64,000 nt of DNA. Source: Armatimonadota bacterium. GTDB lineage: Bacteria > Armatimonadota > HRBIN16. Under the pieces are notes generated by a model. The model ran no database searches, was not told where the DNA came from, and saw only the letters and a list, made by a program, of their open reading frames with translations. Numbering within the stretch: position 1 is the first letter of the stretch; each line of letters begins with the position of its first letter. Below, piece by piece: positions 1 to 64,000 of this stretch. Both the position numbers and the translations under genes were made by a program. The stretch lies in the NCBI GenBank assembly GCA_026003175.1, contig BPGT01000003.1, positions 268,278 through 332,277 on the forward strand. The letters run 5' to 3'.

Positions 1-2999
1 AAAGCACCGCTTCACGCACTGGCAAGCTGGTAGAGACCCTCACCGCGCCGCGCGAGTTGTACGCCTCATACAGCCGAACGATGACCGCCTCTTCATCCTC
101 TGCTTTTTTGACCGACTCGATAATCGCCCCATCGCGGTCTACCCAGAAGAATTGCTTCCTGACGTTCCAGTCGCCACGCTGACCTACAGGCAGCAGCACA
201 GCTCTGGGTGGGCAGTTCAGGCTATACGCCTCCTCAATCACGCCGCTCTCCTGCAAACTGCCTGCGTGCGGAAACAGCGAATAGGTGAACCGGTGATGTC
301 CCATGTCCGCTTCAGGGTCGGGTGCTTTGGGCGAGCGCAACAGGGTAAGGCGCATGGTGTTACCGAACACGTCGTGCCCGTATTTGCAGTCGTTGAGCAG
401 TGCCACACCGTAGCCGTGTTCGCTCAGGTCTACCCACTTTTGCGCGGCGACCTCGAAGCGCGCCATGTCCCAGCTGGTGTTGTAGTGCGTCGGTCGCTCC
501 ACATGACCGTATTGAATCTCATACGTCGCCCGCTGGCTGTTTACTGCTACGGGGAAAGCCACCTTCAGCAGCTTATACTCCTCGTACCAATCCACTTCGG
601 TCGCGAAGTCAATACGTCGGCTGCCCTTCGCCAGTTGCACTGTCTGGGTGATGCGGGATTTGTCGAAGGTGCGCGTAAAGCGTACTGCTGCCCGTACGGG
701 ACCGCTCTCTATCACCTCTACCGAGTCCAGTTCGGTAATCACACGCCCTTTCTCCTGGTAAAAGATGTCAATGTCCCATGCGTCCCAGAAGAGTGGCTTG
801 TCCTCGAACAGCTGTAGCAGGTTGCCCTTTTCACCAGGTGCAAGCACCTCGCGCCCATTCTCACGGTCGTAGATGCGTTCTATAAGCCCCTGCGCGTCGA
901 ACTCTATCCGCAGGATGCCGTTGTCCAGCACGCGGGGGGAGACGGTAAACGGATTGGCTTCTTCGCAAGGTTCCTCGCGCAGGTCGTACACGATGTAAGC
1001 ATACCCTTCCGAAGCGTACCAGTCTTCCAGCAACGCGAAACGCCTGTTCCCATCTTCCACCACCTGTACAGGCACTATTGTGCCTTCAAAAAGCGCGGAA
1101 CGTGGAGCAGCGCCATCAGGCAAGGGCACTGTTACCACCTGCGTAAAAGGCGCGGGGGGCGTTGTACGCACCACCAACAGCGGCATCTGCATCCCTTCGG
1201 TGTTCACCTGCTCACCGATGGCGCGCAGGGCATCTTGCACCACGCGCTCGCCGATTTCGCGTACTTCCGCATAGTCGCGCTCCGAGTCGCGGTACACCTC
1301 GTTTACCGACGAGCCGGGGATGATGTCATGAAACTGGTTGAGCAGCACCAGCTTCCACGCGCGTTCCAACTCCTGCGCAGGGTAGTTTCTCAGTCCATCG
1401 GGGCGCAAGCAGGAGAGGAACTCCGCCTCGCGCAGCAGGAACTCGCTCTTACGGTTGTGGCGTTTGTTGCGTGCTTGTGTGGTGTAGGTGCCGCGATGCA
1501 GCTCTAGATAGAGCTCACCCACCCAGACAGGTAGGTCTTTCGCCTCCGCCTCTGCTTTGGCAAAGAAGTCACGGGCAAACTCTAGCGTGACGCGCGGCAT
1601 CCCTTCCACGTCGCGCAGGCGTCGGGCGTATTCCAGCATCTGCATTGTAGGACCGCCCCCTCCGTCGCCGTAACCGTAGATGTAAAGCGCACGGGTAGCA
1701 CGGTCGTGCTCCTTGAAATTATGCACATGGTACATCAACTCGTGTGGTGTCATGTTGCCGTTATAGGTGTCGGCGGGCGGGAAGTGCGTGAAGATGCGCG
1801 TGCCATCGATGCCCTGCCACAAGAAAGTGTGGTGCGGGAAACGGTTGAACTGGTTCCAGCTAATCTTTTGCGTCATGAAGTAGCGGATACCCGCTTTTTT
1901 CAACAGCTGTGGCAGGCACGCCGCATAGCCGAACACATCCGGCAGCCACAGGTCTACCGTTTCGATACCGAACTCCTGCATCCAGAACCGCTTACCGTAC
2001 AGGATCTGTCGCGCCAGCGACTCGCCGCCGGTGATGTTGCAGTCCGCTTCCACCCACATCGACCCGGCGACCTCCCACTGTCCCTCGCGCACCTTCTGCT
2101 TGATGCGTTCGTACAGACGCGGAGCCAGCTCCTTCACCCACGCATACTGCTGTGCCTGCGAGCAGATGAACTTGTATTCGGGGTACATATCCATCAACCT
2201 GACGGCGGTGGCGAAGGTGTGGATGCATTTTTGCTGGGTGCGTTCGAGGGGCCACAGCCAGGCGGTATCGATGTGGGCATGTCCAATCGCGCTGATTTCG
2301 TGGGCAGAAGGGCAAGCGGGCTTATTATACACCTCCGCCACCATCTGGCGGCAGCGGGCGATGCTGTTTCGGTCGTTGGGGGCGAAGGCGTTCACAGCGG
2401 CGTTGAGCGCAGTAAGCAGTTGTGCGCGGCGAGGCTCGTTCGCCGGCAGTTCCTTCAGCACCTCCAGCGCAACGCGCATGTCGAAGTACAGTGCAGTGAT
2501 GTCGCGATCCCACACCGCCAGATTCGCCAGACGGAAAGTGAAGGGGTTCGGTGGAGGCTCCACCGGTTTGGCATCCACGCTCACGAATGGGTTCATGCCC
2601 GTTGCCTGCACATAGAGGGTGACTTCCTCGCCTCCCCGTGCGGAATCGGTGACCAGGTACTCGCGGTGGTTTTCGTCAATTCCCTGCCGCGGGTCATTGC
2701 CCACCCATACCACCGCCTCCGCCCCGCAGTCGATAAGGGCGCACACGCTCTCTCCACGCCACTCGGGAGGGATGACGGCGGTAAAGCGGAACCAGGCGTC
2801 GCTCCATATCGGTCCCCAGGTATAGCCCGGCTCTACGGGAGTGTACGTTAGTTTGGGGGCGTCTTCAGGGCGAACTCTGCCTTCGGGACGGTACACCGCC
2901 GCCTGCATGGGTATCTGCTGCGCCCAGATTCGGGGTTGCAGCTCGTTGCGGATGAAGCGATCCACCCGCGCCAGAGTCAGTTCGGGATGTTTGAGCATG
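1..2999 (-). CDS. alpha-mannosidase, glycoside hydrolase family 38 (partial; C-terminus beyond window start)
   Basis: Minus-strand frame open from window edge to ATG at 2999..2997 (MLKHPELTLARVDRFIRNELQP...). Contains GH38 N-domain hallmark AIGHAHIDTAWLWP (rc of ~2250-2300). Absent from ORF track only because its stop lies outside the window. Plus-strand ORFs 152-817, 1235-1507, 1706-2851 are antisense shadows. Confidence 0.85.
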
Positions 3000-3307
3000 G
3001 ATGCCTTCTCGTCACCTCCGTGTATGGCTTTGTTTGCACCGGATAGTACCGGTAGTTTCTCCTGACAAGGGTGGTCTTCCTGCCTGCGAGGGGCAGGAAC
3101 GTTTGCGCTACGCCCTCGCCTTGTTGACAAAAGTGACCTTAGCGGAGTGTCTTGTTTATCCCTTTCGCGCGATGTTTAACTGTTAGAAACCTGCTCTCCA
3201 CCATGTTTGACAAATTCTCTCCACGATGCCATGATGGACGCACAGCGATTCCCTGTCTGCGTTTGTCGTGAGGCACGTCCGCGGTTCTCCACAACACAGG
3301 GAAAGGG

Positions 3308-3571
3308 ATGGTGATTGTGTATCGCTACGAGGCGACCATACGCTACTTTCTCCGGCAGGGCTTTCCCCTGCACGAGGCAGAAGACCTGGCGCAAGAGGTG
3401 TAGATACGGCTCTGGCTGGCGCAACAGCGCGGCCCGGAGTGTAACCTCCTGTCCTGGCGTCGCGCATGCCGTTCGGTGTTGTGCGACCATCTGCGTCACC
3501 TGCGCAGGGAACGGCAACTTTTTGTGCCTTTGGATGAGGCGGTGGATTACCCTGCGCCCTCGTGCTGGTGA
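3308..3571 (+). pseudogene. ECF-type sigma-70 factor fragment (region 2 only) with in-frame TAG at 3401-3403
   Basis: ATG 3308 MVIVYRYEATIRYFLRQGFPLHEAEDLAQEV-TAG-IRLWLAQQRGPECNLLSWRRACRSVLCDHLRHLRRERQLFVPLDEAVDYPAPSCW (TGA 3569-3571). Matches sigma-70 region 2.1-2.4 pattern (..DLAQEVF(I/L)RLW..FS(T)W..I..N...D.LR...). No region 4/HTH follows in any frame. Confidence 0.45.
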
Positions 3572-4425
3572 TGCCCACGAACGCGATGGCTCTACGTAGC
3601 AGCGCGGACATCCAAGGCGTTGCAGCAGCTTATTATCGTGAGATTGTGCGCACAGGCAACACATACATCCTGCGTCCCAGTCAACAAGCACCTCCAACAT
3701 TCGGTACGACCTTCAGAAGAAAGCAGGAGCAAAGGAACGCCTCGCTGTTTCCCGCAGTGTGGTGGAAGGGGACTGAATATGGTCAGATGGAAATTCGCGT
3801 GAGGAGGAGCGAAGAGGGGGTAGTGCGGGTTTTCGTCAAAGCGATAGCAGTGCCTCTATCCAAATTCTGCGAACGATTCTCCAAAGAGACGGGCTGGCAA
3901 CTGCAGGTGGAGCCGGATTTGCAGGCAGTACGCATCTTTGCCAAATGGCAATCTGTGTCGCCTGGGGAGGTGGTAGAAGCTATCTCGCTGTTGCTGCGCA
4001 GTGAGGTACAGGTATTTTTCTCGCGCAGTGTGGAACAGAAGCAGGCGGAACAACGTGCCCTGGAAGAAGAGGCATCTCTGGCAGAACGTGCAAAGATTGT
4101 GCACACACGTGCGGAGTATACGGAACAGCTGCTACCAGAGTTGCTGAACGAGCTGACGCCAGAGGAGCTGGAGCGGTTTCAACAGGGACAAGAGGTAGAG
4201 GTACCCGTGTCGCGCTTGTCGCCAGGTCTGTCTGATCGCGCTCTGCGCTTCGCAGCAGACTTATGGGATGCACTGTTTGCGACAATAGAACCTCAGCCGG
4301 GAGAGACATTTGTGAGAGAGCATCTGCGTGAATGCGAACCAGTGCTCCGGCTACCCACGCCGCAGCGGAGCTACCTGGGTATTCGTTTCAGGAACCCTTC
4401 CAGTGGGCAGGAATACGTGCTTTGA
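3562..4425 (+). CDS. hypothetical protein (soluble, E/Q/L-rich)
   Basis: 287-aa ORF. GTG start at 3562 or ATG 3787 (MEIRVRRSEEG, preceded by GGAAGGGG). Coding-like composition. No recognisable domain. Confidence 0.5.
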   Translation: MLVMPTNAMALRSSADIQGVAAAYYREIVRTGNTYILRPSQQAPPTFGTTFRRKQEQRNASLFPAVWWKGTEYGQMEIRVRRSEEGVVRVFVKAIAVPLSKFCERFSKETGWQLQVEPDLQAVRIFAKWQSVSPGEVVEAISLLLRSEVQVFFSRSVEQKQAEQRALEEEASLAERAKIVHTRAEYTEQLLPELLNELTPEELERFQQGQEVEVPVSRLSPGLSDRALRFAADLWDALFATIEPQPGETFVREHLRECEPVLRLPTPQRSYLGIRFRNPSSGQEYVL

Positions 4426-4579
4426 GGGCAGACATCTGGTTGGTTCCTCTCCTCCCATTATGCTCTGCCCTGTGTATTATCACCTCAACAACGGATAGGA
4501 CACCAACATCCCCCCCTTAGAAACTTCTGCCCACCCCCTGCGTCTATAACAGTGAGAACCTTCGTAGGGAGGTAGTGAA

Positions 4580-5206
4580 ATGAAAGCACGTATTTCCCTT
4601 CGGACGGTGGGGGGTATGGTGCTGGCGCTGCTGGTCGGTTTCCTGTTGGGTAGTAGCATCCAGCCGCTGCGGTCACAGCCATCGGCGCAACAGCCAGCTA
4701 CCCAACCCGTCGGTGATGCGCTGGTGGAACGGCTGGTGCGTGAAGCGGACGAGACGGGCAGGCAGGTGCGTGCCGATGTGGCTGCATTAACAGAGTTGAT
4801 GAAGCGGGTGATTCGCGAGGTGGAGTTCGGGCAGCAGAGTCCTGAACTGGAACAGCAAGGTAAGGTGCTTACCGAACGCATCGGGGTGGACGTAGAGGTA
4901 GCGATTGCTCAGACACTGCTGGCAGTGGCGGAGAAGTCGGTGGTACGCAATGGGCAAGAGCAATGGGTGATTCAACGCATCACGGACTTCTTTAAAGCGC
5001 CTCAGTCTGAGGTGCTGCGCTACCGCGAGAAGGGGTATACGTTGAGCTCTATCATCTTGGCGTACGGTATCGCCAAAGCGGCGAACGCTTCACCGGAGCG
5101 AATATTCGAGATGCGCCAGATGCGGCAGAGCTACCCCGCCATCGCCGTTACGCTGGGTGTGAAACCACAGGCACTGGGCAAGGCGTTGCAGGGGCTATTC
5201 CCCTAG
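4580..5206 (+). CDS. hypothetical protein with N-terminal signal peptide/membrane anchor
   Basis: ATG 4580 preceded by GGGAGGTAGTGAA. N-terminus MKARISLRTVGGMVLALLVGFLLGSS is hydrophobic. 208 aa. Confidence 0.75.
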   Translation: MKARISLRTVGGMVLALLVGFLLGSSIQPLRSQPSAQQPATQPVGDALVERLVREADETGRQVRADVAALTELMKRVIREVEFGQQSPELEQQGKVLTERIGVDVEVAIAQTLLAVAEKSVVRNGQEQWVIQRITDFFKAPQSEVLRYREKGYTLSSIILAYGIAKAANASPERIFEMRQMRQSYPAIAVTLGVKPQALGKALQGLFP

Positions 5207-8200
5207 CGAACGACTTCCGCTTGACCCGGGATAAGCACACTATCGCCCGTGTCGAAGTCCCATATTAACAGCACGGCGCGACCGTCGCCGTCGGGATCTG
5301 CTTGAAGCGGGGCGAGAGAAGTGTTTCCATCCAGTACAATCTCGCCTTGCCAGGCGGATTTCAACCGCCACCGGGCGGTACGTGCTTCGTTGCTGACCGC
5401 CATGCCCTGCACGGGAGCCACCGCATCCAGAGCCAGTACGGTGGGTGTGCGGACGATACGCCTCGCCTCATCCACCTGGCTTACCAGCGCCCTGCCACGC
5501 AGGAACTCGTAATCGCCCAGCCACAATCGCCACCGATTGCCTTCGCGCCGGGCACGGAAGATTTCATAGTCCGCCTGGTGCTCTCCTGCGCGGAACAGCA
5601 CCGCACGGTGTTGCAGTGCCTGCGCTGTGACGTTGGCTCGCAGCTGCACCACTACCTCGTGCTTGTCGGGCAGCACCTCTGCAACGGTTCCTTGCAGGTC
5701 GTGCGCCTGCAGTTTCCATTCGCCACAGGCGACCTCGCCGCCACTGACGAATGCCTTTTGCACCTTGTCTGCGTTATCGTATCGGATGACAGCGAAAGCC
5801 GCTTTGCAGGTGAAACCGTCGGGCAGCTTCACCCGCTTTTCGGGCGTGAGAGAAAGCAAAACCACGTCGCGCCCATGCCGATGGACTATTTCTATCGCCA
5901 CAGTATCCGCACCGGCGGGTGAAACCGGAAGCAGGTGCAAGCTGTGGATGAGCGGTGTGCTTCGCGCCGCCTCGATAACCGTGACAAAAGTGCTTCGCAG
6001 AGGCTCTGTCCCCTCAGCCTGCGTGTGGGCAATGAGATACTTCAGTGGGGGGTTGGCGCGGTTGCCTTTGGGGTAGCCGTTGCAAGCGATAAAGCGCGTG
6101 GGCTGCGTGGGTAGCCAGTGGATACGCAAACGGATGTCGCCCTGACGCCAGCTTGCCAGCCAGGGGCGGTCGCTTTGCACCTCCTGCGGGTTGGTGAGGA
6201 AAGCGAAACCGCTGCCGGTATACCCGTGAAAGCCTGAGGTAGCATTCGCACGCTGTGGGTCATCGTACATCTTTGCGAAGGGTACGTCTTCGCCGGCGAG
6301 AGTACCGGAGTGAGGCTCAGGGAAAGCTATCCCCCTGTATAGCACATCCGTCGTCGGCAGGTGCAGGGAGTAGTGATGTTGCTTGCCTCCCTGCACGTGG
6401 AACACATCCACCACATAGAAGGCATCGTCGCCCGGCAGGTCTATCATGGCTGTCTGTCGACGATAGAGAGAGGCTTTATCGGGATAAACGCTCTCGGCGG
6501 AGGCGTCCACGAGCTGCACCCAGCTGGTGTGTGCGAATCGGTGCAAGCGTCCTCTGGCGAGGTTTGCCTGTCTCTGCGCGTCGATCATCACTGTGCAGTG
6601 GCTGACAGTGTGCGTCGTCCAGCCGGGTGGCTCGGGGTCGTCTGCAGCAAACTGCGGATAGCCGAGGTCGGGCAGTAACTTTTTGCCGAAGGCAAACAGT
6701 TCGATATTAAGCCGGTCGTAATGCCCATGTCCACCGCCTGCCCAGCCGTAGTACAACGTGAGGGCGCGCTGGTTATCGCCCTGTCCTTGGCGCAGTATCG
6801 CCAGTCCGTAATCGCCCAGCAGGCGCGAACGCTCGTAGGGAGAGGTATCGGGCGGGGTAGAGGGGGCAGGTGGCAGGGCAGGCTGGAACAGGTCGGTGAA
6901 CCCAGTGTAGGCGCGTTCTGCATCCCCTTGCAGTTTGGGAAGCAGGGGATAGAATAGCGGGTCGCCATACTGACGATAGGCGATTTCCGCCATCCAGGCG
7001 GGCAGGTCAATGCGTGAGACCTCCACACTGCCCGAATCGCCGATAGTGGGGGTGAAGCCCTTCGCCGCGCTCAGCTCGAACGGGTAGTAGAACAGTCGAC
7101 GAACGACAGAGTGCTCGAACAGGTTCACTCCTGCTTGTTGCAGGTAGTCGCAGATACGCGCTACCTCCTGATTCCAGAGGAAGTGGTAGCCTGGCGCGGA
7201 TTCGTGTCCCATCCCCTCGCGGAAGAAGAGGTTGACGAGCGCGAACTGCAGTCCCTCGTGCGTGTAGCGGTCGCTCGTGTTATAGAGCAGATAGTCTACC
7301 GACCACTTCAGCAGCTCCGGGTCCTGCGAAACGATAGCGGTAGTCAGCAGTGTCTTCTGGTGCATCCCGTAGTTGCCGGAGATGCGGTATTCCTTGATGG
7401 CTTTCACAAACTCCATTAGCAGGTTGTGGTAGAGATGCTGGCGGATAGCGCGGGCGTCTTTGCCGAGCGACCTTTGCAGCTCCGCATCCTCGTCGATGGC
7501 ATCCCAGACGAAATCCACCGCCTCCGCAAGGTTCGTAGCGACACCCGTCTCCCAGATGGCGTTGACGATTTTGCCCGTGTAGGAGGGTAGGAACTCGGTA
7601 GCATAGCGTGACTGCTTGTTATGGTCCATGTCGGGATAGTAGTCGGCGATGCGGCAGAGCATCACCAGCGCCTTGTGTGCGTAGCGGCGGTCTCCCGTTA
7701 ACAGATACGCCCGCGCCAGATTGTGCACCGCAGGGATGATGTGGCGCAGCCAGTGCCAGTGACAGTAGTAGGCAACGAACCAGTATTTCTTCTCCTCGCC
7801 GGGCTTCTTCCAGCCCCAGCCGTCGTCGGGGTAGTCGCCGGTGAGCAGGGAGCGGTCGGTCATACCGCTTTTCAGGAACGCACCGAAGTCGTTGGATGGG
7901 AACTCGCTCTTGCAGTTAGGACAGATGACCTTCCAGGGTTTCTCCAGCGGTGTTTCGAAGCCGTAGTTGCCGTATTTGAACGTCTCTCTACCGCACACGG
8001 GGCATCCCGAGAAGCTGATGTTGAATGCGCGGGGAACCTGCGGCGGGGGAATGGTCTCGCGCAGGTAGTCATCACTGAACTGCACCCACTGCCCCGCCAT
8101 CTGCAGGATATCCTGCACTGCCTGGCGCGCTGGCTCTTCATGTGCCAGACGATGACGTGCGCGCTGTATCTGTTCGGGAGTGAACAGGGCAATGCCGTTT

Positions 8201-8271
8201 TTAGACACGCTATCCGCCTTTCCCACCGTGATGCCGAAGCAGAGCACGGTGAACAGGATAAATGCACGCAT
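5203..8271 (-). CDS. heparinase II/III-like polysaccharide lyase family protein (secreted)
   Basis: 1022-aa ORF; RBS GGAGGAG 8 nt before ATG 8271; signal peptide MRAFILFTVLCFGITVGKA. Architecture (N-terminal alginate-lyase-like region, central GGHGHYDRLN, C-terminal beta-rich region) resembles heparinase II/III family. Function inferred, not motif-proven. Confidence 0.8.
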   Translation of the reverse strand: MRAFILFTVLCFGITVGKADSVSKNGIALFTPEQIQRARHRLAHEEPARQAVQDILQMAGQWVQFSDDYLRETIPPPQVPRAFNISFSGCPVCGRETFKYGNYGFETPLEKPWKVICPNCKSEFPSNDFGAFLKSGMTDRSLLTGDYPDDGWGWKKPGEEKKYWFVAYYCHWHWLRHIIPAVHNLARAYLLTGDRRYAHKALVMLCRIADYYPDMDHNKQSRYATEFLPSYTGKIVNAIWETGVATNLAEAVDFVWDAIDEDAELQRSLGKDARAIRQHLYHNLLMEFVKAIKEYRISGNYGMHQKTLLTTAIVSQDPELLKWSVDYLLYNTSDRYTHEGLQFALVNLFFREGMGHESAPGYHFLWNQEVARICDYLQQAGVNLFEHSVVRRLFYYPFELSAAKGFTPTIGDSGSVEVSRIDLPAWMAEIAYRQYGDPLFYPLLPKLQGDAERAYTGFTDLFQPALPPAPSTPPDTSPYERSRLLGDYGLAILRQGQGDNQRALTLYYGWAGGGHGHYDRLNIELFAFGKKLLPDLGYPQFAADDPEPPGWTTHTVSHCTVMIDAQRQANLARGRLHRFAHTSWVQLVDASAESVYPDKASLYRRQTAMIDLPGDDAFYVVDVFHVQGGKQHHYSLHLPTTDVLYRGIAFPEPHSGTLAGEDVPFAKMYDDPQRANATSGFHGYTGSGFAFLTNPQEVQSDRPWLASWRQGDIRLRIHWLPTQPTRFIACNGYPKGNRANPPLKYLIAHTQAEGTEPLRSTFVTVIEAARSTPLIHSLHLLPVSPAGADTVAIEIVHRHGRDVVLLSLTPEKRVKLPDGFTCKAAFAVIRYDNADKVQKAFVSGGEVACGEWKLQAHDLQGTVAEVLPDKHEVVVQLRANVTAQALQHRAVLFRAGEHQADYEIFRARREGNRWRLWLGDYEFLRGRALVSQVDEARRIVRTPTVLALDAVAPVQGMAVSNEARTARWRLKSAWQGEIVLDGNTSLAPLQADPDGDGRAVLLIWDFDTGDSVLIPGQAEVVR

Positions 8272-8334
8272 GGTATACTCCTCCTGTGATAAAGGTTGGC
8301 GGGAGGTGGGTGAGGTTCCTGTTTTGGGGGAGGG

Positions 8335-8616
8335 TCAGGGAGTATCAGCTTGCCCCACGCACACTCTACCGAACACGTTCGGGACAACAAGGGTTTCGTC
8401 ACCGTATGGGACACTGGGAGTAACCCCATTCAGCATCGGGAGCCCTTCTGCGAATAACTTCCATCCCTGTTGGGCGGGTTGTTCGCACCGCCACAGTAGG
8501 GCTGAAGCCTCGAGTGCCGCCACACTCATCTGCTCATAGAGCCATTGGCGCAGATCTTCTTCGCTTCCGAAGCGAAGGCGCAGGTAATATGCAGGTTGTC
8601 GATGTTCTGGCGTCAT
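8335..8616 (-). CDS. hypothetical protein
   Basis: 93-aa ORF whose ATG overlaps the TGA of upstream ORF 8613-8843 (ATGA coupling). No domain recognised. Confidence 0.4.
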   Translation of the reverse strand: MTPEHRQPAYYLRLRFGSEEDLRQWLYEQMSVAALEASALLWRCEQPAQQGWKLFAEGLPMLNGVTPSVPYGDETLVVPNVFGRVCVGQADTP

Positions 8617-9448
8617 CCAGTGGTCAGATAGCTGGAGAGTTTATCCATGCGCTCTTGCAGGTCGGCTATCGTGTTGACGCCTATATCCTCTAATCCTTTG
8701 CGGATAACTCCGGCAAGGTCGCGTTTGCCCCATAGATCCTCTGCCATTGGCTGGATATGTTTCCAGTGAGAGACGATGGCTCGCAAGGGGCAGAGGCAAA
8801 AGAATTCGCAACGCTTGAGCCGCCTGTCTCCAAAAAGAAACACGGGTGTTGATATCCTGCTGCAGGTTTTGAGCGCGTTGCAGTTCGCTGGTGATAACCT
8901 CCTTCATCTCCTGTGCCGCGCTTTGTAGGACACAGAGCGCCCTCCACCGAAGGAGGCTCCGCGTGTTGTGCGCGCAGGCGTCCCAGGTAGTCGTCCCAGC
9001 ATTCCTGCAGTCGCATCCTTCGGCGGCGATAGAATAGGTATGCTCCACCGCCTACTGCAACCGGAGGCAATATCGCCATTGCTGCCACCGCCCACCATAA
9101 GTAGGCTCCCAAGTGGGGAGACAGTAGCCATAACACGCCTTGCAGTAGAGCCCACAGGACCAAGATGATGAGGGCAGCAATGGTGATGAGTTTCCCTAGT
9201 TCTGGCAGCCGCTCCAGCGCCTCTTCAAAACGTGTTCTGGCGGATTGGATAGTTTCGCTGCCGGGCTCCGTCATGTTCATTTTCAGAACCGTCCAACGAT
9301 CCATCGCCTGTGCTGCTTTATCCAGAGCGAATCTAAGCAGGGGCAGAGCACCCCGTGACACCAGCATATTGTTCTGGATGTATTGTCGGAGGTAGCTGCG
9401 GAACACCTGCAGCATTTCATCTGCTGCTGATTTGCAACGCCTGTTCAT
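8613..9448 (-). pseudogene. two-TM membrane protein gene split across three reading frames
   Basis: ORFs 8690-9448 (frame 1, plausible to about aa 170: ...LITIAALIILVLWALLQGVLWLL...AYLWWAVAAMAILPPVAVGGGAYLFY...HAEPPSVEGAL), 8641-9048 (frame 0, LCVLQSAAQEMKEVITSELQRAQNLQQDINTRVSFWRQAAQ) and 8613-8843 (frame 2, MAEDLWGKRDLAGVIRKGLEDIGVNTIADLQERMDKLSSYLTTG) each carry a plausible segment in succession. Frame changes near 8930-8950 and at A5 run 8831-8837. Confidence 0.4.
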
Positions 9449-9698
9449 TTTGAGGCAGCGTCTCTTGGCGCCAGCGGGCGTCCCACTCGTCTGTTTCCTG
9501 CAGCCATCGGTGTGGATCCCTGCTCAGTTCGGGACGGTCCTGTTGGAGCGACAGCGTCAATCCTGCGCCTGCACCAGCAACGTTGGGTATCGCTTGGAGC
9601 AGACGTTGCCACCAGGCGGTCTCTTCCGGTTCAAGTTGGGGGGGCTGTCTCCGGGGGTGTTTCCGGTTCGGTGTTGAGCACAGAGTAAGCATCTGCAA
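9417..9698 (-). CDS. hypothetical protein (weak call)
   Basis: 93-aa ORF overlapping start of 8690-9448 ORF. Moderately coding-like. May be another fragment of the degraded 8.6-10.4 kb region. Confidence 0.25.
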   Translation of the reverse strand: MQMLTLCSTPNRKHPRRQPPQLEPEETAWWQRLLQAIPNVAGAGAGLTLSLQQDRPELSRDPHRWLQETDEWDARWRQETLPQNEQALQISSR

Positions 9699-9881
9699 GC
9701 AGCTGGTACGTTAGGGCATCCTCAATCTCTGGTAGCGGCAGCACTACCAAACCGAAGCCGTGGTACTAACCACTCCTTATTAGACCCCAGCGGCTTGCGG
9801 AGCAACCAGTGTTCAACGCCGTGGTCTGTTGGCTGTAAGGCAGCAAAGAGAAAGTAAGGCAGGGTAGTCAAAAACTCATCC

Positions 9882-10428
9882 TCAGTGAGTATTGAACCAT
9901 CTGAGCGTACCGGTGCCATTGTCCACCTGGAAGCAAAAGTGAGTAAATCGCTGTGGGTAAGTATGGCGAGTATCTTCGTCGTTAGGAAGGTCCAGACCAC
10001 TGGAGTGTGGGTGGATAATCAATATGTGCAGCCTGGGCGGTATCTTCTCTTTGATGGACAGAGCAGCCTCTTCCAGCATACGAACGATCGCCGGGATATG
10101 CTCTGTTTGGTCACTGCTGACAACTAACAGGATCTGCACCAGCAAGTAGCCACCAGCTGGACCAACGCTGATGCCTGCGTTTCTGACCCTTTCAAGATTT
10201 CGCTCGGCGCGGATGCGGCACATCCATTCTGCAAGAGGGTTGACGAATTGCCCCGAAATACCCACATGGGGGATATGCAATTTCTCTACCCTTCCTGCTT
10301 CGTACCGCCCGATAGCCACGATGTGTTCCACTGGCGAGCGAAAGGAGCGCAATAAACGCACCGTTTGCTCTAAGGACCTGAGAGGCAATTTCCCCCGAGC
10401 CAATTACCAGCATGGGGTGGGTGGTCAT
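9882..10428 (-). CDS. hypothetical protein, apparent frame change at G5 run (10392-10396)
   Basis: Strong start 36 nt after the tubulin-like gene stop: AGGAG then ATG 10428 (MTTHPMLVIGSGEIAS...). Coding continues in the frame of ORF 9882-10403, whose listed start is only a TTG (...VEHIVAIGRYEAGRVEKLHIPHVGISGQFVNPL...LHILIIHPHSSGLD...). Alternating-strand, Rossmann-like pattern. Family not identified. Confidence 0.4.
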
Positions 10429-10466
10429 TCTCAGCTCCTATTGCTTAGGCTCGCCCGTGGTAGCGC

Positions 10467-13400
10467 CTAGTCCTCCTTCTGCAGTTGTTGGATATAGCGT
10501 CTAAGAGCCTCCATCTCCTCATTCAGCCGTTCTCTAAGCCTCTCGCTTGGCTCAGCATTGACTACTGCTACCAGCTGCTCGATGTATTCTTCCAGATGCA
10601 TGGCTATCGTGTTGCGACCAGCCCATTTTTCCAGCTGTACACGAGCCGCGTCCGCCCGCTTCTGATGTTCTTGGCTGAACCGGAAGGCTTTGTAAGCAGC
10701 TTCTCTCCCATCACCAAGTTTATCTTTGTGGAGTGGACGTTTCTGCCTCCATTTCCCCCACTGTGGAGGCAGTTTATCGGTCAGGGCTATCTGCCATTCA
10801 GTCTCGTACTTGGGTACCAGCTCACCGGAGGTGGTTTCATGTATACCGATATAGTATGAATCACCATGTATAGCAATATATCCGTAAGCTGCCGCCCAGC
10901 TCCACAGCTCATCTACGTGATGCTGGTTCTCAACAGGATGAAGCGGAGGTAGCTTGTCAAAGAACCGTTTATCGAGGTGGAGCCTCGCTTTCACCTTGGG
11001 GTCGGCTATGCGTCGTTGATAGAAATGTCTCATTCTATTGGCGCTGCTCAGGTAGTAAGCACGCGCGCCGTAGGTGCGAAGCATGACCGTTAGCGCAAAG
11101 GGATAGCCGTCCTCTACCACCTCCGGACGATATCCATACTCCTGGCACAGTTGCGAGACTGCCTGTTTCAGTTCCTCAATATGCTCCTGCATGCCGTCCG
11201 TACCGTTCCTGGTGATTGGCATACTCACCGCCATCAGCGTCTCGAACCGTGGTTCGCCCGGAGGACTGCTTGTACTCCAGAACGGCTGGCAAACGTCGAA
11301 CAACAGGTCCAGTTTGCGCTTCAGGTACTCTGCTCTTGGTGTCTCTTTGTCCTTATCTCTAAGCACGACATTTAGTACGTTCGCTTCTTTGCGTAGCAGG
11401 GGCAAGAGCACCTCCGCAGCCGCTCGCAAACACAGTTCCGCGTCCTCTTCGGCAGTGAGGCGGGTCATGGTCAGGTTCCCAAAAGCAGGTTCGTGCTCGA
11501 TTTGCGAGCGCTCCGCTGCTATCCTGTGGCGAATCTTATCATGTGGAACTTGAATCTGTTTATAGAAACTATCGAAGTCTTGGCTCACCATTGCGAGCCA
11601 CTCCAGAGTGTAGCCCTGAGCGTATTGCTGGCTCACAATGCGGTTCGCCCACTCTTTGAGCTTCTCAGCGGTTTTCTCGTTGTGTTTTTGCCAGTTCTGC
11701 ACCAGCTGTGCCCATTCACGAAGGTTTGCTGCTAAAGGTAGCTGTAGTCTATTCCCTTGCTGTTCAATCGCTTGCAGCGCAGCAGACAGAGCCAGACGAG
11801 TGAGACTCTCATTTGCGAAGGCCTTCAATTGGTCTATGGCTTGGTCTATAGCGGCAATCTCTGATGGTGTACCGAGCGAGAACCACCCTATTTGGGCTTC
11901 TCTCAGCCTGCGACATTGCAGGTTGAAGCTTTGTATAGCTTCATCGATAACGGTTTCCTGCCTTTTTATCTTCTCGCTGATCGAGTTTTTCACCTGGTCG
12001 ACGGCTTCGGCGAGTTGGTTTAGAAAAGCCTCTGCAGCTTCGTACCCCAAGTTTTCGAGTATCTCCTCCGCCTTTGTGCCTGCCGCCTCCAGAGCGTTTT
12101 GCAGGTGCTCTGATGCTTTCTTTTCTATTGTCTTCTGCTGTTCAGGTAGCCAGCGGGGACGGAGCCGCTCGAACTCGTCGTTCAACAACTGCGCCACGTA
12201 CTCGAACTTCGCCTTCCAGCTTTTGTGACCAGCACCTTCAGCCTGGTTGAGTAGCTGCTGTTTCTGCGGGGGAGTGTAATACAGTCTGGTGCCGTTTGCG
12301 TTCAGCAGGTTTTCGGTTAACAGGTTACTGTTGTCACGCTCATCCAGGCTGTGTGTTCGCAGAAAGGTGTCCACCTCCTGAAACATGTCGCCGGATGCGT
12401 GCTTGGCTTTCGGCTCAAACCATGCCTCCAGCGCAGCTCTGGCAGCGCAGTATCGTACGAGCTCTTCTATCGGTATCGCCAGGTTAGTGACCGCAAGGCT
12501 GTTCATGAGGCGAGGTTCGCCTGTTTCCGCACAGGGGATAGTCTCGATGACCGCCAGCGAATTGCGCTTGGCGCTGCGGGCGCGTGCTCCCAACGGCGAG
12601 CCGATATCAAGCATCAGGCTTCGCGCTACCATCTCGAAAGCGTCCCTCTTGCTGGTAACACCTTGTCCCTTGGCATTGGTGCCTTCTATCAGAAAGACCT
12701 CATCGAAGAGCGGTTCCTTCAGCGTTAATTCTCCTATCATCGGATAGGTGAACGTCCACCGCTCATTTTGAATGTGTTTGGGATTGCAAAAATACTCTAA
12801 TTCCATTAGACCTGCGTAGGCATTGGCTTCGATCACCTCCATCAGAGTAGAGCTGATCCCACTCTCATGACTGAACACAGAAGGCAGATAGAATATCCCG
12901 ACGGTCTCTCCGTCAAGGTTGTTCTGTTCCATCAGATGCCGGACGACTAGCGCCGTGTCTAAAAAGATGCCAGATCCGGTTCCTCCACACAGGGAGCTGA
13001 TAATGTAGATGCGCGGTTGAGAATGGACAACCTTGATGTTTTGCTGTGCGCCTAGCATCATTGCTTGGGCAAGAGTGCGTACTTGCATGATGCGCTGTAT
13101 CGCTGGCATAATGTAGCCCGGGATAGATCGTGTCAAAGGAGGCATGAAAGGCAAACCTGCCAACAGGGCGAATGCCTGCTGCTCCTATCGCATCCTTCAG
13201 AATAACTACGTCTATCCCGTCGCCCAAAAACTGCTCGAAGTAAGGATGCAGATTGCGATCTCTCCTGAGCTCGCTGATCAGCTTCTCTGGATTATGCACA
13301 ACCACGGACGCTCGCTCGTACTCCTCTACCGCCGCCAAATCACCGTCTTCCGTATAGACTCCTTCGTCCGTGTCTATGAAGAGAAAGCTGATCAGGGTAT

Positions 13401-13560
13401 TCATCTGATATCGCTCGCGAAGAATGCGCTTCAGCCTGCGAGCAGTCTCTACGCCGCTTCCACCTAAACCAATCACGAGCGTAGGGCGGAACTCGCCACC
13501 TTCTGTGAACTGGACTGCGCTCATGACTTCCTTCGTACGCGCTAAAACCGGGTGACGCAT
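10467..13560 (-). CDS. tubulin/FtsZ-superfamily GTPase-like protein (~1030 aa) with long C-terminal helical extension; frame change at CCCGGG 13117-13122
   Basis: ORF 12913-13560 (RBS GGAGG; MRHPV...) has T1-like loop TLVIGLGGSGVETARRL and FtsZ T2/T3-like FLFIDTDEGV. Its plausible part ends at ..FDTIYPG, where overlapping ORF 10467-13163 in the +1 frame continues PGYIMPAIQ... and carries tubulin signature SSLCGGTGSGIFLD (consensus [SAG]GGTG[SA]G). Downstream ~700 aa are E/K/Q/L/A-rich and coiled-coil-like. Confidence 0.7.
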
Positions 13561-13572
13561 CCCTCTACCTCC

Positions 13573-14346
13573 TCATGAAGACGGTATCATTTGCATGAAC
13601 CGCCAGTATGTCCACATTCCGTAAAGGAGAACTGCCGTTGCCAGGAAGAGTACCACTCGCTTGGACATCGTGAACGACCAGAAGGGCAACCTCATCTTTC
13701 CAGCTGCTCTGCACTCCCTATAGTACACTACTCGGTCGCCTGCAGGAAAGGCAATGGTGCTGGGATGGGGACGTATCTCTTTCCATCCGGTCCCATCCTC
13801 CATCCGAACATGCAAGAACTGTTCCCCTGGTTTTGCCATCACGGTGAAAAGCGTTCCTTGCACACCAGGTATCTGTATGGAACAACCAGAACCTCCTACT
13901 GTTTCATTAACCTCTTTTAATTTCTGAGGATGTACCTCCACCGGATAGGCGTTGCCATCTTTAGCACGGATGTCGAGGATGTGATTATACAGCCATACCT
14001 GCTTAGAAGGCAGCAAAAACGCTGCTACCAGTAACATGGTTCCCACCCAAAACGGCCACACCGGTGGAAACACGACGTTTACCCACACGCTATCCGGTTC
14101 CGATTCTATCCATCGTCCCTCGCGCAGTGTCTGGGCAGCCATAAAAAGGCGATACCTGCCCGGCCGCGGAAAGTCTATGCGAGCCGAGAAGCTGCTGGAG
14201 GGATTTTCTGGAACAATGGCTTTAGCTGCAGGTTCTATCCAGCAACGCAATCGCACTTCGTTGTCTGCAGGACGGTAAAGTTGTTGTTGGGAACCGACAA
14301 GCAGTGAAGCGGATACCTTCGTGACGGACGCCACCCCGGGCATCAT
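13573..14346 (-). CDS. membrane protein (two TM segments); possibly C-terminal part of a fused secreted-membrane protein
   Basis: 257-aa ORF. TM segments VVFPPVWPFWVGTMLLVAAFLLP and VVLFLATAVLLYGMWTYW. N-terminal ~90 aa look extracellular but lack their own signal peptide. TGA stop overlaps RBS of tubulin-like gene. Confidence 0.6.
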   Translation of the reverse strand: MMPGVASVTKVSASLLVGSQQQLYRPADNEVRLRCWIEPAAKAIVPENPSSSFSARIDFPRPGRYRLFMAAQTLREGRWIESEPDSVWVNVVFPPVWPFWVGTMLLVAAFLLPSKQVWLYNHILDIRAKDGNAYPVEVHPQKLKEVNETVGGSGCSIQIPGVQGTLFTVMAKPGEQFLHVRMEDGTGWKEIRPHPSTIAFPAGDRVVYYRECRAAGKMRLPFWSFTMSKRVVLFLATAVLLYGMWTYWRFMQMIPSS

Positions 14347-14803
14347 GATTCGGGGAGGTAATGTCCACGTAGGGAACCTGTACTACCGAGAAGGCAATTG
14401 GTTCGCTCCATTTCTCACGTTGCACTTTTGAAGCAATGTCCGTCTGCTGTAGACGGGCTTTGATTTGAAAAGTGCCCTGCTCGTGCAGAGTATACATGTT
14501 GGTAAACAGCCCATCACCGGCAACTGTATCCGTGTGAGAACCGTCATCATAAAGGGAAACTCGCTCGACCAGCCTTCCGGTTGCAGTAAATATATTGGCG
14601 GTCACGAAGTGGCGCGCTACAGAGGAAGACGGAGCCGCACGAACTTCTATACGAATGCTGGGTTCAGCTTTACCCCAGGCGTAAACCTGCTGGTTCTGTG
14701 GTGAAACTACCTCAGGAACAGGCAGAGACTGGGCGCAGAGTGGAGACGTGCTCCATAGCCACAAGCCAACCAAACTTATCCCGATTAGGCGTCCTGCACG
14801 CAT
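14222..14803 (-). CDS. secreted protein (signal peptide); possibly N-terminal part of the same gene as 13573-14346
   Basis: AGGAGG 8 nt before ATG 14803. Signal peptide MRAGRLIGISLVGLWLWSTSPLCAQS. Plausible sequence ends about ...VPYVDITSPNHD at the run CCCCGGG (14334-14340), where the frame of ORF 13573-14346 begins. Remaining tail (ARGGVRHEGIRFTACRFPTTTLPSCRQRS...) is low quality. Confidence 0.6.
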   Translation of the reverse strand: MRAGRLIGISLVGLWLWSTSPLCAQSLPVPEVVSPQNQQVYAWGKAEPSIRIEVRAAPSSSVARHFVTANIFTATGRLVERVSLYDDGSHTDTVAGDGLFTNMYTLHEQGTFQIKARLQQTDIASKVQREKWSEPIAFSVVQVPYVDITSPNHDARGGVRHEGIRFTACRFPTTTLPSCRQRSAIALLDRTCS

Positions 14804-15164
14804 TAGAGTGCCTCCTACTGCGTGAGAGGGTGCGACTATTCGTCATCATGCTCGGTCATGATGCTTACTCTTATAGACACTTTATGATATCAAATGTTTC
14901 AACAAAAGTCGAGCTTTTAGGGCAAATCGGGTAAATTTGCCAGGTACTGTTCACTGAGAGTGCTCTTCTCTATACATGAAGGTGCTCCAGAGGACAGAGG
15001 CAAGCATTGTCACTGAAAATTCCTCCCAAGAACCTGAAACATTCCCCTGCGCTTGTGCATCCAAAAGAGTGAAGGAGAAACCGCAGAGTACTTCCACGAG
15101 GATATTCAGGTAGGGTAGACCTTCCCGCAGAACGGTTGCTCGCCCAGGAAGGTGAGAGGAGAAC

Positions 15165-16013
15165 ATGCGCTTTTGCGCATCTGGGAAGATGGAGGTTCAA
15201 TCAAGTATGTGCTATGCTTCCACATTCCGATTTTTTACACACGTGGAAGTGGATGGTCTGGACGAAGTGCCTTTTGAGGATAGCGAGACCCTGCGCCTGC
15301 CCGACCCGCAGCGACTGCAGCAGCTGGAAGACCTGAGGATAGAGTTCCTGAACCGCTGGCAGGCGGGGGATGAGATAGAAGAGCTGGTTCAACGCATCTT
15401 TGCTGTGCCGGTAGATACCTTCCTGCCGGCGCATCCGCCTCGCTACATTGTGGGCTACAACGTACGGTGTCCCTTGCAGGCGCAGGTGTTTCGCCGCGTC
15501 ATGCGCGACCTGGACCGCTACGTCGCCGTGCTGTCGCGCTTTGTGCTGCGGGTGCGGGTGTTGTCGGTTGCTTCGCCGCTACCGGAACGCCCTGATGGCT
15601 ACCCCGACCTGCCGAGCGTGCTGCGCACCATCCGCTATTTAGGCGAGGGGCTGTGGCTGCGGGCGGTGAGCGACTTCGAGCGTGAGAGGCGCAAAACGCT
15701 GTGCTGGCGCTATCTTCCCAAATCGCTGGTGGCGGAGGGGGCTGTGCCGGAAGGGATGGCGGACGCGCTGGACCTGCTGCTGTATAAAGCGCAAATCGTG
15801 CGTATCCTCGCCAGCGACCCTGTGGGAGAACTGCAAGATGCTCTGGCGCAAGGTGCGGAGGAGTATGTGCACGCGCTACATCGAGTGGTAAAAGCGGTAG
15901 CCATTCACCGGCGTCGGGAACGTCTTAGAAAATTTATGCTGTCGCCTCGCTCTTACCCTGTCGCGAGACGGCAGTTGACCACCTCAACACGGAACCTCGG
16001 GCATAGAGCATAG
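15165..16013 (+). CDS. hypothetical protein
   Basis: 282-aa ORF; AGGAGA 4 nt before ATG 15165; followed by a clean intrinsic terminator. No domain recognised. Confidence 0.65.
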   Translation: MRFCASGKMEVQSSMCYASTFRFFTHVEVDGLDEVPFEDSETLRLPDPQRLQQLEDLRIEFLNRWQAGDEIEELVQRIFAVPVDTFLPAHPPRYIVGYNVRCPLQAQVFRRVMRDLDRYVAVLSRFVLRVRVLSVASPLPERPDGYPDLPSVLRTIRYLGEGLWLRAVSDFERERRKTLCWRYLPKSLVAEGAVPEGMADALDLLLYKAQIVRILASDPVGELQDALAQGAEEYVHALHRVVKAVAIHRRRERLRKFMLSPRSYPVARRQLTTSTRNLGHRA

Positions 16014-16039
16014 GGCCGCTCTCAAGCTCTCTACAGTTT

Positions 16040-16072
16040 GCGGCAGGGTAAAACACCCTGCCGCCTTTTTTA
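16040..16072 (+). terminator. rho-independent terminator (GCGGCAGGGT-aaaac-ACCCTGCCGC + TTTTTT)
   Basis: Perfect 10-bp inverted repeat followed by T6, 27 nt after stop of 15165-16013. Confidence 0.65.
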
Positions 16073-16074
16073 CT

Positions 16075-17374
16075 CTACTTACCGACAGGGATCATCTCGC
16101 CGTGCGCTTCTAACAGGTCATCTACCAACGACCAGATTTCGTCCAGCGTGAGCTCAGCCGCGGTGTGCGGGTCGAGCATCGCCGCATGATAGATATGCTC
16201 GCGTTTGCCGGTCAACGCGGCTTCTACCGTGAGGTACTGCACGTTGACGTTGGTGGAGATGATCGCTGCCAGCTGTGGGGGCAAGTCGCCGATGCGCACA
16301 GGCTGCACGCCGTTCTTGTCCACCAGGCAGGGCACCTCCACACAACAACCGGGCAACAGGTTGGTAATCAACCCATCGTTGCGCACGTTGCCGTACACCA
16401 CGCGCGGGACGCCCGTCTCCATACTATGGATAATCAACGAGCCGTACTCCATGCTACGGTGCACCTCTATCGGCTCGTCGCTTTCGAACTCCACGCGCAT
16501 CCGTTCCCAGCGGGCAATCACTTCCTCACAGCGGCGGATATATTCATCCAGCGGGATGTTGAACCGCTCGATGAGGTCGGGACGGTCGCGCCGGATGAAG
16601 TAGGGCACGTACTCCGCGTAGTGTTCGCTGGACTCGGTGACGAAGTAGCCCAATCGCATCATCATCTCGTAGCGCACGCGGTTATAGTGGGGCACGCGCC
16701 CCTCCAGATATATCTGGCGCAGAGCAGGGTACAGGTCTTGGCCGTTGCGCTCAAAGCGCAGGTAGAAAGCGTGGTGATTGATGCCTGCGCAGACGTAGTT
16801 GACCTCCTCGAAGGGGATTTTAAGGTCTTCCACCGCCAGCGACCACGCCGTGCCCTGTACACTGTGGCACAGCCCCACTACTTTCACCTTCGAAGCGCGG
16901 GTACCACGCCCAGCAGTTGATTGCCATTGGGTTGGTGTAGTTGATGAACAGAGCATCGGGACATAACTCCTCCATGTCGCGCGCGATGCTCAGCAATACG
17001 GGGATGGTTCGCAGTCCACGCATGATGCCCCCAACGCCCAGTGTGTCGGCGATGGTCTGCCGCAAGCCGTACTTCTTGGGGATTTCGAAATCGATCACGG
17101 TGGAGGGTTTGTAGCCGCCCACCTGAATGGTGTTGATGACGTAATCTGCGCCGTCCAGTGCCTCGCGTCGGTCCAAAGTGGCGGTGATGGTAGGATGAGC
17201 GTTCACCGCCTTTGCCACCTTCTCCGCCACGCGCTTCGCGGTGTGCAAACGGTCGGGGTCAATATCCATTAAAGCGATGTGTGACTCCGCCAGTTCGGGG
17301 AAGCTCAAGATGTCGCCCAGCAGGTTCTTGGTGAACACCACGCTCCCCGCACCGATGATGGTTATTTTGGGCAT
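16075..17374 (-). CDS. glycoside hydrolase family 4 (NAD/Mn-dependent alpha-glucosidase/galactosidase type); frame change near 16900-16915
   Basis: ORF 16820-17374 begins MPKITIIGAGSVVFTKNLLGDIL (typical GH4 N-terminus) and contains ...INYTNPMAINCWAWY. ORF 16075-16956 in another frame supplies the continuation KVKVVGLCHSVQGTA (GH4 catalytic Cys-His motif) and the C-terminal domain. Confidence 0.8.
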
Positions 17375-17504
17375 TCTGCAGCTCCTTTCTGCTCGGTTCT
17401 TTCTGCTTTCGGTTCGGTAAAATATCGCTCGCTTCCTGCCGAAGCAGGAGTCCCGAGAGCCGGTACGAATCGAAAGCGTATCTACTGTATGGAGGCAACC
17501 GGAG

Positions 17505-18494
17505 ATGGCATTTCAGGGTAAGGAGCAGTGGAAAGGTGTGCATATCATGGCGCCTCGTTCGGAGGATATGCCTTTGCTCAACAGAGCGATTGAGCAAACT
17601 CTTGCTCCGCTGGGCGTGAACGTGCTGATTCTGGAGGTCAACTACGGCTTCGAGTACCGCTCGCACCCCGAACTGCGGATGAATGGGGCGCTGAGCAAGG
17701 CGGATATCCGTGACATACTGGCAACGTGTCGCAAGTACCGTATTCGCCTGGTGCCGCAGTTTAACTGCCTGGGGCATCAGTCGTGGGCGAAGACCACCTT
17801 CCCCCTGCTGGTGAAGTATCCCGAGTTCGACGAAACTCCGCAAATCCCGATAGACAATCCCGATATCTACTGTCGCAGCTGGTGTCCCTTGCACCCAAAG
17901 GTGAACAAGGTGGTGTTCGCGCTCATGGACGAACTGATAGATGCCTTCGAGGCAGATGCCTTCCACGTAGGCATGGACGAGGTGTTCCTCATCGCCAGCG
18001 ACCAGTGCCCACGCTGTCGCGGCAAGAACCCCGCCGACCTGTTCGCCAAGGCGGTCAAAGACTATCACCAGCATCTGGTGAAAAAGCACAAACTGGCCAT
18101 GCTGATGTGGGGCGACCGGCTGCTGGACGACTCGGTGATGAAGTACGGCAAGTGGGAAGCCAGCCAGAACGGAACCGCGCCGTCCGTGGACATGATTCCC
18201 AAGGATATTATCATTTGCGACTGGCACTACGAGCTGCGCGACGAGTATCCCTCGGTGCCGTTCTTCCAGCAAAAGGGCTTTCGGGTGCTTCCGTCCAGCT
18301 GGCGCAATGTGCAGGCGGCGATTGCCCTGCGCGACTACGCTCGCAAGAACGCCACCGAGAAAATGATCGGTCACCTGTGCACGACGTGGTCTAGCGGTGG
18401 GGACATCGCCCGCGCCCTGCTGGATGACCCCAAGTCTTCCGAGAGCGCGAAACAGGCGGTGCAGGCGTTAAAAGCGGTGGTGTCACCAGATTGA
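17505..18494 (+). CDS. GH20-like (beta-N-acetylhexosaminidase-type catalytic TIM barrel) protein
   Basis: 329-aa ORF; GGAGG 10 nt before ATG 17505. Contains H-x-G-x-D-E motif FHVGMDEV characteristic of GH20 catalytic domains. 371-aa minus-strand ORF 17259-18374 is antisense noise. Confidence 0.65.
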   Translation: MAFQGKEQWKGVHIMAPRSEDMPLLNRAIEQTLAPLGVNVLILEVNYGFEYRSHPELRMNGALSKADIRDILATCRKYRIRLVPQFNCLGHQSWAKTTFPLLVKYPEFDETPQIPIDNPDIYCRSWCPLHPKVNKVVFALMDELIDAFEADAFHVGMDEVFLIASDQCPRCRGKNPADLFAKAVKDYHQHLVKKHKLAMLMWGDRLLDDSVMKYGKWEASQNGTAPSVDMIPKDIIICDWHYELRDEYPSVPFFQQKGFRVLPSSWRNVQAAIALRDYARKNATEKMIGHLCTTWSSGGDIARALLDDPKSSESAKQAVQALKAVVSPD

Positions 18495-18644
18495 CAAATC
18501 TATTGCCACAAGTGCCTCTTAATATCGGGGACGCAATGTAGAGGCGGTATAACGGCATGAGCCTTATCATCCCTGACGAAATCCTGCAGGCAGCGTGGAT
18601 GACGGAGAATGAGGTAAACCCGAATAATCACGTGCGGTGAAGTA

Positions 18645-20249
18645 CTACCCTCTCTCCAGCACCAGCAGCCAGTCCTGGAACTTTGGCAGCACGGGTGTTG
18701 TCCAGCTACCCTGTTCATCGGCGCGAGCCTCGCCCAGCGGTATCTCCTGTCCGGTAGCGGGGTCGAACAGTAACGCCCGGTAGGAGACGTCCGGCTCCAG
18801 CGACTTCACCGTGATTCGCCACTGGTACGTGGGCGCATAGATAAGGCGTAACTCGCCCGGGATGCCTGCCGCATACGGCAGGAAGAAGTTTCCTTCGTTC
18901 CAGTGCGGCTCCACCCATTCGGGGTGTGGCTCAACGCGCCACCACGAGTAGCGCTCCAGCAGCCGTTTTGCCATGCCCAGCTGCGCGGAACCGGGCAGCT
19001 GGTACGCCTCCTCCCAGGGGGTATCACCCCACGCCATGCCGTGCGGGGAGGCGCCGTATGGCTTCTCGCGCGTGTTCACCTGCCAGATGCCGTTCGCGCC
19101 ATAGGTGAAGCCCTTCGCACCGTTCAGCCAGCACGCCCAGAACATTATCCGCTGCACTTCCTGCCTGCTCGCCTCGCCGATGCCTTCGTAGCACACCTCC
19201 CCCTCTACCACCGGCATCACCGGCTGGCGGTTGTAAGAGCGAACCACCTGCTGGATGGTGTTGGGCAGGCTGGTGCGGTCGCCGTGACCGGTCTGCAGCA
19301 TATCGAAATCCAGCATCTCATCGGCAAGACTGTCGCGTGCCGACACGGAGGGGTGCGCCGTGATGGGGTGACCGTAGGGGTCTATGGTGTGCGCATATCG
19401 GGCCACCTCTTCCCACATCGCACGGGTTTGGGCAGCGTACTGCTCGTGCCACTCGCGCGGGCGGTGGTGGTCGTCGTAGAAGGGCATGAGAATCTCGCCT
19501 GCCAGACACCACACCACGGGATAGGCTCCCCACCGCGCTACCAGATAGCGCCAGTGCTGTTTCATCTTCTCCACGCCCAACCAGTGGATGTAGTATCCCC
19601 AGCAGCCCACAATGCAGGGCACGAGTCCGTTCTTCACCAGCCAGTGAATGCGCAGATCCGCCATGTCAAAGTAGCGCGGGTTGATTCGTCTCCACCCCTC
19701 TTCCCACGCGAAGCCTGCTTCGTTCATGCTGCGCTCGTCGAAAGCCCCCATATCGGGGTACAGTCCCGCCACTATCTGGATGACCGTGAATCCCTTCTGC
19801 ACGCGGTCGGCAGTCAGGGCGGCGAAGTCGCCGGGGAAGGAGAGCCGCTTGCTAAGACCCATCCACCACGTGTCGCCCAGCCAGAGGAAAGGCGTGCCAT
19901 CGCGGTGTTGCAGGTAGCGTCCGTCTGCTGAGACCTGCAGACCGCCGCGACGCAGCAGGGGGTTGGTTCCCTCATACGGTTGGACGGTCAGCTTGCCCTC
20001 CACACCATGCAGGGAAGGGTTGTTGGTATCGGTGCACACGGTGCGCCAGCGGTACTCGCCTGCCTGCGAAGGGGCGAAGCGTACACGCCACTCCTGCTCC
20101 CCTGCCCAGAAGGCAGGTACCCTTTGTTCACTGCCGTCGGGCGCAGTGAAGAGCACATCCAGTTCCACATCGTGGAACGGGTCGGAGTAAGAGCGCGAGG
20201 ACACAAGTCCCCACTCTATGGGGCAGTTTGCCTGTGCCGAATAGTGCAT
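18645..20249 (-). CDS. DUF5060/DUF4038-type glycoside hydrolase (GH140-like)
   Basis: ORF 18645-20294; best start ATG 20249 (MHYSAQANC..., GGAGG 6 nt upstream). N-terminal Ig-like region then TIM-barrel-like region with FLWLGDTWW. Family assignment by resemblance, moderate. Confidence 0.7.
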   Translation of the reverse strand: MHYSAQANCPIEWGLVSSRSYSDPFHDVELDVLFTAPDGSEQRVPAFWAGEQEWRVRFAPSQAGEYRWRTVCTDTNNPSLHGVEGKLTVQPYEGTNPLLRRGGLQVSADGRYLQHRDGTPFLWLGDTWWMGLSKRLSFPGDFAALTADRVQKGFTVIQIVAGLYPDMGAFDERSMNEAGFAWEEGWRRINPRYFDMADLRIHWLVKNGLVPCIVGCWGYYIHWLGVEKMKQHWRYLVARWGAYPVVWCLAGEILMPFYDDHHRPREWHEQYAAQTRAMWEEVARYAHTIDPYGHPITAHPSVSARDSLADEMLDFDMLQTGHGDRTSLPNTIQQVVRSYNRQPVMPVVEGEVCYEGIGEASRQEVQRIMFWACWLNGAKGFTYGANGIWQVNTREKPYGASPHGMAWGDTPWEEAYQLPGSAQLGMAKRLLERYSWWRVEPHPEWVEPHWNEGNFFLPYAAGIPGELRLIYAPTYQWRITVKSLEPDVSYRALLFDPATGQEIPLGEARADEQGSWTTPVLPKFQDWLLVLERG

Positions 20250-20266
20250 GGTTTGCCTCCTGCCTG

Positions 20267-20755
20267 CTATTCCCGAATGCCCTCTACCAGGCAACGCACG
20301 TACCAGATTTGTCCGGCGTGGTAGATATCATGTTCGATAGCGAGCAGGAAAATCTCCTCTGCGGACATCTTCTTACCGTGATAATAGGGAACCTTGTGCG
20401 TCAACTGCTCGTCGGTAAGGGTGTGGAGGGTTGCCAGCAGTTGCTCGTGTCCGGCGTCCGCAAGGCGGATGGCGGCGGCGAGGTCGCCTCCGTCTTCCTC
20501 GAATCGCTGCTGAATCTGCTCCCAGCGGAGCGCACCGTCTCCAAACGCCACGTTGTGCAGGGCGTGCTTGTCGCCGGCAGCGTGGAAGGCGATTTCCAGA
20601 ATGGAGCCGTGCATCCAGGGGAAGCCTTTGTAGTGAGGAGGGCGCCATCGCGCCGTCTGGTCGTCCACGCCTTCCAGCGCACGACGCAGGGAGTGGTAGC
20701 GACTATCGCGATAGGCGCGCTCCAGCAACTGGGCAAGCGTCTGTACCCGGTTCAT
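20267..20755 (-). CDS. DinB family protein (DinB_2/YfiT-like)
   Basis: 162-aa ORF; GAGGGAG before ATG. His-rich helical-bundle pattern (..HGSILEIAFHAAGDKHALHNV..EHDIYHAGQI). Confidence 0.8.
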   Translation of the reverse strand: MNRVQTLAQLLERAYRDSRYHSLRRALEGVDDQTARWRPPHYKGFPWMHGSILEIAFHAAGDKHALHNVAFGDGALRWEQIQQRFEEDGGDLAAAIRLADAGHEQLLATLHTLTDEQLTHKVPYYHGKKMSAEEIFLLAIEHDIYHAGQIWYVRCLVEGIRE

Positions 20756-21327
20756 GAAATTACTCCCTCGTACACTTCAGCAAGAAGCAGGGTACACCCG
20801 ATAGAGACGAGGTGAACCTCCCCCTCCAGCCCTTGCACCACGTTCAGCAGCCAGCGTCCGTTCGGCTGGCGTTCGTAGTGTTCGACACGCGGTTCGCTCT
20901 GGGACACCAGCAGGTAGTCGCGCAAGGAAGGTATCTGGATATACTGCAGGAACTTCTCACCGCGGTCGCGTGCTTCGGTGGACTCGGAAAGCACCTCCAC
21001 GACCAGTGTAGGGTTGAGCAGCACGTCCTTCTGTTCATCACGAAACTGTGGCTCTCCACACACGACCGTCAGGTCCGGGTAGGCGAACATCTCCTGCCCG
21101 GGCGTTTGCACCTTCAGGTCGCTGGCGTATCCCCTGCAGGACGTGTGGCGCAACTGAGTGTGCAGAATCCCCGCCAGATTGAAAACAATCTGGTTATGCG
21201 CAGGGCTTGCTCCTGCGAACGCAAAGACCTGCCCACGTATGTACTCCCGCTTGACCGAGGAGCTGCGCTCTTCTCGCAGGTAGTCTTCGGGGGACAGTTT
21301 ATCCCGGTATGCACTGGGCAGAGCCAT
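20752..21327 (-). CDS. Uma2 family endonuclease (DUF820)
   Basis: 191-aa ORF; PD-(D/E)xK-like pattern (..YPDLTVVCG..D..LNPTLVVEVLSEST...D...K...Y). 4-nt overlap with DinB gene. Confidence 0.8.
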   Translation of the reverse strand: MALPSAYRDKLSPEDYLREERSSSVKREYIRGQVFAFAGASPAHNQIVFNLAGILHTQLRHTSCRGYASDLKVQTPGQEMFAYPDLTVVCGEPQFRDEQKDVLLNPTLVVEVLSESTEARDRGEKFLQYIQIPSLRDYLLVSQSEPRVEHYERQPNGRWLLNVVQGLEGEVHLVSIGCTLLLAEVYEGVIS

Positions 21328-21333
21328 CGCCTG

Positions 21334-21972
21334 CTATACCTCTCGACGCAGGATACTCCACTGCTCGGCGACATCCAGCAGGTCGGGTAGCGGCCGTTGC
21401 CAGAGCCAGCTTTCGCGCACCCAAAAGCCAGACAGCACCGTGCTATGGTAACGTCCTTCGCTATCCGGCTGAAGAGGATGATATAATCCATCCTCGCCGA
21501 GCGTGTACACCCGCATAACCTGCTCAGCAGGATCAATCAACCAGTATTCACACACTCCTGCCTTCTGGTAGTTCTGCAGCTTCTCCTGTGTGTCTCGCAG
21601 CTGGCTTTCGGGTCTGACAATCTCCGCCACCAGGTCTGGAGCGCCGTCCAGGTACGTGGTTCGCATCAGATGTCGACGCGATTCGCTCAGGAAGAAAACG
21701 TCCGGCGAGTAAACCACGTTCAGGACAGGAAGCCGTACGACGAAGGGCTCACCACGAACAATACCAGCCCTGTGGCGTTCTACAAACATGCGTAGGATGG
21801 AACGCAGGAAATCGTTCAGGTCAGCGTGCTGGTCAGATACCGGGCTCAAAAACCTCACCTCTCCCTCTATCCACTCTGCCCATACGTCCTCGTCCGTCCA
21901 CTGAAGGAACTCCTCCAGAGTCATGCGCTCAGGCGGAGCCTGTTTCGGGGGCAGGTTCATCTGCGCTTCCAT
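21334..21972 (-). CDS. Uma2 family endonuclease (DUF820)
   Basis: 212-aa ORF; GGAGGAGGGA before ATG; ..PDLVAEIVRPES...D...K...Y.KAGVCEYWLIDP typical of DUF820. Confidence 0.8.
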   Translation of the reverse strand: MEAQMNLPPKQAPPERMTLEEFLQWTDEDVWAEWIEGEVRFLSPVSDQHADLNDFLRSILRMFVERHRAGIVRGEPFVVRLPVLNVVYSPDVFFLSESRRHLMRTTYLDGAPDLVAEIVRPESQLRDTQEKLQNYQKAGVCEYWLIDPAEQVMRVYTLGEDGLYHPLQPDSEGRYHSTVLSGFWVRESWLWQRPLPDLLDVAEQWSILRREV

Positions 21973-21991
21973 CGGTATCCCTCCTCCCCGC

Positions 21992-23086
21992 TCAGGCGTG
22001 CTTCTGGCGGAAGTGCTCCATGAACTCTACCAGCGTACGCACGCCTTCGATGGGCATGGCGTTGTAGATGCTGGCGCGGATGCCTCCTACCGAGCGATGT
22101 CCCTTCAGCTCGTGCAGACCCGCTTCTTTCGCCTGCTGGACGAACGCCGTCTCCAGTTCTTCACTGGGCAGGCGCCACGTGACGTTCATCAGCGAACGGC
22201 TATCGGGCTGCGCGTGCCCGCGATAGAAGCCCTCACTGCGGTCGATGGCGTCATACAGCATCTGTGCCTTTTGCCGGTTAATGGCGTGCATCTGTTCTAA
22301 CCCACCGATGTTCTCCAGTAGCCAGCGCGTTACCAGCATCACGATGTACACCGCGAACACCGGCGGCGTGTTGTACAGCGAGCGATGCTCCGCATGCACC
22401 TTATAGTTGAGCATGGTGGGCAGGTTGTCCGGTACTTGCTCTAACAAATCCTGCCGAATGATGACGATGGTCACCCCCGCAGGTCCTACATTTTTCTGCG
22501 CCCCCGCGTAAATCAGCCCGTAGCGTGCGACGTCGATATGGCGAGACAGGAAGTCCGAAGAAGCGTCGCACACCAGCGGCACGTCGCCCGTCTCCGGTTC
22601 CGACGGGAACTGGATACCCTGAATCGTTTCGTTGGAGGTGAAGTGCACGTACGCTGCGTTGGGGTCTACCTCGTATTCGCCGTGCCCGGGCACACGGCTG
22701 TAGTTCTCGCCTTTGCCGTCCCAGACCACACGCACATTGCCTTCCCGTTGCGCTTCCGCCAGAGCACGCTTCGCCCAGGAACCGGTGACGATGTAATCGG
22801 CAGAGCGCCCCGTGCCGCGCAGGAAGCTCATCGGCACCTGCGAAAACTGCAGGCTAGCTCCACCCTGCAGGAACAGCACGTGGTATTCCGGCGGCAAGTT
22901 CAGCAATCGGCGGATGTTCTCCTCAGCTTGCGCGATAATCTGCTCGAAAGTCTTGGAGCGGTGGCTGATTTCCAGAATGGAAGCGCCCACTCCGGGCAGA
23001 GCAAGCAGATTCTGCTGTACCTCCTGCAGCACCGGCAGCGGTAAGGTCGCTGGCCCTGGCGAAAAATTGAAAACTCGTTCGGTCAT
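21992..23086 (-). CDS. serC: phosphoserine aminotransferase
   Basis: 364-aa ORF with SerC N-terminus (FNFSPGPATLP..V) and PLP-lysine region (..IYAGAQKNVGPAGVT..). Confidence 0.93.
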   Translation of the reverse strand: MTERVFNFSPGPATLPLPVLQEVQQNLLALPGVGASILEISHRSKTFEQIIAQAEENIRRLLNLPPEYHVLFLQGGASLQFSQVPMSFLRGTGRSADYIVTGSWAKRALAEAQREGNVRVVWDGKGENYSRVPGHGEYEVDPNAAYVHFTSNETIQGIQFPSEPETGDVPLVCDASSDFLSRHIDVARYGLIYAGAQKNVGPAGVTIVIIRQDLLEQVPDNLPTMLNYKVHAEHRSLYNTPPVFAVYIVMLVTRWLLENIGGLEQMHAINRQKAQMLYDAIDRSEGFYRGHAQPDSRSLMNVTWRLPSEELETAFVQQAKEAGLHELKGHRSVGGIRASIYNAMPIEGVRTLVEFMEHFRQKHA

Positions 23087-23151
23087 TACGGATACCTCAC
23101 TGCGGTTTATTCAGCATAATGGTACCAAATCTCGCTTGCGTTTTGCACGTG

Positions 23152-24267
23152 CTACTCCACCCACAGTCTTGAATCGTGGCGAACCTTCACCGTGCGGGTT
23201 TTGCCTCCGGGTAGTTTACAGCGGATGCTGGCAACATAACCATCTTCCGTCGCTTGCAAAACGGGCGGCTCGCAGCCGCGCAACAGCTCCGGCTTCCAGT
23301 CCAGTTCCTGTAAACTTTTCGCCCAGCGTTTGTGTTTTTCGTGGAACGCCTTCTGCGCATAGTACAGACGCATCAGCTCCGTGCGTGCAGGATATGTATG
23401 GTCTGGGCGGAACCGCGCTCTACCGACGGGAGCCGTGCTGAACTGCACGTAGCCCCAAGTTTCGGGGCGATGCATATTGATAACTCCCTGTGGCGACCAC
23501 ACCCAGTTGTCCTCCGGCATGTTGGGCACCTTCTCGTAGCGTCCGTTCACCACACGTACAAGCCACTCTACTCGCGAGAAGTTGACCCGCCACTGGTCGC
23601 CGTCGCGTGGAGGCACGGGGCAACCCGCGTATTCCGCCAGAGGCTCCCACGGGATGGCTATCTCCACGCTCCAGCCGCGGTCTATATCGTAGGGGTTGTT
23701 CAGGGTGCCATCGACGTGCACTGCTGTCTTCAGGCCAGGAATATCCCACTCTATCAGGGCGGTGCCGCCATCTTTGTAAGGTTTTTCCAGGCGAAGGTCA
23801 AAGACTGTGTTCAGCGCGTTGATTTCCAGCTCGTAGTACTGGTGGTTGTCTCCATCGGGGTCAATGAACACCTCGAAATCGTTATCGCGATAGATAATGG
23901 AGTCGCGCTTTGTCAACGTCGCCCACACGTGCGGTTCTTCCATCTCCGCGCCGACGTAGAAGTACTGGTCGTCCCACAACATCTTGGCACGCGTGCGGAA
24001 GCGTGGACGGGGGCGAATGTCTCCTTCGATATCCACAAAGTACTCTGTCCATGCGGCGTCGCGCCACGCCTCATCATCCAGTTTGCCGTCGATCACTATC
24101 GGTTTGCGCACGCGATAGCAGATGTAATGTCGCGGATAGGGTGCCTCTTTGAGCATATTTTCCGCCTCCCTGTTGCTAATGATGGCTGCGTCTCCGCCTT
24201 GCGCGCGTACTGGGCTCACCGCAACCCCAGAGCACTCTAGCACTTTACTGGAGAGTAAACCTCGCAT
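23152..24267 (-). CDS. carbohydrate-binding family 9-like (CBM9/DOMON-like) domain protein
   Basis: ORF 23152-24318. Start 24267 (MRGLLSSKVLECSGVAVSPVRAQG, signal-like) or internal M. Sequence resembles CBM9-like domain proteins. Confidence 0.7.
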   Translation of the reverse strand: MRGLLSSKVLECSGVAVSPVRAQGGDAAIISNREAENMLKEAPYPRHYICYRVRKPIVIDGKLDDEAWRDAAWTEYFVDIEGDIRPRPRFRTRAKMLWDDQYFYVGAEMEEPHVWATLTKRDSIIYRDNDFEVFIDPDGDNHQYYELEINALNTVFDLRLEKPYKDGGTALIEWDIPGLKTAVHVDGTLNNPYDIDRGWSVEIAIPWEPLAEYAGCPVPPRDGDQWRVNFSRVEWLVRVVNGRYEKVPNMPEDNWVWSPQGVINMHRPETWGYVQFSTAPVGRARFRPDHTYPARTELMRLYYAQKAFHEKHKRWAKSLQELDWKPELLRGCEPPVLQATEDGYVASIRCKLPGGKTRTVKVRHDSRLWVE

Positions 24268-25513
24268 GTTGCTTTTTATCTTTTTGCAGGTGGAAGTGGA
24301 AAACCTGTTTGTGTCCACGCAAGTCGGCTTCCACCTGGTACTGCCCGAAGAACCCCCGCAGGTGTATCTTCCCCTCCTTATCGGTCGTTGCCGAGCAAGA
24401 GGTACGCCACTCCTGCCGAATCAGCTGATGCAGGCGATGCCACGCAGGGCGTGGGGTGCCGTTTTCGTCCAGAAGTCCTCCCTCTGGCAGCCAGATCTCG
24501 TTCCCCTTCAGCCCGAAGTAGACGATTCCCGCCACCTGCGGATGCCCGAACACCGTGCGATAGAACTCCTCCACTGCATCCGCCTGCTGTTCCACACCCC
24601 ACACACCTTTGCGATACTGACCCTGTATGGGTGCACTGGGGGAACAAGAGTAAGCCAGCTCGGTGAAGTAGATAGGCAGTCCCAGCCGCGTGCCGAAAGT
24701 CTCACACGCTTGCCAGAGCTCTTCGGGGGAGGGCCAGTAGGTCGCCGCCCTGTCGTGAGCCTGAATGCCCACCGCGTGCAGGGGAACGCCTTTTTCCAGC
24801 AACATCTCCAGCAGTTGCAGGAACCGCTCGCGGGCGCGGGCATCGGCGAACAGCTCGTACTCGTTCACCAGCAGAGGGGCTTTGGGGTTCGCTTCGTGCG
24901 CCCAGCGGAGGGAATCTGCGACGTATGGGAACACCCTTTCTAAGGGTTCAAAACTATCCTCGGGCTTCTCCCACTCGCCCCACACGCGGCAATGTATGGG
25001 CTCATTCACGACATCCCATACCATGTGCACATCGCGGTAGTCTCGCACCTCGCGCTGGATACGTCGCTTGAGCAGTTCGTACTGGGTAGCGTGGTCGTAC
25101 CGAAACAGCCACAGGGGTTGTGCGGTCTTGGGGTACTCTCCGTACTGCCGACTCCATACCAGCATGTGTCCATAGAAGTGATCGATGCCCTGTGGGATGC
25201 ACCATTCACGGATAAACCGTCTCCTTTCGTCCACAAGGGGCTTGCCTTCGTCGGGTTCGTACTGCCCCCAGTTGAACTCCAGCAGTTCCACGAAGTTGAA
25301 TAGTTCTCGCACGTAGTGCAACGTCTTTTCGTCACGATAGTGGCGCGGGCGCAGCGGCACACCGAACAGGAAATCATGGCGCTGCTGCACCACGCGGACG
25401 GAGACATCCTGTGCGGGCGAACCATTGGGCAGGCGAAACTCCAGGAGTGCTTCCCCTTTGCGATGCTTCTCTATCCCCTCCTTTGATGGAGGGTAGGATA
25501 CTACGTTCTGCAT
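24245..25513 (-). CDS. glycoside hydrolase family 10 (endo-1,4-beta-xylanase-like)
   Basis: ORF 24245-25549 (TTG at 25549); first ATG 25513 (MQNVVSYPP...). Contains WDVVNE (GH10 acid/base) and IYFTELA (nucleophile-region) motifs. Confidence 0.75.
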   Translation of the reverse strand: MQNVVSYPPSKEGIEKHRKGEALLEFRLPNGSPAQDVSVRVVQQRHDFLFGVPLRPRHYRDEKTLHYVRELFNFVELLEFNWGQYEPDEGKPLVDERRRFIREWCIPQGIDHFYGHMLVWSRQYGEYPKTAQPLWLFRYDHATQYELLKRRIQREVRDYRDVHMVWDVVNEPIHCRVWGEWEKPEDSFEPLERVFPYVADSLRWAHEANPKAPLLVNEYELFADARARERFLQLLEMLLEKGVPLHAVGIQAHDRAATYWPSPEELWQACETFGTRLGLPIYFTELAYSCSPSAPIQGQYRKGVWGVEQQADAVEEFYRTVFGHPQVAGIVYFGLKGNEIWLPEGGLLDENGTPRPAWHRLHQLIRQEWRTSCSATTDKEGKIHLRGFFGQYQVEADLRGHKQVFHFHLQKDKKQHARFTLQ

Positions 25514-25639
25514 GGTGTTTTGCTCACAGGGTGTACTCTCGGTTCGCAAGGCTGGTTTTCAACGTGAATGTTTTGGGCATCGGACGGATTTTTGCCCTTC
25601 CAGTATACGGGAGAGAAGTAAGCGGTGTCAAGCAACAGG

Positions 25640-25824
25640 GAAGGTATTCGAGAATTGTTGAGAAGTTGGTTGTAGCGCAAGGAGAGAGGCGTTCTTGCTA
25701 TCCCTGCCTTACCTCACCCCCGTCCCCTCTCCTACGAGGAGAGGGGCGTTCCCCCTTCCCTTGCAGGGAAGGGGGCAAGGGGGTTAGGTTATCTATCCAT
25801 TCAACCAGCAATTTCGAACACCCT
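25640..25824 (+). mobile_element. MITE copy A (~185 bp), flanked by 9-bp direct repeat AGCAACAGG (25631-25639 / 25825-25833)
   Basis: Near-identical to 51347-51532 and to the reverse complement of 48995-49180. Right TIR TTCGAACACCCTC, left TIR degenerate (GAAGGTATTCGAG). Internal palindromes CCCCTCTCCTACGAGGAGAGGGG and CCCTTCCCTTGCAGGGAAGGG. Intergenic. Confidence 0.75.
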
Positions 25825-25884
25825 CAGCAACAGGACTTCGCCCTGCCGCCGTCGAAAGGTTATGGTCACGGAGGGGGGTAGGCA

Positions 25885-26769
25885 ATGGAAGGTTTCTTCG
25901 CAGCATTGATGAACCAGATATTCTGGCTCTTCCTGATATATTCGTTCCTTGCGCCGCTGGTGAAGCAAAGGATGTTAGAGGCGGCGCGGCTACAGGCGAT
26001 TGCTGCCTTCGAGAGGAAACGGGGCACGCGCGTGATCGCCATGATACATCGGCAGGAGGCGCTGGCGCTGTTTGGTATCCCTCTTTTCCGTTACATCAAC
26101 ATCGAGGACGCCGAAGAGCTGCTGCGCGCAGTGCGGATGACGCCAGCGGACCGTCCGATTGACCTCATCCTGCACACGCCAGGCGGACTGGTGCTTGCCA
26201 GCGAGCAGATTGCGCGAGCCTTGTGTAACCATCCAGCGAAGGTGACCGTGTTCGTACCGCACTACGCGATGTCCGGGGGCACCCTCATCGCTCTCGCCGC
26301 GGATGAGATTGTGATGGACCCTCACGCGGTGTTGGGACCGGTGGACCCGCAGCTGGGCGAGTACCCCGCTGCGTCCATCCTACGAGCCGTGGAGATGAAA
26401 CGTCCCGATCGCGTGGATGATCGCACGCTGATATTAGCCGATGTCGCTCGCAAAGCGATATGGCAGGTACGCCGCCTGCTGGAGGAGATTCTCTCCTCGA
26501 AAATGCCTGAAGAGAAGGCAAAGCAGCTGGCAGCGTTGCTCAGCGAAGGCACATGGACACACGACTATCCCATCTGCGCAGAGGAGGCGAAGGCGATGGG
26601 TCTGCCGGTGAGTACCGACTTCCCCGAAGAGATTCACCGGCTGATGGCGCTGTATCCCCAGCCTGTGCAACGCAAAGCGAGTGTGGACTACGTGCCTATT
26701 CCTTACGAACCGGATACTCGTCCGCAACCGGCGCCTCGCCGACGCACGCGAGGAAGTCGGAGTGTGTAG
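25885..26769 (+). CDS. membrane-anchored ClpP-fold serine protease (SDH/NfeD-like family)
   Basis: 294-aa ORF; GGAGGGGGG before ATG. N-terminal TM (IFWLFLIYSFLAPLV). Motif DLILHTPGG typical of SDH/NfeD Clp-fold proteinases. Confidence 0.7.
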   Translation: MEGFFAALMNQIFWLFLIYSFLAPLVKQRMLEAARLQAIAAFERKRGTRVIAMIHRQEALALFGIPLFRYINIEDAEELLRAVRMTPADRPIDLILHTPGGLVLASEQIARALCNHPAKVTVFVPHYAMSGGTLIALAADEIVMDPHAVLGPVDPQLGEYPAASILRAVEMKRPDRVDDRTLILADVARKAIWQVRRLLEEILSSKMPEEKAKQLAALLSEGTWTHDYPICAEEAKAMGLPVSTDFPEEIHRLMALYPQPVQRKASVDYVPIPYEPDTRPQPAPRRRTRGSRSV

Positions 26770-26774
26770 CGTTT

Positions 26775-28016
26775 TCACGGTGAGAGGGATTTTCGTAACG
26801 GGCGAGGCTCTGGCTCCTTCGTCACACGCAAACCCGCCCGGTGCATCCCTCGCTGTATCTCTGGACGACGCATAAACAGCTTCCACACGCCTCCGGTACG
26901 ATAGTCCTCTATCGCCAGCAATGCCATACCCAAGTCGATACCGATAACGTCCTTATCCCACCAGTCGCGATCCACATTAAAAGCGTTGCTGAAGCCGTAT
27001 CGCCCCCAGATTCTGGATCTGTAGCGGTCGTACATGGTTTGCATCGCACGGAGGGATTCCTTTGGGGTGAAAATGATGGAACCTATCGGCGCGGTGGGAG
27101 CTACCGTGCCATCAGGCTTGTCCCACATGATTATCGCTGCGTAACCACGATAGCCATCGGGTCCGTCGCAGGCGGTCAACCCCCACACATCCTCATCGAA
27201 AGTTTTGAATCTCTCTTTGTTGTCGATGCAGAACTGCCGACTGGCAAGCGTAGCGTTGACGGAGCTCACCCAGTAGTCCCAGCCCAGTCGGTCGCGGCGC
27301 CCGCGCAGGTCAATATAATGATGCGACATCTGATGCATAAACAACGGTCCGCCTGTCAGGTGCTCATATTTGCCCCGGTAGTTCACCACCGGACGTTCCC
27401 AGGCATCCCACATTCTTTCGGGCAGATTCTGGTGCGGCGCACCCAGAGCGAGGACGTACAGGATAATGTGCTCGCAGTAGGAATGCCAGCGGGTTTTCAG
27501 GAAGCCTTCTTCAGGGCGCCACCCGTGTGAAAGCAGCATCTCGTTGGGTTTGCTGCCGCCATCCGTGCGCATCACGTCGAAGTCTACACGGCGGTAAAAA
27601 CGCTCTACCAGTCGGGCGACCTCTCCTTTGAAAAACTCTGCCGCCAGCAGCGCGCCCGCCAGAAACAGGGCAGTGTCGATAGTGGACACTTCGCAGTTCC
27701 ACACGCGCTTGCCGCTGCGCCAGTCTACGAAGTGGTATAACCAGCCATGGAAGTGGAACATCTCATCCAGCACGAAGCGCAGGGTTTTGAGGGTCCTTTG
27801 TTCAGCCTGCTTGCGCTCCAGCCAGCCCCGCTGGACCGCTACCACGTTCGCTGCCAATGCATACCCTGTGCTGGCAACGCTGGCGATGGTGTAGTCGTCG
27901 GAAGTGAAGTTGCTGGCGCGGTCTTTGGTCAGACCGGTTTCAGGGTGAGACTCGTTCCAGAAAAATCGCCATGCGCGTTCCTGTACTTCGTTCATCAGCT
28001 GCTGGGTATCCATCAT
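26775..28016 (-). CDS. glucoamylase-like six-hairpin glycosidase (putative GH144/DUF3131-type)
   Basis: 413-aa ORF; GAGGAGAA before ATGATG. Sequence pattern resembles putative-glucoamylase (alpha/alpha)6 domain proteins. Family-level call moderate. Confidence 0.75.
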   Translation of the reverse strand: MMDTQQLMNEVQERAWRFFWNESHPETGLTKDRASNFTSDDYTIASVASTGYALAANVVAVQRGWLERKQAEQRTLKTLRFVLDEMFHFHGWLYHFVDWRSGKRVWNCEVSTIDTALFLAGALLAAEFFKGEVARLVERFYRRVDFDVMRTDGGSKPNEMLLSHGWRPEEGFLKTRWHSYCEHIILYVLALGAPHQNLPERMWDAWERPVVNYRGKYEHLTGGPLFMHQMSHHYIDLRGRRDRLGWDYWVSSVNATLASRQFCIDNKERFKTFDEDVWGLTACDGPDGYRGYAAIIMWDKPDGTVAPTAPIGSIIFTPKESLRAMQTMYDRYRSRIWGRYGFSNAFNVDRDWWDKDVIGIDLGMALLAIEDYRTGGVWKLFMRRPEIQRGMHRAGLRVTKEPEPRPLRKSLSP

Positions 28017-28136
28017 TTCTCCTCTGTGCTTACGGTGTGCGGTTTTTCTTGCCCGTCCATCTATACCTGAAAGTTGCGGCGACAGGCAAACGGAACCACT
28101 CTACTCATATCCGAATCATCACGAGTACTCCCATTT

Positions 28137-28173
28137 GGCACATAAAAGAATGGGCAGGGAAACCCTGCCCATT
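28137..28173 (-). terminator. rho-independent terminator (GAATGGGCAGGG-ttt-CCCTGCCCATTC followed by TTTTAT on minus strand)
   Basis: Perfect 12-bp inverted repeat 28147-28173, 14 nt past the stop of the DUF1559 gene 28187-29026. U-rich tract follows on the minus strand. Confidence 0.65.
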
Positions 28174-28186
28174 CGAGGAGGGTGCT

Positions 28187-29026
28187 TTAGCGCACCTGGC
28201 CGTTAGCCACAGCCTCGCGGAACGTGCGGCACATGGTATCCAGCCAGGTCAGGTCCATGCCGCCGATAATAACGTTACCGTTGGCATCCTTCGCGTAGCC
28301 CCACTTGTTGGTGCCGTCGGGGTTGTCATGGGTGCAGACGGCATCCCATGTGGTCCACTTGGCGTGACCGTCCAGATAGGTAAGGTTCACGGCGCGGTCG
28401 CTGCCTCGGTGGCGTGCTCCAAAGTTGGAGCCAGCGGCACCCCAGTTAGGATCGAACGCCATCCATGGACCATAGTCGGGCCATACGTCTTTGTGCTCGC
28501 CAACGATAAGCGTATTGGCGGGGTACGGGAAGTTGACCTCTGCATAGTTGAAGCCTGCCCACCACTCTCCAGAGCCGACGGGACTGCCCGACTTGAAGAA
28601 CGCATGGTACAGGAAGTAGCTGCGAACGGTCTTCTGTACGGTGGGCGGATAGACTTCGCAATCTACCGTGCCGTTGCCGTCTAAGTCGCCGCTGGTGTCG
28701 TCCAGGGTGCGGTTCAGCGGGTTGGTGGGGCATCTGAACAGATCCCAGTTCTTGATGTAAGGGAATAGCATGTGCTTCCAGTTTGCGTCACAGCCCTGTG
28801 CACACCAGGCGCCCGGGCAGGTTCGACGCATAGGGAGTACCTCGTCGTAGTCCTGCGAGTACATGCGGATGGCAAGTCCAATCTGCTTCATGTTGGATAG
28901 ACAGGACGAAACCCTCGCCGATTCTCGCGCCTGCGAGAACACGGGGAACAGGATCGCCGCCAGGATCGCGATAATCGCGATGACGACGAGCAGTTCGATG
29001 AGCGTAAAAGCTCGGTTGCGATACAT
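28187..29026 (-). CDS. DUF1559 domain protein with prepilin-type N-terminal cleavage/methylation domain (paralog 1)
   Basis: [30 protein letters not shown] (class III signal/pseudopilin N-terminus) and C-terminal YLDGHAKW (H-x9-DG-type DUF1559 motif). AAGGAGG before ATG. Confidence 0.9.
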
Positions 29027-29082
29027 TGGATGTTCGACCTCCTTTTGGATGTAGTGTTAGATGTGTTACCTGTGCTGTTTCC

Positions 29083-29307
29083 CTAACGCCCCGGCGCGCC
29101 TGGTGTTATTGGCGCAGCCACGGGAGTATTGGTTTTGCCGGGTATCACGCCCGGATACATAGGCGGACCGGCGCCCGCCTCCTTTGCCGTCCGCGTGCCG
29201 CGGCTAAAGCTGCCGGTCATCGCCATATAACCCACGATAAGCACGATGACCACCACCACGATAACCGCAATCGCCACGGGCGGACTGACCTCTTTCTTCA
29301 TGTTCAT
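29083..29307 (-). CDS. small membrane protein (74 aa)
   Basis: GGTGAGGTGA before ATG. One hydrophobic helix AIAVIVVVVIVLIVGYMAM. Short, moderate support. Confidence 0.45.
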   Translation of the reverse strand: MNMKKEVSPPVAIAVIVVVVIVLIVGYMAMTGSFSRGTRTAKEAGAGPPMYPGVIPGKTNTPVAAPITPGAPGR

Positions 29308-29385
29308 AGCCTGTCACCTCACCATGTTACATTAACCGATTCAGTGTATTTGAAGCGAAAAGCCCTCCCGTGTACAGATGGCTGC

Positions 29386-30423
29386 TCAGGAACCCCCGCA
29401 AGAGCGGCGAACATCCAGAGTCGGCTCAAACACTCTGGCGACTCGACGAGGGCGTTCGCCGTCTATCAGCCGAGCAAGCGTTCTGACTCCCTCGCGCGCC
29501 ATCTCGTAGATGGGCTGGCGCACGCTGGTTAGAGGTGGGTCGGTGTGGTTGCATACCTCTGTGGAGTCGTAGCCGACCACAGCCACATCCTCCGGGATGC
29601 GCAACCCCAGCTCGCGCATGACCTGCATGGCGCGAATAGCTACATCGTCGCTCCATGCGAAGATGGCTGTCGGCCGGTTGGGAGAGCGCATTATCTCCAC
29701 CAGCGGCGTGGCATCTGAGAGTGGACCGGGCATTTCGATAACCCACCCCTCTTCCGGCTCGATGCCCGCTTCGCGCATCGCCTGCACGTAACCGTGCCAT
29801 CGATCCAGCGCGGGCGCGGAGTGCGAGCTTCCACGCAAATGCACAATCGCGCGATGCCCCAAATCCAGCAGGTGCTTTGTGGCAATATAGCCGCCCTTCA
29901 CGTTGTCGCAATCCACGTAGTACACATCGGGGCGGCGTGCGCGGGTGAAAATGAGCACATGCGGGAAGCCACTATCCGCCAGAATGTCCGACAAGGGGTC
30001 ATCGATGTCGCGCAGGAGCAATGCGCCGTCGATGCGCCCGTCCATCACCGCGTTCGCTTCGTGTTCCGCATCGTCGCCGTGCGCTCCGGTGTACATCATC
30101 AGGTCATACTGCTGTTCAATCGCTTCGTGCGACGCGCCATGCAGCAATTCCAGAATAAATCCCGACCACCCGCCGAAAATCGCTGCGTACTGCATCACCA
30201 CCCCAATAGTGTGCGTGCGCTGCTGGGTCAGCGCACGGGCGACGGCGTTCGGGCGATAACCTAGTTCCCGTATCACCTCCCAGATGCGCCGGCGCGTCTC
30301 GTCGCTGATGCGAACCTTGCCCTCGCGTCCGTTAATCACGTAGGATACGGTGACTTTGGACACGCCTGCTTTCTGCGCCACATCGGCTATGGTCACTCGC
30401 TCGCGTCGCATGGTTCCACTCAT
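29386..30423 (-). CDS. LacI family transcriptional regulator
   Basis: N-terminal HTH VTIADVAQKAGVSKVTVSYVING plus periplasmic-binding-protein-like sugar-binding core. Start 30423 or ATG 30411. Confidence 0.9.
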   Translation of the reverse strand: MSGTMRRERVTIADVAQKAGVSKVTVSYVINGREGKVRISDETRRRIWEVIRELGYRPNAVARALTQQRTHTIGVVMQYAAIFGGWSGFILELLHGASHEAIEQQYDLMMYTGAHGDDAEHEANAVMDGRIDGALLLRDIDDPLSDILADSGFPHVLIFTRARRPDVYYVDCDNVKGGYIATKHLLDLGHRAIVHLRGSSHSAPALDRWHGYVQAMREAGIEPEEGWVIEMPGPLSDATPLVEIMRSPNRPTAIFAWSDDVAIRAMQVMRELGLRIPEDVAVVGYDSTEVCNHTDPPLTSVRQPIYEMAREGVRTLARLIDGERPRRVARVFEPTLDVRRSCGGS

Positions 30424-30436
30424 TAATCGGTTAATG
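30423..30436. promoter_or_regulatory. candidate LacI-type operator half-palindrome TTAATCGGTTAATG overlapping lacI start codon
   Basis: Near-palindrome TTAATC|GGTTAA with central CG. A related copy TTACCGGTTAATG lies at 30591-30603. Confidence 0.3.
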
Positions 30437-30590
30437 CACTCTTAGTATAGCACCGCTCGCTGAGTTTGTCAAGAGGATAGACCCGATTTCCACAAAATTT
30501 TCGCGAAAAATCTGCAAAATTGCTTGACTTTTCTGCAATCTTGTGCTACTGTTTAAAGCAGAGGAGCGGGGATAGAGGTCAGGTTCGTTT

Positions 30591-30603
30591 TACCGGTTAA
30601 TGT
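30591..30603. promoter_or_regulatory. second candidate operator TTACCGGTTAATG upstream of PEP-CTERM gene
   Basis: Shares CGGTTAATG with 30423-30436. Lies between a promoter-like TTGACT-N17-TACTGT (30526-30554) and ATG 30670. Confidence 0.3.
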
Positions 30604-30669
30604 GCGAGAGCGGCCCTTGCATTCCCCATTCGGAAAATAACTATCCTTAACCAGAAAGGAGGATACACC

Positions 30670-31443
30670 ATGAAAAAACTTCTGCTGTTGACCGTGCTGA
30701 GTCTGGGGCTGATTACCTGGGCAAATGCACAGGTCACCAATGTCGTCATTCTGGACCGAGTGTTCAATGACGACACCGACTCCATTTCCAGCCACATCAA
30801 GGCGCTGCCTGCGGTGCTGCTCTCCGACAACAAGGTGGACGGCGACGGCGCCGCGCCGGACTGGGCGAATCGGCATGCGTGGTTTGTGTCCAGCGATGGC
30901 ATGAACTCCCTGCAGATTCCGCTGAGCCAATCGTGGAAGCTGGAGTTTGACCTCACGCTCATCGGCAGCCCGGTTGCTCCGCGCAAGGAGGCGGGGTTCC
31001 TGATCCGCATCGGCATGCCCTGGGGCTACTCGGAGGGGCAGTTCATCGTTAACACCGATGCTCATGAGGTAGTCGCTTTCGGCTGGCCCTTCCCCTTCTA
31101 CAGCTTCGGCGCTAGCCACGGGCTGTCGTACAACTCCGGTGACACCATCCATCTGGGCGTGCAGTTCTTCCAGGACCCGAGCGATAACCTGTACAAAGTG
31201 ATTTACTCGGCGAACGGTATCGACAGCCCCGCCCTGGCACTGGACTACGTGGACCCGAACCACCCGTGGATTACGCCGGGCGGCTACTTGCAGGTGCAGG
31301 TGATGGCGGGAAATCCCCGAAACGGCGGTGCTGCGCTGTTCAATAACATCCTGTGGAACGGCGCTCCGGTACCTGAACCTGCCAGCGTTGCGGTGCTCGG
31401 GCTGGGAGTGGTAGCGCTGGCTTTGCGCAGGCAGAAGAAGTAG
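30670..31443 (+). CDS. PEP-CTERM sorting domain-containing secreted protein
   Basis: AAAGGAGG before ATG. Signal peptide MKKLLLLTVLSLGLITWANA. C-terminal VPEPASVAVLGLGVVALALRRQKK (PEP motif + TM + basic tail). Confidence 0.88.
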   Translation: MKKLLLLTVLSLGLITWANAQVTNVVILDRVFNDDTDSISSHIKALPAVLLSDNKVDGDGAAPDWANRHAWFVSSDGMNSLQIPLSQSWKLEFDLTLIGSPVAPRKEAGFLIRIGMPWGYSEGQFIVNTDAHEVVAFGWPFPFYSFGASHGLSYNSGDTIHLGVQFFQDPSDNLYKVIYSANGIDSPALALDYVDPNHPWITPGGYLQVQVMAGNPRNGGAALFNNILWNGAPVPEPASVAVLGLGVVALALRRQKK

Positions 31444-31465
31444 TTTTTGAGCCTGTTGTTGCTTC

Positions 31466-31505
31466 GCCCCCGACGTTGTGTGTGGCGTCGGGGGCAATTT
31501 GTTTG
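31466..31505 (+). terminator. rho-independent terminator (GCCCCCGACG-ttgtgtgtgg-CGTCGGGGGC + AATTTGTTTG)
   Basis: Perfect 10-bp stem 23 nt after stop of PEP-CTERM gene, T-rich tail. Confidence 0.7.
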
Positions 31506-31522
31506 AGGAATAGGGAGTCCCT

Positions 31523-33472
31523 TCACGTCAGAAACTGGTATATCGGCACATCGAATATCTTTCCACACAGCGCCCATCCTGCCTGTGTTACGATGTCGCC
31601 CAGCGTCACCCCTACGAAGAACGCCAGACTGCGCCGGTAGCCTTTGCTCCCGCCGAAACGCTGTACCAGCACTTTCGCGCTCCACGCAATGAGGAAGGTG
31701 AGGAAGAAGGCGTTCATCGTAATCGTGTTCGCCATCACGTAGCCCACCGGGTGCAAAGGGAAGACATTCAAGCGCGCCCGCAGGCTGGCGAGCAACAGCG
31801 TGAAAACGCCTCCGGCACAAGCCGCCAGCACCCCACTCTTATCCCAGGCGACCCGCGTGCTGGCAAGAGAGTGCATCTGCTGCATCCCATACTGCACCTT
31901 CCACATTGCATAGGCGTTGCTTTTAGCGGTCGCCGCGCCGAGTGCGTAGAAATTGGTGAGGCTACTCCACCATCCTACCGCCAGCGCGGTGAGCGTGCCT
32001 ATCGCTACCCAAGCCAGCACCGTGCGCCAGCGCAAGCCGACCGAATCAGCGATTTTGAGCCCTTCCATCAGGTAGGGCAGCGACTGTGCACGGATGTCTA
32101 CATGCACGAGGTCAAAATAGCCGCCCGCCACTACCGCGCTCTCCGGAAGGTTCTGCGTGCCCAGTACTGCGTTCGCCACCCGATGAGGCGTCCATGTGGC
32201 GGGAGCGAACGTCCACTGCCCACCCGCCTCAGCGCGGATGCGTGCCCCGCTCAGCACGTATGTCACATATACCCCGATAATCATCAGCGCGAACAGGGGT
32301 GGGATGCCGGTCGCCATCATCATCAGCGCGCACAGCAAAGCACACCCCAGTGCCAGCCAACCTAACAGACGCACGGTGCGCAACTCGTCGGGCGTCAGGT
32401 GGCGAAGGAGGCTCTTCCAGTGGTAACGCGCTCCCCAACCCACCATGAGCGCAAAGGCAATCCACGCGCCTGCCGCCTGCTCCTCTTTATAGGGGAAGCG
32501 TGCTGCGGCGGTATCGCCTACCTCTAACCCGAACGCCGCGCCCACCACGTACAACAACCGCGTGACCAACCAGAAGAACCAGCAGCTGAAACTGATACTG
32601 CTCGGCACGAAATACGCCAGCCCCACCGCCATCGGGTAGATGCCCAGCGGGAAATCGGGGAAAGCGTTCCACGGCGGAGACTGAAAAAGGGGGATTTTGA
32701 CATAGGTCGCCTTCAACTGTATCGCCGGGATAGCGGGATACCAGTCGTGCAGTACCAGCAGACTCTGCATCACTGCAGGAATGGCAAAGCCCAACCAGAA
32801 CAGCGGTCGTCGCAAGAGGTCGTCCTGCGGGGCGGTCAGCTGCAGGGGCAGTACGGTGATGGGAAAAGTTAGCCGTTCCTGTCGTATCCAGATGCGATGC
32901 AGCACCGCCGCCAACCCTATCCAGATGCCTGTGAGCAACACCAGGTATAGGCTCCAGAAGAGAATAGGGGTTATCCACGCTTGCCAAGGCACACTGCTTT
33001 GCCCACGATACAGAGCGCGGATGGCTTCGGGGTCATGCAGGATGGGCAGGTGAGCGAGATAGGGCAGGTAACGGTTCCACTGAGGTTGTGTCTGCGCGAA
33101 GTAAGGGAAGAAGCCCATGCCTGGCATCAAGAAACGCAACCCGCCAAAGCCGACGATGGGGATGGTGGCAGTGAGCACAATATAGCCCATTAGCAGCTCC
33201 TCGCGGGTGAACGGCAGCCATCGGCGTAGCAGGCGCACGAACAGCAGGTACAGCGCAGTAGGCATCATCAGCGAGTAGCAAATAAGATAGATACTGCGGG
33301 CGATTTCGCTGTCCGCCACCCACCACACCATCACCGCCTGCGTCAGCAGGATGAACAGAGCAAGGCGTGGACGGATACCCGCAATCGTTATCCCACGCAG
33401 CTGCTCGACAACTCGCCCGGTACGCACCGTGCTATCGGTAACGAGATGCAACGGTGTTTGCCCCCCGAACAT
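31523..33472 (-). CDS. polytopic integral membrane protein (649 aa, >12 predicted TM)
   Basis: Long ORF with repeated hydrophobic ~20-aa segments throughout. No family recognised. Last gene of the mog-moeA-membrane gene string. Confidence 0.8.
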   Translation of the reverse strand: MFGGQTPLHLVTDSTVRTGRVVEQLRGITIAGIRPRLALFILLTQAVMVWWVADSEIARSIYLICYSLMMPTALYLLFVRLLRRWLPFTREELLMGYIVLTATIPIVGFGGLRFLMPGMGFFPYFAQTQPQWNRYLPYLAHLPILHDPEAIRALYRGQSSVPWQAWITPILFWSLYLVLLTGIWIGLAAVLHRIWIRQERLTFPITVLPLQLTAPQDDLLRRPLFWLGFAIPAVMQSLLVLHDWYPAIPAIQLKATYVKIPLFQSPPWNAFPDFPLGIYPMAVGLAYFVPSSISFSCWFFWLVTRLLYVVGAAFGLEVGDTAAARFPYKEEQAAGAWIAFALMVGWGARYHWKSLLRHLTPDELRTVRLLGWLALGCALLCALMMMATGIPPLFALMIIGVYVTYVLSGARIRAEAGGQWTFAPATWTPHRVANAVLGTQNLPESAVVAGGYFDLVHVDIRAQSLPYLMEGLKIADSVGLRWRTVLAWVAIGTLTALAVGWWSSLTNFYALGAATAKSNAYAMWKVQYGMQQMHSLASTRVAWDKSGVLAACAGGVFTLLLASLRARLNVFPLHPVGYVMANTITMNAFFLTFLIAWSAKVLVQRFGGSKGYRRSLAFFVGVTLGDIVTQAGWALCGKIFDVPIYQFLT

Positions 33473-33518
33473 GATGGGGAAAGATTGGATGGAAGGGGAG
33501 GAGACTCCTGCTCAACCC

Positions 33519-35348
33519 TTAAATCGCGCTGCCCGGTCTCTGCGGTCGCTGGGCGGTTTCGCGTACCCGAATCGTGCCCACATCGCTGACCGGTGCACTC
33601 ACTTTCACCACAGGAGTTAGACCCTCCACCTGCACCGCCCCAGGCATCGGCGGCAGGCGTCGCGCCTCTACCCGCAGTAGAAGCACGTATTCGCCGTACG
33701 GCAGAGACGGAAGCTCAAAACGCCCCGATGCATCCGTTGCCACCACCCCTGCCACCACGCGCCAGTCGAAGGGACGCGCCAGCAACACCCCTCGGTCGGC
33801 GCCCGGGCGGTTGCGCGTAAACGGCAGCGCGTTCTCTCGACCGATAACACCTACGCGCACGCCCTCTGCCGGTTGTCCGTTCCACAGGATTCTTCCCGTT
33901 ATCTTACCCGCTGATGAGGTGTTTCGACGCATCTCCTCCGGTATCTGGCCCCGCTCGTACCATTGCTGCGCCTTGCGCCCATCGCCGAAGCGGGCGTACA
34001 AGTCGCCCATCGTCTGGCAGGCGCGCTGCGATTGACGGAAGGGACGGGCGCGGGCATCCAGCCAGTCCAGGTACTTCCTTGCCTCCGGTGTCACCGCGCA
34101 GTTGGAGAGCGTTTCCACCATCAGCTGCACGAACTGCAGGCGTGGAGCACGTTCGATGCACAGGCGGTCCACCTCTAAACTGCGCACGGGGTCCCAGTCG
34201 ATAGAACGCACATCGTGCAGATGCACAAACAGCGGGCGCGCCAGTATGGTCTGGTAGCGCCGTGCCCGCAGGTACTGTTCCACTTTGTAGGTCACGCCCG
34301 GCTCGTTGGGGAAGCCTACGATAGTCTGGAAGGGGATTCGCGCCACGCGTGTTTTGCCATCGGATGCAAGCAGCAGCACCGTATCCGTTCCCGCCGCACC
34401 GAAGGGGATTTGCTCCCTTTCCGCCATTCGAGGCAAGATGCGCTTGTAGTCCATCCTGCCGATGACGAGCCCGTAAAACAGCCACACTGCAGCCAGCGTT
34501 GCCACAGACAGGGGCACCAGTGCTGCCGCCAGCGCACGCACTCGTTGGTGGTAGCCCTGCGCCGGGGCGACAACAGCTGTCCATAAGCTTGCCCAGCAGA
34601 AGCTGCCCGCCGCCGCAATCGCCAGCGAGATGCCCACAAAGGTCAACCAGCCGCGCGGGTTCAGGTCAGCCAGCCCCTGCACACCGCCCGGCGGCACGAA
34701 AACGGTGGGGAAGTCAAACATAAACCGGTAGAGCGCCGCACCGAAGTCGAAACCGGTAAACTGCAGTACCAGCGCACCCACCAGCCCGCACGCAATGCCT
34801 CCTGTTGCTAACCTTACCAGCGCCCAGCCGCTTATCCGCTTCCTGTAAAACAACCAGCCCGCTCCTCCATCTTCCGACCACAGCAGAGCGGATGTAAGAC
34901 AAACGGCGCCGCAGAGCAGCATCAATCCCTGCATGGACCGGTTGGACGCATCCCCAATCCACAACACCATCAGCAATCCGGCGCCCAGCCATACCGCCGT
35001 CAGCGTGACAAGTCGCACCCAGCCGCGCCTGTCGCTCAGCCAGGAGACGAAGGAAGGGGTTGCCATGCGCAAAGCGATTACCAGCAGTGAGAAATAGACC
35101 GCCACCAGTAACACCGCGCGTAACGGCAACGTCACGGAGCCCACCACCGAAATCCACCGCACCAGCGCAGACGACCACGCCAGCGTATCCGGTATGGGTA
35201 ATCCTGAGGCATCCAACGAGCGCAATACAGCCGGCAGGATGCGCAGCGTTTCGATATGCACCCGCAGGAAGGTGGGTATCATGCCCAGAACGGCAAAGCA
35301 CAGACCTGCCAGCCATACCCGCCGCACCGGAAGCGACCTTTCCATCAC
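33519..35348 (-). CDS. membrane protein with C-terminal carboxypeptidase-regulatory-like beta-sandwich domain
   Basis: 609 aa. N-terminal ~300 aa polytopic. C-terminal GRILWNGQPAEGVRVGV...TDASGRFELPSLPYGEYVL resembles CarboxypepD_reg-like fold. Start overlaps moeA stop by 4 nt. Confidence 0.8.
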   Translation of the reverse strand: MMERSLPVRRVWLAGLCFAVLGMIPTFLRVHIETLRILPAVLRSLDASGLPIPDTLAWSSALVRWISVVGSVTLPLRAVLLVAVYFSLLVIALRMATPSFVSWLSDRRGWVRLVTLTAVWLGAGLLMVLWIGDASNRSMQGLMLLCGAVCLTSALLWSEDGGAGWLFYRKRISGWALVRLATGGIACGLVGALVLQFTGFDFGAALYRFMFDFPTVFVPPGGVQGLADLNPRGWLTFVGISLAIAAAGSFCWASLWTAVVAPAQGYHQRVRALAAALVPLSVATLAAVWLFYGLVIGRMDYKRILPRMAEREQIPFGAAGTDTVLLLASDGKTRVARIPFQTIVGFPNEPGVTYKVEQYLRARRYQTILARPLFVHLHDVRSIDWDPVRSLEVDRLCIERAPRLQFVQLMVETLSNCAVTPEARKYLDWLDARARPFRQSQRACQTMGDLYARFGDGRKAQQWYERGQIPEEMRRNTSSAGKITGRILWNGQPAEGVRVGVIGRENALPFTRNRPGADRGVLLARPFDWRVVAGVVATDASGRFELPSLPYGEYVLLLRVEARRLPPMPGAVQVEGLTPVVKVSAPVSDVGTIRVRETAQRPQRPGSAI

Positions 35349-36571
35349 CTACTCTCCAGAGGCAGGTCTATCATCAACACGTCCACAGTGTCCCCTTGCC
35401 GTAAATCGCTTCTGGCTGGAGCCACAATCAGCGCGTTCGCACCCACCATCGACGCCACCATGCCTGACTCCTGCGCTCCCGTAGAGCACACCAGCCACCT
35501 GCCCTCGCTCCAGCGCAGTCGCCCGCGAATATATTCCCGTCTGCCGCCAATGGTGCCGAGGTCGTGCTCCAGCATCGCCTGTACCCGGGGGCGGAAAAGC
35601 GAGTTATGCCCCATCATCTTACGCAGGGCGGGCCTCACGAACAGTTCGAAAGTGACCATTGCCGAAACGGGGTTGCCCGGTAACCCCGCGAACACAGCCT
35701 GCCCCACACGCCCGAAGGCTATCGGCTTGCCCGGCTTGATGGCAACGCGCCAGAAACGCAGCTCCCCCAGGTTCTCCACCGCCTGCTTGACGAAATCCCG
35801 CTCGCCGACCGACACGCCGCCAGCTGTCAACACCATGTCGTACCCTCGCGCCTGCGCCAGCGCGTCGCGCGTGGCAACGGGGTCGTCGGGAACATGCAGG
35901 TGCTCCAGAATCGCTCCCGTTTCGTGTATCTGCACCGACAGGGCGTAGCGGTTGCTGTTGTAGATTTTGCCCAGAGGCAGTGGTTGACCTGGCTCCACCA
36001 GTTCGTCGCCGGTGGTGAGCAGACAAACTCTTGCAGGGCGTACTACGGAAGCAGTGTTCCTGCCAATCGCGGCAAGTACCAGTATCTCACCCGCTCCAAG
36101 ACATTGTCCTTTTTTCAGTACTGTTTCGCCCTGTGCCACTGCCTCGCCCCGTCGCCGGATATGCTGTCCGATACGGGCAGGGGATTTTATCCATACCTCC
36201 TCTCCGTGCTGTTCGGTGTCCTCTACCATTACCATTGCATCTGCGCCAGCGGGTACGGGTGCACCGGTCATTACGCGTGCCGCTTCACCGCGCCGGATGG
36301 CAAAATCGGCGATCTCGCCTGCGTTTACCGTTCCAACCACCTTCAACCGCACAGGACTGGCAGCGGAAGCGTTCGCTGCATCCTCCGCGACCACCGCGTA
36401 ACCGTCCACTGCTGCATTGTCGAAAGGCGGAATATGCACGGGGGAAACGACATCCTCCGCCAAGGCGCGTCCTACTGCCTCCAGCAGGGGCATCTCCATC
36501 GTCTCGGAGAACGTCTGCACCGACTGCAAGATGAGCTCCTGTGCCTCTTCTACGCTCAGCAGGTCTTTCAC
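35345..36571 (-). CDS. moeA: molybdopterin molybdotransferase MoeA
   Basis: PPFDNAAVDGYAV and TAGGVSVGERDFV motifs. 408 aa. Confidence 0.92.
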   Translation of the reverse strand: MKDLLSVEEAQELILQSVQTFSETMEMPLLEAVGRALAEDVVSPVHIPPFDNAAVDGYAVVAEDAANASAASPVRLKVVGTVNAGEIADFAIRRGEAARVMTGAPVPAGADAMVMVEDTEQHGEEVWIKSPARIGQHIRRRGEAVAQGETVLKKGQCLGAGEILVLAAIGRNTASVVRPARVCLLTTGDELVEPGQPLPLGKIYNSNRYALSVQIHETGAILEHLHVPDDPVATRDALAQARGYDMVLTAGGVSVGERDFVKQAVENLGELRFWRVAIKPGKPIAFGRVGQAVFAGLPGNPVSAMVTFELFVRPALRKMMGHNSLFRPRVQAMLEHDLGTIGGRREYIRGRLRWSEGRWLVCSTGAQESGMVASMVGANALIVAPARSDLRQGDTVDVLMIDLPLESR

Positions 36572-37065
36572 TGTGCGCCTCCTTGCGGCGAATGTGAGGT
36601 GGGGTGTTCTTGAATCAGGTCGATGGCGTGCGGAAGTAACGGCAACAGCACGTCCAGGCTCTCCCGAACCGCGCGGGGGCTACCCGGCAGGTTGATGATC
36701 AGAGTACGCCCCCGGATGCCCGCCACCCCGCGTGACAGAGCGGCGAAGGGTGTTTTCTTCAACCCCTCAAGCCGCAACAGTTCGGCGATACCAGGCGCTT
36801 CGCGTTCTATCACGTCGCGCGTGGCTTCGGGCGTCACGTCACGGGGGGCGAAGCCTGTGCCTCCGGTGGTCAGGATGAGGTCGCAGACATCACACGCTTC
36901 CCGCAGCCACCCGGCGATAAGCTCGCGCTCGTCAGGCAGAGTGGCGCGTCGCACCACTTCGTAGCCGGCTGTGCGCATCGCTTCTTCCAGCACCTGGCCG
37001 GAAACATCCTCTGCCTTGCCCGCTGCGCATCGGTCGCTGATGGTTAACACGCCCGCTCGTCTCAT
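36568..37065 (-). CDS. mog: molybdenum cofactor biosynthesis protein MogA/MoaB family
   Basis: ATG 37065 (MRRAGVLTISDR...). LILTTGGTGFAPRDVTPEAT motif. Upstream extension of ORF to 37419 is low-quality. 4-nt overlap with moeA. Confidence 0.85.
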   Translation of the reverse strand: MRRAGVLTISDRCAAGKAEDVSGQVLEEAMRTAGYEVVRRATLPDERELIAGWLREACDVCDLILTTGGTGFAPRDVTPEATRDVIEREAPGIAELLRLEGLKKTPFAALSRGVAGIRGRTLIINLPGSPRAVRESLDVLLPLLPHAIDLIQEHPTSHSPQGGAQ

Positions 37066-37189
37066 AGCAAGATACAGTATAGCGTGTTGTGCCTGTTTGT
37101 GTCTATGGGGTGGTTCGCAAGATGGATGTGGGAAAGTAGGGACGGGTTCAGAGATGCACCCGGTTTGCGGCAAATGCCGGCACGGGCAG

Positions 37190-37417
37190 GTTTCCAACCT
37201 GCCCGTGCTACCTGCGAACATTTTATTCGTCGCCAATCGCGCCGAAGTTGCGCACCAGCACGCCGAAGTCGAACAGGGTAACCTCCTCATCCCCGTCCAG
37301 GTCGGCATCCGGGTTCCAGTTGCTGTCACCGGGCACACTGCCAAAGGCGGCAACCAGCGCGCCGAAGTCGAACAGCGTGACCTCGTTATCGCCGTCGATG
37401 TCGCCGTTGATAAGGTC
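37190..37417. repeat. direct repeat 1 (dockerin module + 3' flank), partner at 38573-38800
   Basis: ~190 nt of coding sequence with about 5 mismatches by eye, plus similar 3' UTR. Each copy followed (lower coordinate) by a GC hairpin (CACGGGCAGG-tttccaa-CCTGCCCGTG at 37189-37215). Confidence 0.8.
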
Positions 37418-38449
37418 AAAGTTTATGGCTGTACTCGGCGGGGCAATGGTCACACCACCCTTGACGGAGCGCAGCCAGTGTGAAGCCTTCGCTGCTACGT
37501 CAAATGTGCCCTTCAGTCCGGTGATAAACGCATATTGCCCGGAGCTGTTCAGGTTGACCACATGTGTCTCCACAGGTGTGGTTTCACCGGGGTTACGGAT
37601 TTCGACGGTCACCGGTACAGTGGTCACGTCTCCGCCGTAGTCACCTAGGTTCACTGTACCCGACACCTCGGCAGGGATGGGGATGCCTGCCGCCGAGGGA
37701 CCACCTAGCGCCGCGATCTCGGCGTCAGACATGGGGTAGTCACGCAGCTGCAAGCAGTTGATAAAGCCCTCCTGTGTCTCGCCGTCCTCATCCGCGAACA
37801 ACAGGAAGGTGGTTCCCAGAGAAAACCGCCCGTCCACGCCCCAGCCGCTCGGGCTCTGCACGATGTTCTGTAGCTGCCCGTTGATGTAGCAGCGGTACAC
37901 ACAGCTATCTCCACCGGAGGGGGTCGTGGTGTCGATTACCAGCGCAATACGCTGCCACACACCATCCTGGAAGCGCAGAGGGTTCCCCGGGTCCGAGTAA
38001 TTGCCCGAGATGCCCAGCCCATTGGTTCGCTCATCGCCGGGTACATCGTGGAAAATGAACCAGTCGCCGTCATTGGTGTTGTTGGGGTTGGTTTGGTAAA
38101 GGCTCACGTAGCCTGGGGTGACAGGGAACATCACGTCCATGATGATAGTGTACCGGTTCGTGTAGATCCCGCCCCCGTTCGCGCCGATGGGGTTAGGAAC
38201 GATGAAGTAGGTATTGTGTCCGGTTGTCCACGTTTCATCGCCGTCCCACCAGTCATCACCGAAGCGAACCACCTGCGCGGTCTGCCCACCGATGACAGCG
38301 GTTTCAAAGAAGAAGTTGCCCACGCCAACCAGCGGGTTGCCGATGGTGCCGTTGAGGTTGCCGTTGAAGTCCCAATGCCCCACCACGCGCTGTGCGCTCG
38401 CCGATACCGTCATGAGCAGCACGGCAATTGCTGCCATTGCCGATTTCAT
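37223..38449 (-). CDS. secreted LamG/concanavalin-like lectin domain protein with Ig-like domain and C-terminal dockerin-type module
   Basis: Signal peptide MKSAMAAIAVLLMTVSASA. C-terminus INGDIDGDNEVTLFDFGALVAAFG..NPDADLDGDEEVTLFDFGVLVRNFG is two dockerin-type Ca-binding repeats. Confidence 0.85.
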   Translation of the reverse strand: MKSAMAAIAVLLMTVSASAQRVVGHWDFNGNLNGTIGNPLVGVGNFFFETAVIGGQTAQVVRFGDDWWDGDETWTTGHNTYFIVPNPIGANGGGIYTNRYTIIMDVMFPVTPGYVSLYQTNPNNTNDGDWFIFHDVPGDERTNGLGISGNYSDPGNPLRFQDGVWQRIALVIDTTTPSGGDSCVYRCYINGQLQNIVQSPSGWGVDGRFSLGTTFLLFADEDGETQEGFINCLQLRDYPMSDAEIAALGGPSAAGIPIPAEVSGTVNLGDYGGDVTTVPVTVEIRNPGETTPVETHVVNLNSSGQYAFITGLKGTFDVAAKASHWLRSVKGGVTIAPPSTAINFDLINGDIDGDNEVTLFDFGALVAAFGSVPGDSNWNPDADLDGDEEVTLFDFGVLVRNFGAIGDE

Positions 38450-38572
38450 GGTTCGTCCTCCTCCTTTCTTGGGATGTTATGCTCAGGGCATTTCTGCCCT
38501 TGTCGCCTCAGGCAGTTGGGTTCCGAACCCGCCCCTGTATGTATGGTCTGCAGGCAAGGGCAGATTCCAGAC

Positions 38573-38800
38573 ATGCCCCTGACACCTTACCTACTGGCGA
38601 ACGTCTTATTCGTCGCCAATCGCACCGAAGTTGCGCACCAGCACGCCGAAATCGAACAGGGTAACCTCCTCATCCCCGTCCAAGTCGGCATCCGGGTTCC
38701 AGTTGCTGTCACCGGGCACACTGCCAAAGGCGGCAACCAGCTCGCCGAAGTCGAACAGCGTGACCTCGTTGTCGCCGTCGATGTCGCCGTTGATGAGACT
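38573..38800. repeat. direct repeat 2 (dockerin module + 3' flank), partner at 37190-37417
   Basis: See partner. Antisense ORF pairs 37248-37640 and 38631-38867 arise from this repeat. Confidence 0.8.
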
Positions 38801-39943
38801 CACGCCCAGCCCGGTCAAACCCTCTTTGGGCACAACCACATCGCGCACGACCACTTGCAGCCAGTGACTGGCTTTGAAGGCGAAGTCATAGGTACCCGCC
38901 ACCACGTTGGGCAGAGTGTAGTTGCCGTTCTCATCCAGCGTGAGCGTAGCGGTACGCACCAGTTGCCCTGCCTTGTACACCTTGAGGCTCACCGGCACCT
39001 GAGACACCTTCGTCGGGTCATAGTCGCTCAGTTCCACATTGCCCGTTACCGAACGGGGCGTGAACAGGATCATGCCCGGCTGTGTTAACCCACCTGCTCC
39101 CGCTGCGACGAAGGTGTCGATGAACGCGCCGGTAGTGCCGTCGTAGCGCAAGATGCGAGCGTCTCCGTAGCTGGCGAGGTAGAAACGCCCATCAGGTCCC
39201 CACTCGAACCCGTATGCGCCGTACAGCCCACCGCTGGCAGTAGGGATAAACAGCCCCATGAACGCGCCGGTGCTGCCGTTGTACTTCGCCACGCGATGGA
39301 ACAACCCACCGGAAACGTAGAGATGCCCATCCGGTCCGAAGCGGACGCCAATAGCGGGATAGAGGTTTACCGGGTCATTCACGAACACACCCATAAACGC
39401 GCCGGTCTGCCCATTGTAACGGAGCACTGTCCCGTTGGTCCACGTGGCGACGTAAAGATTGCCATCGGGACCGAAAGTAATACCGGCAGGCTGATCCAGC
39501 CCACCGCTACCGGCAGGCACAAAGGCGTCGATGAACGCCCCGGTGAGCCCATCGTAGCGCAGGATGGCGTCACCGCCATAGCTGCTTACGTACAGGTTGC
39601 CGTCGGGACCGAACTCGAGGTCGCCCGGTGAGTCCAGACCGCCGCTTCTGGGCGGCACGAAGGCATCGATAAACGCGCCCGTTACTCCGTCAAAACGCAG
39701 TATCGCGTGCTGGTCGTTACTGCACACGTACAGGTTGCCGTCGGGACCGTATTCCATCCCCTGCGGCTCATTCAACCCACCAGTTCCTGCGGGAACGAAG
39801 TCACCCAGATACGCCCCGTCTACCTCACTGAAGCGAAGGATGCGGTCGCCGTTGATGCTGCACACCAGCAGGTCAGCCAGCACTGCTGGCGCCAGTACGG
39901 TGAGAGCCAGAACGAATGTGGTCAAACGCATAATCAGTTTCAT
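38606..39943 (-). CDS. secreted NHL-repeat (six-bladed beta-propeller) protein with Ig-like domain and C-terminal dockerin-type module
   Basis: Signal peptide. Six repeats of ..GxGGLxxPxGxxFGPDGNLYV.... Last 64 aa identical to those of 37223-38449. Confidence 0.85.
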   Translation of the reverse strand: MKLIMRLTTFVLALTVLAPAVLADLLVCSINGDRILRFSEVDGAYLGDFVPAGTGGLNEPQGMEYGPDGNLYVCSNDQHAILRFDGVTGAFIDAFVPPRSGGLDSPGDLEFGPDGNLYVSSYGGDAILRYDGLTGAFIDAFVPAGSGGLDQPAGITFGPDGNLYVATWTNGTVLRYNGQTGAFMGVFVNDPVNLYPAIGVRFGPDGHLYVSGGLFHRVAKYNGSTGAFMGLFIPTASGGLYGAYGFEWGPDGRFYLASYGDARILRYDGTTGAFIDTFVAAGAGGLTQPGMILFTPRSVTGNVELSDYDPTKVSQVPVSLKVYKAGQLVRTATLTLDENGNYTLPNVVAGTYDFAFKASHWLQVVVRDVVVPKEGLTGLGVSLINGDIDGDNEVTLFDFGELVAAFGSVPGDSNWNPDADLDGDEEVTLFDFGVLVRNFGAIGDE

Positions 39944-40170
39944 GTTAGTTCCCTCCCTTTCTCTTAAGCAATGGGACTGCGAACGATACTACATACTCTA
40001 GGATAGAGAATTCCCCCCAAAAAGTCAACAGGTTGCGATCGGAACTGGGCAAAGATTCTTGCTATGAGCACACAACACCTGCGTCCAAATCGCTCCGCGC
40101 AAAGCATCGCCTGCGAGCGGATATAGCGGGGGAAATAGTGCAGGAGTTTGTTCAAACTCCAGTCAAATGG

Positions 40171-40199
40171 TTGCCAAATGCAGCATCAGGCACTATAAT
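40171..40199 (+). promoter_or_regulatory. sigma-70-like promoter TTGCCA-N17-TATAAT
   Basis: Near-consensus -35/-10 with 17-nt spacer in the 477-nt intergenic region. Would give a ~215-nt leader before ATG 40421. Confidence 0.5.
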
Positions 40200-40420
40200 T
40201 TATCTACGCTAAGCGGATGCGCACAGAAGAATCAAACACATTGGGGTTGCTCTTCACCCAACGGCGCTGCCTGTCCGCGGCTGAAGCCGCGCCCTCTCAA
40301 GCGAAGCCAGCCTGCGGAGGCTGGGTTTCGTCTGCAAGGGAAAGGCTTTGCCGTGTGTGTACTGCGTTGAAATTTTCGTGCGTGTTCGCTTAACAACTTA
40401 TCAGAAGTGGAGGGTGCCTG

Positions 40421-41299
40421 ATGCTGTTTCAACCGTTTACGGACTCACGGGCTTTATTGGGCTATCCTGACGCATTGCGAGAGCGGATGCAGGAAGAGGG
40501 GTACCTCTTTATCTCCGAGCTGATTCCCGAAGCGGAGGCAAACGCGCTCTACGAAGCCATCATGCGTATCTGCCGTGAACAGGGTTGGGCAGATGAGCAA
40601 AATCTTGCGCGGGGTGAGCCTCGCCTGGAAGGACATGAAGGCTGGTGGGAGGTATACGACCGCGTGCAGTGTTTAGAGGAATTTCACGCTCTGGCACACC
40701 ATCCCCATATCCTGCGTGTGATAGGAGCGATTGTGCAGGAGCCGGTATTGGTGCATCCGCGCAATATCGCCCGTATTACCTTCCCTGCCACCGCGCATTA
40801 CACCACCCCACCTCATCAGGATTATCCGCTGATTCAGGGCACGCCCGACACCTACACTGTGTGGATACCGCTGTGCGATTGTCCGATAGATCTGGGCGGG
40901 CTGGCGGTTGTGCCCGGTTCTCACAAGGTAGGGCTATTGCCGGTGCATCGCGCCAGCGGACCGGGCGGACTGAGCGTAGACACCAGCCGCTGGGGTGACA
41001 TGTGGCTGGCGCAGGACATGCGTGCTGGTGATGCGCTGGTATTCCATAGCTATACCGTACATCGCGCCCTGGTGAACGTTAGCCAGCGCAGATTGCGCGT
41101 GTCAGTGGACTATCGCTATCAAGGAGCCTCACAGCCCATTGTGGAAGACTCGTTGCGCCCGCATTACGAGCGGCTCAGCTGGGAGCAGGTATATCGCGGC
41201 TGGAAGCGAACGGATATTCAGTACTACTGGCAAAAGTTCGCATTGAACGTGGTATCTCGCGATTTCAGCATCATGCAGCCGGAGGAGGAGTACCGGTAG
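40421..41299 (+). CDS. phytanoyl-CoA dioxygenase (PhyH) family Fe(II)/2-oxoglutarate oxygenase
   Basis: GGAGGGTG before ATG. HQDYP...H facial-triad pattern. 292 aa. Confidence 0.85.
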   Translation: MLFQPFTDSRALLGYPDALRERMQEEGYLFISELIPEAEANALYEAIMRICREQGWADEQNLARGEPRLEGHEGWWEVYDRVQCLEEFHALAHHPHILRVIGAIVQEPVLVHPRNIARITFPATAHYTTPPHQDYPLIQGTPDTYTVWIPLCDCPIDLGGLAVVPGSHKVGLLPVHRASGPGGLSVDTSRWGDMWLAQDMRAGDALVFHSYTVHRALVNVSQRRLRVSVDYRYQGASQPIVEDSLRPHYERLSWEQVYRGWKRTDIQYYWQKFALNVVSRDFSIMQPEEEYR

Positions 41300-41335
41300 A
41301 GGTAAGTTCCCTCACATCAGTCGGAAAGCAGCAAG

Positions 41336-44300
41336 ATGGAAATCTGGATAACCCCTCATACTAGGGGACGCCAGCTGGTGCGCCAGTCGCTGCCATTTCC
41401 TGCAGGATTCCTGCGCGAAGGGCAGTCGCTGCTGGTGTCGGATGCGAAGAACGATATCGCCGCCAGTGTGCGCGTGCTCACGCAACATCCGCGAGACCGC
41501 TCGGCGCGCCGGGCGATGGTGACGTTCGTCTATACTTTTGAAAGCACCGCGCCGGCGCGCTTCCAGTTGACCGCCGCGCCAGAAGAGAGCGACTCCTCGC
41601 TCTCCTTTCCCGTTACCGTGCACGTACGCGGGGAGAGGGTAACCATCGCTTACGAGGATGGTGCCACATTCACCGCACAACTGCTTGCTCCTCAGCGCAG
41701 CACGTCTCAACGGGCGCGTGTGGAGACGATAGAAGAAAACACCCACTTCCTCTGGCTGAGAGTGATACTGCCCGATCCGCAGTGGACGCGCATCATCGAG
41801 GTTCGAGCCGACGTGCTGGGGGGTGTGGCAGTGATCGCCCATCTGCAGCGACATCTGCCCGGAGATGGCTATGCCCCTCCCTTCGGCTGGGAGTTGCGAT
41901 GGCATCAGGCTCCTGCCAATGCTCGCCTGCAACAGGACACGACCTTCACTACCGTCTCTGACACGCCTGTGGAGCACTCGTTGACGGGGGGACAAGGGTG
42001 TGCGTTTCTGGCGGGGGAGTATCGCATCGAGCATCCCGCTGCCCCCTTCACCCGCCGTAGTAAGGTGGAAGCATGGCGCGAAGGCTCCACGCTGGTGTAT
42101 CGCTACTGGCGATGCACTGCCGGTGAAAAAGTACCGATGCAGGAGAGCGCATGGCGTCGCGCGGAGTTCGTGATTTCACCGGCGTCAACCCCATCCCTCA
42201 AGCCCACGCTGCAGTATCCGCAGTCGTTTCGGGTAGACCCGCAGCTGTGGCACGAGCTGTACGGGATAGAACCTCTGCCCAAACTACCACCGGAACTGCA
42301 GGAAGTGCTCCGTTATCATCACGAGGCAATCCTTCGTAGCGTTGCAGCAGGTGACGACTGGGGCAACATCACTGGCTACTCAGACGGCAGTCCTCATGGG
42401 GACGTGTTCGGCATGAACCGTCTCAATCATTGCGCTCCCCTCTTTGAGGAGGCTTATCGTTCTGACGATCCCCGTCTGCTGGAGGCGGCGTTGCTCTGGT
42501 GTCAGAACTTCGCCGACCTCAGCATCTGGTGGGGAGCGAGGGAACACGGCGGCACTCGTTACAACAACGTGGTCGCTCAAGGAGGGACACCTCCTCAGGG
42601 CGACCGCCCTTTTATGTGGCGTTCCAACGACGCGGTGAGTTTCTGCACCAAAGGCTTCGATGCCTTCTACCTCGCTTATGAAGAGACAGGCGACCCGCGC
42701 ATGAAAGAGGCGTTGGAAGCGCAGGTATCTTACGCAAGCCAGTGGGTGCATGCCCATCAGGGAGAATGCCGCAACGTGGGCGTTGTACGCGATTTCGTGC
42801 ACCTCTATGAACTCACCGCCGAGCGCAGGTATCTACACGAGGCATTGCGTCTCTTCCGCGAACTGCGCACCAGACTGTGGGAGAACAACCTGTTTGACCA
42901 GGGCGGTAAGCCCCCTTCCCCGCACCTGCCCTTCTTTGACGACGACGCTACCGGTTTGCGGTACGGTTACGCAAAGCCGTATATCATCGGTTACGCGCTT
43001 GCGGGGTTGCCTGCTCTGCTGCGTTACGCCCGCACAGAGCCGCGGCTCAGAGAGGTGGTAAAAGCGGTGTCGGATTTTCTGGCGGAAAGCCAGGACCCCC
43101 TCGGCGGGTGGCGATATCCTCACCCCCGTTCCAGTACGCTGATACTCTCGCAAGCAATGGAGCACGCGTGGCAGATAGTGCAGGCGGACAGGGCGATCGG
43201 CGCGACTCAGAGCCATCTGGACACCGTAGAGCGCGTGCTTCGCCAGCGAATCTACGTGTTGCGCGAGAAAGGCAGCCTGCTCAGCGCGGTGCGAGGTTGG
43301 GAGTGGGAAACGGGCACTGTCAAGAGCCAGGGGGATATCAACACGCTTTACCGTCGCTTCGAAGAGCGCGACTTTATCCGCGACTACGAGCAGGGACAGG
43401 TGCAACTGGGTACCTCTCCGCCCGAAGGGCTGGTGTACTTCACAGAGGTACTGGCGTTTTATCTGAAGCATCGCCCACTATCGCGCCTGCTCTCCCCTCT
43501 GTTGGAGAATGAGCCGCTGGCAAAAGTGCTGCGTCGTGTTTCGCAACGAGAAACCCTTGAGTCCCGTCATATAATAAACCGCCAGGAGGCACCCGCCATG
43601 CTGGTCACCGCCAACAATCCGAACCCCAAAGCCTTTCCCATACTGGCGGTGTGGGAAGATGAAGAGCTGAGCCCGGGCAGGAAACTCACGATGGTCGCAG
43701 CAACCTTCCCCAATGTGCCCGGCTTCACCTGCGATTCATGGTGCTACGAAAGCGATGTAGACTTCGTGGACGCCCGCCCCTTGTCCAGAGGCAGGCTTCA
43801 ACTGCGCCATCGCTGGCGAGCGCACCCACAGGTATTGCTGATAACCGTCGTCACGCCAGAGCCGGGTGCGGTGGAGTTTCTTGCTCACCTGGAACTGGCG
43901 GACAAGCGAGCGGAAATACCTTCCCAGATGCCTTTTGTCAACCTGTGCTGGCAGGTGCGTCGCGCCCCCGCGTTCGCCAGCAAGCCAGACCCCTATCCCG
44001 AGTTCGTCAAGCGATGCTTTATCTTTACCGCAAAAGGCAGAACATTCTTGCACGAGGCGGAGCGACGCAAAATCCCCGTGCGCTCAGCCGATGACCCGTA
44101 CAACAATCCGCCCTGGGTGCAGATGTACGCGGCAGCATGGATACCATTACCAAAAGCGTCTCCGGACTCCTGGGCGGATTATAGCCCAGCCCAATATACG
44201 ACACCGGTTATCGGGGTAGTGTCGCGCGATGGCAGGTATCTCGCTGCGCTGGCGAACGACTCGGCGACCGTGATGGCGCAGGCGTGGCACGACTGTCTGC

Positions 44301-44464
44301 ACAACAACCCGCAGTGGGCGCCTGCCAATGCACCGCCGCTGAAACGCCGATGGAGACTGAAGGCGTACGCACTACCGAACGATCCGAACGCTTTGCTCAA
44401 GCGGGTGGGTAAAGATTTTCCAGACGCCTTGCGTTACCTTCCCGTCCAAAGCAAGCCCGAATGA
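41336..44464 (+). CDS. large hypothetical protein (1042 aa)
   Basis: Single uninterrupted coding-like ORF between two PhyH-family genes. No family recognised; possibly (alpha/alpha)-toroid-like. Confidence 0.8.
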   Translation: MEIWITPHTRGRQLVRQSLPFPAGFLREGQSLLVSDAKNDIAASVRVLTQHPRDRSARRAMVTFVYTFESTAPARFQLTAAPEESDSSLSFPVTVHVRGERVTIAYEDGATFTAQLLAPQRSTSQRARVETIEENTHFLWLRVILPDPQWTRIIEVRADVLGGVAVIAHLQRHLPGDGYAPPFGWELRWHQAPANARLQQDTTFTTVSDTPVEHSLTGGQGCAFLAGEYRIEHPAAPFTRRSKVEAWREGSTLVYRYWRCTAGEKVPMQESAWRRAEFVISPASTPSLKPTLQYPQSFRVDPQLWHELYGIEPLPKLPPELQEVLRYHHEAILRSVAAGDDWGNITGYSDGSPHGDVFGMNRLNHCAPLFEEAYRSDDPRLLEAALLWCQNFADLSIWWGAREHGGTRYNNVVAQGGTPPQGDRPFMWRSNDAVSFCTKGFDAFYLAYEETGDPRMKEALEAQVSYASQWVHAHQGECRNVGVVRDFVHLYELTAERRYLHEALRLFRELRTRLWENNLFDQGGKPPSPHLPFFDDDATGLRYGYAKPYIIGYALAGLPALLRYARTEPRLREVVKAVSDFLAESQDPLGGWRYPHPRSSTLILSQAMEHAWQIVQADRAIGATQSHLDTVERVLRQRIYVLREKGSLLSAVRGWEWETGTVKSQGDINTLYRRFEERDFIRDYEQGQVQLGTSPPEGLVYFTEVLAFYLKHRPLSRLLSPLLENEPLAKVLRRVSQRETLESRHIINRQEAPAMLVTANNPNPKAFPILAVWEDEELSPGRKLTMVAATFPNVPGFTCDSWCYESDVDFVDARPLSRGRLQLRHRWRAHPQVLLITVVTPEPGAVEFLAHLELADKRAEIPSQMPFVNLCWQVRRAPAFASKPDPYPEFVKRCFIFTAKGRTFLHEAERRKIPVRSADDPYNNPPWVQMYAAAWIPLPKASPDSWADYSPAQYTTPVIGVVSRDGRYLAALANDSATVMAQAWHDCLHNNPQWAPANAPPLKRRWRLKAYALPNDPNALLKRVGKDFPDALRYLPVQSKPE

Positions 44465-44485
44465 ATCTTCAGAGAGGTGAACGCA

Positions 44486-45397
44486 ATGCAAGCGACAAAC
44501 CGTATCGCTATCACCGATGAGGAACGCGACTTCTTCCTGCAGAATGGCTTCCTCGTCCTGCGTAATGTGCTTGAAGGAGAGGAATTGCGCCATGTTCAGC
44601 AGGCAATGGACGACCTGACCGCGTATGGCTCCGCTGAGGTACGCGACGACCCCGACTACATGTACGGAACAGGGCCCCAATCGGGCAAACCTGTCCTTCG
44701 GCGCATCGAGTATGTTATCGACAAGCGCGACGAGATGAAAGTGCTTCTGGGGCATCCTTTCATCCTGCGCTCTGTGGAGAAGCTGATGGGCACAGACCTC
44801 ATCCCCACGTGGGACTCGATGGTGCTGAAGATGCCCGGCGAGGGAATCATCGTTCCCTGGCATCGTGACGCCGGCACCGAGTTTGTCGGTGATACCCCTA
44901 TCTTCAACGTGGACTTCTACCTGGACGAAGCAGACGAAGATACCTGCTTATGGGTTCTGCCGGGCAGCCATCTTTGGGATGCGGAGCGGGTACAGCAGTG
45001 GCTCGCTGACCACAAAGAGCGTGACACCACCAAAGCGGATTTTAAGGCATCCGGTGCGGTGCCAGTCTTCATGCAACCGGGAGATGTGCTGTTCCACAAT
45101 ATTCTGGTATTGCACGGCTCGCCGTACAACCTGTCGGACAAAATCCGCCGTGTGGTATACTATGAGTTCCGTGCCGCACATGTGGAGCACGAGCTGGGTC
45201 CCCACGTGCCCGAATACATCCCGCTGAAGCAGCGCGTGTTGCTCCACTGTATCGAGAAACGCAGGCAGGCGCAGTACATTCCGGAGGACGAAGTACCTTA
45301 TGAGTATAACCCCCCGGAGCCGTTTACGGTAGAATGGCAGCCGGGTACGGATTTGCCCACATACCGCTATCCCCATGAGCAATACTGGAGGAGTTAA
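44486..45397 (+). CDS. phytanoyl-CoA dioxygenase (PhyH) family protein
   Basis: AGAGAGGTGA then ATG 44486 (MQATNRIAITDEE...). WHRD and HGS motifs. Confidence 0.85.
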   Translation: MQATNRIAITDEERDFFLQNGFLVLRNVLEGEELRHVQQAMDDLTAYGSAEVRDDPDYMYGTGPQSGKPVLRRIEYVIDKRDEMKVLLGHPFILRSVEKLMGTDLIPTWDSMVLKMPGEGIIVPWHRDAGTEFVGDTPIFNVDFYLDEADEDTCLWVLPGSHLWDAERVQQWLADHKERDTTKADFKASGAVPVFMQPGDVLFHNILVLHGSPYNLSDKIRRVVYYEFRAAHVEHELGPHVPEYIPLKQRVLLHCIEKRRQAQYIPEDEVPYEYNPPEPFTVEWQPGTDLPTYRYPHEQYWRS

Positions 45398-45403
45398 AAA
45401 CTG

Positions 45404-45865
45404 ATGGGAGGTCAACAGTTGCAATTCACCGCTCAAATCGTTCGGCAAGGGAGCAGGACGTTTCTCGTTCTGCCAGAGGAGGTAGTAGCAAGATGGGGCA
45501 AGAAACCCCACCACTACGTGGCAGGAACCATCCACAATCGTTCCATACGTGGGCGCACCGAGATCCAAGCGGCACAGTATATCCTGCCTCTGGGTCCAAC
45601 ATGGCTTCAGGATAACGACATCCAGGCAGGAATGATTGTGGAGTGCGTGCTCTCCCTGGAAAGTCCGGTATTCGAAGAGCTCGCCCGCGACATCGCAAGC
45701 GCGCTTGAGGCAGAGCCGCAAGCAAAGGCGTTTTTCGAGGAGATAGCGCCGTTCTACCGCAAAAACTACCTGCGGTGGATAGAAGAAGCCAAACGCCCTG
45801 AAACGCGCGCCAGGCGTATCGCCGAGGTGGTGCAGCTGCTGAAAGAGGGGCGCAGGCAGAGGTAG
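45404..45865 (+). CDS. DUF1905 + YdeI/OmpD-associated family protein
   Basis: N-terminus QFTAQIVRQGSRTFLVLPEEV (DUF1905-like). C-terminus ..FYRKNYLRWIEEAKRPETRARRI (YdeI-like). 6 nt after previous gene. Confidence 0.8.
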   Translation: MGGQQLQFTAQIVRQGSRTFLVLPEEVVARWGKKPHHYVAGTIHNRSIRGRTEIQAAQYILPLGPTWLQDNDIQAGMIVECVLSLESPVFEELARDIASALEAEPQAKAFFEEIAPFYRKNYLRWIEEAKRPETRARRIAEVVQLLKEGRRQR

Positions 45866-45870
45866 TTTTT

Positions 45871-46185
45871 TTACCTCTGCTTCCTGTCCCTCTGCCATAA
45901 ATGATAGGCTACCAGAGCCTGGAACAGGGTAAACAGTACCAGCATGATGCTATTGAGAACGTACAGCGAGATGAAGAAACCCGTGAGGCGACGGATAAGC
46001 ACAATCAGCACCAGCCCGAACAGCAGATTGGCGATGTACACCAGCATCCAGCAGCCGATAAACTCCAGCGCCCCCTGTATCGCTTGCGCAATGTCTTCGC
46101 GCTGGATACGCCATACCTGCCTGGCGTAAAGGTAACCGGCGAAGGAGCTCAACAGTATCAGCAGGGGGACGTACAGTTTATCCAT
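45871..46185 (-). CDS. small membrane protein (3 TM)
   Basis: ATG 46185 (MDKLYVPLLILLSSFAGYLYA...) one nt after stop of DUF218 gene; GGGGGAGTGAG upstream. Confidence 0.6.
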   Translation of the reverse strand: MDKLYVPLLILLSSFAGYLYARQVWRIQREDIAQAIQGALEFIGCWMLVYIANLLFGLVLIVLIRRLTGFFISLYVLNSIMLVLFTLFQALVAYHLWQRDRKQR

Positions 46186-46186
46186 C

Positions 46187-46864
46187 TCACTCCCCCGCGC
46201 GGTAGAGCCATCGTGCCAACGCTTCACGCAGTGTGTAGTGCATCAGTTCCAATCGCCCCTCTGTGCCTTCGGTATCGACTGGTAAGTCGTCCGCGGTGAC
46301 AGGGAACACTTTCAGACCGTATCGTTCGAAACGCGGCACCGCACGAGGCAGGTGAAGCGAGGTGCTCACCAGCAGGATGCTTTTTGCCCCTCTCTGGCGC
46401 AGGTTCTTCGCGATGTTTTCTGCCTCCTCAGCAGTAGTCTGAGCGTGCGTTTCCATTAAGATAGCCTTTTCGGGCACCCGCAGCTGGCGGGCGAGCGCAG
46501 CGCGTACTTCCGCCTCTACCGGAGACCCCTCGTACGACGTGCCCGAGAAGACGATAAGCGGCGCAAGCCCGCGGTGATACAGCACGATACCCTGTATGGC
46601 TCGACGCATGGACGATTCGCTTAGTGTACCATCTCGATATACACTGGCTCCCAGTACCACAATCGCATCAGCAGGCTGTATTTGGGAAGAGATGGCCAGA
46701 GCGCGTGCGAGCATATTGGGTAAGGGCGTATACACGCTGAGCAGTACCCCCAGCACGCCCAGCAAGCCGAGCAGACGCAGCAACTTTTGCAGGCGGGTGT
46801 TTCGAGTCATCAGTGTGAACCCTTGTTCCACGCCGGTGCAAGAGTTTCCTGCTACGGTAGCCAT
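46187..46864 (-). CDS. DUF218 (YdcF/ElyC/SanA-like) domain protein
   Basis: N-terminal TM then DAIVVLGA...LIVFSGT motifs of DUF218. GAGGAGGG before ATG 46864. Confidence 0.8.
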   Translation of the reverse strand: MATVAGNSCTGVEQGFTLMTRNTRLQKLLRLLGLLGVLGVLLSVYTPLPNMLARALAISSQIQPADAIVVLGASVYRDGTLSESSMRRAIQGIVLYHRGLAPLIVFSGTSYEGSPVEAEVRAALARQLRVPEKAILMETHAQTTAEEAENIAKNLRQRGAKSILLVSTSLHLPRAVPRFERYGLKVFPVTADDLPVDTEGTEGRLELMHYTLREALARWLYRAGE

Positions 46865-47565
46865 ATCGTGCCTGTGCCCTCCTCACCCAGTACTTCACCG
46901 CCGTACATCCATGCTCTCGCTGCCAGCCACGCGCAGAAGAGCGCGTCCACTCTATCTTCAAACTGCTTCCACTCGGAGTTGGTGTCGGCAATCACACTCA
47001 GCCAGTTTGGTAAACACAACTTCGGGTTTGAGAGGCGGCCGAGCAGCTCAATATACTGCCGCATCTGCTCGCGACGGTATGTGAGGCTCCTGCCCGGTCG
47101 CGCCTTGTATTCCACAATGCGGGGCAAACCGAATAGCTTTACCATCGCCGCATGAGGGTGTACTTCGAAGGCAACACGACAGGGTTCCCGTTGCGGAGGG
47201 GCAGGCATCACCTGCACGTGCAGGCGTTCAGCCAGCAGAGTGCAGAGCCGCTCGCCGCGAGGAGGGTCACCCAGTAGTCGCCGGTTCGCCGGGTGGCAAG
47301 CTGCATGGAAACGGGCAAACCGCCTGCGCATTTCAACCTCCACCGGACGCTCTCCGCTAAGGTTAGGAACCACTAGAGGTGCATCAATGGCGATAACCAG
47401 CGTACCGCCGTCATCCTGCTCAGCGATCGCCTGGCAAATCTGCTCGTCGGTAACCAACAGCTGCGCAGGCGTGACCTCGTGCAAGGCTTCTGCCTGCCAG
47501 TGCAGTATCGCCAGCCCGGAGGGTTTCCGGTTGCCCCAGGCAAGATCTATTCCGACAAACATCAT
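46852..47565 (-). CDS. DUF429 domain protein (predicted RNase H-like nuclease)
   Basis: MMFVGIDLAWG... N-terminus characteristic of DUF429. Confidence 0.8.
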   Translation of the reverse strand: MMFVGIDLAWGNRKPSGLAILHWQAEALHEVTPAQLLVTDEQICQAIAEQDDGGTLVIAIDAPLVVPNLSGERPVEVEMRRRFARFHAACHPANRRLLGDPPRGERLCTLLAERLHVQVMPAPPQREPCRVAFEVHPHAAMVKLFGLPRIVEYKARPGRSLTYRREQMRQYIELLGRLSNPKLCLPNWLSVIADTNSEWKQFEDRVDALFCAWLAARAWMYGGEVLGEEGTGTIWLP

Positions 47566-48791
47566 CTACGCTCTCTAATATACCGAATCACCACTGTGCC
47601 GATTGCCCAGTACACCATTGCCAGCACCATCAGCGCACGATAGCCCGCCCCCATCTGCACCTGCTTATTGATGGCGTATGCAATCGGTCCGGCGATTAAA
47701 GGAGCAATCACCTGCGGCAGGGTGTCCGCAATGCCCCACACACCCATGTACTTCGCCGGAGCCTCCTCTGACAGCAGGTTGCACGCTAACGCCCAGTCCA
47801 CCGCCTGAAACACGCCGAATCCTGCTCCGAAGATGCCTACCGCGATGTAAACCACTCGTAGGTCGGTGGCAAAGAGAAAACCTATGCCCGCCACCAAGCA
47901 GATGAGGCAGGAGAGAGCCAGTATCAGCCGTTTGCTGTAGCGGTCGGCGAGCTTGCCTGCGGGAATCGTGCCTAAAATGCCGGTGACGGTGGAGAGTATC
48001 ATGAGATTGGTGATAAGCTGGAACGCCTCCTCGCGATAGCCTAATGTATCGCGCAGGTAGTATAGCAGGCAGAAGTTGACCGTATAAATACCCATCATGA
48101 TGGCGAGACGGCTTACCAGCAGCCACACAAAGCTCGGGTAGGGTTTCAGCGGCACACGGTAGCTGGAAGTTATCGCCTCCCACAGGGTGGGCGCGTTGCC
48201 GGTGTAAGGCTCTTCGCGGATGAGCCACACGTTCAGCAGCATGAAAGCGTTGAGGAAGAGAGCAAACAGCACCATCAGCCAGAATAACCCACGCTCCGAG
48301 CCCAGCAACAGACTGGCGGCGAAGGGACCGCCGATGCGTCCTAACAGGGTGCAGATGCCCATCCACGCCGAAGCGGTTCCGTGATACTGCCAGGGGATGC
48401 GGTCGGGAATCAGAGCCTGGTAGGGTCCGTTAGCCACGTTCAGAAAGAACTGGATAATGATGTAAACACCCATGAGCGTCCATGCGGTGCGTGCAGCGGG
48501 GAAAGCAAACAGCGCGATGGTCGTGAGCACGGTACCCACAATCAGGTAAGGACGTCTGCGCCCCATGCGGTGGCGGCTACGGTCGCTGATTGCGCCGAAC
48601 AGGATTTGCGTGGCAGAAGCTACGAACGCGCCGATGCTGGTTACTATCGCCAACACGCGGTCCTTTTCCTGTGAGCCAACCAGCTGCTCCACACGGTCGG
48701 GTAGAACCAATATCAGCACCGCGCCCCAGAAAAAGGAGAGCGCAAACCAGAAGAGGCTGATACCTAAATAGTCACGCAGGGTGGGTTTCAT
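47562..48791 (-). CDS. MFS transporter (sugar/glycoside type)
   Basis: 12-TM pattern. ORF extends to TTG at 48950; preferred ATG 48791 (MKPTLRDYLGISLFWF...). 4-nt overlap with DUF429 gene. Confidence 0.85.
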   Translation of the reverse strand: MKPTLRDYLGISLFWFALSFFWGAVLILVLPDRVEQLVGSQEKDRVLAIVTSIGAFVASATQILFGAISDRSRHRMGRRRPYLIVGTVLTTIALFAFPAARTAWTLMGVYIIIQFFLNVANGPYQALIPDRIPWQYHGTASAWMGICTLLGRIGGPFAASLLLGSERGLFWLMVLFALFLNAFMLLNVWLIREEPYTGNAPTLWEAITSSYRVPLKPYPSFVWLLVSRLAIMMGIYTVNFCLLYYLRDTLGYREEAFQLITNLMILSTVTGILGTIPAGKLADRYSKRLILALSCLICLVAGIGFLFATDLRVVYIAVGIFGAGFGVFQAVDWALACNLLSEEAPAKYMGVWGIADTLPQVIAPLIAGPIAYAINKQVQMGAGYRALMVLAMVYWAIGTVVIRYIRERR

Positions 48792-48994
48792 TGCCCTATG
48801 CAATTCGGTGTAAGAGGGCAACATTCCTTGCTGCTTCAGATGCATCGCATCCAACGGGCCGCCACGAGGGTTGCCCCTATGTTCGGGGACACTGCGAAGC
48901 ATGCGGCTGAAGCAGTCTCCTGCGGTGATTGGGTGTTTGCCAAAAAGCAATCCTGCAAAATCTTCCTGCTGTTTTACATATCAGCGTTTACCCT

Positions 48995-49180
48995 GAGGGT
49001 GTTCGAAATTGCTGGTTGAATGGATAGATAACCTAACCCCCTTGCCCCCTTCCCTGCAAGGGAAGGGGGAACGCCCCTCTCCTCGTAGGAGAGGGGACGG
49101 GGGTGAGGTAAGGCAGGGATAGCAAGAACGCCTCTCTCCTTGCGCTACAACCAACTTCTCAACAATTCTCGAACACCCTC
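48995..49180 (-). mobile_element. MITE copy B (186 bp, inverted relative to A/C), flanked by 9-bp direct repeat GTTTACCCT (48986-48994 / 49181-49189)
   Basis: Perfect 13-bp TIRs GAGGGTGTTCGA(A/G) / (C/T)TCGAACACCCTC. Interior near-identical to rc of copy A. Intergenic between MFS and GntR-type regulator genes. Confidence 0.8.
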
Positions 49181-49188
49181 GTTTACCC

Positions 49189-49217
49189 TTGACATATCTG
49201 GCGGGTTGATATAGAAT
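49189..49217 (+). promoter_or_regulatory. sigma-70-like promoter TTGACA-N17-TAGAAT, -35 box partly formed by the MITE target-site duplication
   Basis: Immediately right of MITE B; upstream of regulator gene 49246. Confidence 0.5.
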
Positions 49218-49245
49218 GAATGTGAATGTTATAGAACAAATCGTG

Positions 49246-50341
49246 ATGACGACGATGCCTGTATCCGAACCGCGCTACCGGCGTATCCAGAAGCATATCG
49301 AACAGCTCATCGCCCAGCGCAGGGTGTGTGAAGGTGAGCGCATCCCCAGCGAGCGCGAAATCGCCCGCCAGTTCGGCGTGAGCCAGATGACGGTGAACCG
49401 TGCCATTCAGGAGCTGGTGCGGGAAGGGGTGCTGGTGCGCCGAGTGGGTTCGGGCACGTACGTGCGACGCAGGCAGCCTTCTGTCCGCGAATCAACCCGC
49501 GCCACCGTGGTGATGGTACCCGCCCTTCGCCGACCACCTGGAAGAGGATACTTACCTGCGCTGGCCCTTCCACGCGTTCCGCGATAGAGCTATCAAGGAC
49601 GACTACGCGCTGGTGGTGGAACCTGCCTCCCACGAAGGCTACGAAGAGGTCGTGCAGCGCCACCCGGCTGCTGGGTTCATCTTCCTGATACCCGACGAGG
49701 AGGGTTACGATACTCTGCATCGCCTGTTTGTAAGGGGTGTTCCGTTCGTGGTGCTTGGAGCATCGTGGAAGGGTGCGCCCTTCGCCTGCGTGGATAGCGA
49801 CAATATCGGCGGCGCACGCATGGCGATGACATACCTGTTGCGGCTGGGACACAAACGCATTGCCTACGTGAACGGCAAAGATTCCGCTACCAACTGCCGC
49901 GACAGGCTACAGGGCTACCTGCAGGCGATGGAGGAACAGCGAATCCAGGTACAAGATGAGTGGATAGTGCGTCCGCACTCCAACTGGAAATTGAGCGAGG
50001 AGGCAAGGCGCCAGCTGACATCTTTGCTGCTACGTCGGGATGCGGTAACCGCGCTTTTCTGCGCGGGATACTACCTTACGCTGGATGTGCTGGGCTTAAT
50101 ACGCACCCTGCGCCTGCGCGTGCCTGAGGATGTGAGCATTATCAGTTTCGACGACCCCTCTTCAGCGGCGCACTTGCAGCCACCTCTTACTGTCGTGCGG
50201 CAACCGCTTTACACCATGGGCGAACGGGCGGTAGGCAGGCTGCTGAATCTGATACGCGCGCCGGCGAACGAGCCGGGCGGCGTGGAGTACTTGCCGGTGG
50301 AACTGGTCGTACGCAACTCGTGCGAACGCCTGCTGGAGTAA
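49246..50341 (+). CDS. GntR-type HTH + LacI/PBP-like sugar-binding domain transcriptional regulator; frame change at CCCGCCC (49519-49525)
   Basis: ORF 49216-49587 has GntR HTH (..RIPSEREIARQFGVSQMTVNRAIQELVREGVLVRRVGSGTYV). The continuation (PFADHLEEDTYLRWPFHAFRDRAIKDDYALVVEPASHEGYEE...) is in the frame of ORF 49613-50341, which carries a LacI-type ligand-binding domain. Start codon uncertain (49216/49246/49255). Confidence 0.75.
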
Positions 50342-50464
50342 CGTTTCCCTGTGTGTGGCGGGGAAGGCGTCTTTACAGTGAAGTGTTACATAACAAACAG
50401 GCGTTCTGCACGATTGCTATAACACTGCAAGAAACAACAGACAAACATGAGGGAGGTTCCAATC

Positions 50465-51256
50465 ATGAAGCGCAACGGTTTTACGCTCATCGAACTGCTA
50501 GTCGTGATAGCGATTATCGCTATCCTAGCGGCGATTCTGTTCCCGGTGTTCGCCCAGGCACGGGAGAAGGCGCGCATGACCGGCTGCCTTTCCAACACGA
50601 AGCAGATAGGTCTCGCACACAGCATGTACATTCAGGACTACGATGAGACCTTTGTGTGGAACCCCTGGCCCGGCGGACCCGGCGGCGCACCCTGGTGCGG
50701 CAACCCCGACCAGCCTACCCTGATATGGACGGGAGCGCTGATGCCGTACATCAAGAACAAGGGGCTGTTCCAGTGCCCGAGCATCAGCGCGGGTACTACT
50801 GAAAGCGCATGTCCCTGGTGCCCACTGGCGGGTAACTGTCGGTATTACATGGCGAACTACGTTGAGGCGAACGGGCTGTTGCCGGACTACTGTATTACCT
50901 ACGGTTTCAACGAGTACATCATTGGCAACCAGTGTTCGCCTCGCACGCTTGGGGCAATCGGCTCGCCGGCGTCGGTCGCTATCTTCGCCGATGCCATCGC
51001 CATGATGTGGGCGTCGTTCTACGGCATCACCGTCAACGGCGAAGGTCCCTTCTGGTGCGTTTCCGACCCCACCAGCGGCTGGTTGTACGGGCGTCCGGTG
51101 CACCATGTTACCGGTCCAGCCGCGAGACCGGTAGGAGCGATTAACTTCGTGTACGCTGACGGTCACGCCAAATCCGACAGAAACTTCTGGGCGGACGACT
51201 CCTACCCGGTGTACTGTCGTGGCGGTTATCGCGGCGCGCTGCTCTGGAAAGACTGA
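50465..51256 (+). CDS. DUF1559 domain protein with prepilin-type N-terminal methylation domain (paralog 2)
   Basis: GAGGGAGG 8 nt before ATG 50465 ([37 protein letters not shown]...). C-terminal VYADGHAK motif. Confidence 0.9.
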
Positions 51257-51346
51257 GAAAGCAAGACACGCAGAGGGCGAGTCTCCCACTCGATCTATTT
51301 GCACAAAAAGATTTTTTCGGCTTACCGGGAGGTTCGCCCTCCAGCT

Positions 51347-51532
51347 GAGGGTGTTCGAGAATTGTTGAGAAGTTGGTTGTAGCGCAAGGAGAGAGGCGTT
51401 CTTGCTATCCCTGCCTTACCTCGCCCCCGTCCCCTCTCCTACGAGGAGAGGGGCGTTCCCCCTTCCCTTGCAGGGAAGGGGGCAAGGGGGTTAGGTTATC
51501 TATCCATTCAACCAGCAATTTCGAACACCCTC
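51347..51532 (+). mobile_element. MITE copy C (186 bp), flanked by 9-bp direct repeat CCTCCAGCT (51338-51346 / 51533-51541)
   Basis: Perfect TIRs GAGGGTGTTCGAG / TTCGAACACCCTC; one interior mismatch to copy A. Intergenic between DUF1559 and PEP-CTERM genes. Confidence 0.8.
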
Positions 51533-51540
51533 CCTCCAGC

Positions 51541-51569
51541 TTGACAATTTCTGCAAACAGAGCGATAAT
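51541..51569 (+). promoter_or_regulatory. sigma-70-like promoter TTGACA-N17-GATAAT; -35 box begins within the MITE target-site duplication
   Basis: Directly right of MITE C, 56 nt before ATG 51625. Confidence 0.5.
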
Positions 51570-51624
51570 GGACTCCGTAAGGAATACGTATTCCGAAACA
51601 TGACTCGAAAGGAGGGTTCGTCAC

Positions 51625-52539
51625 ATGACACGCTTTGCCTGTGTTGCCGTAACCGTTGCGGCAAGCTTCTTGTTCGTCACCGCTACCTTCGCCCAGCCGG
51701 TCATTGATGGCTCCTGGGACCCCGTCTACCAGGTACTTGCCGTGCAGAACACCCAGACCGGCTTCGGCGACAGCAACCTCGGACAGGTGGACTACGCCAA
51801 CGGCTCCGAACTGGACGTTGCCTATGGAACTTACCACAGTGGCTGGCTCTATCTGCTGCTGGCGGGCAATCTGGAGTCCAACTTCAACAAACTGGAAATC
51901 TTCTTCGACACCCGCCCCGGCGGGCAGAACCGATTGCGCGGAGACAACCCCGACGTGGACTTCAACGGGCTCAACCGCATGGGCGATGACGGCAGCGGCA
52001 ACGGCTTGACCTTTGATCCCGACTTTGAGGCAGACTTCTGGGTTGGGGTGACTGGGGGCGGTTCGCCGTATCGGCTGTATGCGAACTATGCGGAGTTAGG
52101 CAGTCCGGGTTTGGGGTTGTATCTGGGCAACACGGGCGCGGCAAGCGACGGGGCGCTGGTGGATGGGAGCAACCCGTTTGGCATCCGTGTGACGATTAAC
52201 AACAGCAACGCAGGAGGAGTCACCGCAGGCACAGGTGCTGGCAATGGAGCGGACGTGATGACGGGTGTGGAGCTGGCGATACCGCTGAGCGCTCTGGGCA
52301 ACCCGACCACCCCGTACATTAAGGTCTCCGCCTTTATCAACGGCGTAGGACACGACTACCTGTCCAATCAGGTGCTGGCTGGGATAGGTGGTGGAGGCAA
52401 TTTAGGTGAGCCGCGTCAGGTAAACTTCGGCAACATCCCCGGCAACCAGTACTTCCTTGCACCTGTGCCCGAGCCTTCCAGCCTCAGCGTGTTGCTGCTG
52501 GGTCTGGGCGCATGGGCGATACGCAGACGAAGAGGGTAA
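51625..52539 (+). CDS. PEP-CTERM sorting domain-containing secreted protein
   Basis: AGGAGGG before ATG. Signal peptide. C-terminal VPEPSSLSVLLLGLGAWAIRRRRG. Confidence 0.88.
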   Translation: MTRFACVAVTVAASFLFVTATFAQPVIDGSWDPVYQVLAVQNTQTGFGDSNLGQVDYANGSELDVAYGTYHSGWLYLLLAGNLESNFNKLEIFFDTRPGGQNRLRGDNPDVDFNGLNRMGDDGSGNGLTFDPDFEADFWVGVTGGGSPYRLYANYAELGSPGLGLYLGNTGAASDGALVDGSNPFGIRVTINNSNAGGVTAGTGAGNGADVMTGVELAIPLSALGNPTTPYIKVSAFINGVGHDYLSNQVLAGIGGGGNLGEPRQVNFGNIPGNQYFLAPVPEPSSLSVLLLGLGAWAIRRRRG

Positions 52540-52562
52540 GTGCTTTTCCCACACCCGTAGCC

Positions 52563-52588
52563 CCCTCCCGAAGCTTCGGGAGGGGGCA
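52563..52588 (+). terminator. GC-rich perfect palindrome CCCCCTCCCGAAG|CTTCGGGAGGGGG (no U-tract)
   Basis: 13-bp stem 24 nt after stop of PEP-CTERM gene; probable transcription terminator/insulator before next promoter. Confidence 0.45.
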
Positions 52589-52598
52589 CCTCAAACGC

Positions 52599-52628
52599 TT
52601 GACAGGTTTATCGCAGCTAATGTATAAT
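52599..52628 (+). promoter_or_regulatory. sigma-70-like promoter TTGACA-N18-TATAAT
   Basis: Consensus hexamers 60 nt upstream of ATG 52690. Confidence 0.55.
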
Positions 52629-52689
52629 TAATGCAAAGTTATGCCCTTAACCTGTGGGCAAAAATCACCATAGGGAGGTGTGCACAGTC

Positions 52690-53625
52690 ATGAAGCGCGG
52701 CTTTACGCTGATTGAGCTGCTGGTGGTCATCGCGATTATCGCGATACTGGCAGCCATCCTCTTCCCTGTGTTCGCTCAGGCGCGTGAGAAAGCGCGGCAG
52801 GCGTCCTGCCTGAGCAACCTCAAACAGATAGGCACGGGCGTGATGATGTACGTGCAGGACTACGACGAGACTTTCCCGTACAACAGGTTTGTTGGTAATG
52901 GGGGCGCAACGTGGTCTAACTGGAAGTACGGGATCTTCCCGTATGTAAAGAACCTTCAGGTGTATGAATGCCCCAACGCGAAGGCGCAAATCTCCCGAAT
53001 GCTTGGCGACAACGTGAACGCCTGGAGAGGTTCGCCGATGGATGAGACCTGGGCTCACTGCCACCCCAGTTCGCCATGGCTGCGTAACGACCCGCTGTGC
53101 GATATCCCGCGCAGCCAGAACCTGTGGTTCCCTCGCGGCTACACAGTCAACGGTGCAGTGTTCAACCTGGCAGCCTACCAGTCTGGCTATGCAGATACTC
53201 CCAGGAAACTGGCGGACATCGATGTGCCCGCTGAGACCATCTGGCTGCAAGACGGTAAGAACTACGAGCCTGATACCGGTCCCTGGGCGTTGGTTCGCTG
53301 CTGGTGTAATCCGCCTGGTGACCCGTTCGGTGGCGATGTGCCTGCGGCAGGGTCGCCTTGTCTGGATGGCAAGGTGCGCCAGTATGGCTGGCTGGTCAAC
53401 CATCTGAAAGGCGTGCACTTCGTGTTTGCAGATGGGCACGTGAAGTGGACGCGGGTGCAGGGTGCAATTTCTAATAACCTGTGGAAGTGGACCTGCTTCC
53501 GGCGCCCGGGCGAGCGCACGTTCCCTTACGACGGCTACGATAACAACGTGTACAACTGCAGGCAGCCCGATCCGGATACCTGCCGCAACGTTGCACAGTT
53601 ACTGGTGGCCGGCGAGTACAGGTAG
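52690..53625 (+). CDS. DUF1559 domain protein with prepilin-type N-terminal methylation domain (paralog 3)
   Basis: AGGGAGGTG before ATG 52690 ([36 protein letters not shown]...). C-terminal VFADGHVKW. Confidence 0.9.
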
Positions 53626-53642
53626 TGCTCAACATATCCACG

Positions 53643-53678
53643 CCCCTCTCCCGGCGCCGCGGGAGAGGGGTTTTTTGC
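53643..53678 (+). terminator. rho-independent terminator (CCCCTCTCCCG-gcgccg-CGGGAGAGGGG + TTTTTT)
   Basis: 11-bp stem plus T6, 17 nt after stop of paralog 3. Confidence 0.75.
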
Positions 53679-56527
53679 TACTCTCGCTTACGTGCCCGCT
53701 TCTTGGCATCCAGTAACCTGCCGATTTGCTCGCTGGAGGTGGACGGCTGAGGTGAGGCAGGGTGAGAAGCGGTAGTTTCAACAGCAGCGACCTCTTCCGC
53801 AGGAGACGAAGATGCGGTCGTGGTGGGAGGGGCGTATCTCTCGCGCAATCGCTCTTTGCGCTGCAGGAGCCTTGATGTTGCGGAAGCGTGGGCGGGTGTC
53901 TCGCGTCTCAAGTGGAAACGCGCTAACGCACGTGCCCATACTTGCTGCCACTCAGGCAACACCTCCGCCTGCCACACGATGCGCCTCAGCGCAACGTCCA
54001 CCGGCAGCAGCAACAACGCCACAAATAGCAGGGGGATGCTCGCTTCCGAGGGCACGCGCACCGGAGCGCGTTGAGCACCGAAAATATCCTGCGGCGACGG
54101 CCGTTGTCTGCCTCCGGTGAGGCGCGCTATCTGTTCCAGTAAGGCGGTGTTGCTCTTCAGGTCGCGATATTCGGGCGAATAGGCAACGGTATCGGTTCCG
54201 GTGCTGACTGCTATGGTGCCGTTGGGCAGGCGATACTGTACGGCAACTACGTATGTTCCGTAACCGCGTGCATCGAAGGCGGCTTCGTAGCGAGTGGCGC
54301 CCGTTTGCGATAGCACCAGCGGAATCGCCTGGCCGGTCGGGGCAATCAGTTTGGCGGTCAGCGAGCGCAGGTTTGCGTTCTCGCTGGCAGGTTGTTGCAG
54401 AAGGTCCACGCTCACGTATCCCTTCCCACCCGAGATGTTCACCGTTGTGCGCACATCGTCGGCTGGCAGGCTACGCAGGATGGTGCGCATGGTACGCGCG
54501 GCGAAGGCGGGGAAGTCCGCCCATCTGACCCATTGCGCACACCATTTCGCGCGCCCATCCGAAGTGAACACCATACTGCGCCCGACGCCATACTGCCACA
54601 CCGCAAAGACAGGGTCGTCCTTGTGCGAGAGCAAACCGATCTGCGCTCCCGGCTTGGCAGTGGTGGTGTTGTAGCCGAGTAACGGTGGTGAACTCTCCCA
54701 GTTCAAGCCCGACACGATTTCGTTGCCGGTGTAGCGTACATAGAACGGCTCCTCGATATATTGCGCTTTGCTGGCAATCATCGCCTCTTTGGTGAAGATT
54801 TGGGGCAGGTTCGCCATGCGGTCGGTGTAGTAGTAGCGTCCGCCGCCCGCCTTCGCCAGCTGCTGCAGGAAAGCCTCATCCTTACCGTGACCGAAACAGA
54901 CAACGGTAACGGTGATGCCTGCCTGACGCAGTTTGGCTGCAAGCGGAATCGCTCCTTCCTGATCGTCGCAGTCGTCGCCGTCCGCAAGCACAATCATGTG
55001 CTTCAGTTTGGCTCGGCTGACCTGCATCAGCTTCGCCCCCGCCTCCATGCCGGGGCGCACATAGATACCACCCCCACCTGGTTGGAAGGCAGCGATAGCA
55101 CGCAGAATCTGCTCTTTCTTCTCGCCCACCCGCCACATCGGCACCACTGCGCGGCAGTCGGAACCGGCAGCGATAACGCCTACCTCGTCCTGTGCGGTCA
55201 GGAAGCGCACCACTGTGGCTGCGGCGCGGTTCGCCAGCTCCATCTTGGTAGTTCCGCCTTCCGGCATTGCCATACTGCCCGAATCGTCTATTACCAATAC
55301 AATGCCCACACTGGGAAAAGAGTGGTACTTGCGCACGTCCATCGACACAGGCAGAGCCTCTTCTACAGGCGTTTCAAAGTAGCCTCCCGCGCCGAAGCTG
55401 TCTTCACCGCCTACCATACCCAGCCCGATGCCCAACTCGCGCGTGGCGGTCTGCAGGGCGCGCATAGTTGGGATGCCCAGTTCATAGGCGGGCACGTTGT
55501 GTAGAATCACTGCGTCGTACGCCTGCAGTTGCGCCGGTTGTGTCTTCATTCCCTGCGGATCGACCACCTCTACACGGATCCGTTGTGACTGTGCGGCGAT
55601 GGACAGCGGGGTGGGGTTTCCGCTGTCGGTAACATACAGCACGCGCGGCGTGCCCTGCACACGTACGTAGCCCGCACCGCGATTGTTCTGGGGATAGGTA
55701 TCTACCGGAGCCATCATCGACACCTGGTAGCGATACTGACCCGCGCTGTCCTCGCGGTGCGTCAAGCGCACTAGGTTCTTGCCGCGCTTTAGCGCTACCG
55801 TCTGCGTCTTCACAGGCTGTCCGTCCCGCAGCAGGGTCAGCTCTGCCGATTGCTCGTGGGTGGATTGTATCCACACGCGCATGTCGAACGGCTCGCCCTC
55901 TTTGACCAGCGTGGGCACTTGCACTCGCTCTACCAGCGCCTCAGTGTGCACCTCACGCGGGAAGGGAACCACATGCACCTTTACCCCGCGGCTGGCAGCT
56001 TGCAACGCCTGTGCCGCGGTGTCGCCTGTGTTCGCGTTGCCGTCGGAGAAGAGTACTATCTGCTTACCCGCGTTTTCGGGGAAGGCAGCAAGAGCAAGAC
56101 TGATAGCGCGTCCGATATCGGTCATTTCGGGGGAACTGCTGGCGGGTACGCGGCTCAGGTCGGGGCGTGCGCTCAGCGAGGTCACCACCTGTGGGTCACT
56201 GCCGAAGACGATGACGCCTGCCATGTCGTCCTCGCGCATGTGGCGCACGGCTTCGCGAATGAATCGCAGGGAGGTCTCCCGCTGCTGCGGTTCCACACTT
56301 GCGCTACCGTCTACCACGAAGAACACCGCCTGAGCGGTGGTGGTGCGCACCCAGCGGATTCCCGCCAGCGCGAGGATGATAAGGGTCACCAGCAACAGGC
56401 GCAATCCCAGCGATGCCTGCTTCTGCCAGTGGGGCAGAGCTGCCAGGCTATGTCGATGCACCCACCAAAAGGCGGGCAACACCGCCAGCAAGAGCAACAT
56501 CCACGGGTGTGCGAACTCTACAGGCAT
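53678..56527 (-). CDS. BatA/BatB-like protein with two von Willebrand factor A domains and N-terminal TM anchor
   Basis: MPVEFAHPWMLLLLAVLPAFWW (BatA-like N-terminus). Two VWA MIDAS-type starts VVDGSASV and VIDDSGSM. 949 aa. Confidence 0.85.
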   Translation of the reverse strand: MPVEFAHPWMLLLLAVLPAFWWVHRHSLAALPHWQKQASLGLRLLLVTLIILALAGIRWVRTTTAQAVFFVVDGSASVEPQQRETSLRFIREAVRHMREDDMAGVIVFGSDPQVVTSLSARPDLSRVPASSSPEMTDIGRAISLALAAFPENAGKQIVLFSDGNANTGDTAAQALQAASRGVKVHVVPFPREVHTEALVERVQVPTLVKEGEPFDMRVWIQSTHEQSAELTLLRDGQPVKTQTVALKRGKNLVRLTHREDSAGQYRYQVSMMAPVDTYPQNNRGAGYVRVQGTPRVLYVTDSGNPTPLSIAAQSQRIRVEVVDPQGMKTQPAQLQAYDAVILHNVPAYELGIPTMRALQTATRELGIGLGMVGGEDSFGAGGYFETPVEEALPVSMDVRKYHSFPSVGIVLVIDDSGSMAMPEGGTTKMELANRAAATVVRFLTAQDEVGVIAAGSDCRAVVPMWRVGEKKEQILRAIAAFQPGGGGIYVRPGMEAGAKLMQVSRAKLKHMIVLADGDDCDDQEGAIPLAAKLRQAGITVTVVCFGHGKDEAFLQQLAKAGGGRYYYTDRMANLPQIFTKEAMIASKAQYIEEPFYVRYTGNEIVSGLNWESSPPLLGYNTTTAKPGAQIGLLSHKDDPVFAVWQYGVGRSMVFTSDGRAKWCAQWVRWADFPAFAARTMRTILRSLPADDVRTTVNISGGKGYVSVDLLQQPASENANLRSLTAKLIAPTGQAIPLVLSQTGATRYEAAFDARGYGTYVVAVQYRLPNGTIAVSTGTDTVAYSPEYRDLKSNTALLEQIARLTGGRQRPSPQDIFGAQRAPVRVPSEASIPLLFVALLLLPVDVALRRIVWQAEVLPEWQQVWARALARFHLRRETPAHASATSRLLQRKERLRERYAPPTTTASSSPAEEVAAVETTASHPASPQPSTSSEQIGRLLDAKKRARKRE

Positions 56528-56533
56528 ATCCGC

Positions 56534-58672
56534 TCACCGCAGGGCGCGTTCACATTCCTGACGCAGTTCTTCCAGCGCACGCTGGCGCTCGGGACTGAGG
56601 GACGTCGCCTGTGCCATCGGGTTGTTCTGGCGTGCGGAGCGGTCTGCATCTAAAATCTGCAGGGCGCGAGCGTAACGTTCGTGCACCTCAGCCTGCGACT
56701 TACCCTGTGACCGCGCGATTCGTGCTAACCCCGCGTAGGCGAAGGCGTAATCCACTTCGGGCAGCTCGGGGACTGCACGCACCCGGTTATACACGCTTTT
56801 TTCTATCTCCAGCATTCGCCGATACACCGCCTCCGCCTCTTGTAGTTTACCCTGTTGCTCCAGCGTTTTGCCCAGTTCTACCATCACGCGCAGGGCGTGT
56901 GGGTCCAGATCCAGCGCGTGACGATAAGCGTCGACGGCTCTGGCATGGTCGCCCAGCACATCCCGATACAGATTACCCAGATGGTACCACGTTTTGGAGT
57001 ATGGGGTCAGTTCCACCGAACGACGCAGTGCCTTTTCGGCTTGCTCGGCACGCGAGAGATCGCCCGCGCGTGCCATGCCCAAATAAAGCGTACCCAGAGC
57101 CAGGTAGTGGTCGCCGTTAAAGGGTTCCCAGCGCAGGGCGTGCTGGTAGCCTTCTTCATCTGGGATGCCCTGTGACAGGTTCCAGTTTGCGCTGTTCGCG
57201 CTGAGCGCGCCACCCATGCGCAGAGTCAACACACTCATGGCGATAACCAGCAGGGTGGTGTGGGCGAGATAGAGATGATGGAGAGATGTTGCCTTCCTTC
57301 CGTGCCCCTCTTCCAGAGGGAGAGGGGTGAGCGAAAGCATCAACCCCACGATTGCCCAGAAGGTAAGCAGACAGGCGAAGATAGACCAGTCGGAGTCCAT
57401 CAGGTTACGCGCCAGTCCTGAGGCAATCGCTCCCGCCAAGCCTGCACGAAGCAGTGGACTAAATCCCGCACCATGAGCCTCATTTGTGGTGCGCACTTCA
57501 GTGCGCAAAGCACCCCACGCTAGCACACCTAACGTACTCAGCAGCAATACCAGAGCGGGCAACCCCGCTTCCGCTGCCATCTGCAGGTACGAGTTATGCG
57601 CTAGTCGGGTGAACCCCACGAGAGCGTAGCGCGGGTAGGCTATCTCGTACGTACCCAGCCCCGTGCCCAGCAGGGGGTGAGCCTGTACCATGCGCAAGGT
57701 GCCCCGCCACGTCCATACGCGAAACCCCCCTGAGTGTTCGCCTTCCTGTACCGTTGGTATCGCCACGCGCGCGGTAAGCGAGCGAGCGGTGAAGAACGCC
57801 GTAGCCAGCACCATCAGGCATACGATACCGAACAACAGCGCACGCTGGCGATTCCATGAGCGATTGAACGTCATCCACCCCGCCATCACCACCAGCGCGA
57901 GGATGGCACTTGCCGTACCAAAGCGGGAACCCGTAAGCAGGATAGTGGTCATCTGCATCCACGCACCGAACCCCAGCAGCCAGCGCCATTCCCCTCTCCC
58001 TCTGGGAGAGGAGTCAGGGGTAAGGGCTGGACCAGGCAAGAAAGCCATCGCCAGTGCCAGCGTGACAGGCATGGTCAGGCACAGATAGCCCGCCAGGAAG
58101 TTGGGGTTGAAGAAGGTGCCGAACACGCGCCAGTTGGGCACGATGCGCACGTTCTCCGCGTACTCGCGCATGGCGAAGGCGGAGGCGAGTGTGCCAGCCA
58201 GTGCCAGCGCAAAGCTGACCGTCAAAGCCTGTTCCTCGCGCCTTCGCGAGAAAAGCCACGCGGAGGCAATGGCTACCGCCCACAGGCTCCACGCAACCAC
58301 CGTCCCCCACCGATACGCTGACACCACCACCGACGCCAGCATCCACAACAGCAACAGGGTCGCCAGCACGCGCGCCGAGCGCGGGACAGCGTCATCGCCG
58401 ACAGGAAGTGTTTTCCATTCCCATATCGTGGCGATAAGGGTGAGCAGGGCAATCAGCCAGACAGCAACTGGCAACAGTGTGCCGGTGGTGAACAGGGCGG
58501 TCGCCACCCCACGTAAAGACGGCTCCACCGGCTCGCCGCCCAGCTCCAGTCGACCGGTAGTAAGCGGTGCAAGCACCAGCGCAAGGCTTAACAACCATGT
58601 GGAGGGCGTGGTTTGCAATCGCAAAGGTTGTGGGTATTCAGTTGGTTTCTTGCTCGGATGACCTCTCTTCAT
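56534..58672 (-). CDS. O-antigen ligase (Wzy_C) domain membrane protein with C-terminal TPR repeats
   Basis: ATG 58672 overlaps TGA of upstream GT2 gene (ATGA). Polytopic region with TRLAHNSYLQMAAEAGL (O-antigen-ligase hallmark). C-terminal ~250 aa TPR-like. Confidence 0.8.
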   Translation of the reverse strand: MKRGHPSKKPTEYPQPLRLQTTPSTWLLSLALVLAPLTTGRLELGGEPVEPSLRGVATALFTTGTLLPVAVWLIALLTLIATIWEWKTLPVGDDAVPRSARVLATLLLLWMLASVVVSAYRWGTVVAWSLWAVAIASAWLFSRRREEQALTVSFALALAGTLASAFAMREYAENVRIVPNWRVFGTFFNPNFLAGYLCLTMPVTLALAMAFLPGPALTPDSSPRGRGEWRWLLGFGAWMQMTTILLTGSRFGTASAILALVVMAGWMTFNRSWNRQRALLFGIVCLMVLATAFFTARSLTARVAIPTVQEGEHSGGFRVWTWRGTLRMVQAHPLLGTGLGTYEIAYPRYALVGFTRLAHNSYLQMAAEAGLPALVLLLSTLGVLAWGALRTEVRTTNEAHGAGFSPLLRAGLAGAIASGLARNLMDSDWSIFACLLTFWAIVGLMLSLTPLPLEEGHGRKATSLHHLYLAHTTLLVIAMSVLTLRMGGALSANSANWNLSQGIPDEEGYQHALRWEPFNGDHYLALGTLYLGMARAGDLSRAEQAEKALRRSVELTPYSKTWYHLGNLYRDVLGDHARAVDAYRHALDLDPHALRVMVELGKTLEQQGKLQEAEAVYRRMLEIEKSVYNRVRAVPELPEVDYAFAYAGLARIARSQGKSQAEVHERYARALQILDADRSARQNNPMAQATSLSPERQRALEELRQECERALR

Positions 58673-59568
58673 TGCCTCCCCAGCATCCTCAGTCGAAGCG
58701 CGATGAGGTAGTTGCGGGCTACCAGCAGATTCGCCCTCAGCCATAGCCCCAGTGGAATCACCAGCCTGCTCCAGAGGGGCATCCGGTGGGCATAATGCTT
58801 CTGGAAAAAGAGGCGATGACTGCGATGAAACTGCCGGATCATGGCGTTCACCGCCTTGTCGCTACTGCGTCCGATGGCGTGAGTGACCACCGCTTTGGGG
58901 TGGTATACCACTTTCCAGCCCATCTCGTGCGCCCGCCAGCACAGGTCCACGTCCTCGCAATACATGAAGAACCGTTCGTCAAATCCGCCCAGCTGCTGCC
59001 ACGTTTCGCGCCGCACCATCATCGCGCAGCCGGACACCCAGTCCACCTCTATCGTGTGCGCATGGTCGAAGTCGGTCATCAGGTAGTCACGCACGAAGCG
59101 GTTTTGCGGAAAGAGCCTGCCCAGAAAGGTGTTGCGGAACAGCCCCGCCTCATAGACGGGGAAGCGTCGGCAAGAGTACTGCAGCGAGCCGTCGGGGTTC
59201 AGCACCTTCGGGGCGATGATTCCCACATCGGGATGCGCGTCGGCGTAGTCCACCAGCGCTTTAAGCGAGCCCGGGTGCGCCTTCGCGTCCGAGTTCAGCA
59301 GCATCAGATACCTGCCCTGTGCCAGCTGCGCGGCGCGGTTGTGTGCCTTGCCGAAGCCCTCGTTCAGGCGGTTTTCAATCAGCTTCACCTCCGGGAACTC
59401 GCGCTTGACCATGGCCACGCTGTCGTCCCAGGAGGCGTTGTCCACCACGATAATCTCCACCTGCACGCCCGGATGATGCGAGGGGTGTAGCGAGAGCAGG
59501 CACTCGCGCAGTTCATCGCGCGTGTTCCAGTTGACCACGATGACGCTCACATCAGGTTGTTCGTTCAC
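58669..59568 (-). CDS. glycosyltransferase family 2
   Basis: VSVIVVNWNTRDELRECL..VVDNASWDDS (GT2 Rossmann DXD context). Confidence 0.9.
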   Translation of the reverse strand: MNEQPDVSVIVVNWNTRDELRECLLSLHPSHHPGVQVEIIVVDNASWDDSVAMVKREFPEVKLIENRLNEGFGKAHNRAAQLAQGRYLMLLNSDAKAHPGSLKALVDYADAHPDVGIIAPKVLNPDGSLQYSCRRFPVYEAGLFRNTFLGRLFPQNRFVRDYLMTDFDHAHTIEVDWVSGCAMMVRRETWQQLGGFDERFFMYCEDVDLCWRAHEMGWKVVYHPKAVVTHAIGRSSDKAVNAMIRQFHRSHRLFFQKHYAHRMPLWSRLVIPLGLWLRANLLVARNYLIALRLRMLGRQ

Positions 59569-60430
59569 TCTGCCAGCCCTCGCGTCCTTTGCCCAGCGTC
59601 TTCAGCCAGGCGTTCAGGGTGATGCTTGCCACAATCAACCAGTATATCGGCTTCGGCAGGCGTTGCCGATAATGCTTCGCATAAAACTTCTGCAGGGAGC
59701 GATGCGATTCCCATATCATCTGCGGGCGCACCTGCCGCGTGCTTGCCCCGCCATGATGGATAATGACCACGCCGGGGTGAAACACAATCTTCAGCCCCAT
59801 CCTTTTCGCCCGATAGCACCAGTCCACCTCGTTGAAGAAGATGGGAAACCGCTCGTCCATCAGCCCCACTGTTTGCACGGCGCGTCGGGAGAGCATCAGG
59901 AAGGTTCCCATCGGCTGGTCTACCTCGGCGATATGGTCGTAGGTGAACCACGTCATGCGATACGCGCCAAACCGGCGCGAGCGGGGAAACAGCCTCGCCA
60001 ATCCCAAATACTCCCACATCACTGCTTCGGGTTCCGGGAAGCCCCGCACCGACTGTTGCACGCGCCCGTCGGGGTGTATCAGTTTCGCGCCCAGCGCGGC
60101 GACGTCGGGGTTCTCGCGCATGTACTGCACAGCGGTATCCAGCGCGCCCTCCGTCACCTCGGTATCGGGGTTGAGCAGCAGCAGATACTCGCCCTGCGCC
60201 TTTTGCAACAGCAGGTTATTGCCCACCGCGTAGCCCAGATTGCGCTCGGAGGCTATCAGATGCACTTCGGGGAACTCCGTTTGTACGGTCTGCGCGCTGC
60301 CATCGTGCGAGGCATTGTCTAGCACCCATACCTCCATCGGCTCGGAGAGGGGATAGAGGCGCAACGACTGCAGGCACGCCCGCAACAGCTCGCGCGTGTT
60401 CCAGTTGACGATGAGCACGGAGAGGGTCAT
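59552..60430 (-). CDS. glycosyltransferase family 2
   Basis: ATG 60430 (MTLSVLIVNWNTRELLRACL...VLDNASHDGS) overlaps TGA of HAD gene (ATGA). Upstream ORF extension to 60601 is low-quality. Confidence 0.88.
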   Translation of the reverse strand: MTLSVLIVNWNTRELLRACLQSLRLYPLSEPMEVWVLDNASHDGSAQTVQTEFPEVHLIASERNLGYAVGNNLLLQKAQGEYLLLLNPDTEVTEGALDTAVQYMRENPDVAALGAKLIHPDGRVQQSVRGFPEPEAVMWEYLGLARLFPRSRRFGAYRMTWFTYDHIAEVDQPMGTFLMLSRRAVQTVGLMDERFPIFFNEVDWCYRAKRMGLKIVFHPGVVIIHHGGASTRQVRPQMIWESHRSLQKFYAKHYRQRLPKPIYWLIVASITLNAWLKTLGKGREGWQSERTT

Positions 60431-61083
60431 AGCAGCTCCCTCAATTCCCTCACCAGCACATCGGGCGGGTGGTTGCGGAAGGGGTTGATGGGCACATCCA
60501 GCCGCCAGATGCCCACCGTTCGGCATCCCGCTGCCCTGCCCGCCTCTACGTCCATCCAGTAGTCGCCCACCACCACGCAGTGAACAGGAGCGATGCCCCA
60601 TTCCTCCAGCGCAACCATCACATGCTGCGGATGGGGCTTCACCCTCTGCACATCGTCGCGGCTGACCAGCAATTCATACGGTATCTGCAGGGTGTTCAGG
60701 GTGCGCAGGGAGACCTCGCGGTCGTTGCGGGTGATGATGCCGATGCGAACGCGCTGCTCCCTTAACCCGTTGAGCAGGTCGTACATGCCGGGCACAGGAC
60801 GGGGTGAGGCGCAATATGCCATCTCCATCGCCTGCAGTCGGGCGAAGGCGCGTTGACGCAGCTCTGTGCTCTCGTCCTCTCTGCCTGCAGAACGCAGTGC
60901 TTCCACTGCCCGCTCTACCGCGCCCAGTGCGTCCATATCCTGCAGGGGAAGAGTATCCACACCGTACTCCGCTATCAGTTGCAGAGCCGCCGCACGCAGT
61001 CTGGAGAAGTCAATACCCGTCTCGACGAGCGTACCGTCGAGGTCAAATAACACGGCGTGCGCATTCTGGAAGATGGTGTGCAT
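60427..61083 (-). CDS. HAD-superfamily hydrolase (phosphatase-like)
   Basis: Motif I VLFDLDGTLV, motif III K, motif IV VGDYWMDVEAG. Confidence 0.85.
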   Translation of the reverse strand: MHTIFQNAHAVLFDLDGTLVETGIDFSRLRAAALQLIAEYGVDTLPLQDMDALGAVERAVEALRSAGREDESTELRQRAFARLQAMEMAYCASPRPVPGMYDLLNGLREQRVRIGIITRNDREVSLRTLNTLQIPYELLVSRDDVQRVKPHPQHVMVALEEWGIAPVHCVVVGDYWMDVEAGRAAGCRTVGIWRLDVPINPFRNHPPDVLVRELRELL

Positions 61084-61228
61084 ATCTGGATTATACCAGC
61101 CCTTGCCTGAGCAGGAGAAGAGGGGGGATGTAGTGAACTGAAAATGTCATGCTGAGCGTCAGCAAAGCATCTTCACTACCGATTCACGCGCTTTGCAAAC
61201 ACGGATGATTACAAGGGAGGAGCCTATC

Positions 61229-61618
61229 ATGCCCAAACAGGTCATCACCACACATGATGCCCCGGCGGCAATCGGACCCTACTCCCAGGCGATTCGCGTA
61301 GGCAACCTGGTTTTTACATCGGGGCAGATACCGCTGCACCCGCAGACGGGCGAAATCGTCGGCGACACCGCTGCCGAACAAGCGCGACAGGTGCTGCACA
61401 ACCTGCAGGCGGTGCTACAGGCGGCGGGTGCCTCCCTGCAGGATGTGGTCAAAACCACCATCTTTCTGACCGACCTGGGACAGTTCGCGGCGGTGAATGC
61501 GGTGTACGCCGAGTTCTTCCCCAACGACCCGCCTGCGCGTTCGACGGTGCAGGTAGCAGCACTGCCGCGCGCGGTGCAGGTGGAGATAGAGGCGGTAGCG
61601 GTAGTCGAGCAGGGCTAA
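61229..61618 (+). CDS. ridA: RidA family protein (reactive intermediate/imine deaminase, YjgF-like)
   Basis: AAGGGAGGAG before ATG 61229 (MPKQVITTHDAPAAIGPYSQAIRVGNLVFTSGQIP...). Confidence 0.88.
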   Translation: MPKQVITTHDAPAAIGPYSQAIRVGNLVFTSGQIPLHPQTGEIVGDTAAEQARQVLHNLQAVLQAAGASLQDVVKTTIFLTDLGQFAAVNAVYAEFFPNDPPARSTVQVAALPRAVQVEIEAVAVVEQG

Positions 61619-62970
61619 CCCCGCGCCGCCTCGTACAGCAGTTCCACCAGCGTCGGATGGGCAGGGTAGAGGGACGCCAGGGTCTCCATCGTCCCGCCCA
61701 TCGCGATTGCTGTTGCCAGCGGGGCGAGTACGTCCGCTGCGTGGGAACCAATTGCTGAACCGCCGAGTAATTTGCCTGTGTTCTCTTCCACTACCAGCTT
61801 CACGAAGCCCTCGGTTTCGCCCAGCAGCTGCGCTTTCAGGTTGCTGGCGTACTCGGCTCGAGGCGACTTTACACGCAGACCCTGCTCACGCGCTTGCGCC
61901 TCGGTGATGCCCACCTGCGCCACCTGCGGTTGGGTGTACACCGCCTCCACCACCAGCTCGGAGCGGAAGGGCGATGTGGGTAGACCCAACGCATGACGCA
62001 CTGCCACCCGCGCCTGCGCCCAACCGCGATTAAGGGTAAATGGCGGTCCCGCCGCATCACCTGCCGCGTAGATATGCGCCACAGGCGACTGCAAGTATTC
62101 GTTCAGGGGTATTCCCTGCGGACTAGATGGCACACCTGCTGCCTCCAGATTCAGCCGTGACAGGTCTGCCCGCCTGCCGATAGCCACAAAGGCATGACTG
62201 CCCTCCAGCACCCTGCCATTGGCGAGATGCGCCTGCACCCCGTTTTCGGTGGCGGTGACGCTTTCTACCGGTGAGGAGAGCAGCACCTCAATACCTATCT
62301 GCCGAAAAGCGTGCTCCAGCAACTGCGACGCCTCTTCGTCCGCACGGGGCAGCAGGCGCGGCATATCGGTCACTATCGTTACCTCTGAACCCAGCACGCG
62401 GAACAGGTAGGCGAACTCACTGCCCGTCACGCCTCCGCCCACCATAACGATATGTTCGGGGAGCGACTGCAGGTTACTGGCGAAGCGTGGCGCAAGGATG
62501 CGCTTGCCGTCGGGCTTCATGCTGGGAGGGAAGATGGGCACGGAACCTGTGGCGATGATGGCGACATCGAAGGAGATTTGCCGTTCGCCGCCTCCTTCCA
62601 ACTGCACTTTCACTGCGTGCGGAGACACAAACGATGCTACACCCCGCAGGGTCTGCACCCCTGCCTGCTGCAGAGACTGCTTCTGCAACTCACCCCACTG
62701 GTGCGTGCGCTGGCGGATGCGTTCCATCAAATCAGCAACCTCAGCGCCCTCTGCAGTGACCTTGACCCCACGATGAGGCGCGTAGTAATTGTCCAACAGA
62801 GTATCCGCTGCCGTTAACAGTACCTTGCTGGGCACGAGACTATCCCACGTGGTGCGCCCGCCGACCTCGCCCTCGCTGATAAGGACGACTTCCGCGCCCA
62901 GCCTCGCCGCCTCCAGCGCGGCATGAACACCCACCGAACCGCCGCCAATGACCAATACACTTTTGGACAT
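61615..62970 (-). CDS. FAD/NAD(P)-binding oxidoreductase of the dihydrolipoamide-dehydrogenase family lacking the redox-active CxxxxC
   Basis: GGAGGTGA then ATG 62970 (MSKSVLVIGGGSVGVHAALEAARLGAEVVLI...). The LPD consensus GGTCLNVGCIPSK is replaced by GGRTTWDSLVPSK. C-terminal HPTLVE retained. Confidence 0.85.
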   Translation of the reverse strand: MSKSVLVIGGGSVGVHAALEAARLGAEVVLISEGEVGGRTTWDSLVPSKVLLTAADTLLDNYYAPHRGVKVTAEGAEVADLMERIRQRTHQWGELQKQSLQQAGVQTLRGVASFVSPHAVKVQLEGGGERQISFDVAIIATGSVPIFPPSMKPDGKRILAPRFASNLQSLPEHIVMVGGGVTGSEFAYLFRVLGSEVTIVTDMPRLLPRADEEASQLLEHAFRQIGIEVLLSSPVESVTATENGVQAHLANGRVLEGSHAFVAIGRRADLSRLNLEAAGVPSSPQGIPLNEYLQSPVAHIYAAGDAAGPPFTLNRGWAQARVAVRHALGLPTSPFRSELVVEAVYTQPQVAQVGITEAQAREQGLRVKSPRAEYASNLKAQLLGETEGFVKLVVEENTGKLLGGSAIGSHAADVLAPLATAIAMGGTMETLASLYPAHPTLVELLYEAARG

Positions 62971-63156
62971 GCGCTTCACCTCCAATGGTTGGACTCGGCA
63001 GGAAAGCGAGGGGATTCAGAGGGACAGCTCGGCGGGAGCCTCGCCCTCCAGGAGGCTGTAGATATGTGCGATGGCGATGTGCCCGAAAACGCACTGCATC
63101 CCGTTCGAACGAGGGTCGCGACGGAGCGTAACCCTCGGAGATATGTTTGAGGTTTT

Positions 63157-63169
63157 TTCGAACACCCTC
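63157..63169 (+). mobile_element. solo MITE right-end fragment TTCGAACACCCTC
   Basis: Exact match to the right TIR of copies A-C. No left end or interior nearby. Followed 9 nt later by TTGACT. Confidence 0.5.
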
Positions 63170-63177
63170 TGCGTGTC

Positions 63178-63207
63178 TTGACTCCCTATCCATTAGCCCT
63201 GTAAAAT
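63178..63207 (+). promoter_or_regulatory. sigma-70-like promoter TTGACT-N18-TAAAAT
   Basis: Upstream of ATG 63235; same geometry relative to the MITE end as at copies B and C. Confidence 0.45.
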
Positions 63208-63234
63208 ATCCTCAATCACTTGTGGAGGTTTGCT

Positions 63235-64000
63235 ATGGTAGAAGACCTGTCCAGGTATCACCACCCGATTGGCAACCTGTTTCGCCTGCCAGGTACGCGC
63301 GAAGAGTGGCAACAGTACCGCCTCAGCGAGGAGCAAATTGCCTTCTTCCACGAGAACGGCTATCTGCCCGGCATCCGTATCCTCACCGATGAGCAGGTGG
63401 AACAATTACGACAAGAACTGGAAGGGCTGATGGACCCCTCTCACCCGGGGCATCATCTGTTTTATGAGTACCATTCCAACGAGAGCAAGGACCCGAACAC
63501 GGTGCTGTTCCACGCGCTGGGGGCATGGCGAATCGCTCCCGGCTTCCACGACATCCTGTGGCATCCCGCGTTCACCGTGCCGGCGTCGCAGTTGCTGGGT
63601 GGCGCAGTGCGCTTCTGGCACGACCAGCTGTTCTGCAAACCACCCAAACAGGGCGGCGTCGTGGCATGGCATCAGGACTACTCCTACTGGACACGCACGC
63701 AGCCGGAAGCGCACCTCACCTGCTGGATTGGGCTGGACGATGCCACCGAAGAGAACGGCGCGCTGATGTACATCCCCGGCTCGCACCGCTGGAACCTGTT
63801 GCCCATCACCGGACTGGCGGGCGACATGGAGGCGATTATGAGCGTGTTGACCGAAGAGCAGAAAGCACAGTTCAAACCCGTCACGGTAGAACTGAAAGCG
63901 GGTGAATGTTCTTTCCACCACTCCATGGTCGTACACGGCTCGGGGGTGAACCGCTCCGAGCGACCGCGCCGCGCAACGGTGATTAACGTCTTCCGTGACG
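63235..64000 (+). CDS. phytanoyl-CoA dioxygenase (PhyH) family protein (partial; runs off window end)
   Basis: GGAGG then ATG 63235 ([20 protein letters not shown]...WHQDYSYW...H). Third PhyH-family paralog in window. Confidence 0.85.

Follow-up and report, generated by a model that had tools for sequence, protein, structure and literature searches.

Three near-identical repeats in a 64-kb stretch of DNA (the window) from an Armatimonadota genome are very probably copies of a non-autonomous MITE, which is presumably moved in trans by an insertion sequence (IS) with the same terminal inverted repeats (TIRs) and is targeted to one position of promoters, i.e., between the first and the second base of the -35 hexamer (T^TGACA). 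In all three copies the final base of the target-site duplication (TSD) opens a TTGACA, a good -10 hexamer follows 17–18 nt further on, and the promoter points away from the element (Table 1). A sequence-only reading of the window had described the anatomy of the elements correctly; it had missed the -35 hexamer of the outward-reading promoter which adjoins every copy.

MITE copies and adjacent promoters

The copies are nearly the same in sequence (98–100% identity), as had been noted before. Compared with copy 3, copy 2 has one mismatch (99.5% identity) and copy 1 has three (98.4%), two of them in its left TIR, GAAGGTATTCGA. The end of copy 1 was previously given as 25824 and is off by one; the correct position is 25825. 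Inverted repeats were found at the ends as expected from the earlier description, with 12 perfect bases, GAGGGTGTTCGA, and 17/18 matches when one indel is allowed (GAGGGTGTTCGAGAATTG / GAGGGTGTTCGA-AATTG). Each copy is bordered by its own perfect 9-bp TSD, again in agreement with that description, and the flanking sequences of the three copies are unrelated. The elements are without coding capacity, since lists of open reading frames contained only spurious overlaps with them. Their location is indeed intergenic: copy 1 lies between a GH10 gene (-) and a gene for an SDH-type protease (+), copy 2 between an MFS gene (-) and a gene for a GntR-type regulator (+), and copy 3 between the genes for a DUF1559 protein (+) and a PEP-CTERM protein (+).

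All promoters were called by consensus match, i.e., they are predicted. For copy 1, the -35 hexamer starts on the minus strand with a T at base 25631, the edge of the TSD; for copies 2 and 3 the first T of TTGACA is the last base of the TSD (49189 and 51541, respectively). A separate promoter scan detected promoters with 11/12 matches exactly at all three TSDs; in the 3-kb stretch which carries copies 2 and 3, the promoters abutting the TSDs were the sole promoter-like sites.

Table 1. Elements, target-site duplications and predicted promoters in the window
Feature	Position	Strand	Remarks
MITE copy 1	25640..25825	+	186 bp; left TIR 25640-25657 with 2 substitutions; right TIR 25809-25825
MITE copy 2	48995..49180	-	186 bp; inverted with respect to copies 1 and 3
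MITE copy 3	51347..51532	+	186 bp; TIRs 51347-51364 and 51516-51532; hairpins 51431-51453 and 51460-51480
TSD of copy 1	25631..25639 (left), 25826..25834 (right)		AGCAACAGG; perfect, 9 bp
TSD of copy 2	48986..48994 and 49181..49189		GTTTACCCT; perfect, 9 bp
TSD of copy 3	51338..51346 and 51533..51541		CCTCCAGCT; perfect, 9 bp
Promoter at copy 1, TTGACA-N18-TATACT	25602..25631	-	sigma70-type; toward GH10 gene (24245-25549, -)
Promoter at copy 2, TTGACA-N17-TAGAAT	49189..49217	+	toward GntR-type regulator gene (from about 49216)
Promoter at copy 3, TTGACA-N17-GATAAT	51541..51569	+	toward PEP-CTERM protein gene (51625-52539)
Degenerate MITE of a sister family	63009..63169	+	right TIR 63156-63169 exact; left end GAGGGGATTCAG diverged; left boundary approximate
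Promoter at degenerate element, TTGACT-N18-TAAAAT	63178..63207	+	begins at the ninth base beyond the element; same offset as at the three copies

The window contains a fourth exact right TIR, which had been overlooked. It marks the end of a degenerate sister-family element, for which no TSD was found; the interior has a GC-rich motif in common with a 340-bp MITE at another locus (L104).

Both interior palindromes reported previously are present in the MITE, and the single-stranded element folds far better than shuffled sequences (z = -7.9). The accompanying suggestion of a structured RNA is unsupported: only 1 of 54 predicted pairs is compensatory (covariation term +1.43), the hairpins are deleted in family members of 161–173 nt, and no Rfam family matched the MITE at gathering thresholds.

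Empty site and copies elsewhere

The site of copy 1 is empty in relatives, in two of which the adjacent protease is 97% identical (L121/L122) and in one 92% (L124). The empty allele reads ...GTCAAGCGACAGG|ACTT...; the target is present once, the element is lacking, and the -35 and -10 hexamers are those of the window; thus, the promoter at copy 1 predates the insertion. At the site of copy 2, contigs of relatives either differ in synteny or stop short, about 130 bp upstream of the MFS gene.

In hot-spring metagenomes, the window MITE occupies about 14 additional, independent insertion sites. Constant flanks would have pointed to segmental duplication; the copies elsewhere show variable flanks and variable 9-bp direct repeats. 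Counting the three copies of the window, the MITE family is represented at 17 independent sites, of which 8 have perfect 9-bp TSDs, 3 have repeats with 7–8 of 9 matches, and 3 have imperfect repeats of 10–11 nt, which still end at T^TGAC.

Most matches of a 16-mer scan for the TIR in genome contigs arose by chance in unrelated phyla. Of the 120 stretches, about 20 came from Armatimonadota, and the interior of the window MITE occurred in one of them only (L016). A pair of TIRs spanning 1.2 kb (L036, 2966-4200) was rejected as a chance match, since its left "TIR" falls within a glycosyltransferase gene, and the same applies to pattern matches in L130 and L154, which are unrelated sequence. The region of about 1 kb between two MITE copies in L136, L138 and L144 was considered as a candidate transposase gene and is a DUF433/DUF5615 toxin-antitoxin pair.

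Putative partner insertion sequence

The search for an IS with matching TIRs and 9-bp TSDs, which the sequence-only reading had proposed, was successful in related genomes. Metagenome-assembled genomes (MAGs) of Armatimonadota/Fimbriimonadales contain an autonomous IS with the TIR GAGGGTGTTCGAAAA of the MITE, 9-bp TSDs and a DDE_Tnp_1 transposase. Its copies in L156–L160 have exact or near-exact MITE TIRs, a size of 1014–1098 bp and a single open reading frame; in L157 two copies are arranged in tandem. TSDs of 9 bp were seen in L158 (CAAAAGGGT, followed by TGACA; upstream of rpoB), L159 (AGGGTTGAA) and L160 (CCCCCCCCT, followed by TGACA), and the copy in L156 is situated upstream of rpsL-rpsG-fusA. 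Full-length IS copies show the same T^TGAC junction as the MITE upstream of rpoB, rpsL and efp.

The transposase consists of about 300–330 amino acids and matches PF01609 (DDE_Tnp_1) with E values of 3e-12 to 4e-4, whereby 5 of 7 proteins scored above the gathering score. Residues D123, D202, E260 and K267 are invariant; the D, D, E residues and a motif R-(3)-E-(6)-K are conserved. The nearest named transposase is that of ISAae1 of Aquifex, which is annotated as IS5-like (33% identity, E 3e-35). Among NCBIfam models the IS5 model NF033579 matched best, with 25–40 bits and hence under its cut-off of 140, which ISAae1 itself does not reach either (97 bits); the IS4 model NF033592 gave 17–40 bits (cut-off 115, not passed), the scores for IS4_1 being about equal to those for IS5_2.

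As had been stated earlier, there is no transposase gene in the window: tblastn detected no homologue within the 64 kb (best E 0.46). A scan of viral contigs with the transposase alignment gave no match. A degraded IS and a MITE of the window type are located on one contig (L139/L143), on which all IS copies seen are degraded; positions 4999-5936 of L143 were rejected as an intact IS copy on account of two in-frame stops. The sampled IS copies and the MITE have only the TIR of about 17 bp in common, and therefore the MITE did not arise from these copies simply by deletion. Mobilization of the MITE in trans by the IS transposase is an inference, as the IS is absent from the window.

Position of the insertions relative to promoters

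Among 82 non-redundant element ends, TGAC was present at offset 8 in 21 cases and at offsets 7–11 in 31. With a background of 0.0031 per position, 0.25 occurrences at offset 8 would be expected by chance (p≈3e-34). Roughly 80% or more of the elements adjoin a -35-like hexamer, and neutral intergenic copies elsewhere are nearly absent. The junction is common to the MITE, the IS and ISAae1 from another phylum. No -35 was found near a few elements with perfect TSDs (L078, L114). A relative from Thermus (L162) possesses a 9-bp TSD, but its TIRs differ and it does not abut a -35 hexamer; the habit is therefore not universal in the wider clade.

Several elements are without TSD and have outward promoters on both sides, at a distance of 7–11 nt (L054, L104, L003, L131, L156). 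They call for secondary events, such as adjacent insertions followed by deletion or recombination, unless they are chimeras produced by assembly at repeats. In the full-text literature, as far as it was covered (incompletely), no published account of such targeting of promoter -35 regions by any bacterial transposon was found.

Proposed mechanism

The three repeats very probably represent non-autonomous MITE copies in the genome of a Fimbriimonadales-like member of the Armatimonadota from a hot spring. The DDE transposase of the IS of 1.0–1.1 kb, which has the same TIR, would mobilize the MITE in trans by binding to both TIRs and making a staggered cut of 9 bp on integration, which would lead to the 9-bp duplication. 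The choice of target is very probably not random. One of the cuts is placed between bases 1 and 2 of a sigma70-type -35 hexamer; the duplicated 9 bp thus correspond to about -43 to -35 of the promoter pointing away from the element, and the core promoter is left whole, because the T is restored by the TSD. Sequence further upstream is pushed away by 195 bp, and the element end (...AATTTCGAACACCCTC) takes its place. Elements are found in either orientation at the target. The gain for the element is likely a safe landing site, where genes and core promoters are not broken.

Promoters could be recognized by direct readout of (C-rich)-TTGAC DNA by the transposase, for which we see about an even chance. 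A C is present directly upstream of TTGAC at 21 of 22 occupied sites versus, by our own count, 9 of 14 listed promoters without an element end upstream, and this strong preference resembles DNA readout.

It is also conceivable, if somewhat on the unlikely side, that the transposase is guided by the promoter-bound RNA polymerase holoenzyme or sigma region 4, and not by TTGACA itself. Complete promoters would be expected in this case, and a good -10 was present at 20 of 27 occupied TTGAC[AT] sites compared with 5 of 23 unoccupied intergenic ones (p = 5e-4), where "intergenic" refers to crude ORF-based calls and survivorship could inflate the enrichment. Variants of the -35 hexamer are tolerated where the -10 is good, namely TTGCAT, TTGGCT, TTGTCT, ATGACA and CTGACA, as well as TTTACA in Aquifex. 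Recognition is one-sided, the T^TGAC cut being anchored while the length of the repeat varies from 9 to 11, and a transposase of this size has little space for a second specific DNA-binding domain. However, survivorship alone could yield the -10 enrichment, because insertions at intergenic TTGAC sites outside of promoters may hit UTRs or operators; moreover, a few occupied TTGAC sites are without a -10 (L011, L025, right end of L156), and the preference for C speaks for the DNA itself. The broader notion is tentative and less likely than not; here a whole clade of ISAae1-like IS and their many MITE derivatives would find active sigma70 promoters via bound RNA polymerase or sigma and cut at T^TGACA. 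Recognition by means other than these two is improbable.

Targeting itself could be only apparent, if insertion were random and selection kept only those copies which abut a -35 hexamer, for example with the A/T-containing TIR as an UP-like or insulating module. In many promoters, including those for rpoB, rpsL and efp, element ends do supply a constant AATTTTCGAACACCCTC around positions -45 to -61, and some sister elements have, directly within their end, a hairpin and a T-run that could stop transcription coming from outside. This explanation is nevertheless very improbable, since the offset is exactly 8 in 21 ends, a precision seen in young copies with perfect TSDs and 98–100% identity; random insertion would leave many neutral intergenic copies elsewhere, of which there are nearly none, and the IS itself and an element of another phylum have the same junction. 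A last alternative is that the repeats are not mobile at all, being either the product of segmental duplication or a cassette with which the host regulates genes (an UP element or paired binding sites). It would suit the constant position of the repeat end with respect to promoters and the lack of a transposase in the window. The empty site and the TSDs, of which each copy has a different one between unrelated flanks, already refute it, and an IS with identical ends which encodes a DDE transposase also speaks against it.

Comparison with known systems

MITEAba12 of Acinetobacter is a short non-coding MITE with TIRs of about 16 bp and 9-bp TSDs; its partner ISAba12, a DDE IS of about 1.0 kb with a single ORF, has only the TIRs in common with it (PMC6382973). 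MITEAba12 prefers AT-rich targets without an identifiable sequence motif, carries its own outward promoters, and was seen in a composite, MITE-flanked transposon (PMC6382973). The window element is alike in being short and non-coding, in its 9-bp TSDs and in an IS partner which shares only the TIRs, and the patterns of the TIRs are similar (GGCTTTGTTGCACAAA vs GAGGGTGTTCGAAAAA, 9/16). It differs in that its junction with a host -35 hexamer is precise to the base and that no outward promoter was seen within it; host phylum and transposase clade are also different.

ISAae1 was examined in one copy, on plasmid ece1 of Aquifex aeolicus (NC_001880), with a perfect 9-bp TSD, AACCAAGGT, the final T of which starts a promoter-like TTTACA-N16-TATACT. 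Its TIR, GAGCCTGTTGAAAAAATC, matches that of the window element at 14 of 18 positions, although the phylum is a different one and the transposase has diverged.

IS903-type members of the IS5 family produce TSDs of 9 bp, and IS903 is reported to favour targets with a loose palindrome instead of a promoter element. The IS described here is similar in size (about 1.05 kb), in its one DDE_Tnp_1 transposase of about 300 amino acids, in TSD length, and in a TIR which begins with GG/GA and has a ...TGTT... core; IS5_2 is the best NCBIfam model, yet the score is far below the cut-off (39 vs 140 bits).

The yeast Ty3 element uses TFIIIB to integrate at the start sites of Pol III transcription, for which tethering was shown experimentally. 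The outcome is alike: integration is exact to the base at the border of a promoter, the gene is spared, and the element gains a safe haven; Ty3 differs as a eukaryotic LTR retrotransposon with demonstrated tethering. In the bacterial IS1202 family, insertion takes place at dif/pdif sites, 5 bp away on the XerC side (PMC10132070). The likeness consists in the fixed short distance which the IS keeps, on one side, to a functional DNA site that binds protein; the target of the IS1202 family is a recombination site and the orientation is fixed, and transposase family and TSD length differ.

Significance

In contrast to the commonplace MITEs and IS5-like elements, a DDE element whose junction is tied to the first base of the -35 hexamer is unusual. 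The elements offer a clean natural example of bacterial "safe-haven" targeting and a testable system in which to ask whether a small transposase locates promoters by reading the DNA or with the help of RNA polymerase. They are also a potential tool for the placement of cargo immediately upstream of promoters. For annotation, the conserved repeat end marks promoters in these genomes, where the upstream regions of many promoters of essential genes have been replaced. Should RNA polymerase prove to be the beacon for homing, a bacterial counterpart of Ty3/TFIIIB targeting would be at hand. In that case, dozens of Fimbriimonadales promoters would have a transposon-derived upstream region in common, among them the promoters for rpoB, rpsL, efp and tRNA genes.

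MITE copies in the window

Direct reading and alignment bore out the sequence-only reading of three near-identical copies of about 186 bp with terminal inverted repeats (TIRs; see table). The termini are GAGGGTGTTCGA...TCGAACACCCTC, with two substitutions in the left end of copy 1, and the inverted repeat reaches 17/18 nt with one indel. As had been stated, each copy is enclosed by a perfect 9-bp direct repeat, different from copy to copy, and all three are intergenic (copy 1, GH10/SDH-type protease; copy 2, MFS/GntR-type regulator; copy 3, DUF1559 protein/PEP-CTERM protein). A cognate transposase had been reported missing from the window, and the transposase described below likewise had no homologue there.

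MITE copies and predicted promoters in the window
Feature	Position	Strand	Basis
MITE copy 1	25640-25825	+	186 bp, alignment; 3 mismatches to copy 3
MITE copy 2	48995-49180	-	186 bp, alignment; 1 mismatch to copy 3
MITE copy 3	51347-51532	+	186 bp, alignment; reference for mismatch counts
Predicted promoter, copy 1	25631→25602	-	consensus scan, 11/12 positions
Predicted promoter, copy 2	49189-49217	+	consensus scan, 11/12 positions
Predicted promoter, copy 3	51541-51569	+	consensus scan, 11/12 positions
Predicted promoter by fourth end	63178-63207	+	consensus scan, 10/12 positions

Other repeats in the window are a 207-nt direct repeat (37208-37414 and 38591-38797; 95% identical, 1383 bp apart), without relation to the MITE, and the conserved 5' parts of paralogous prepilin-type N-methyl/DUF1559 genes (28841-29009, 50479-50647 and 52693-52832; 76–79% DNA identity), a family which recurs in many Fimbriimonadales loci, often neighbouring the elements.

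Evidence of mobility

Scanning genome contigs for the TIR gave mostly chance matches, plus about 20 loci in Armatimonadota/Fimbriimonadales MAGs with short elements (111–340 bp) of the same TIR and different interiors, many with 9-bp target-site duplications (TSDs). A metagenome scan with a subterminal 20-mer of the MITE yielded 27 hot-spring contigs, in which full-length copies (161–188 bp, 77–95% identical) occupy about 14 additional independent sites. With the window included, TSDs were perfect 9-bp repeats at 8 of 17 sites and matched at 7–8 of 9 positions at three more; another three sites had imperfect repeats of 10–11 nt, still ending at T^TGAC, i.e., between the first and second base of a -35 hexamer.

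The strongest evidence of mobility is an empty site for copy 1, obtained by following homologues of the neighbouring SDH-type protease to their contigs and the orthologous intergenic region. L121/L122 (protease 97% identical) and L124 (92%) have a single target copy (...GTCAAGCGACAGG|ACTT...) without the element and with the same -35/-10; thus, the predicted promoter is older than the insertion, and the element landed against it. Together with the variable flanking repeats elsewhere, this supports transposition rather than segmental duplication; the MITE reading is correct and the finding is real.

Larger arrangements were also seen. In L138 (3656-5016; also L136 and L144) two direct MITE copies surround a DUF433 + DUF5615 toxin-antitoxin pair of about 1 kb, the whole being bracketed by the 9-bp TSD TGCGGAAAT; at this site L147 (1148-1311) has a single MITE, identical to copy A and flanked by that TSD. 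The unit is either a MITE-bounded composite with a TA module, or TA-plus-MITE was added beside an existing copy. In one JGI contig (L143, 3052-5936 and 11783-14658) the MITE and a degraded IS region occur twice, 8731 bp apart, with differing IS copies, which reflects segmental duplication or else an artefact of assembly.

Probable autonomous partner

When TIR pairs separated by 0.6–3.5 kb and accompanied by matching 9-mers were sought, L139 yielded a 929-bp element. Its transposase gene is disrupted, and the stitched protein retrieved homologues in Armatimonadota MAGs (320–367 aa as called). Their loci hold elements of 1014–1098 bp with ends exactly GAGGGTGTTCGAAAA, one left end being GAGGCTG. 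The IS in L158 (TSD CAAAAGGGT, then TGACA) abuts the predicted promoter serving rpoB, that in L159 (TSD AGGGTTGAA) a predicted TTGACA-N17-TATAAT promoter of a DUF1559 gene, and that in L160 (TSD CCCCCCCCT, then TGACA) the predicted promoter of a WD40-repeat gene; L157 contains two tandem copies. MITE and sampled IS copies have only the TIR in common, the same relationship as in MITEAba12/ISAba12.

By domain these proteins are DDE_Tnp_1 transposases (PF01609), and D, D, E and R-(3)-E-(6)-K are invariant among them; the best NCBIfam model was IS5_2, far under its cut-off, with IS4_1 scoring about equally. In L156–L160 (alignment A4) the ORF lacks a stop codon within the IS. The reading frame continues across the right TIR (as ...IFRTPS... 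or ...FSNTL...) into the flank; the C-terminus is therefore set by the insertion site.

Among annotated elements, ISAae1 of Aquifex aeolicus has the closest transposase (33% identity, E 3e-35) and a similar TIR (GAGCCTGTTGAAAAAATC); in the single copy examined, the perfect 9-bp TSD ends in the T that begins a TTTACA-N16-TATACT site. The TSD is likewise 9 bp in a more distant Thermus relative, whose ends differ and do not abut a -35. In a candidate division WOR-3 MAG, an IS (L109 2359-3434 and L034 694-817) matches the TIR exactly (GAGGGTGTTCGAAAATTG), with 31% identity in the transposase; its left outward flank carries -35-like TTACAT/TTGTTA at offsets 9–10, plus a -10. Judging from these flanks, the targeting habit may reach outside Armatimonadota.

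Abutment of predicted promoters

A feature absent from the sequence-only reading is the junction itself: at all three copies the TSD ends on the T that opens a TTGACA hexamer, with a good -10 17–18 nt on, and the predicted promoters face outward, to the neighbouring gene. Copies 1 and 2 have theirs on the left and copy 3 on the right; element orientation is therefore not fixed. The consensus scan, an independent approach, gave precisely these positions (see table). In the 3-kb region with copies 2 and 3, the only two promoter-like sites are the abutted ones. At copy 2 the predicted -10 overlaps the first ATG of the 49216 ORF; hence the mRNA may lack a leader, or translation may begin further downstream. 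The gene there is split into a GntR-HTH ORF (49216-49587) and a Peripla_BP_3 ORF (49613-50341), which together look like one AraR-type regulator, perhaps owing to a frameshift, pseudogene formation or sequencing error.

The right TIR recurs exactly a fourth time, at 63156-63169, in a degenerate element from a sister family. This element contains a GC-rich motif of about 30 nt (63024-63060; …GGCGGGAGCCTCGCCCTCC…), which occurs as four tandem repeats within a 340-bp MITE of L104 (6243-6369). An outward-pointing hairpin and T-run (63133-63158; CCTCGGAGATATGTTTGAGG TTTTTT) overlaps the right TIR and could be a transcription terminator just ahead of the abutted promoter.

Among 82 non-redundant element ends, TGAC stood exactly 8 nt from the end in 21 and at offsets 7–11 in 31, against a background of 0.0031 per position in the same DNA (p = 3e-34); since elements have two ends, this amounts to most elements abutting one promoter. 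C directly preceded TTGAC in 21/22 occupied predicted promoters, compared with 9/14 without an element end upstream (our own count, entries carrying a degenerate end set aside). Of the occupied TTGAC[AT] sites, 20/27 were followed by a -10 with no more than one mismatch, vs 5/23 unoccupied ones in crudely defined intergenic DNA (Fisher p = 5e-4). Given a good -10, the -35 variants TTGCAT, TTGGCT, TTGTCT, ATGACA and CTGACA were tolerated.

Several elements without TSD (L054, L104, L003, L131 and the IS in L156, with rpsL-rpsG-fusA on one side) have outward predicted promoters on both sides at 7–11 nt. They could have arisen from neighbouring insertions at divergent promoters and a subsequent deletion, tandem and remnant arrangements being present in L030, L146 and L157; mis-joins at repeats in short-read assemblies would also account for them. 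In L036, an element has CRISPR-like repeats (GTTTTTAGCCTCCCTGTGAGGGATTGAAAC; about 3880-4000) within or beside it and meets a predicted promoter with its right end; from ORF artefacts, this promoter appears to drive tRNA genes.

Internal hairpins

The two internal palindromes are present, and the MITE single strand folds far better than shuffles (z = -7.9). The suggestion that they form structured RNAs was not supported: RNAalifold on 14 diverged copies gave 1/54 compensatory pairs and a positive covariation term, variants of 161–173 nt have lost one or other hairpin, and an Rfam search had no match; neither analysis gave evidence of a conserved RNA. The hairpins are a dispensable trait of this MITE subfamily.

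Mechanism and significance

The best explanation is that an ISAae1-like DDE transposase of IS5 type mobilises the MITE in trans. Target capture would take the upstream border of the -35 hexamer as its anchor point, and a 9-bp stagger would duplicate about -43 to -35, thereby keeping the core promoter intact; DNA upstream would be pushed 195 bp away and replaced by the element end. The transposase could recognise the promoter by reading the DNA, to which we lean slightly because of the C-rich preference. Tethering to promoter-bound RNA polymerase is the slightly less favoured alternative, in keeping with the -10 enrichment at occupied sites, the tolerated -35 variants and the one-sided anchoring. 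Selection alone cannot easily account for the abutment, since young copies with perfect TSDs have base-level precision, although it may contribute to the -10 enrichment.

As a MITE, the element fits a known class; the new part is promoter-edge targeting, common to the MITE and its IS, which makes the element deserving of experiments.

Follow-up and report, generated by a model that had tools for sequence, protein, structure and literature searches.

Few site-specific targets are known for transposons (attTn7, REP sequences, dif sites, tRNA genes and res sites). For example, IS1397 and ISKpn1 target REP/BIME sequences and Tn7 targets attTn7. In the IS200/IS605 elements, which have no TIRs and no TSD, a single-strand Y1 transposase promotes insertion 3' of a short motif (TTGAT for ISDra2, TTAC for IS608). 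IS186 (IS4 family), which generates TSDs of 10–12 bp and targets sequences of the GGGG(N6-7)CCCC type, has a hot spot in the lon promoter of E. coli and disrupts this promoter. In eukaryotes, the retroelements Ty3, Ty1 and Tf1 target promoters through tethering by transcription factors. Some IS elements carry an outward -35 box leading to hybrid promoters, and a TSD of 9 bp with a G-rich/TGTT-type TIR start is found in the IS903 group of the IS5 family and in MITEs such as MITEAba12. Furthermore, ISAjo2, from the IS1202 group, inserts next to XerC/dif sites (PMC10132070), and several MITEs, such as Correia/CREE, MITEAba12 and BrickBuilt, bear promoters (for a review, PMC10969869). A search of the literature revealed no bacterial IS or MITE that targets the -35 box.

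The window analysed here, a 64-kb stretch of DNA from a hot-spring Armatimonadota bacterium, harbours three copies (A, B and C; Table 1) of an element that share 96–99% identity and are flanked by perfect 9-bp TSDs differing in sequence from copy to copy. Besides B and C, 29 other copies have a perfect 12-nt TIR (GAGGGTGTTCGA / TCGAACACCCTC), and the MITE subfamilies have about 16 nt of the TIR in common. The copies found elsewhere lie in unrelated contexts, and none of the copies has any coding capacity; an Rfam search with the MITE gave no family match. Taken with the empty sites found in relatives, the TIRs, the copy-specific TSDs and the small, non-coding, dispersed and nearly identical copies are best read as those of a family of non-autonomous TIR transposons (MITEs) of thermophilic Armatimonadota, 171–201 nt in length. 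Folding of copy C as DNA gives a long hairpin and two internal GC-rich stem-loops (z = -7.9).

Table 1. MITE copies, duplicated targets and adjoining predicted promoters, in coordinates of the 64-kb window
Feature	Position	Strand	Details
MITE copy A	25640..25825	+	186 nt; left TIR degenerate (GAAGGTATTCGA), right TIR perfect
TSD of A, left	25631..25639		agcaacagg; begins with A25631, which pairs with T1 of the minus-strand -35 box
TSD of A, right	25826..25834		agcaacagg
Predicted promoter adjoining left end of A	25602..25631	-	TTGACA (25626-25631), 18-nt spacer, TATACT (25602-25607)
MITE copy B	48995..49180	-	186 nt; TIR end 49180
TSD of B, left	48986..48994		gtttaccct
TSD of B, right	49181..49189		gtttaccct; ends with T1 of the -35 box
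Predicted promoter adjoining B	49189..49217	+	TTGACA (49189-49194), 17-nt spacer, TAGAAT (49212-49217)
MITE copy C	51347..51532	+	186 nt; TIR end 51532
TSD of C, left	51338..51346		cctccagct
TSD of C, right	51533..51541		cctccagct; ends with T1 of the -35 box
Predicted promoter adjoining C	51541..51569	+	TTGACA (51541-51546), 17-nt spacer, GATAAT (51564-51569)
Insertion relative to L049	63029..63169	+	141 nt; perfect MITE end TTTTTTCGAACACCCTC at its terminus
'Solo' TIR	63157-63169	+	TTCGAACACCCTC; right end of the 63029-63169 insertion
9 nt and predicted promoter next to the 'solo' TIR	63170..63207	+	tgcgtgtct; TTGACT (63178-63183), 18-nt spacer, TAAAAT (63202-63207)

All four promoter-facing ends of the window display the same arrangement, i.e. 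the TIR, 8 nt, TTGAC(A/T), 17–18 nt and a -10 box. As TTGAC occurs at a frequency of ~8e-4 per position in the sequences examined, the probability of finding it at an identical offset in four ends is estimated at ~1e-11, and chance is excluded as the source of this arrangement. The flanking promoters, which are predicted, have the characteristics of sigma-70-type promoters: they score 10–12/12, their hexamers are 16–19 nt apart and they lie upstream of genes, which start 4–55 nt past the -10 box (first-ORF detection). A promoter scan of 48500-52000 retrieved two sites only, those adjoining B and C, each scoring 11/12. The B promoter precedes a gene encoding a GntR-HTH / LacI-type regulator (49216/49246-50341; Pfam), and the C promoter a gene encoding a PEP-CTERM protein (51625-52539), with a Shine-Dalgarno-like aaggaggg ~10 nt before its ATG. 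The promoter next to A faces a GH10 gene (24245-25549; GH10 by Pfam), the reverse complement of 25602-25639 reading cctgttgcT TGACA-18 nt-TATACT. The promoter next to the 'solo' end is located 27 nt upstream of the ATG of a PhyH-family gene starting at 63235. In the whole window, 4/9 strong intergenic promoter-like sites carry a MITE end.

The coordinates given by an earlier note on this DNA for B, C and the 'solo' end are all accurate, as is its observation that the -35 box of B and C begins inside the duplicated target, the T1 of the box being the last base of the TSD. The 9 nt that it placed between TIR and -35 box are in fact 8 nt plus the T of TTGACA, and correspond to the TSD. Its statement that copy A lacks this arrangement does not hold, a minus-strand promoter abutting the left end of A; the case for the arrangement is stronger than the note had it. 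Furthermore, the 'right end' that it took as a property of the element is a notion of the window strand only: B has the opposite orientation to A and C, and the end lying next to the promoter is called end2 (GAGGGTGTTCGAGAATTG...) for A and B, and end1 (GAGGGTGTTCGAAATTGC...) for C. Either end is able to face a promoter (6 end2 vs 2 end1).

Relatives devoid of the insertions inform on the origin of these promoters. In L001/L002 and L004, the target of copy A is uninterrupted, and L001 carries one single AGCGACAGG where the duplicated TSD of A would be. These empty sites keep the promoter (TTGACG-18-TATACT in L001, TTGACA-18-TATACT in L004). L049 lacks the 63029-63169 insertion, yet has the same TTGACT-18-TAAAAT promoter. 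The spacer has diverged in L001, L004 and L049 but the hexamers are conserved, which supports two of the predicted promoters. Because the empty sites of both copy A and the 'solo' end already hold the same predicted promoters, the promoter is a property of the target that predates the insertion and not a part of the element.

The constant spacing between the element and a consensus -35 box could also arise if the element supplied this box or another part of an outward-reading hybrid promoter, as many IS and Correia elements do. This possibility, also raised by the earlier note, is extremely improbable: the boxes are in host DNA outside the element, the -35 box lying beyond the TSD, and are already present in the empty sites. 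They vary in spacer and -10, and the -35 box itself differs among copies (TTGACA, TTGACT, TTGACC, TTGATT, CTGACA). Moreover, it is found on one side only of TSD-bearing copies despite identical TIRs, and the promoter may adjoin one or the other end of the element.

The preference for targets upstream of promoters, another proposal of the note, is borne out by the promoters of the empty sites and by the rule holding in independent metagenome and MAG copies. The search of Armatimonadota metagenomes and MAGs used a pattern of two 12-nt TIRs and a gap only and ignored the flanks, so that the wider sample is made up of copies that are 171–201 nt long and whose 12-nt TIRs are perfect. It matched 28 metagenome and 10 MAG loci, which together with the window copies amount to 32 non-redundant copies, 29 of them beyond those of the window. 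In 23/32 of these copies, a TSD of 8–12 bp, most often 9, is present with no more than 2 mismatches; the other 9 copies are devoid of TSD. Among copies with a clean 9-bp TSD, TGA abuts the TSD on exactly one side in 13/15, the chance expectation being ~3% per copy. In all 14 copies that have both a TSD and a full promoter (TSDs of 9 bp in nine, 10 bp in one, 11 bp in three and 12 bp in one), the TSD ends on the T1 of the -35 box, and no TSD-bearing copy shows a promoter on both sides. TGA is kept at the boundary in 19/23 TSD-bearing copies, and is absent from L011, L015, L021-7144 and L039; the 19 include five copies without recognisable -10 (L010, L012, L017, L019 and L021), whose boundary nevertheless reads TTGA or CTGA. 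Flanks aligned on TGA read C(77%) T(84%) before it and C(71%) A/T after it, with a -10 signal at the correct distance. Globally, TTGAC is found 22 times at an offset of 6–12 from the TIR end, against ~0.4 expected (an estimate from TTGAC counts). At a spacer of 16–19 nt, TAnnnT follows 19/22 (86%) of these TIR-adjacent TTGAC vs 5% of those in coding sequences and 18% of other intergenic ones, a background obtained by crude ORF-based gene calling, in which rRNA and probably genes that escaped recognition are counted (Fisher p = 7e-9 for the excess). Other genes downstream of the sampled copies encode NrdR and Rex.

Prokaryotic MITEs are generally intergenic (review PMC10969869), and random insertion followed by purifying selection could leave copies only at harmless sites that happen to lie upstream of promoters. 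However, a precision of a single nucleotide, as seen in the 14/14 and 13/15 counts above, is beyond what selection could achieve, and other intergenic positions would be just as harmless; this explanation is hardly credible.

The most probable explanation is that a transposase acting in trans targets (C)TTGAC in a sequence-specific and asymmetric way that leaves the core promoter intact. The TSD makes up the 9 nt that separate the TIR from TGAC, and the target would therefore be cut between T1 and T2 of TTGACA. One staggered cut would thus occur between T1 and T2 of 5'-(C)TTGAC(A/T)-3' and the second on the other strand, 9 bp (occasionally 10–12 bp) upstream. Gap repair would then duplicate these 9 bp and rebuild the hexamer, so that the element would lie 9 bp upstream of TGAC and the promoter would be unaffected from about -44 to +1. 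The transposase, probably of the DDE type, would read the DNA motif directly, and insertion would be nearly neutral for the core promoter. As (C)TTGAC(A/T) in the intergenic DNA of these organisms would essentially be a sigma-70-type -35 box and insertions into coding TTGAC are presumably purged, the surviving copies would be found at the upstream edge of promoters, in either orientation. The TTGA or CTGA boundary of the five copies without -10 favours such a read-out of the motif in the DNA. No autonomous element with the same TIRs, nor any transposase, was found in the window (Pfam) or in ~0.5 Mb of fetched loci, and no such element in viral contigs. The copies that lack a TSD and have two promoters or none suggest promoter swapping by recombination between inverted copies.

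Alternatively, the transposase or a partner could be tethered at the -35 by the RNA polymerase holoenzyme (sigma region 4), or sense the whole promoter, and therefore hunt functional promoters rather than the TTGAC string. The frequency of a proper -10 at occupied TTGAC exceeds the prediction from a bare 5–6-bp recognition motif, although the ~18% intergenic background against which it is set is a crude estimate. Furthermore, a separate targeting module would account for an asymmetric target that either end of the element can face. The combination of a TSD length of 9–12 bp with one cut fixed at T^TGAC is also in favour of guidance by a protein. Guidance by a protein is nevertheless unlikely, as tethering alone would be expected to allow -35 boxes that lack TGA, and TGA is kept in most TSD-bearing copies, even without a -10. 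Recognition of promoters in the manner of sigma, by a transposase or partner that either reads TTGACA through a sigma-region-4-like helix-turn-helix or docks on the RNA polymerase holoenzyme, is doubtful, though conceivable.

The sequence-specific targeting favoured here could also be supplemented, rather than replaced, by retention of the copies for a function, with a transcription-factor site, UP-like element or insulator provided by the TIR or by the subterminal A/T-rich tract, located at roughly -58 to -45, and copies and lone ends being exapted regulatory modules. The TIR-to--35 geometry is indeed fixed in all copies, lone ends persist beside promoters (at 63157-63169 in the window and at 1742 in L026, beside the promoter of an ArsR/P-type ATPase), MITE ends adjoin 4/9 of the strong intergenic promoter-like sites of the window, and strong hairpins could block read-through transcription. 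However, the TSD fully accounts for the geometry, only ~16 nt of the TIR are shared among subfamilies, the downstream genes are unrelated (GH10, GntR/LacI regulator, PEP-CTERM, PhyH, NrdR, Rex), relatives appear to use the same predicted promoters for the same genes without the element, and the hairpins, as read from their sequence, lack U-tracts. Such retention is therefore quite improbable. A co-opted transcription-factor site in the TIR, as envisaged by the note, is not needed, and the fixed place of the TIR, estimated at roughly -58 to -45 relative to the start site, may have a secondary regulatory effect.

The note suggested that the 'solo' end may be a regulatory remnant; rather than a lone remnant, it is the right end of the 141-nt insertion absent from L049. 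As only the last ~16 nt of this insertion resemble the MITE, the remainder being unrelated to the 186-nt element, it most probably represents a MITE copy that was truncated or rearranged. No left TSD was found for it.

Like ISAjo2, IS1397/ISKpn1 and Tn7, the Armatimonadota MITE is bounded by TIRs, generates a TSD and inserts with constant spacing and register relative to a short functional motif of the host, and therefore does not disrupt genes. Unlike these elements, its motif is the sigma-70-type -35 hexamer, which would be cut internally (T^TGACA) and restored by the TSD, in either orientation. Correia/CREE, MITEAba12, BrickBuilt and the IS that create hybrid promoters are also small elements found directly upstream of genes, beside promoter hexamers; whereas they supply the promoter or its -35 box, the complete promoter belongs here to the target and is older. 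Membership of this promoter-carrying class was rejected, the hexamers lying outside the TIR and TSD and being present in empty sites. Insertion keyed to a short TTGAC-like oligonucleotide, on one side only, recalls IS200/IS605; this assignment was also rejected, as the MITE has 12–16-nt TIRs and 9–12-bp TSDs and is located 5' of TGAC. With IS186 it shares a promoter-region hot spot and a variable TSD length, but IS186 has a G/C-rich target and disrupts the promoter whereas the MITE lies at the -35 hexamer. In its working, it resembles Ty3, Ty1 and Tf1, which integrate immediately upstream of transcription units and spare coding DNA; it is, however, a DNA transposon, and the evidence points to a read-out of DNA sequence. 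The commonest TSD length, 9 bp, recalls the IS903 group of the IS5 family, whose TIR start is loosely like GGCTTTGTTGAA, although TSDs of 10–12 bp also occur in the MITE; no transposase having been found in the sequences covered, this group is only a lead as candidate parent.

The use of a -35 hexamer as a target, with a cut that allows both hexamer and core promoter to be restored, would represent a novel bacterial 'safe haven' strategy. The MITE copies are also ready-made markers of genuine promoters in a phylum for which hardly any transcriptional data exist, and the displacement of the DNA upstream of about -45 at many genes constitutes a natural experiment on upstream regulatory sequences. 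The transposase, if found, may offer a -35-specific DNA-binding module or a promoter-aimed integration tool. Sigma-like recognition or docking, if true, would be a bacterial counterpart of the promoter tethering of the Ty3 type; the MITE would then be a mobile module substituted for all the DNA upstream of -45 at many promoters, which would rewire their upstream regulation or insulate the promoters.

The MITE is present in the window as three 186-nt copies (A, B and C) that share 96–99% identity, carry perfect 12-nt terminal inverted repeats (TIRs) and have no coding capacity. Its fold is a long hairpin that contains two GC-rich stem-loops (z = -7.9), and no Rfam match was found in the window, MITE included. 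Each copy is flanked on both sides by a target-site duplication (TSD): agcaacagg for A, gtttaccct for B and cctccagct for C. The earlier note had placed the right end of the MITE 9 nt upstream of a -35 box at B, at C and at an isolated end, and all its coordinates proved correct when the window sequence was re-checked. The 9-nt offset stands, but the 9 nt are the TSD itself, which runs into the first base (T1) of the hexamer, giving a TIR-N8-TTGACA junction; in copy B, the last T of gtttaccct is the first base of TTGACA. The right end is a term of the window strand only and not a property of the element, since copy B runs opposite to A and C, and the promoter is faced by end2 in A and B but by end1 in C. 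Nor does copy A lack a promoter, as had been stated: a predicted one abuts its left end on the minus strand, and the match between A and B runs 14 nt past this end (repeat finder, window). A promoter scan of 48500-52000 gave only two predicted sites, those beside B and C, each 11/12. In the whole window, an element end is present at four of the nine strong intergenic promoter-like sites, and the 13-nt MITE end occurs six times at ≤2 mismatches versus 1.3 expected.

Promoter-facing junctions of the window copies, sites of the GC-rich repeat and copies without TSD (L numbers are loci from relatives, metagenomes and MAGs)
Feature	Position	Adjoining 9 nt	-35	Spacer	-10
Copy A, left junction, toward GH10 gene 24245-25549	reverse complement of 25602-25639	cctgttgcT	(T)TGACA	18 nt	TATACT
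Copy B, right junction	TIR end 49180	gtttaccct	TTGACA 49189-49194	17 nt	TAGAAT 49212-49217
Copy C, right junction	TIR end 51532	cctccagct	TTGACA 51541-51546	17 nt	GATAAT 51564-51569
Isolated end TTCGAACACCCTC	63157-63169	tgcgtgtct	TTGACT 63178-63183	18 nt	TAAAAT 63202-63207
GC-rich repeat, window	63024-63051; 51326-51354				
GC-rich repeat, L022	3994-4021				
GC-rich repeat, L025	4484-4511				
GC-rich repeat, L033	2125-2152				
GC-rich repeat, L024	9476-9502				
TSD-less copy, L041	4597-4781				
TSD-less copy, L042	2916-3104				
TSD-less copy, L043	7328-7515				
TSD-less copy, L011					
TSD-less copy, L014	2096-2268				
TSD-less copy, L032					

Copies B and C (48995-51532) are mutually inverted and 99% complementary around a 2.2-kb segment that carries a GntR-HTH/LacI-type regulator and a DUF1559 prepilin-type gene, an arrangement with the look of a composite transposon; as each has its own intact TSD, they arrived in two separate events. 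If they recombined, the segment would be inverted and the two promoters exchanged. The regulator 3' of copy B lies in two ORFs (GntR HTH, 49216-49587; periplasmic-binding/LacI-like domain, 49613-50341), which could reflect a frameshift, a pseudogene or a sequencing error. It probably starts at the in-frame ATG at 49246, because the first ATG, at 49216, shares bases with the -10 box TAGAAT.

The window is ordinary chromosomal Armatimonadota DNA, encoding glycoside hydrolases, DUF1559/prepilin-type proteins, a PEP-CTERM protein and LacI/GntR regulators. It also encodes, on the minus strand (10467-13163), an 898-aa protein with a Tubulin_2 domain (PF13809), whose gene neighbourhood is the same in L004, and it includes a 207-nt direct repeat of 95% identity (37208-37414 and 38591-38797) inside adjacent paralogous genes (37223-38449 and 38606-39943, the latter with NHL/Vgb-lyase-like repeats). 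No transposase was found among the ~50 window ORFs using Pfam, and all-against-all BLAST of the fetched loci gave no repeat longer than the MITE. TIR-like pairs lying 0.6–3 kb apart were considered as an autonomous element and rejected, as they enclose ordinary genes in L026, L010 and L019. On every structural feature tested, the element is a MITE, its cognate IS being found neither in the window nor in the fetched loci.

An exact 20-mer of the MITE end had no match in genome or metagenome contig collections. A flank-blind scan of the collections that specified only two 12-nt TIRs and a 147–177-nt gap retrieved 28 metagenome loci and 10 MAG loci, and no match in viral contigs; ~150 kb of sequence from related genomes, obtained with other aims, contained no TIR. 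The MAG matches are labelled Armatimonadota, Armatimonadetes or Fimbriimonadales, except for one 'uncultured bacterium' MAG and one 'Polyangiaceae' contig. Removal of redundancy left 32 copies, belonging to several subfamilies that have only ~16 nt of TIR in common. In one JGI contig (L020/L023), a MITE at 3052-3239 recurs together with its identical flanks 8.7 kb away, at 11783-11970, through either a large tandem duplication or an artefact of assembly. In the relative L004, a perfect TIR (CTTCGAACACCCTC) stands alone at 7640-7700, with a truncated piece of a DUF5060 gene on one side and the following gene on the other. Its flanks read CCTGCCTG...CAGGCAG, with no TTGAC after it, and it may be the scar of an element-mediated deletion.

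TGA directly follows the TSD on exactly one side in 13 of the 15 copies with a clean 9-bp TSD. In all 14 copies that have both a TSD and a full predicted promoter, T1 of the -35 hexamer is the final TSD base, and none of them has promoters on both sides. Some TSDs are longer (10 bp in L026; 11 bp in L018, L020 and L028; 12 bp in L035); copies offset by 1–3 nt were therefore rejected as rule-breakers, their 10–12-bp TSDs still abutting TGA. A palindromic target (GTCAA...TTGAC) was also rejected, since no motif is evident in the distal flanks. Flanks aligned on TGA read C(77%)-T(84%)-TGA-C(71%)-A/T, with a clear TAnAnT signal 17–18 nt beyond. Among the copies from the window and the collections, 22 TTGAC sites stand at 6–12 nt from a TIR end, where the overall TTGAC frequency (8e-4 per position) predicts ~0.4. 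The feature described in the earlier note is confirmed and extends to further copies. In L026 (1732-1790), a lone inward-pointing TIR (GAGGGTGTTCGGG) directly follows a complete MITE and its 10-bp TSD; TTGACT-19-TAATAAT lies 7 nt on, ahead of genes for an ArsR-type regulator and a P-type ATPase, and the complete MITE thus stands between two divergent promoters, the other one driving a Rex-like gene.

The TSD is absent in nine copies. At least two of them (L041 and L042) have outward promoters on both sides, as does L043 if TTGACA-19-TATATA is accepted, and four (L014a, L020-9186, L032 and L046) have no flanking promoter. This two-or-no-promoter pattern may result from flank swaps by recombination (inversion or deletion) between one-promoter copies.

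Sites devoid of the element reveal which component came first. In L001 and L002, whose SDH-type protease is 97% identical, the GH10/CBM9–protease intergenic region reads ...GTATAAGCGGAACAGGGCGCGTCCGTCAAGCGACAGGACTTG...; the copy-A site has one AGCGACAGG, no element and a minus-strand predicted promoter, TTGACG-18-TATACT. The more distant L004 has TTGACA-18-TATACT at this site, with a different spacer. L049 (GCA_017880035.1) carries the same divergent Pyr_redox/PhyH gene pair as the isolated end, and its intergenic region is devoid of window 63029-63169, yet holds GTGTG TTGACTCCCCGTCCATTAGCCCTGTAAAATAT. As these empty sites carry promoters, the promoters are older than the insertions. The suggestion that the element carries part of a promoter thus fails, the hexamers being host DNA that is found in empty sites too, whereas a preference for targets just upstream of promoters gains support both from these sites and from the 14 of 14 copies that obey the rule; the reading as a co-opted transcription-factor site is not supported. 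From the comparison with L049, the isolated end forms the right boundary of a 141-nt insertion (63029-63169) whose remainder is unrelated to the MITE, and is not the regulatory remnant once proposed. A second short GC-rich intergenic repeat, (CAGCTCGGC)GGGAG(C/G)(C/T)TCGCCCTCCAG, occurs in several of these genomes and forms part of the copy C target and part of this 141-nt insertion. No empty site for B or C was found among relatives with the neighbouring MFS transporter, the genes on that side being different. Logan contigs of a close relative (L051/L052) break off at their 5' ends in a CCCCTCTCCTCGCAGGAGAGGGG hairpin resembling one within the MITE, ~130 nt ahead of the MFS transporter gene; this strain may have a repeat at the same place as copy B.

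Targeting could be guided by the promoter or RNA polymerase, a live rival to recognition of the DNA motif itself. Indeed, TAnnnT at a 16–19-nt spacer accompanies 19 of the 22 TIR-adjacent TTGAC sites (86%) versus 14 of 77 other 'intergenic' TTGAC (18%) and 23 of 484 coding ones (5%; Fisher p = 7e-9), in a background that relies on crude gene calls and takes in rRNA and probably unrecognised genes; this excess favours real promoters. However, five TSD-bearing copies (L010, L012, L017, L019 and L021-4755) show TTGA or CTGA at the boundary despite having no recognisable -10, and non-consensus -35 boxes beside copies (TTGATT, CTGACA, ATGACA, TTGAAT) keep TGA. Direct read-out is therefore favoured, in which the transposition machinery would itself read (C)TTGAC and selection would remove coding insertions. 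Downstream ORFs do not discriminate functional promoters, as ORFs lie on both flanks in this high-GC DNA.

The element differs from promoter-carrying MITEs and ISs (Correia, hybrid-promoter type), since the hexamers lie in host DNA, and from IS200/IS605-type elements, since it has TIRs and TSDs. As leads, its 9-bp TSD and G-rich TGTT-type TIR recall the IS903 group of IS5, and its variable 10–12-bp TSDs at a promoter hot spot recall IS186. In its mode of action the element resembles safe-haven insertion systems: IS1397 enters REP sequences and Tn7 its attTn7 site, and a more distant parallel is Ty3, which integrates upstream of Pol III genes. ISAjo2-like IS elements use dif sites in this way (PMC10132070). 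In a 2024 review of prokaryotic MITEs (PMC10969869), the only related features listed are promoters borne by the element and a general preference for intergenic DNA. Full-text literature searches, of incomplete coverage, returned no report of an IS or MITE whose target is the -35 box and no paper with the TIR sequence in a relevant context.

Insertion would involve staggered cuts by a transposase supplied in trans, probably a DDE-type enzyme, one cut being anchored between T1 and T2 of TTGACA and the other usually falling 9 bp upstream. The element would be joined in either orientation and repair would duplicate the 9 bp, so that the promoter-proximal junction becomes TIR-N8-TTGACA. The core promoter and 8 bp upstream would be left unaltered, DNA further upstream being displaced by ~195 bp, and insertion may be neutral for promoter strength. 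Judged from sequence comparisons, -35-adjacent targeting is well supported; the element is of a known kind, and its target specificity is new.
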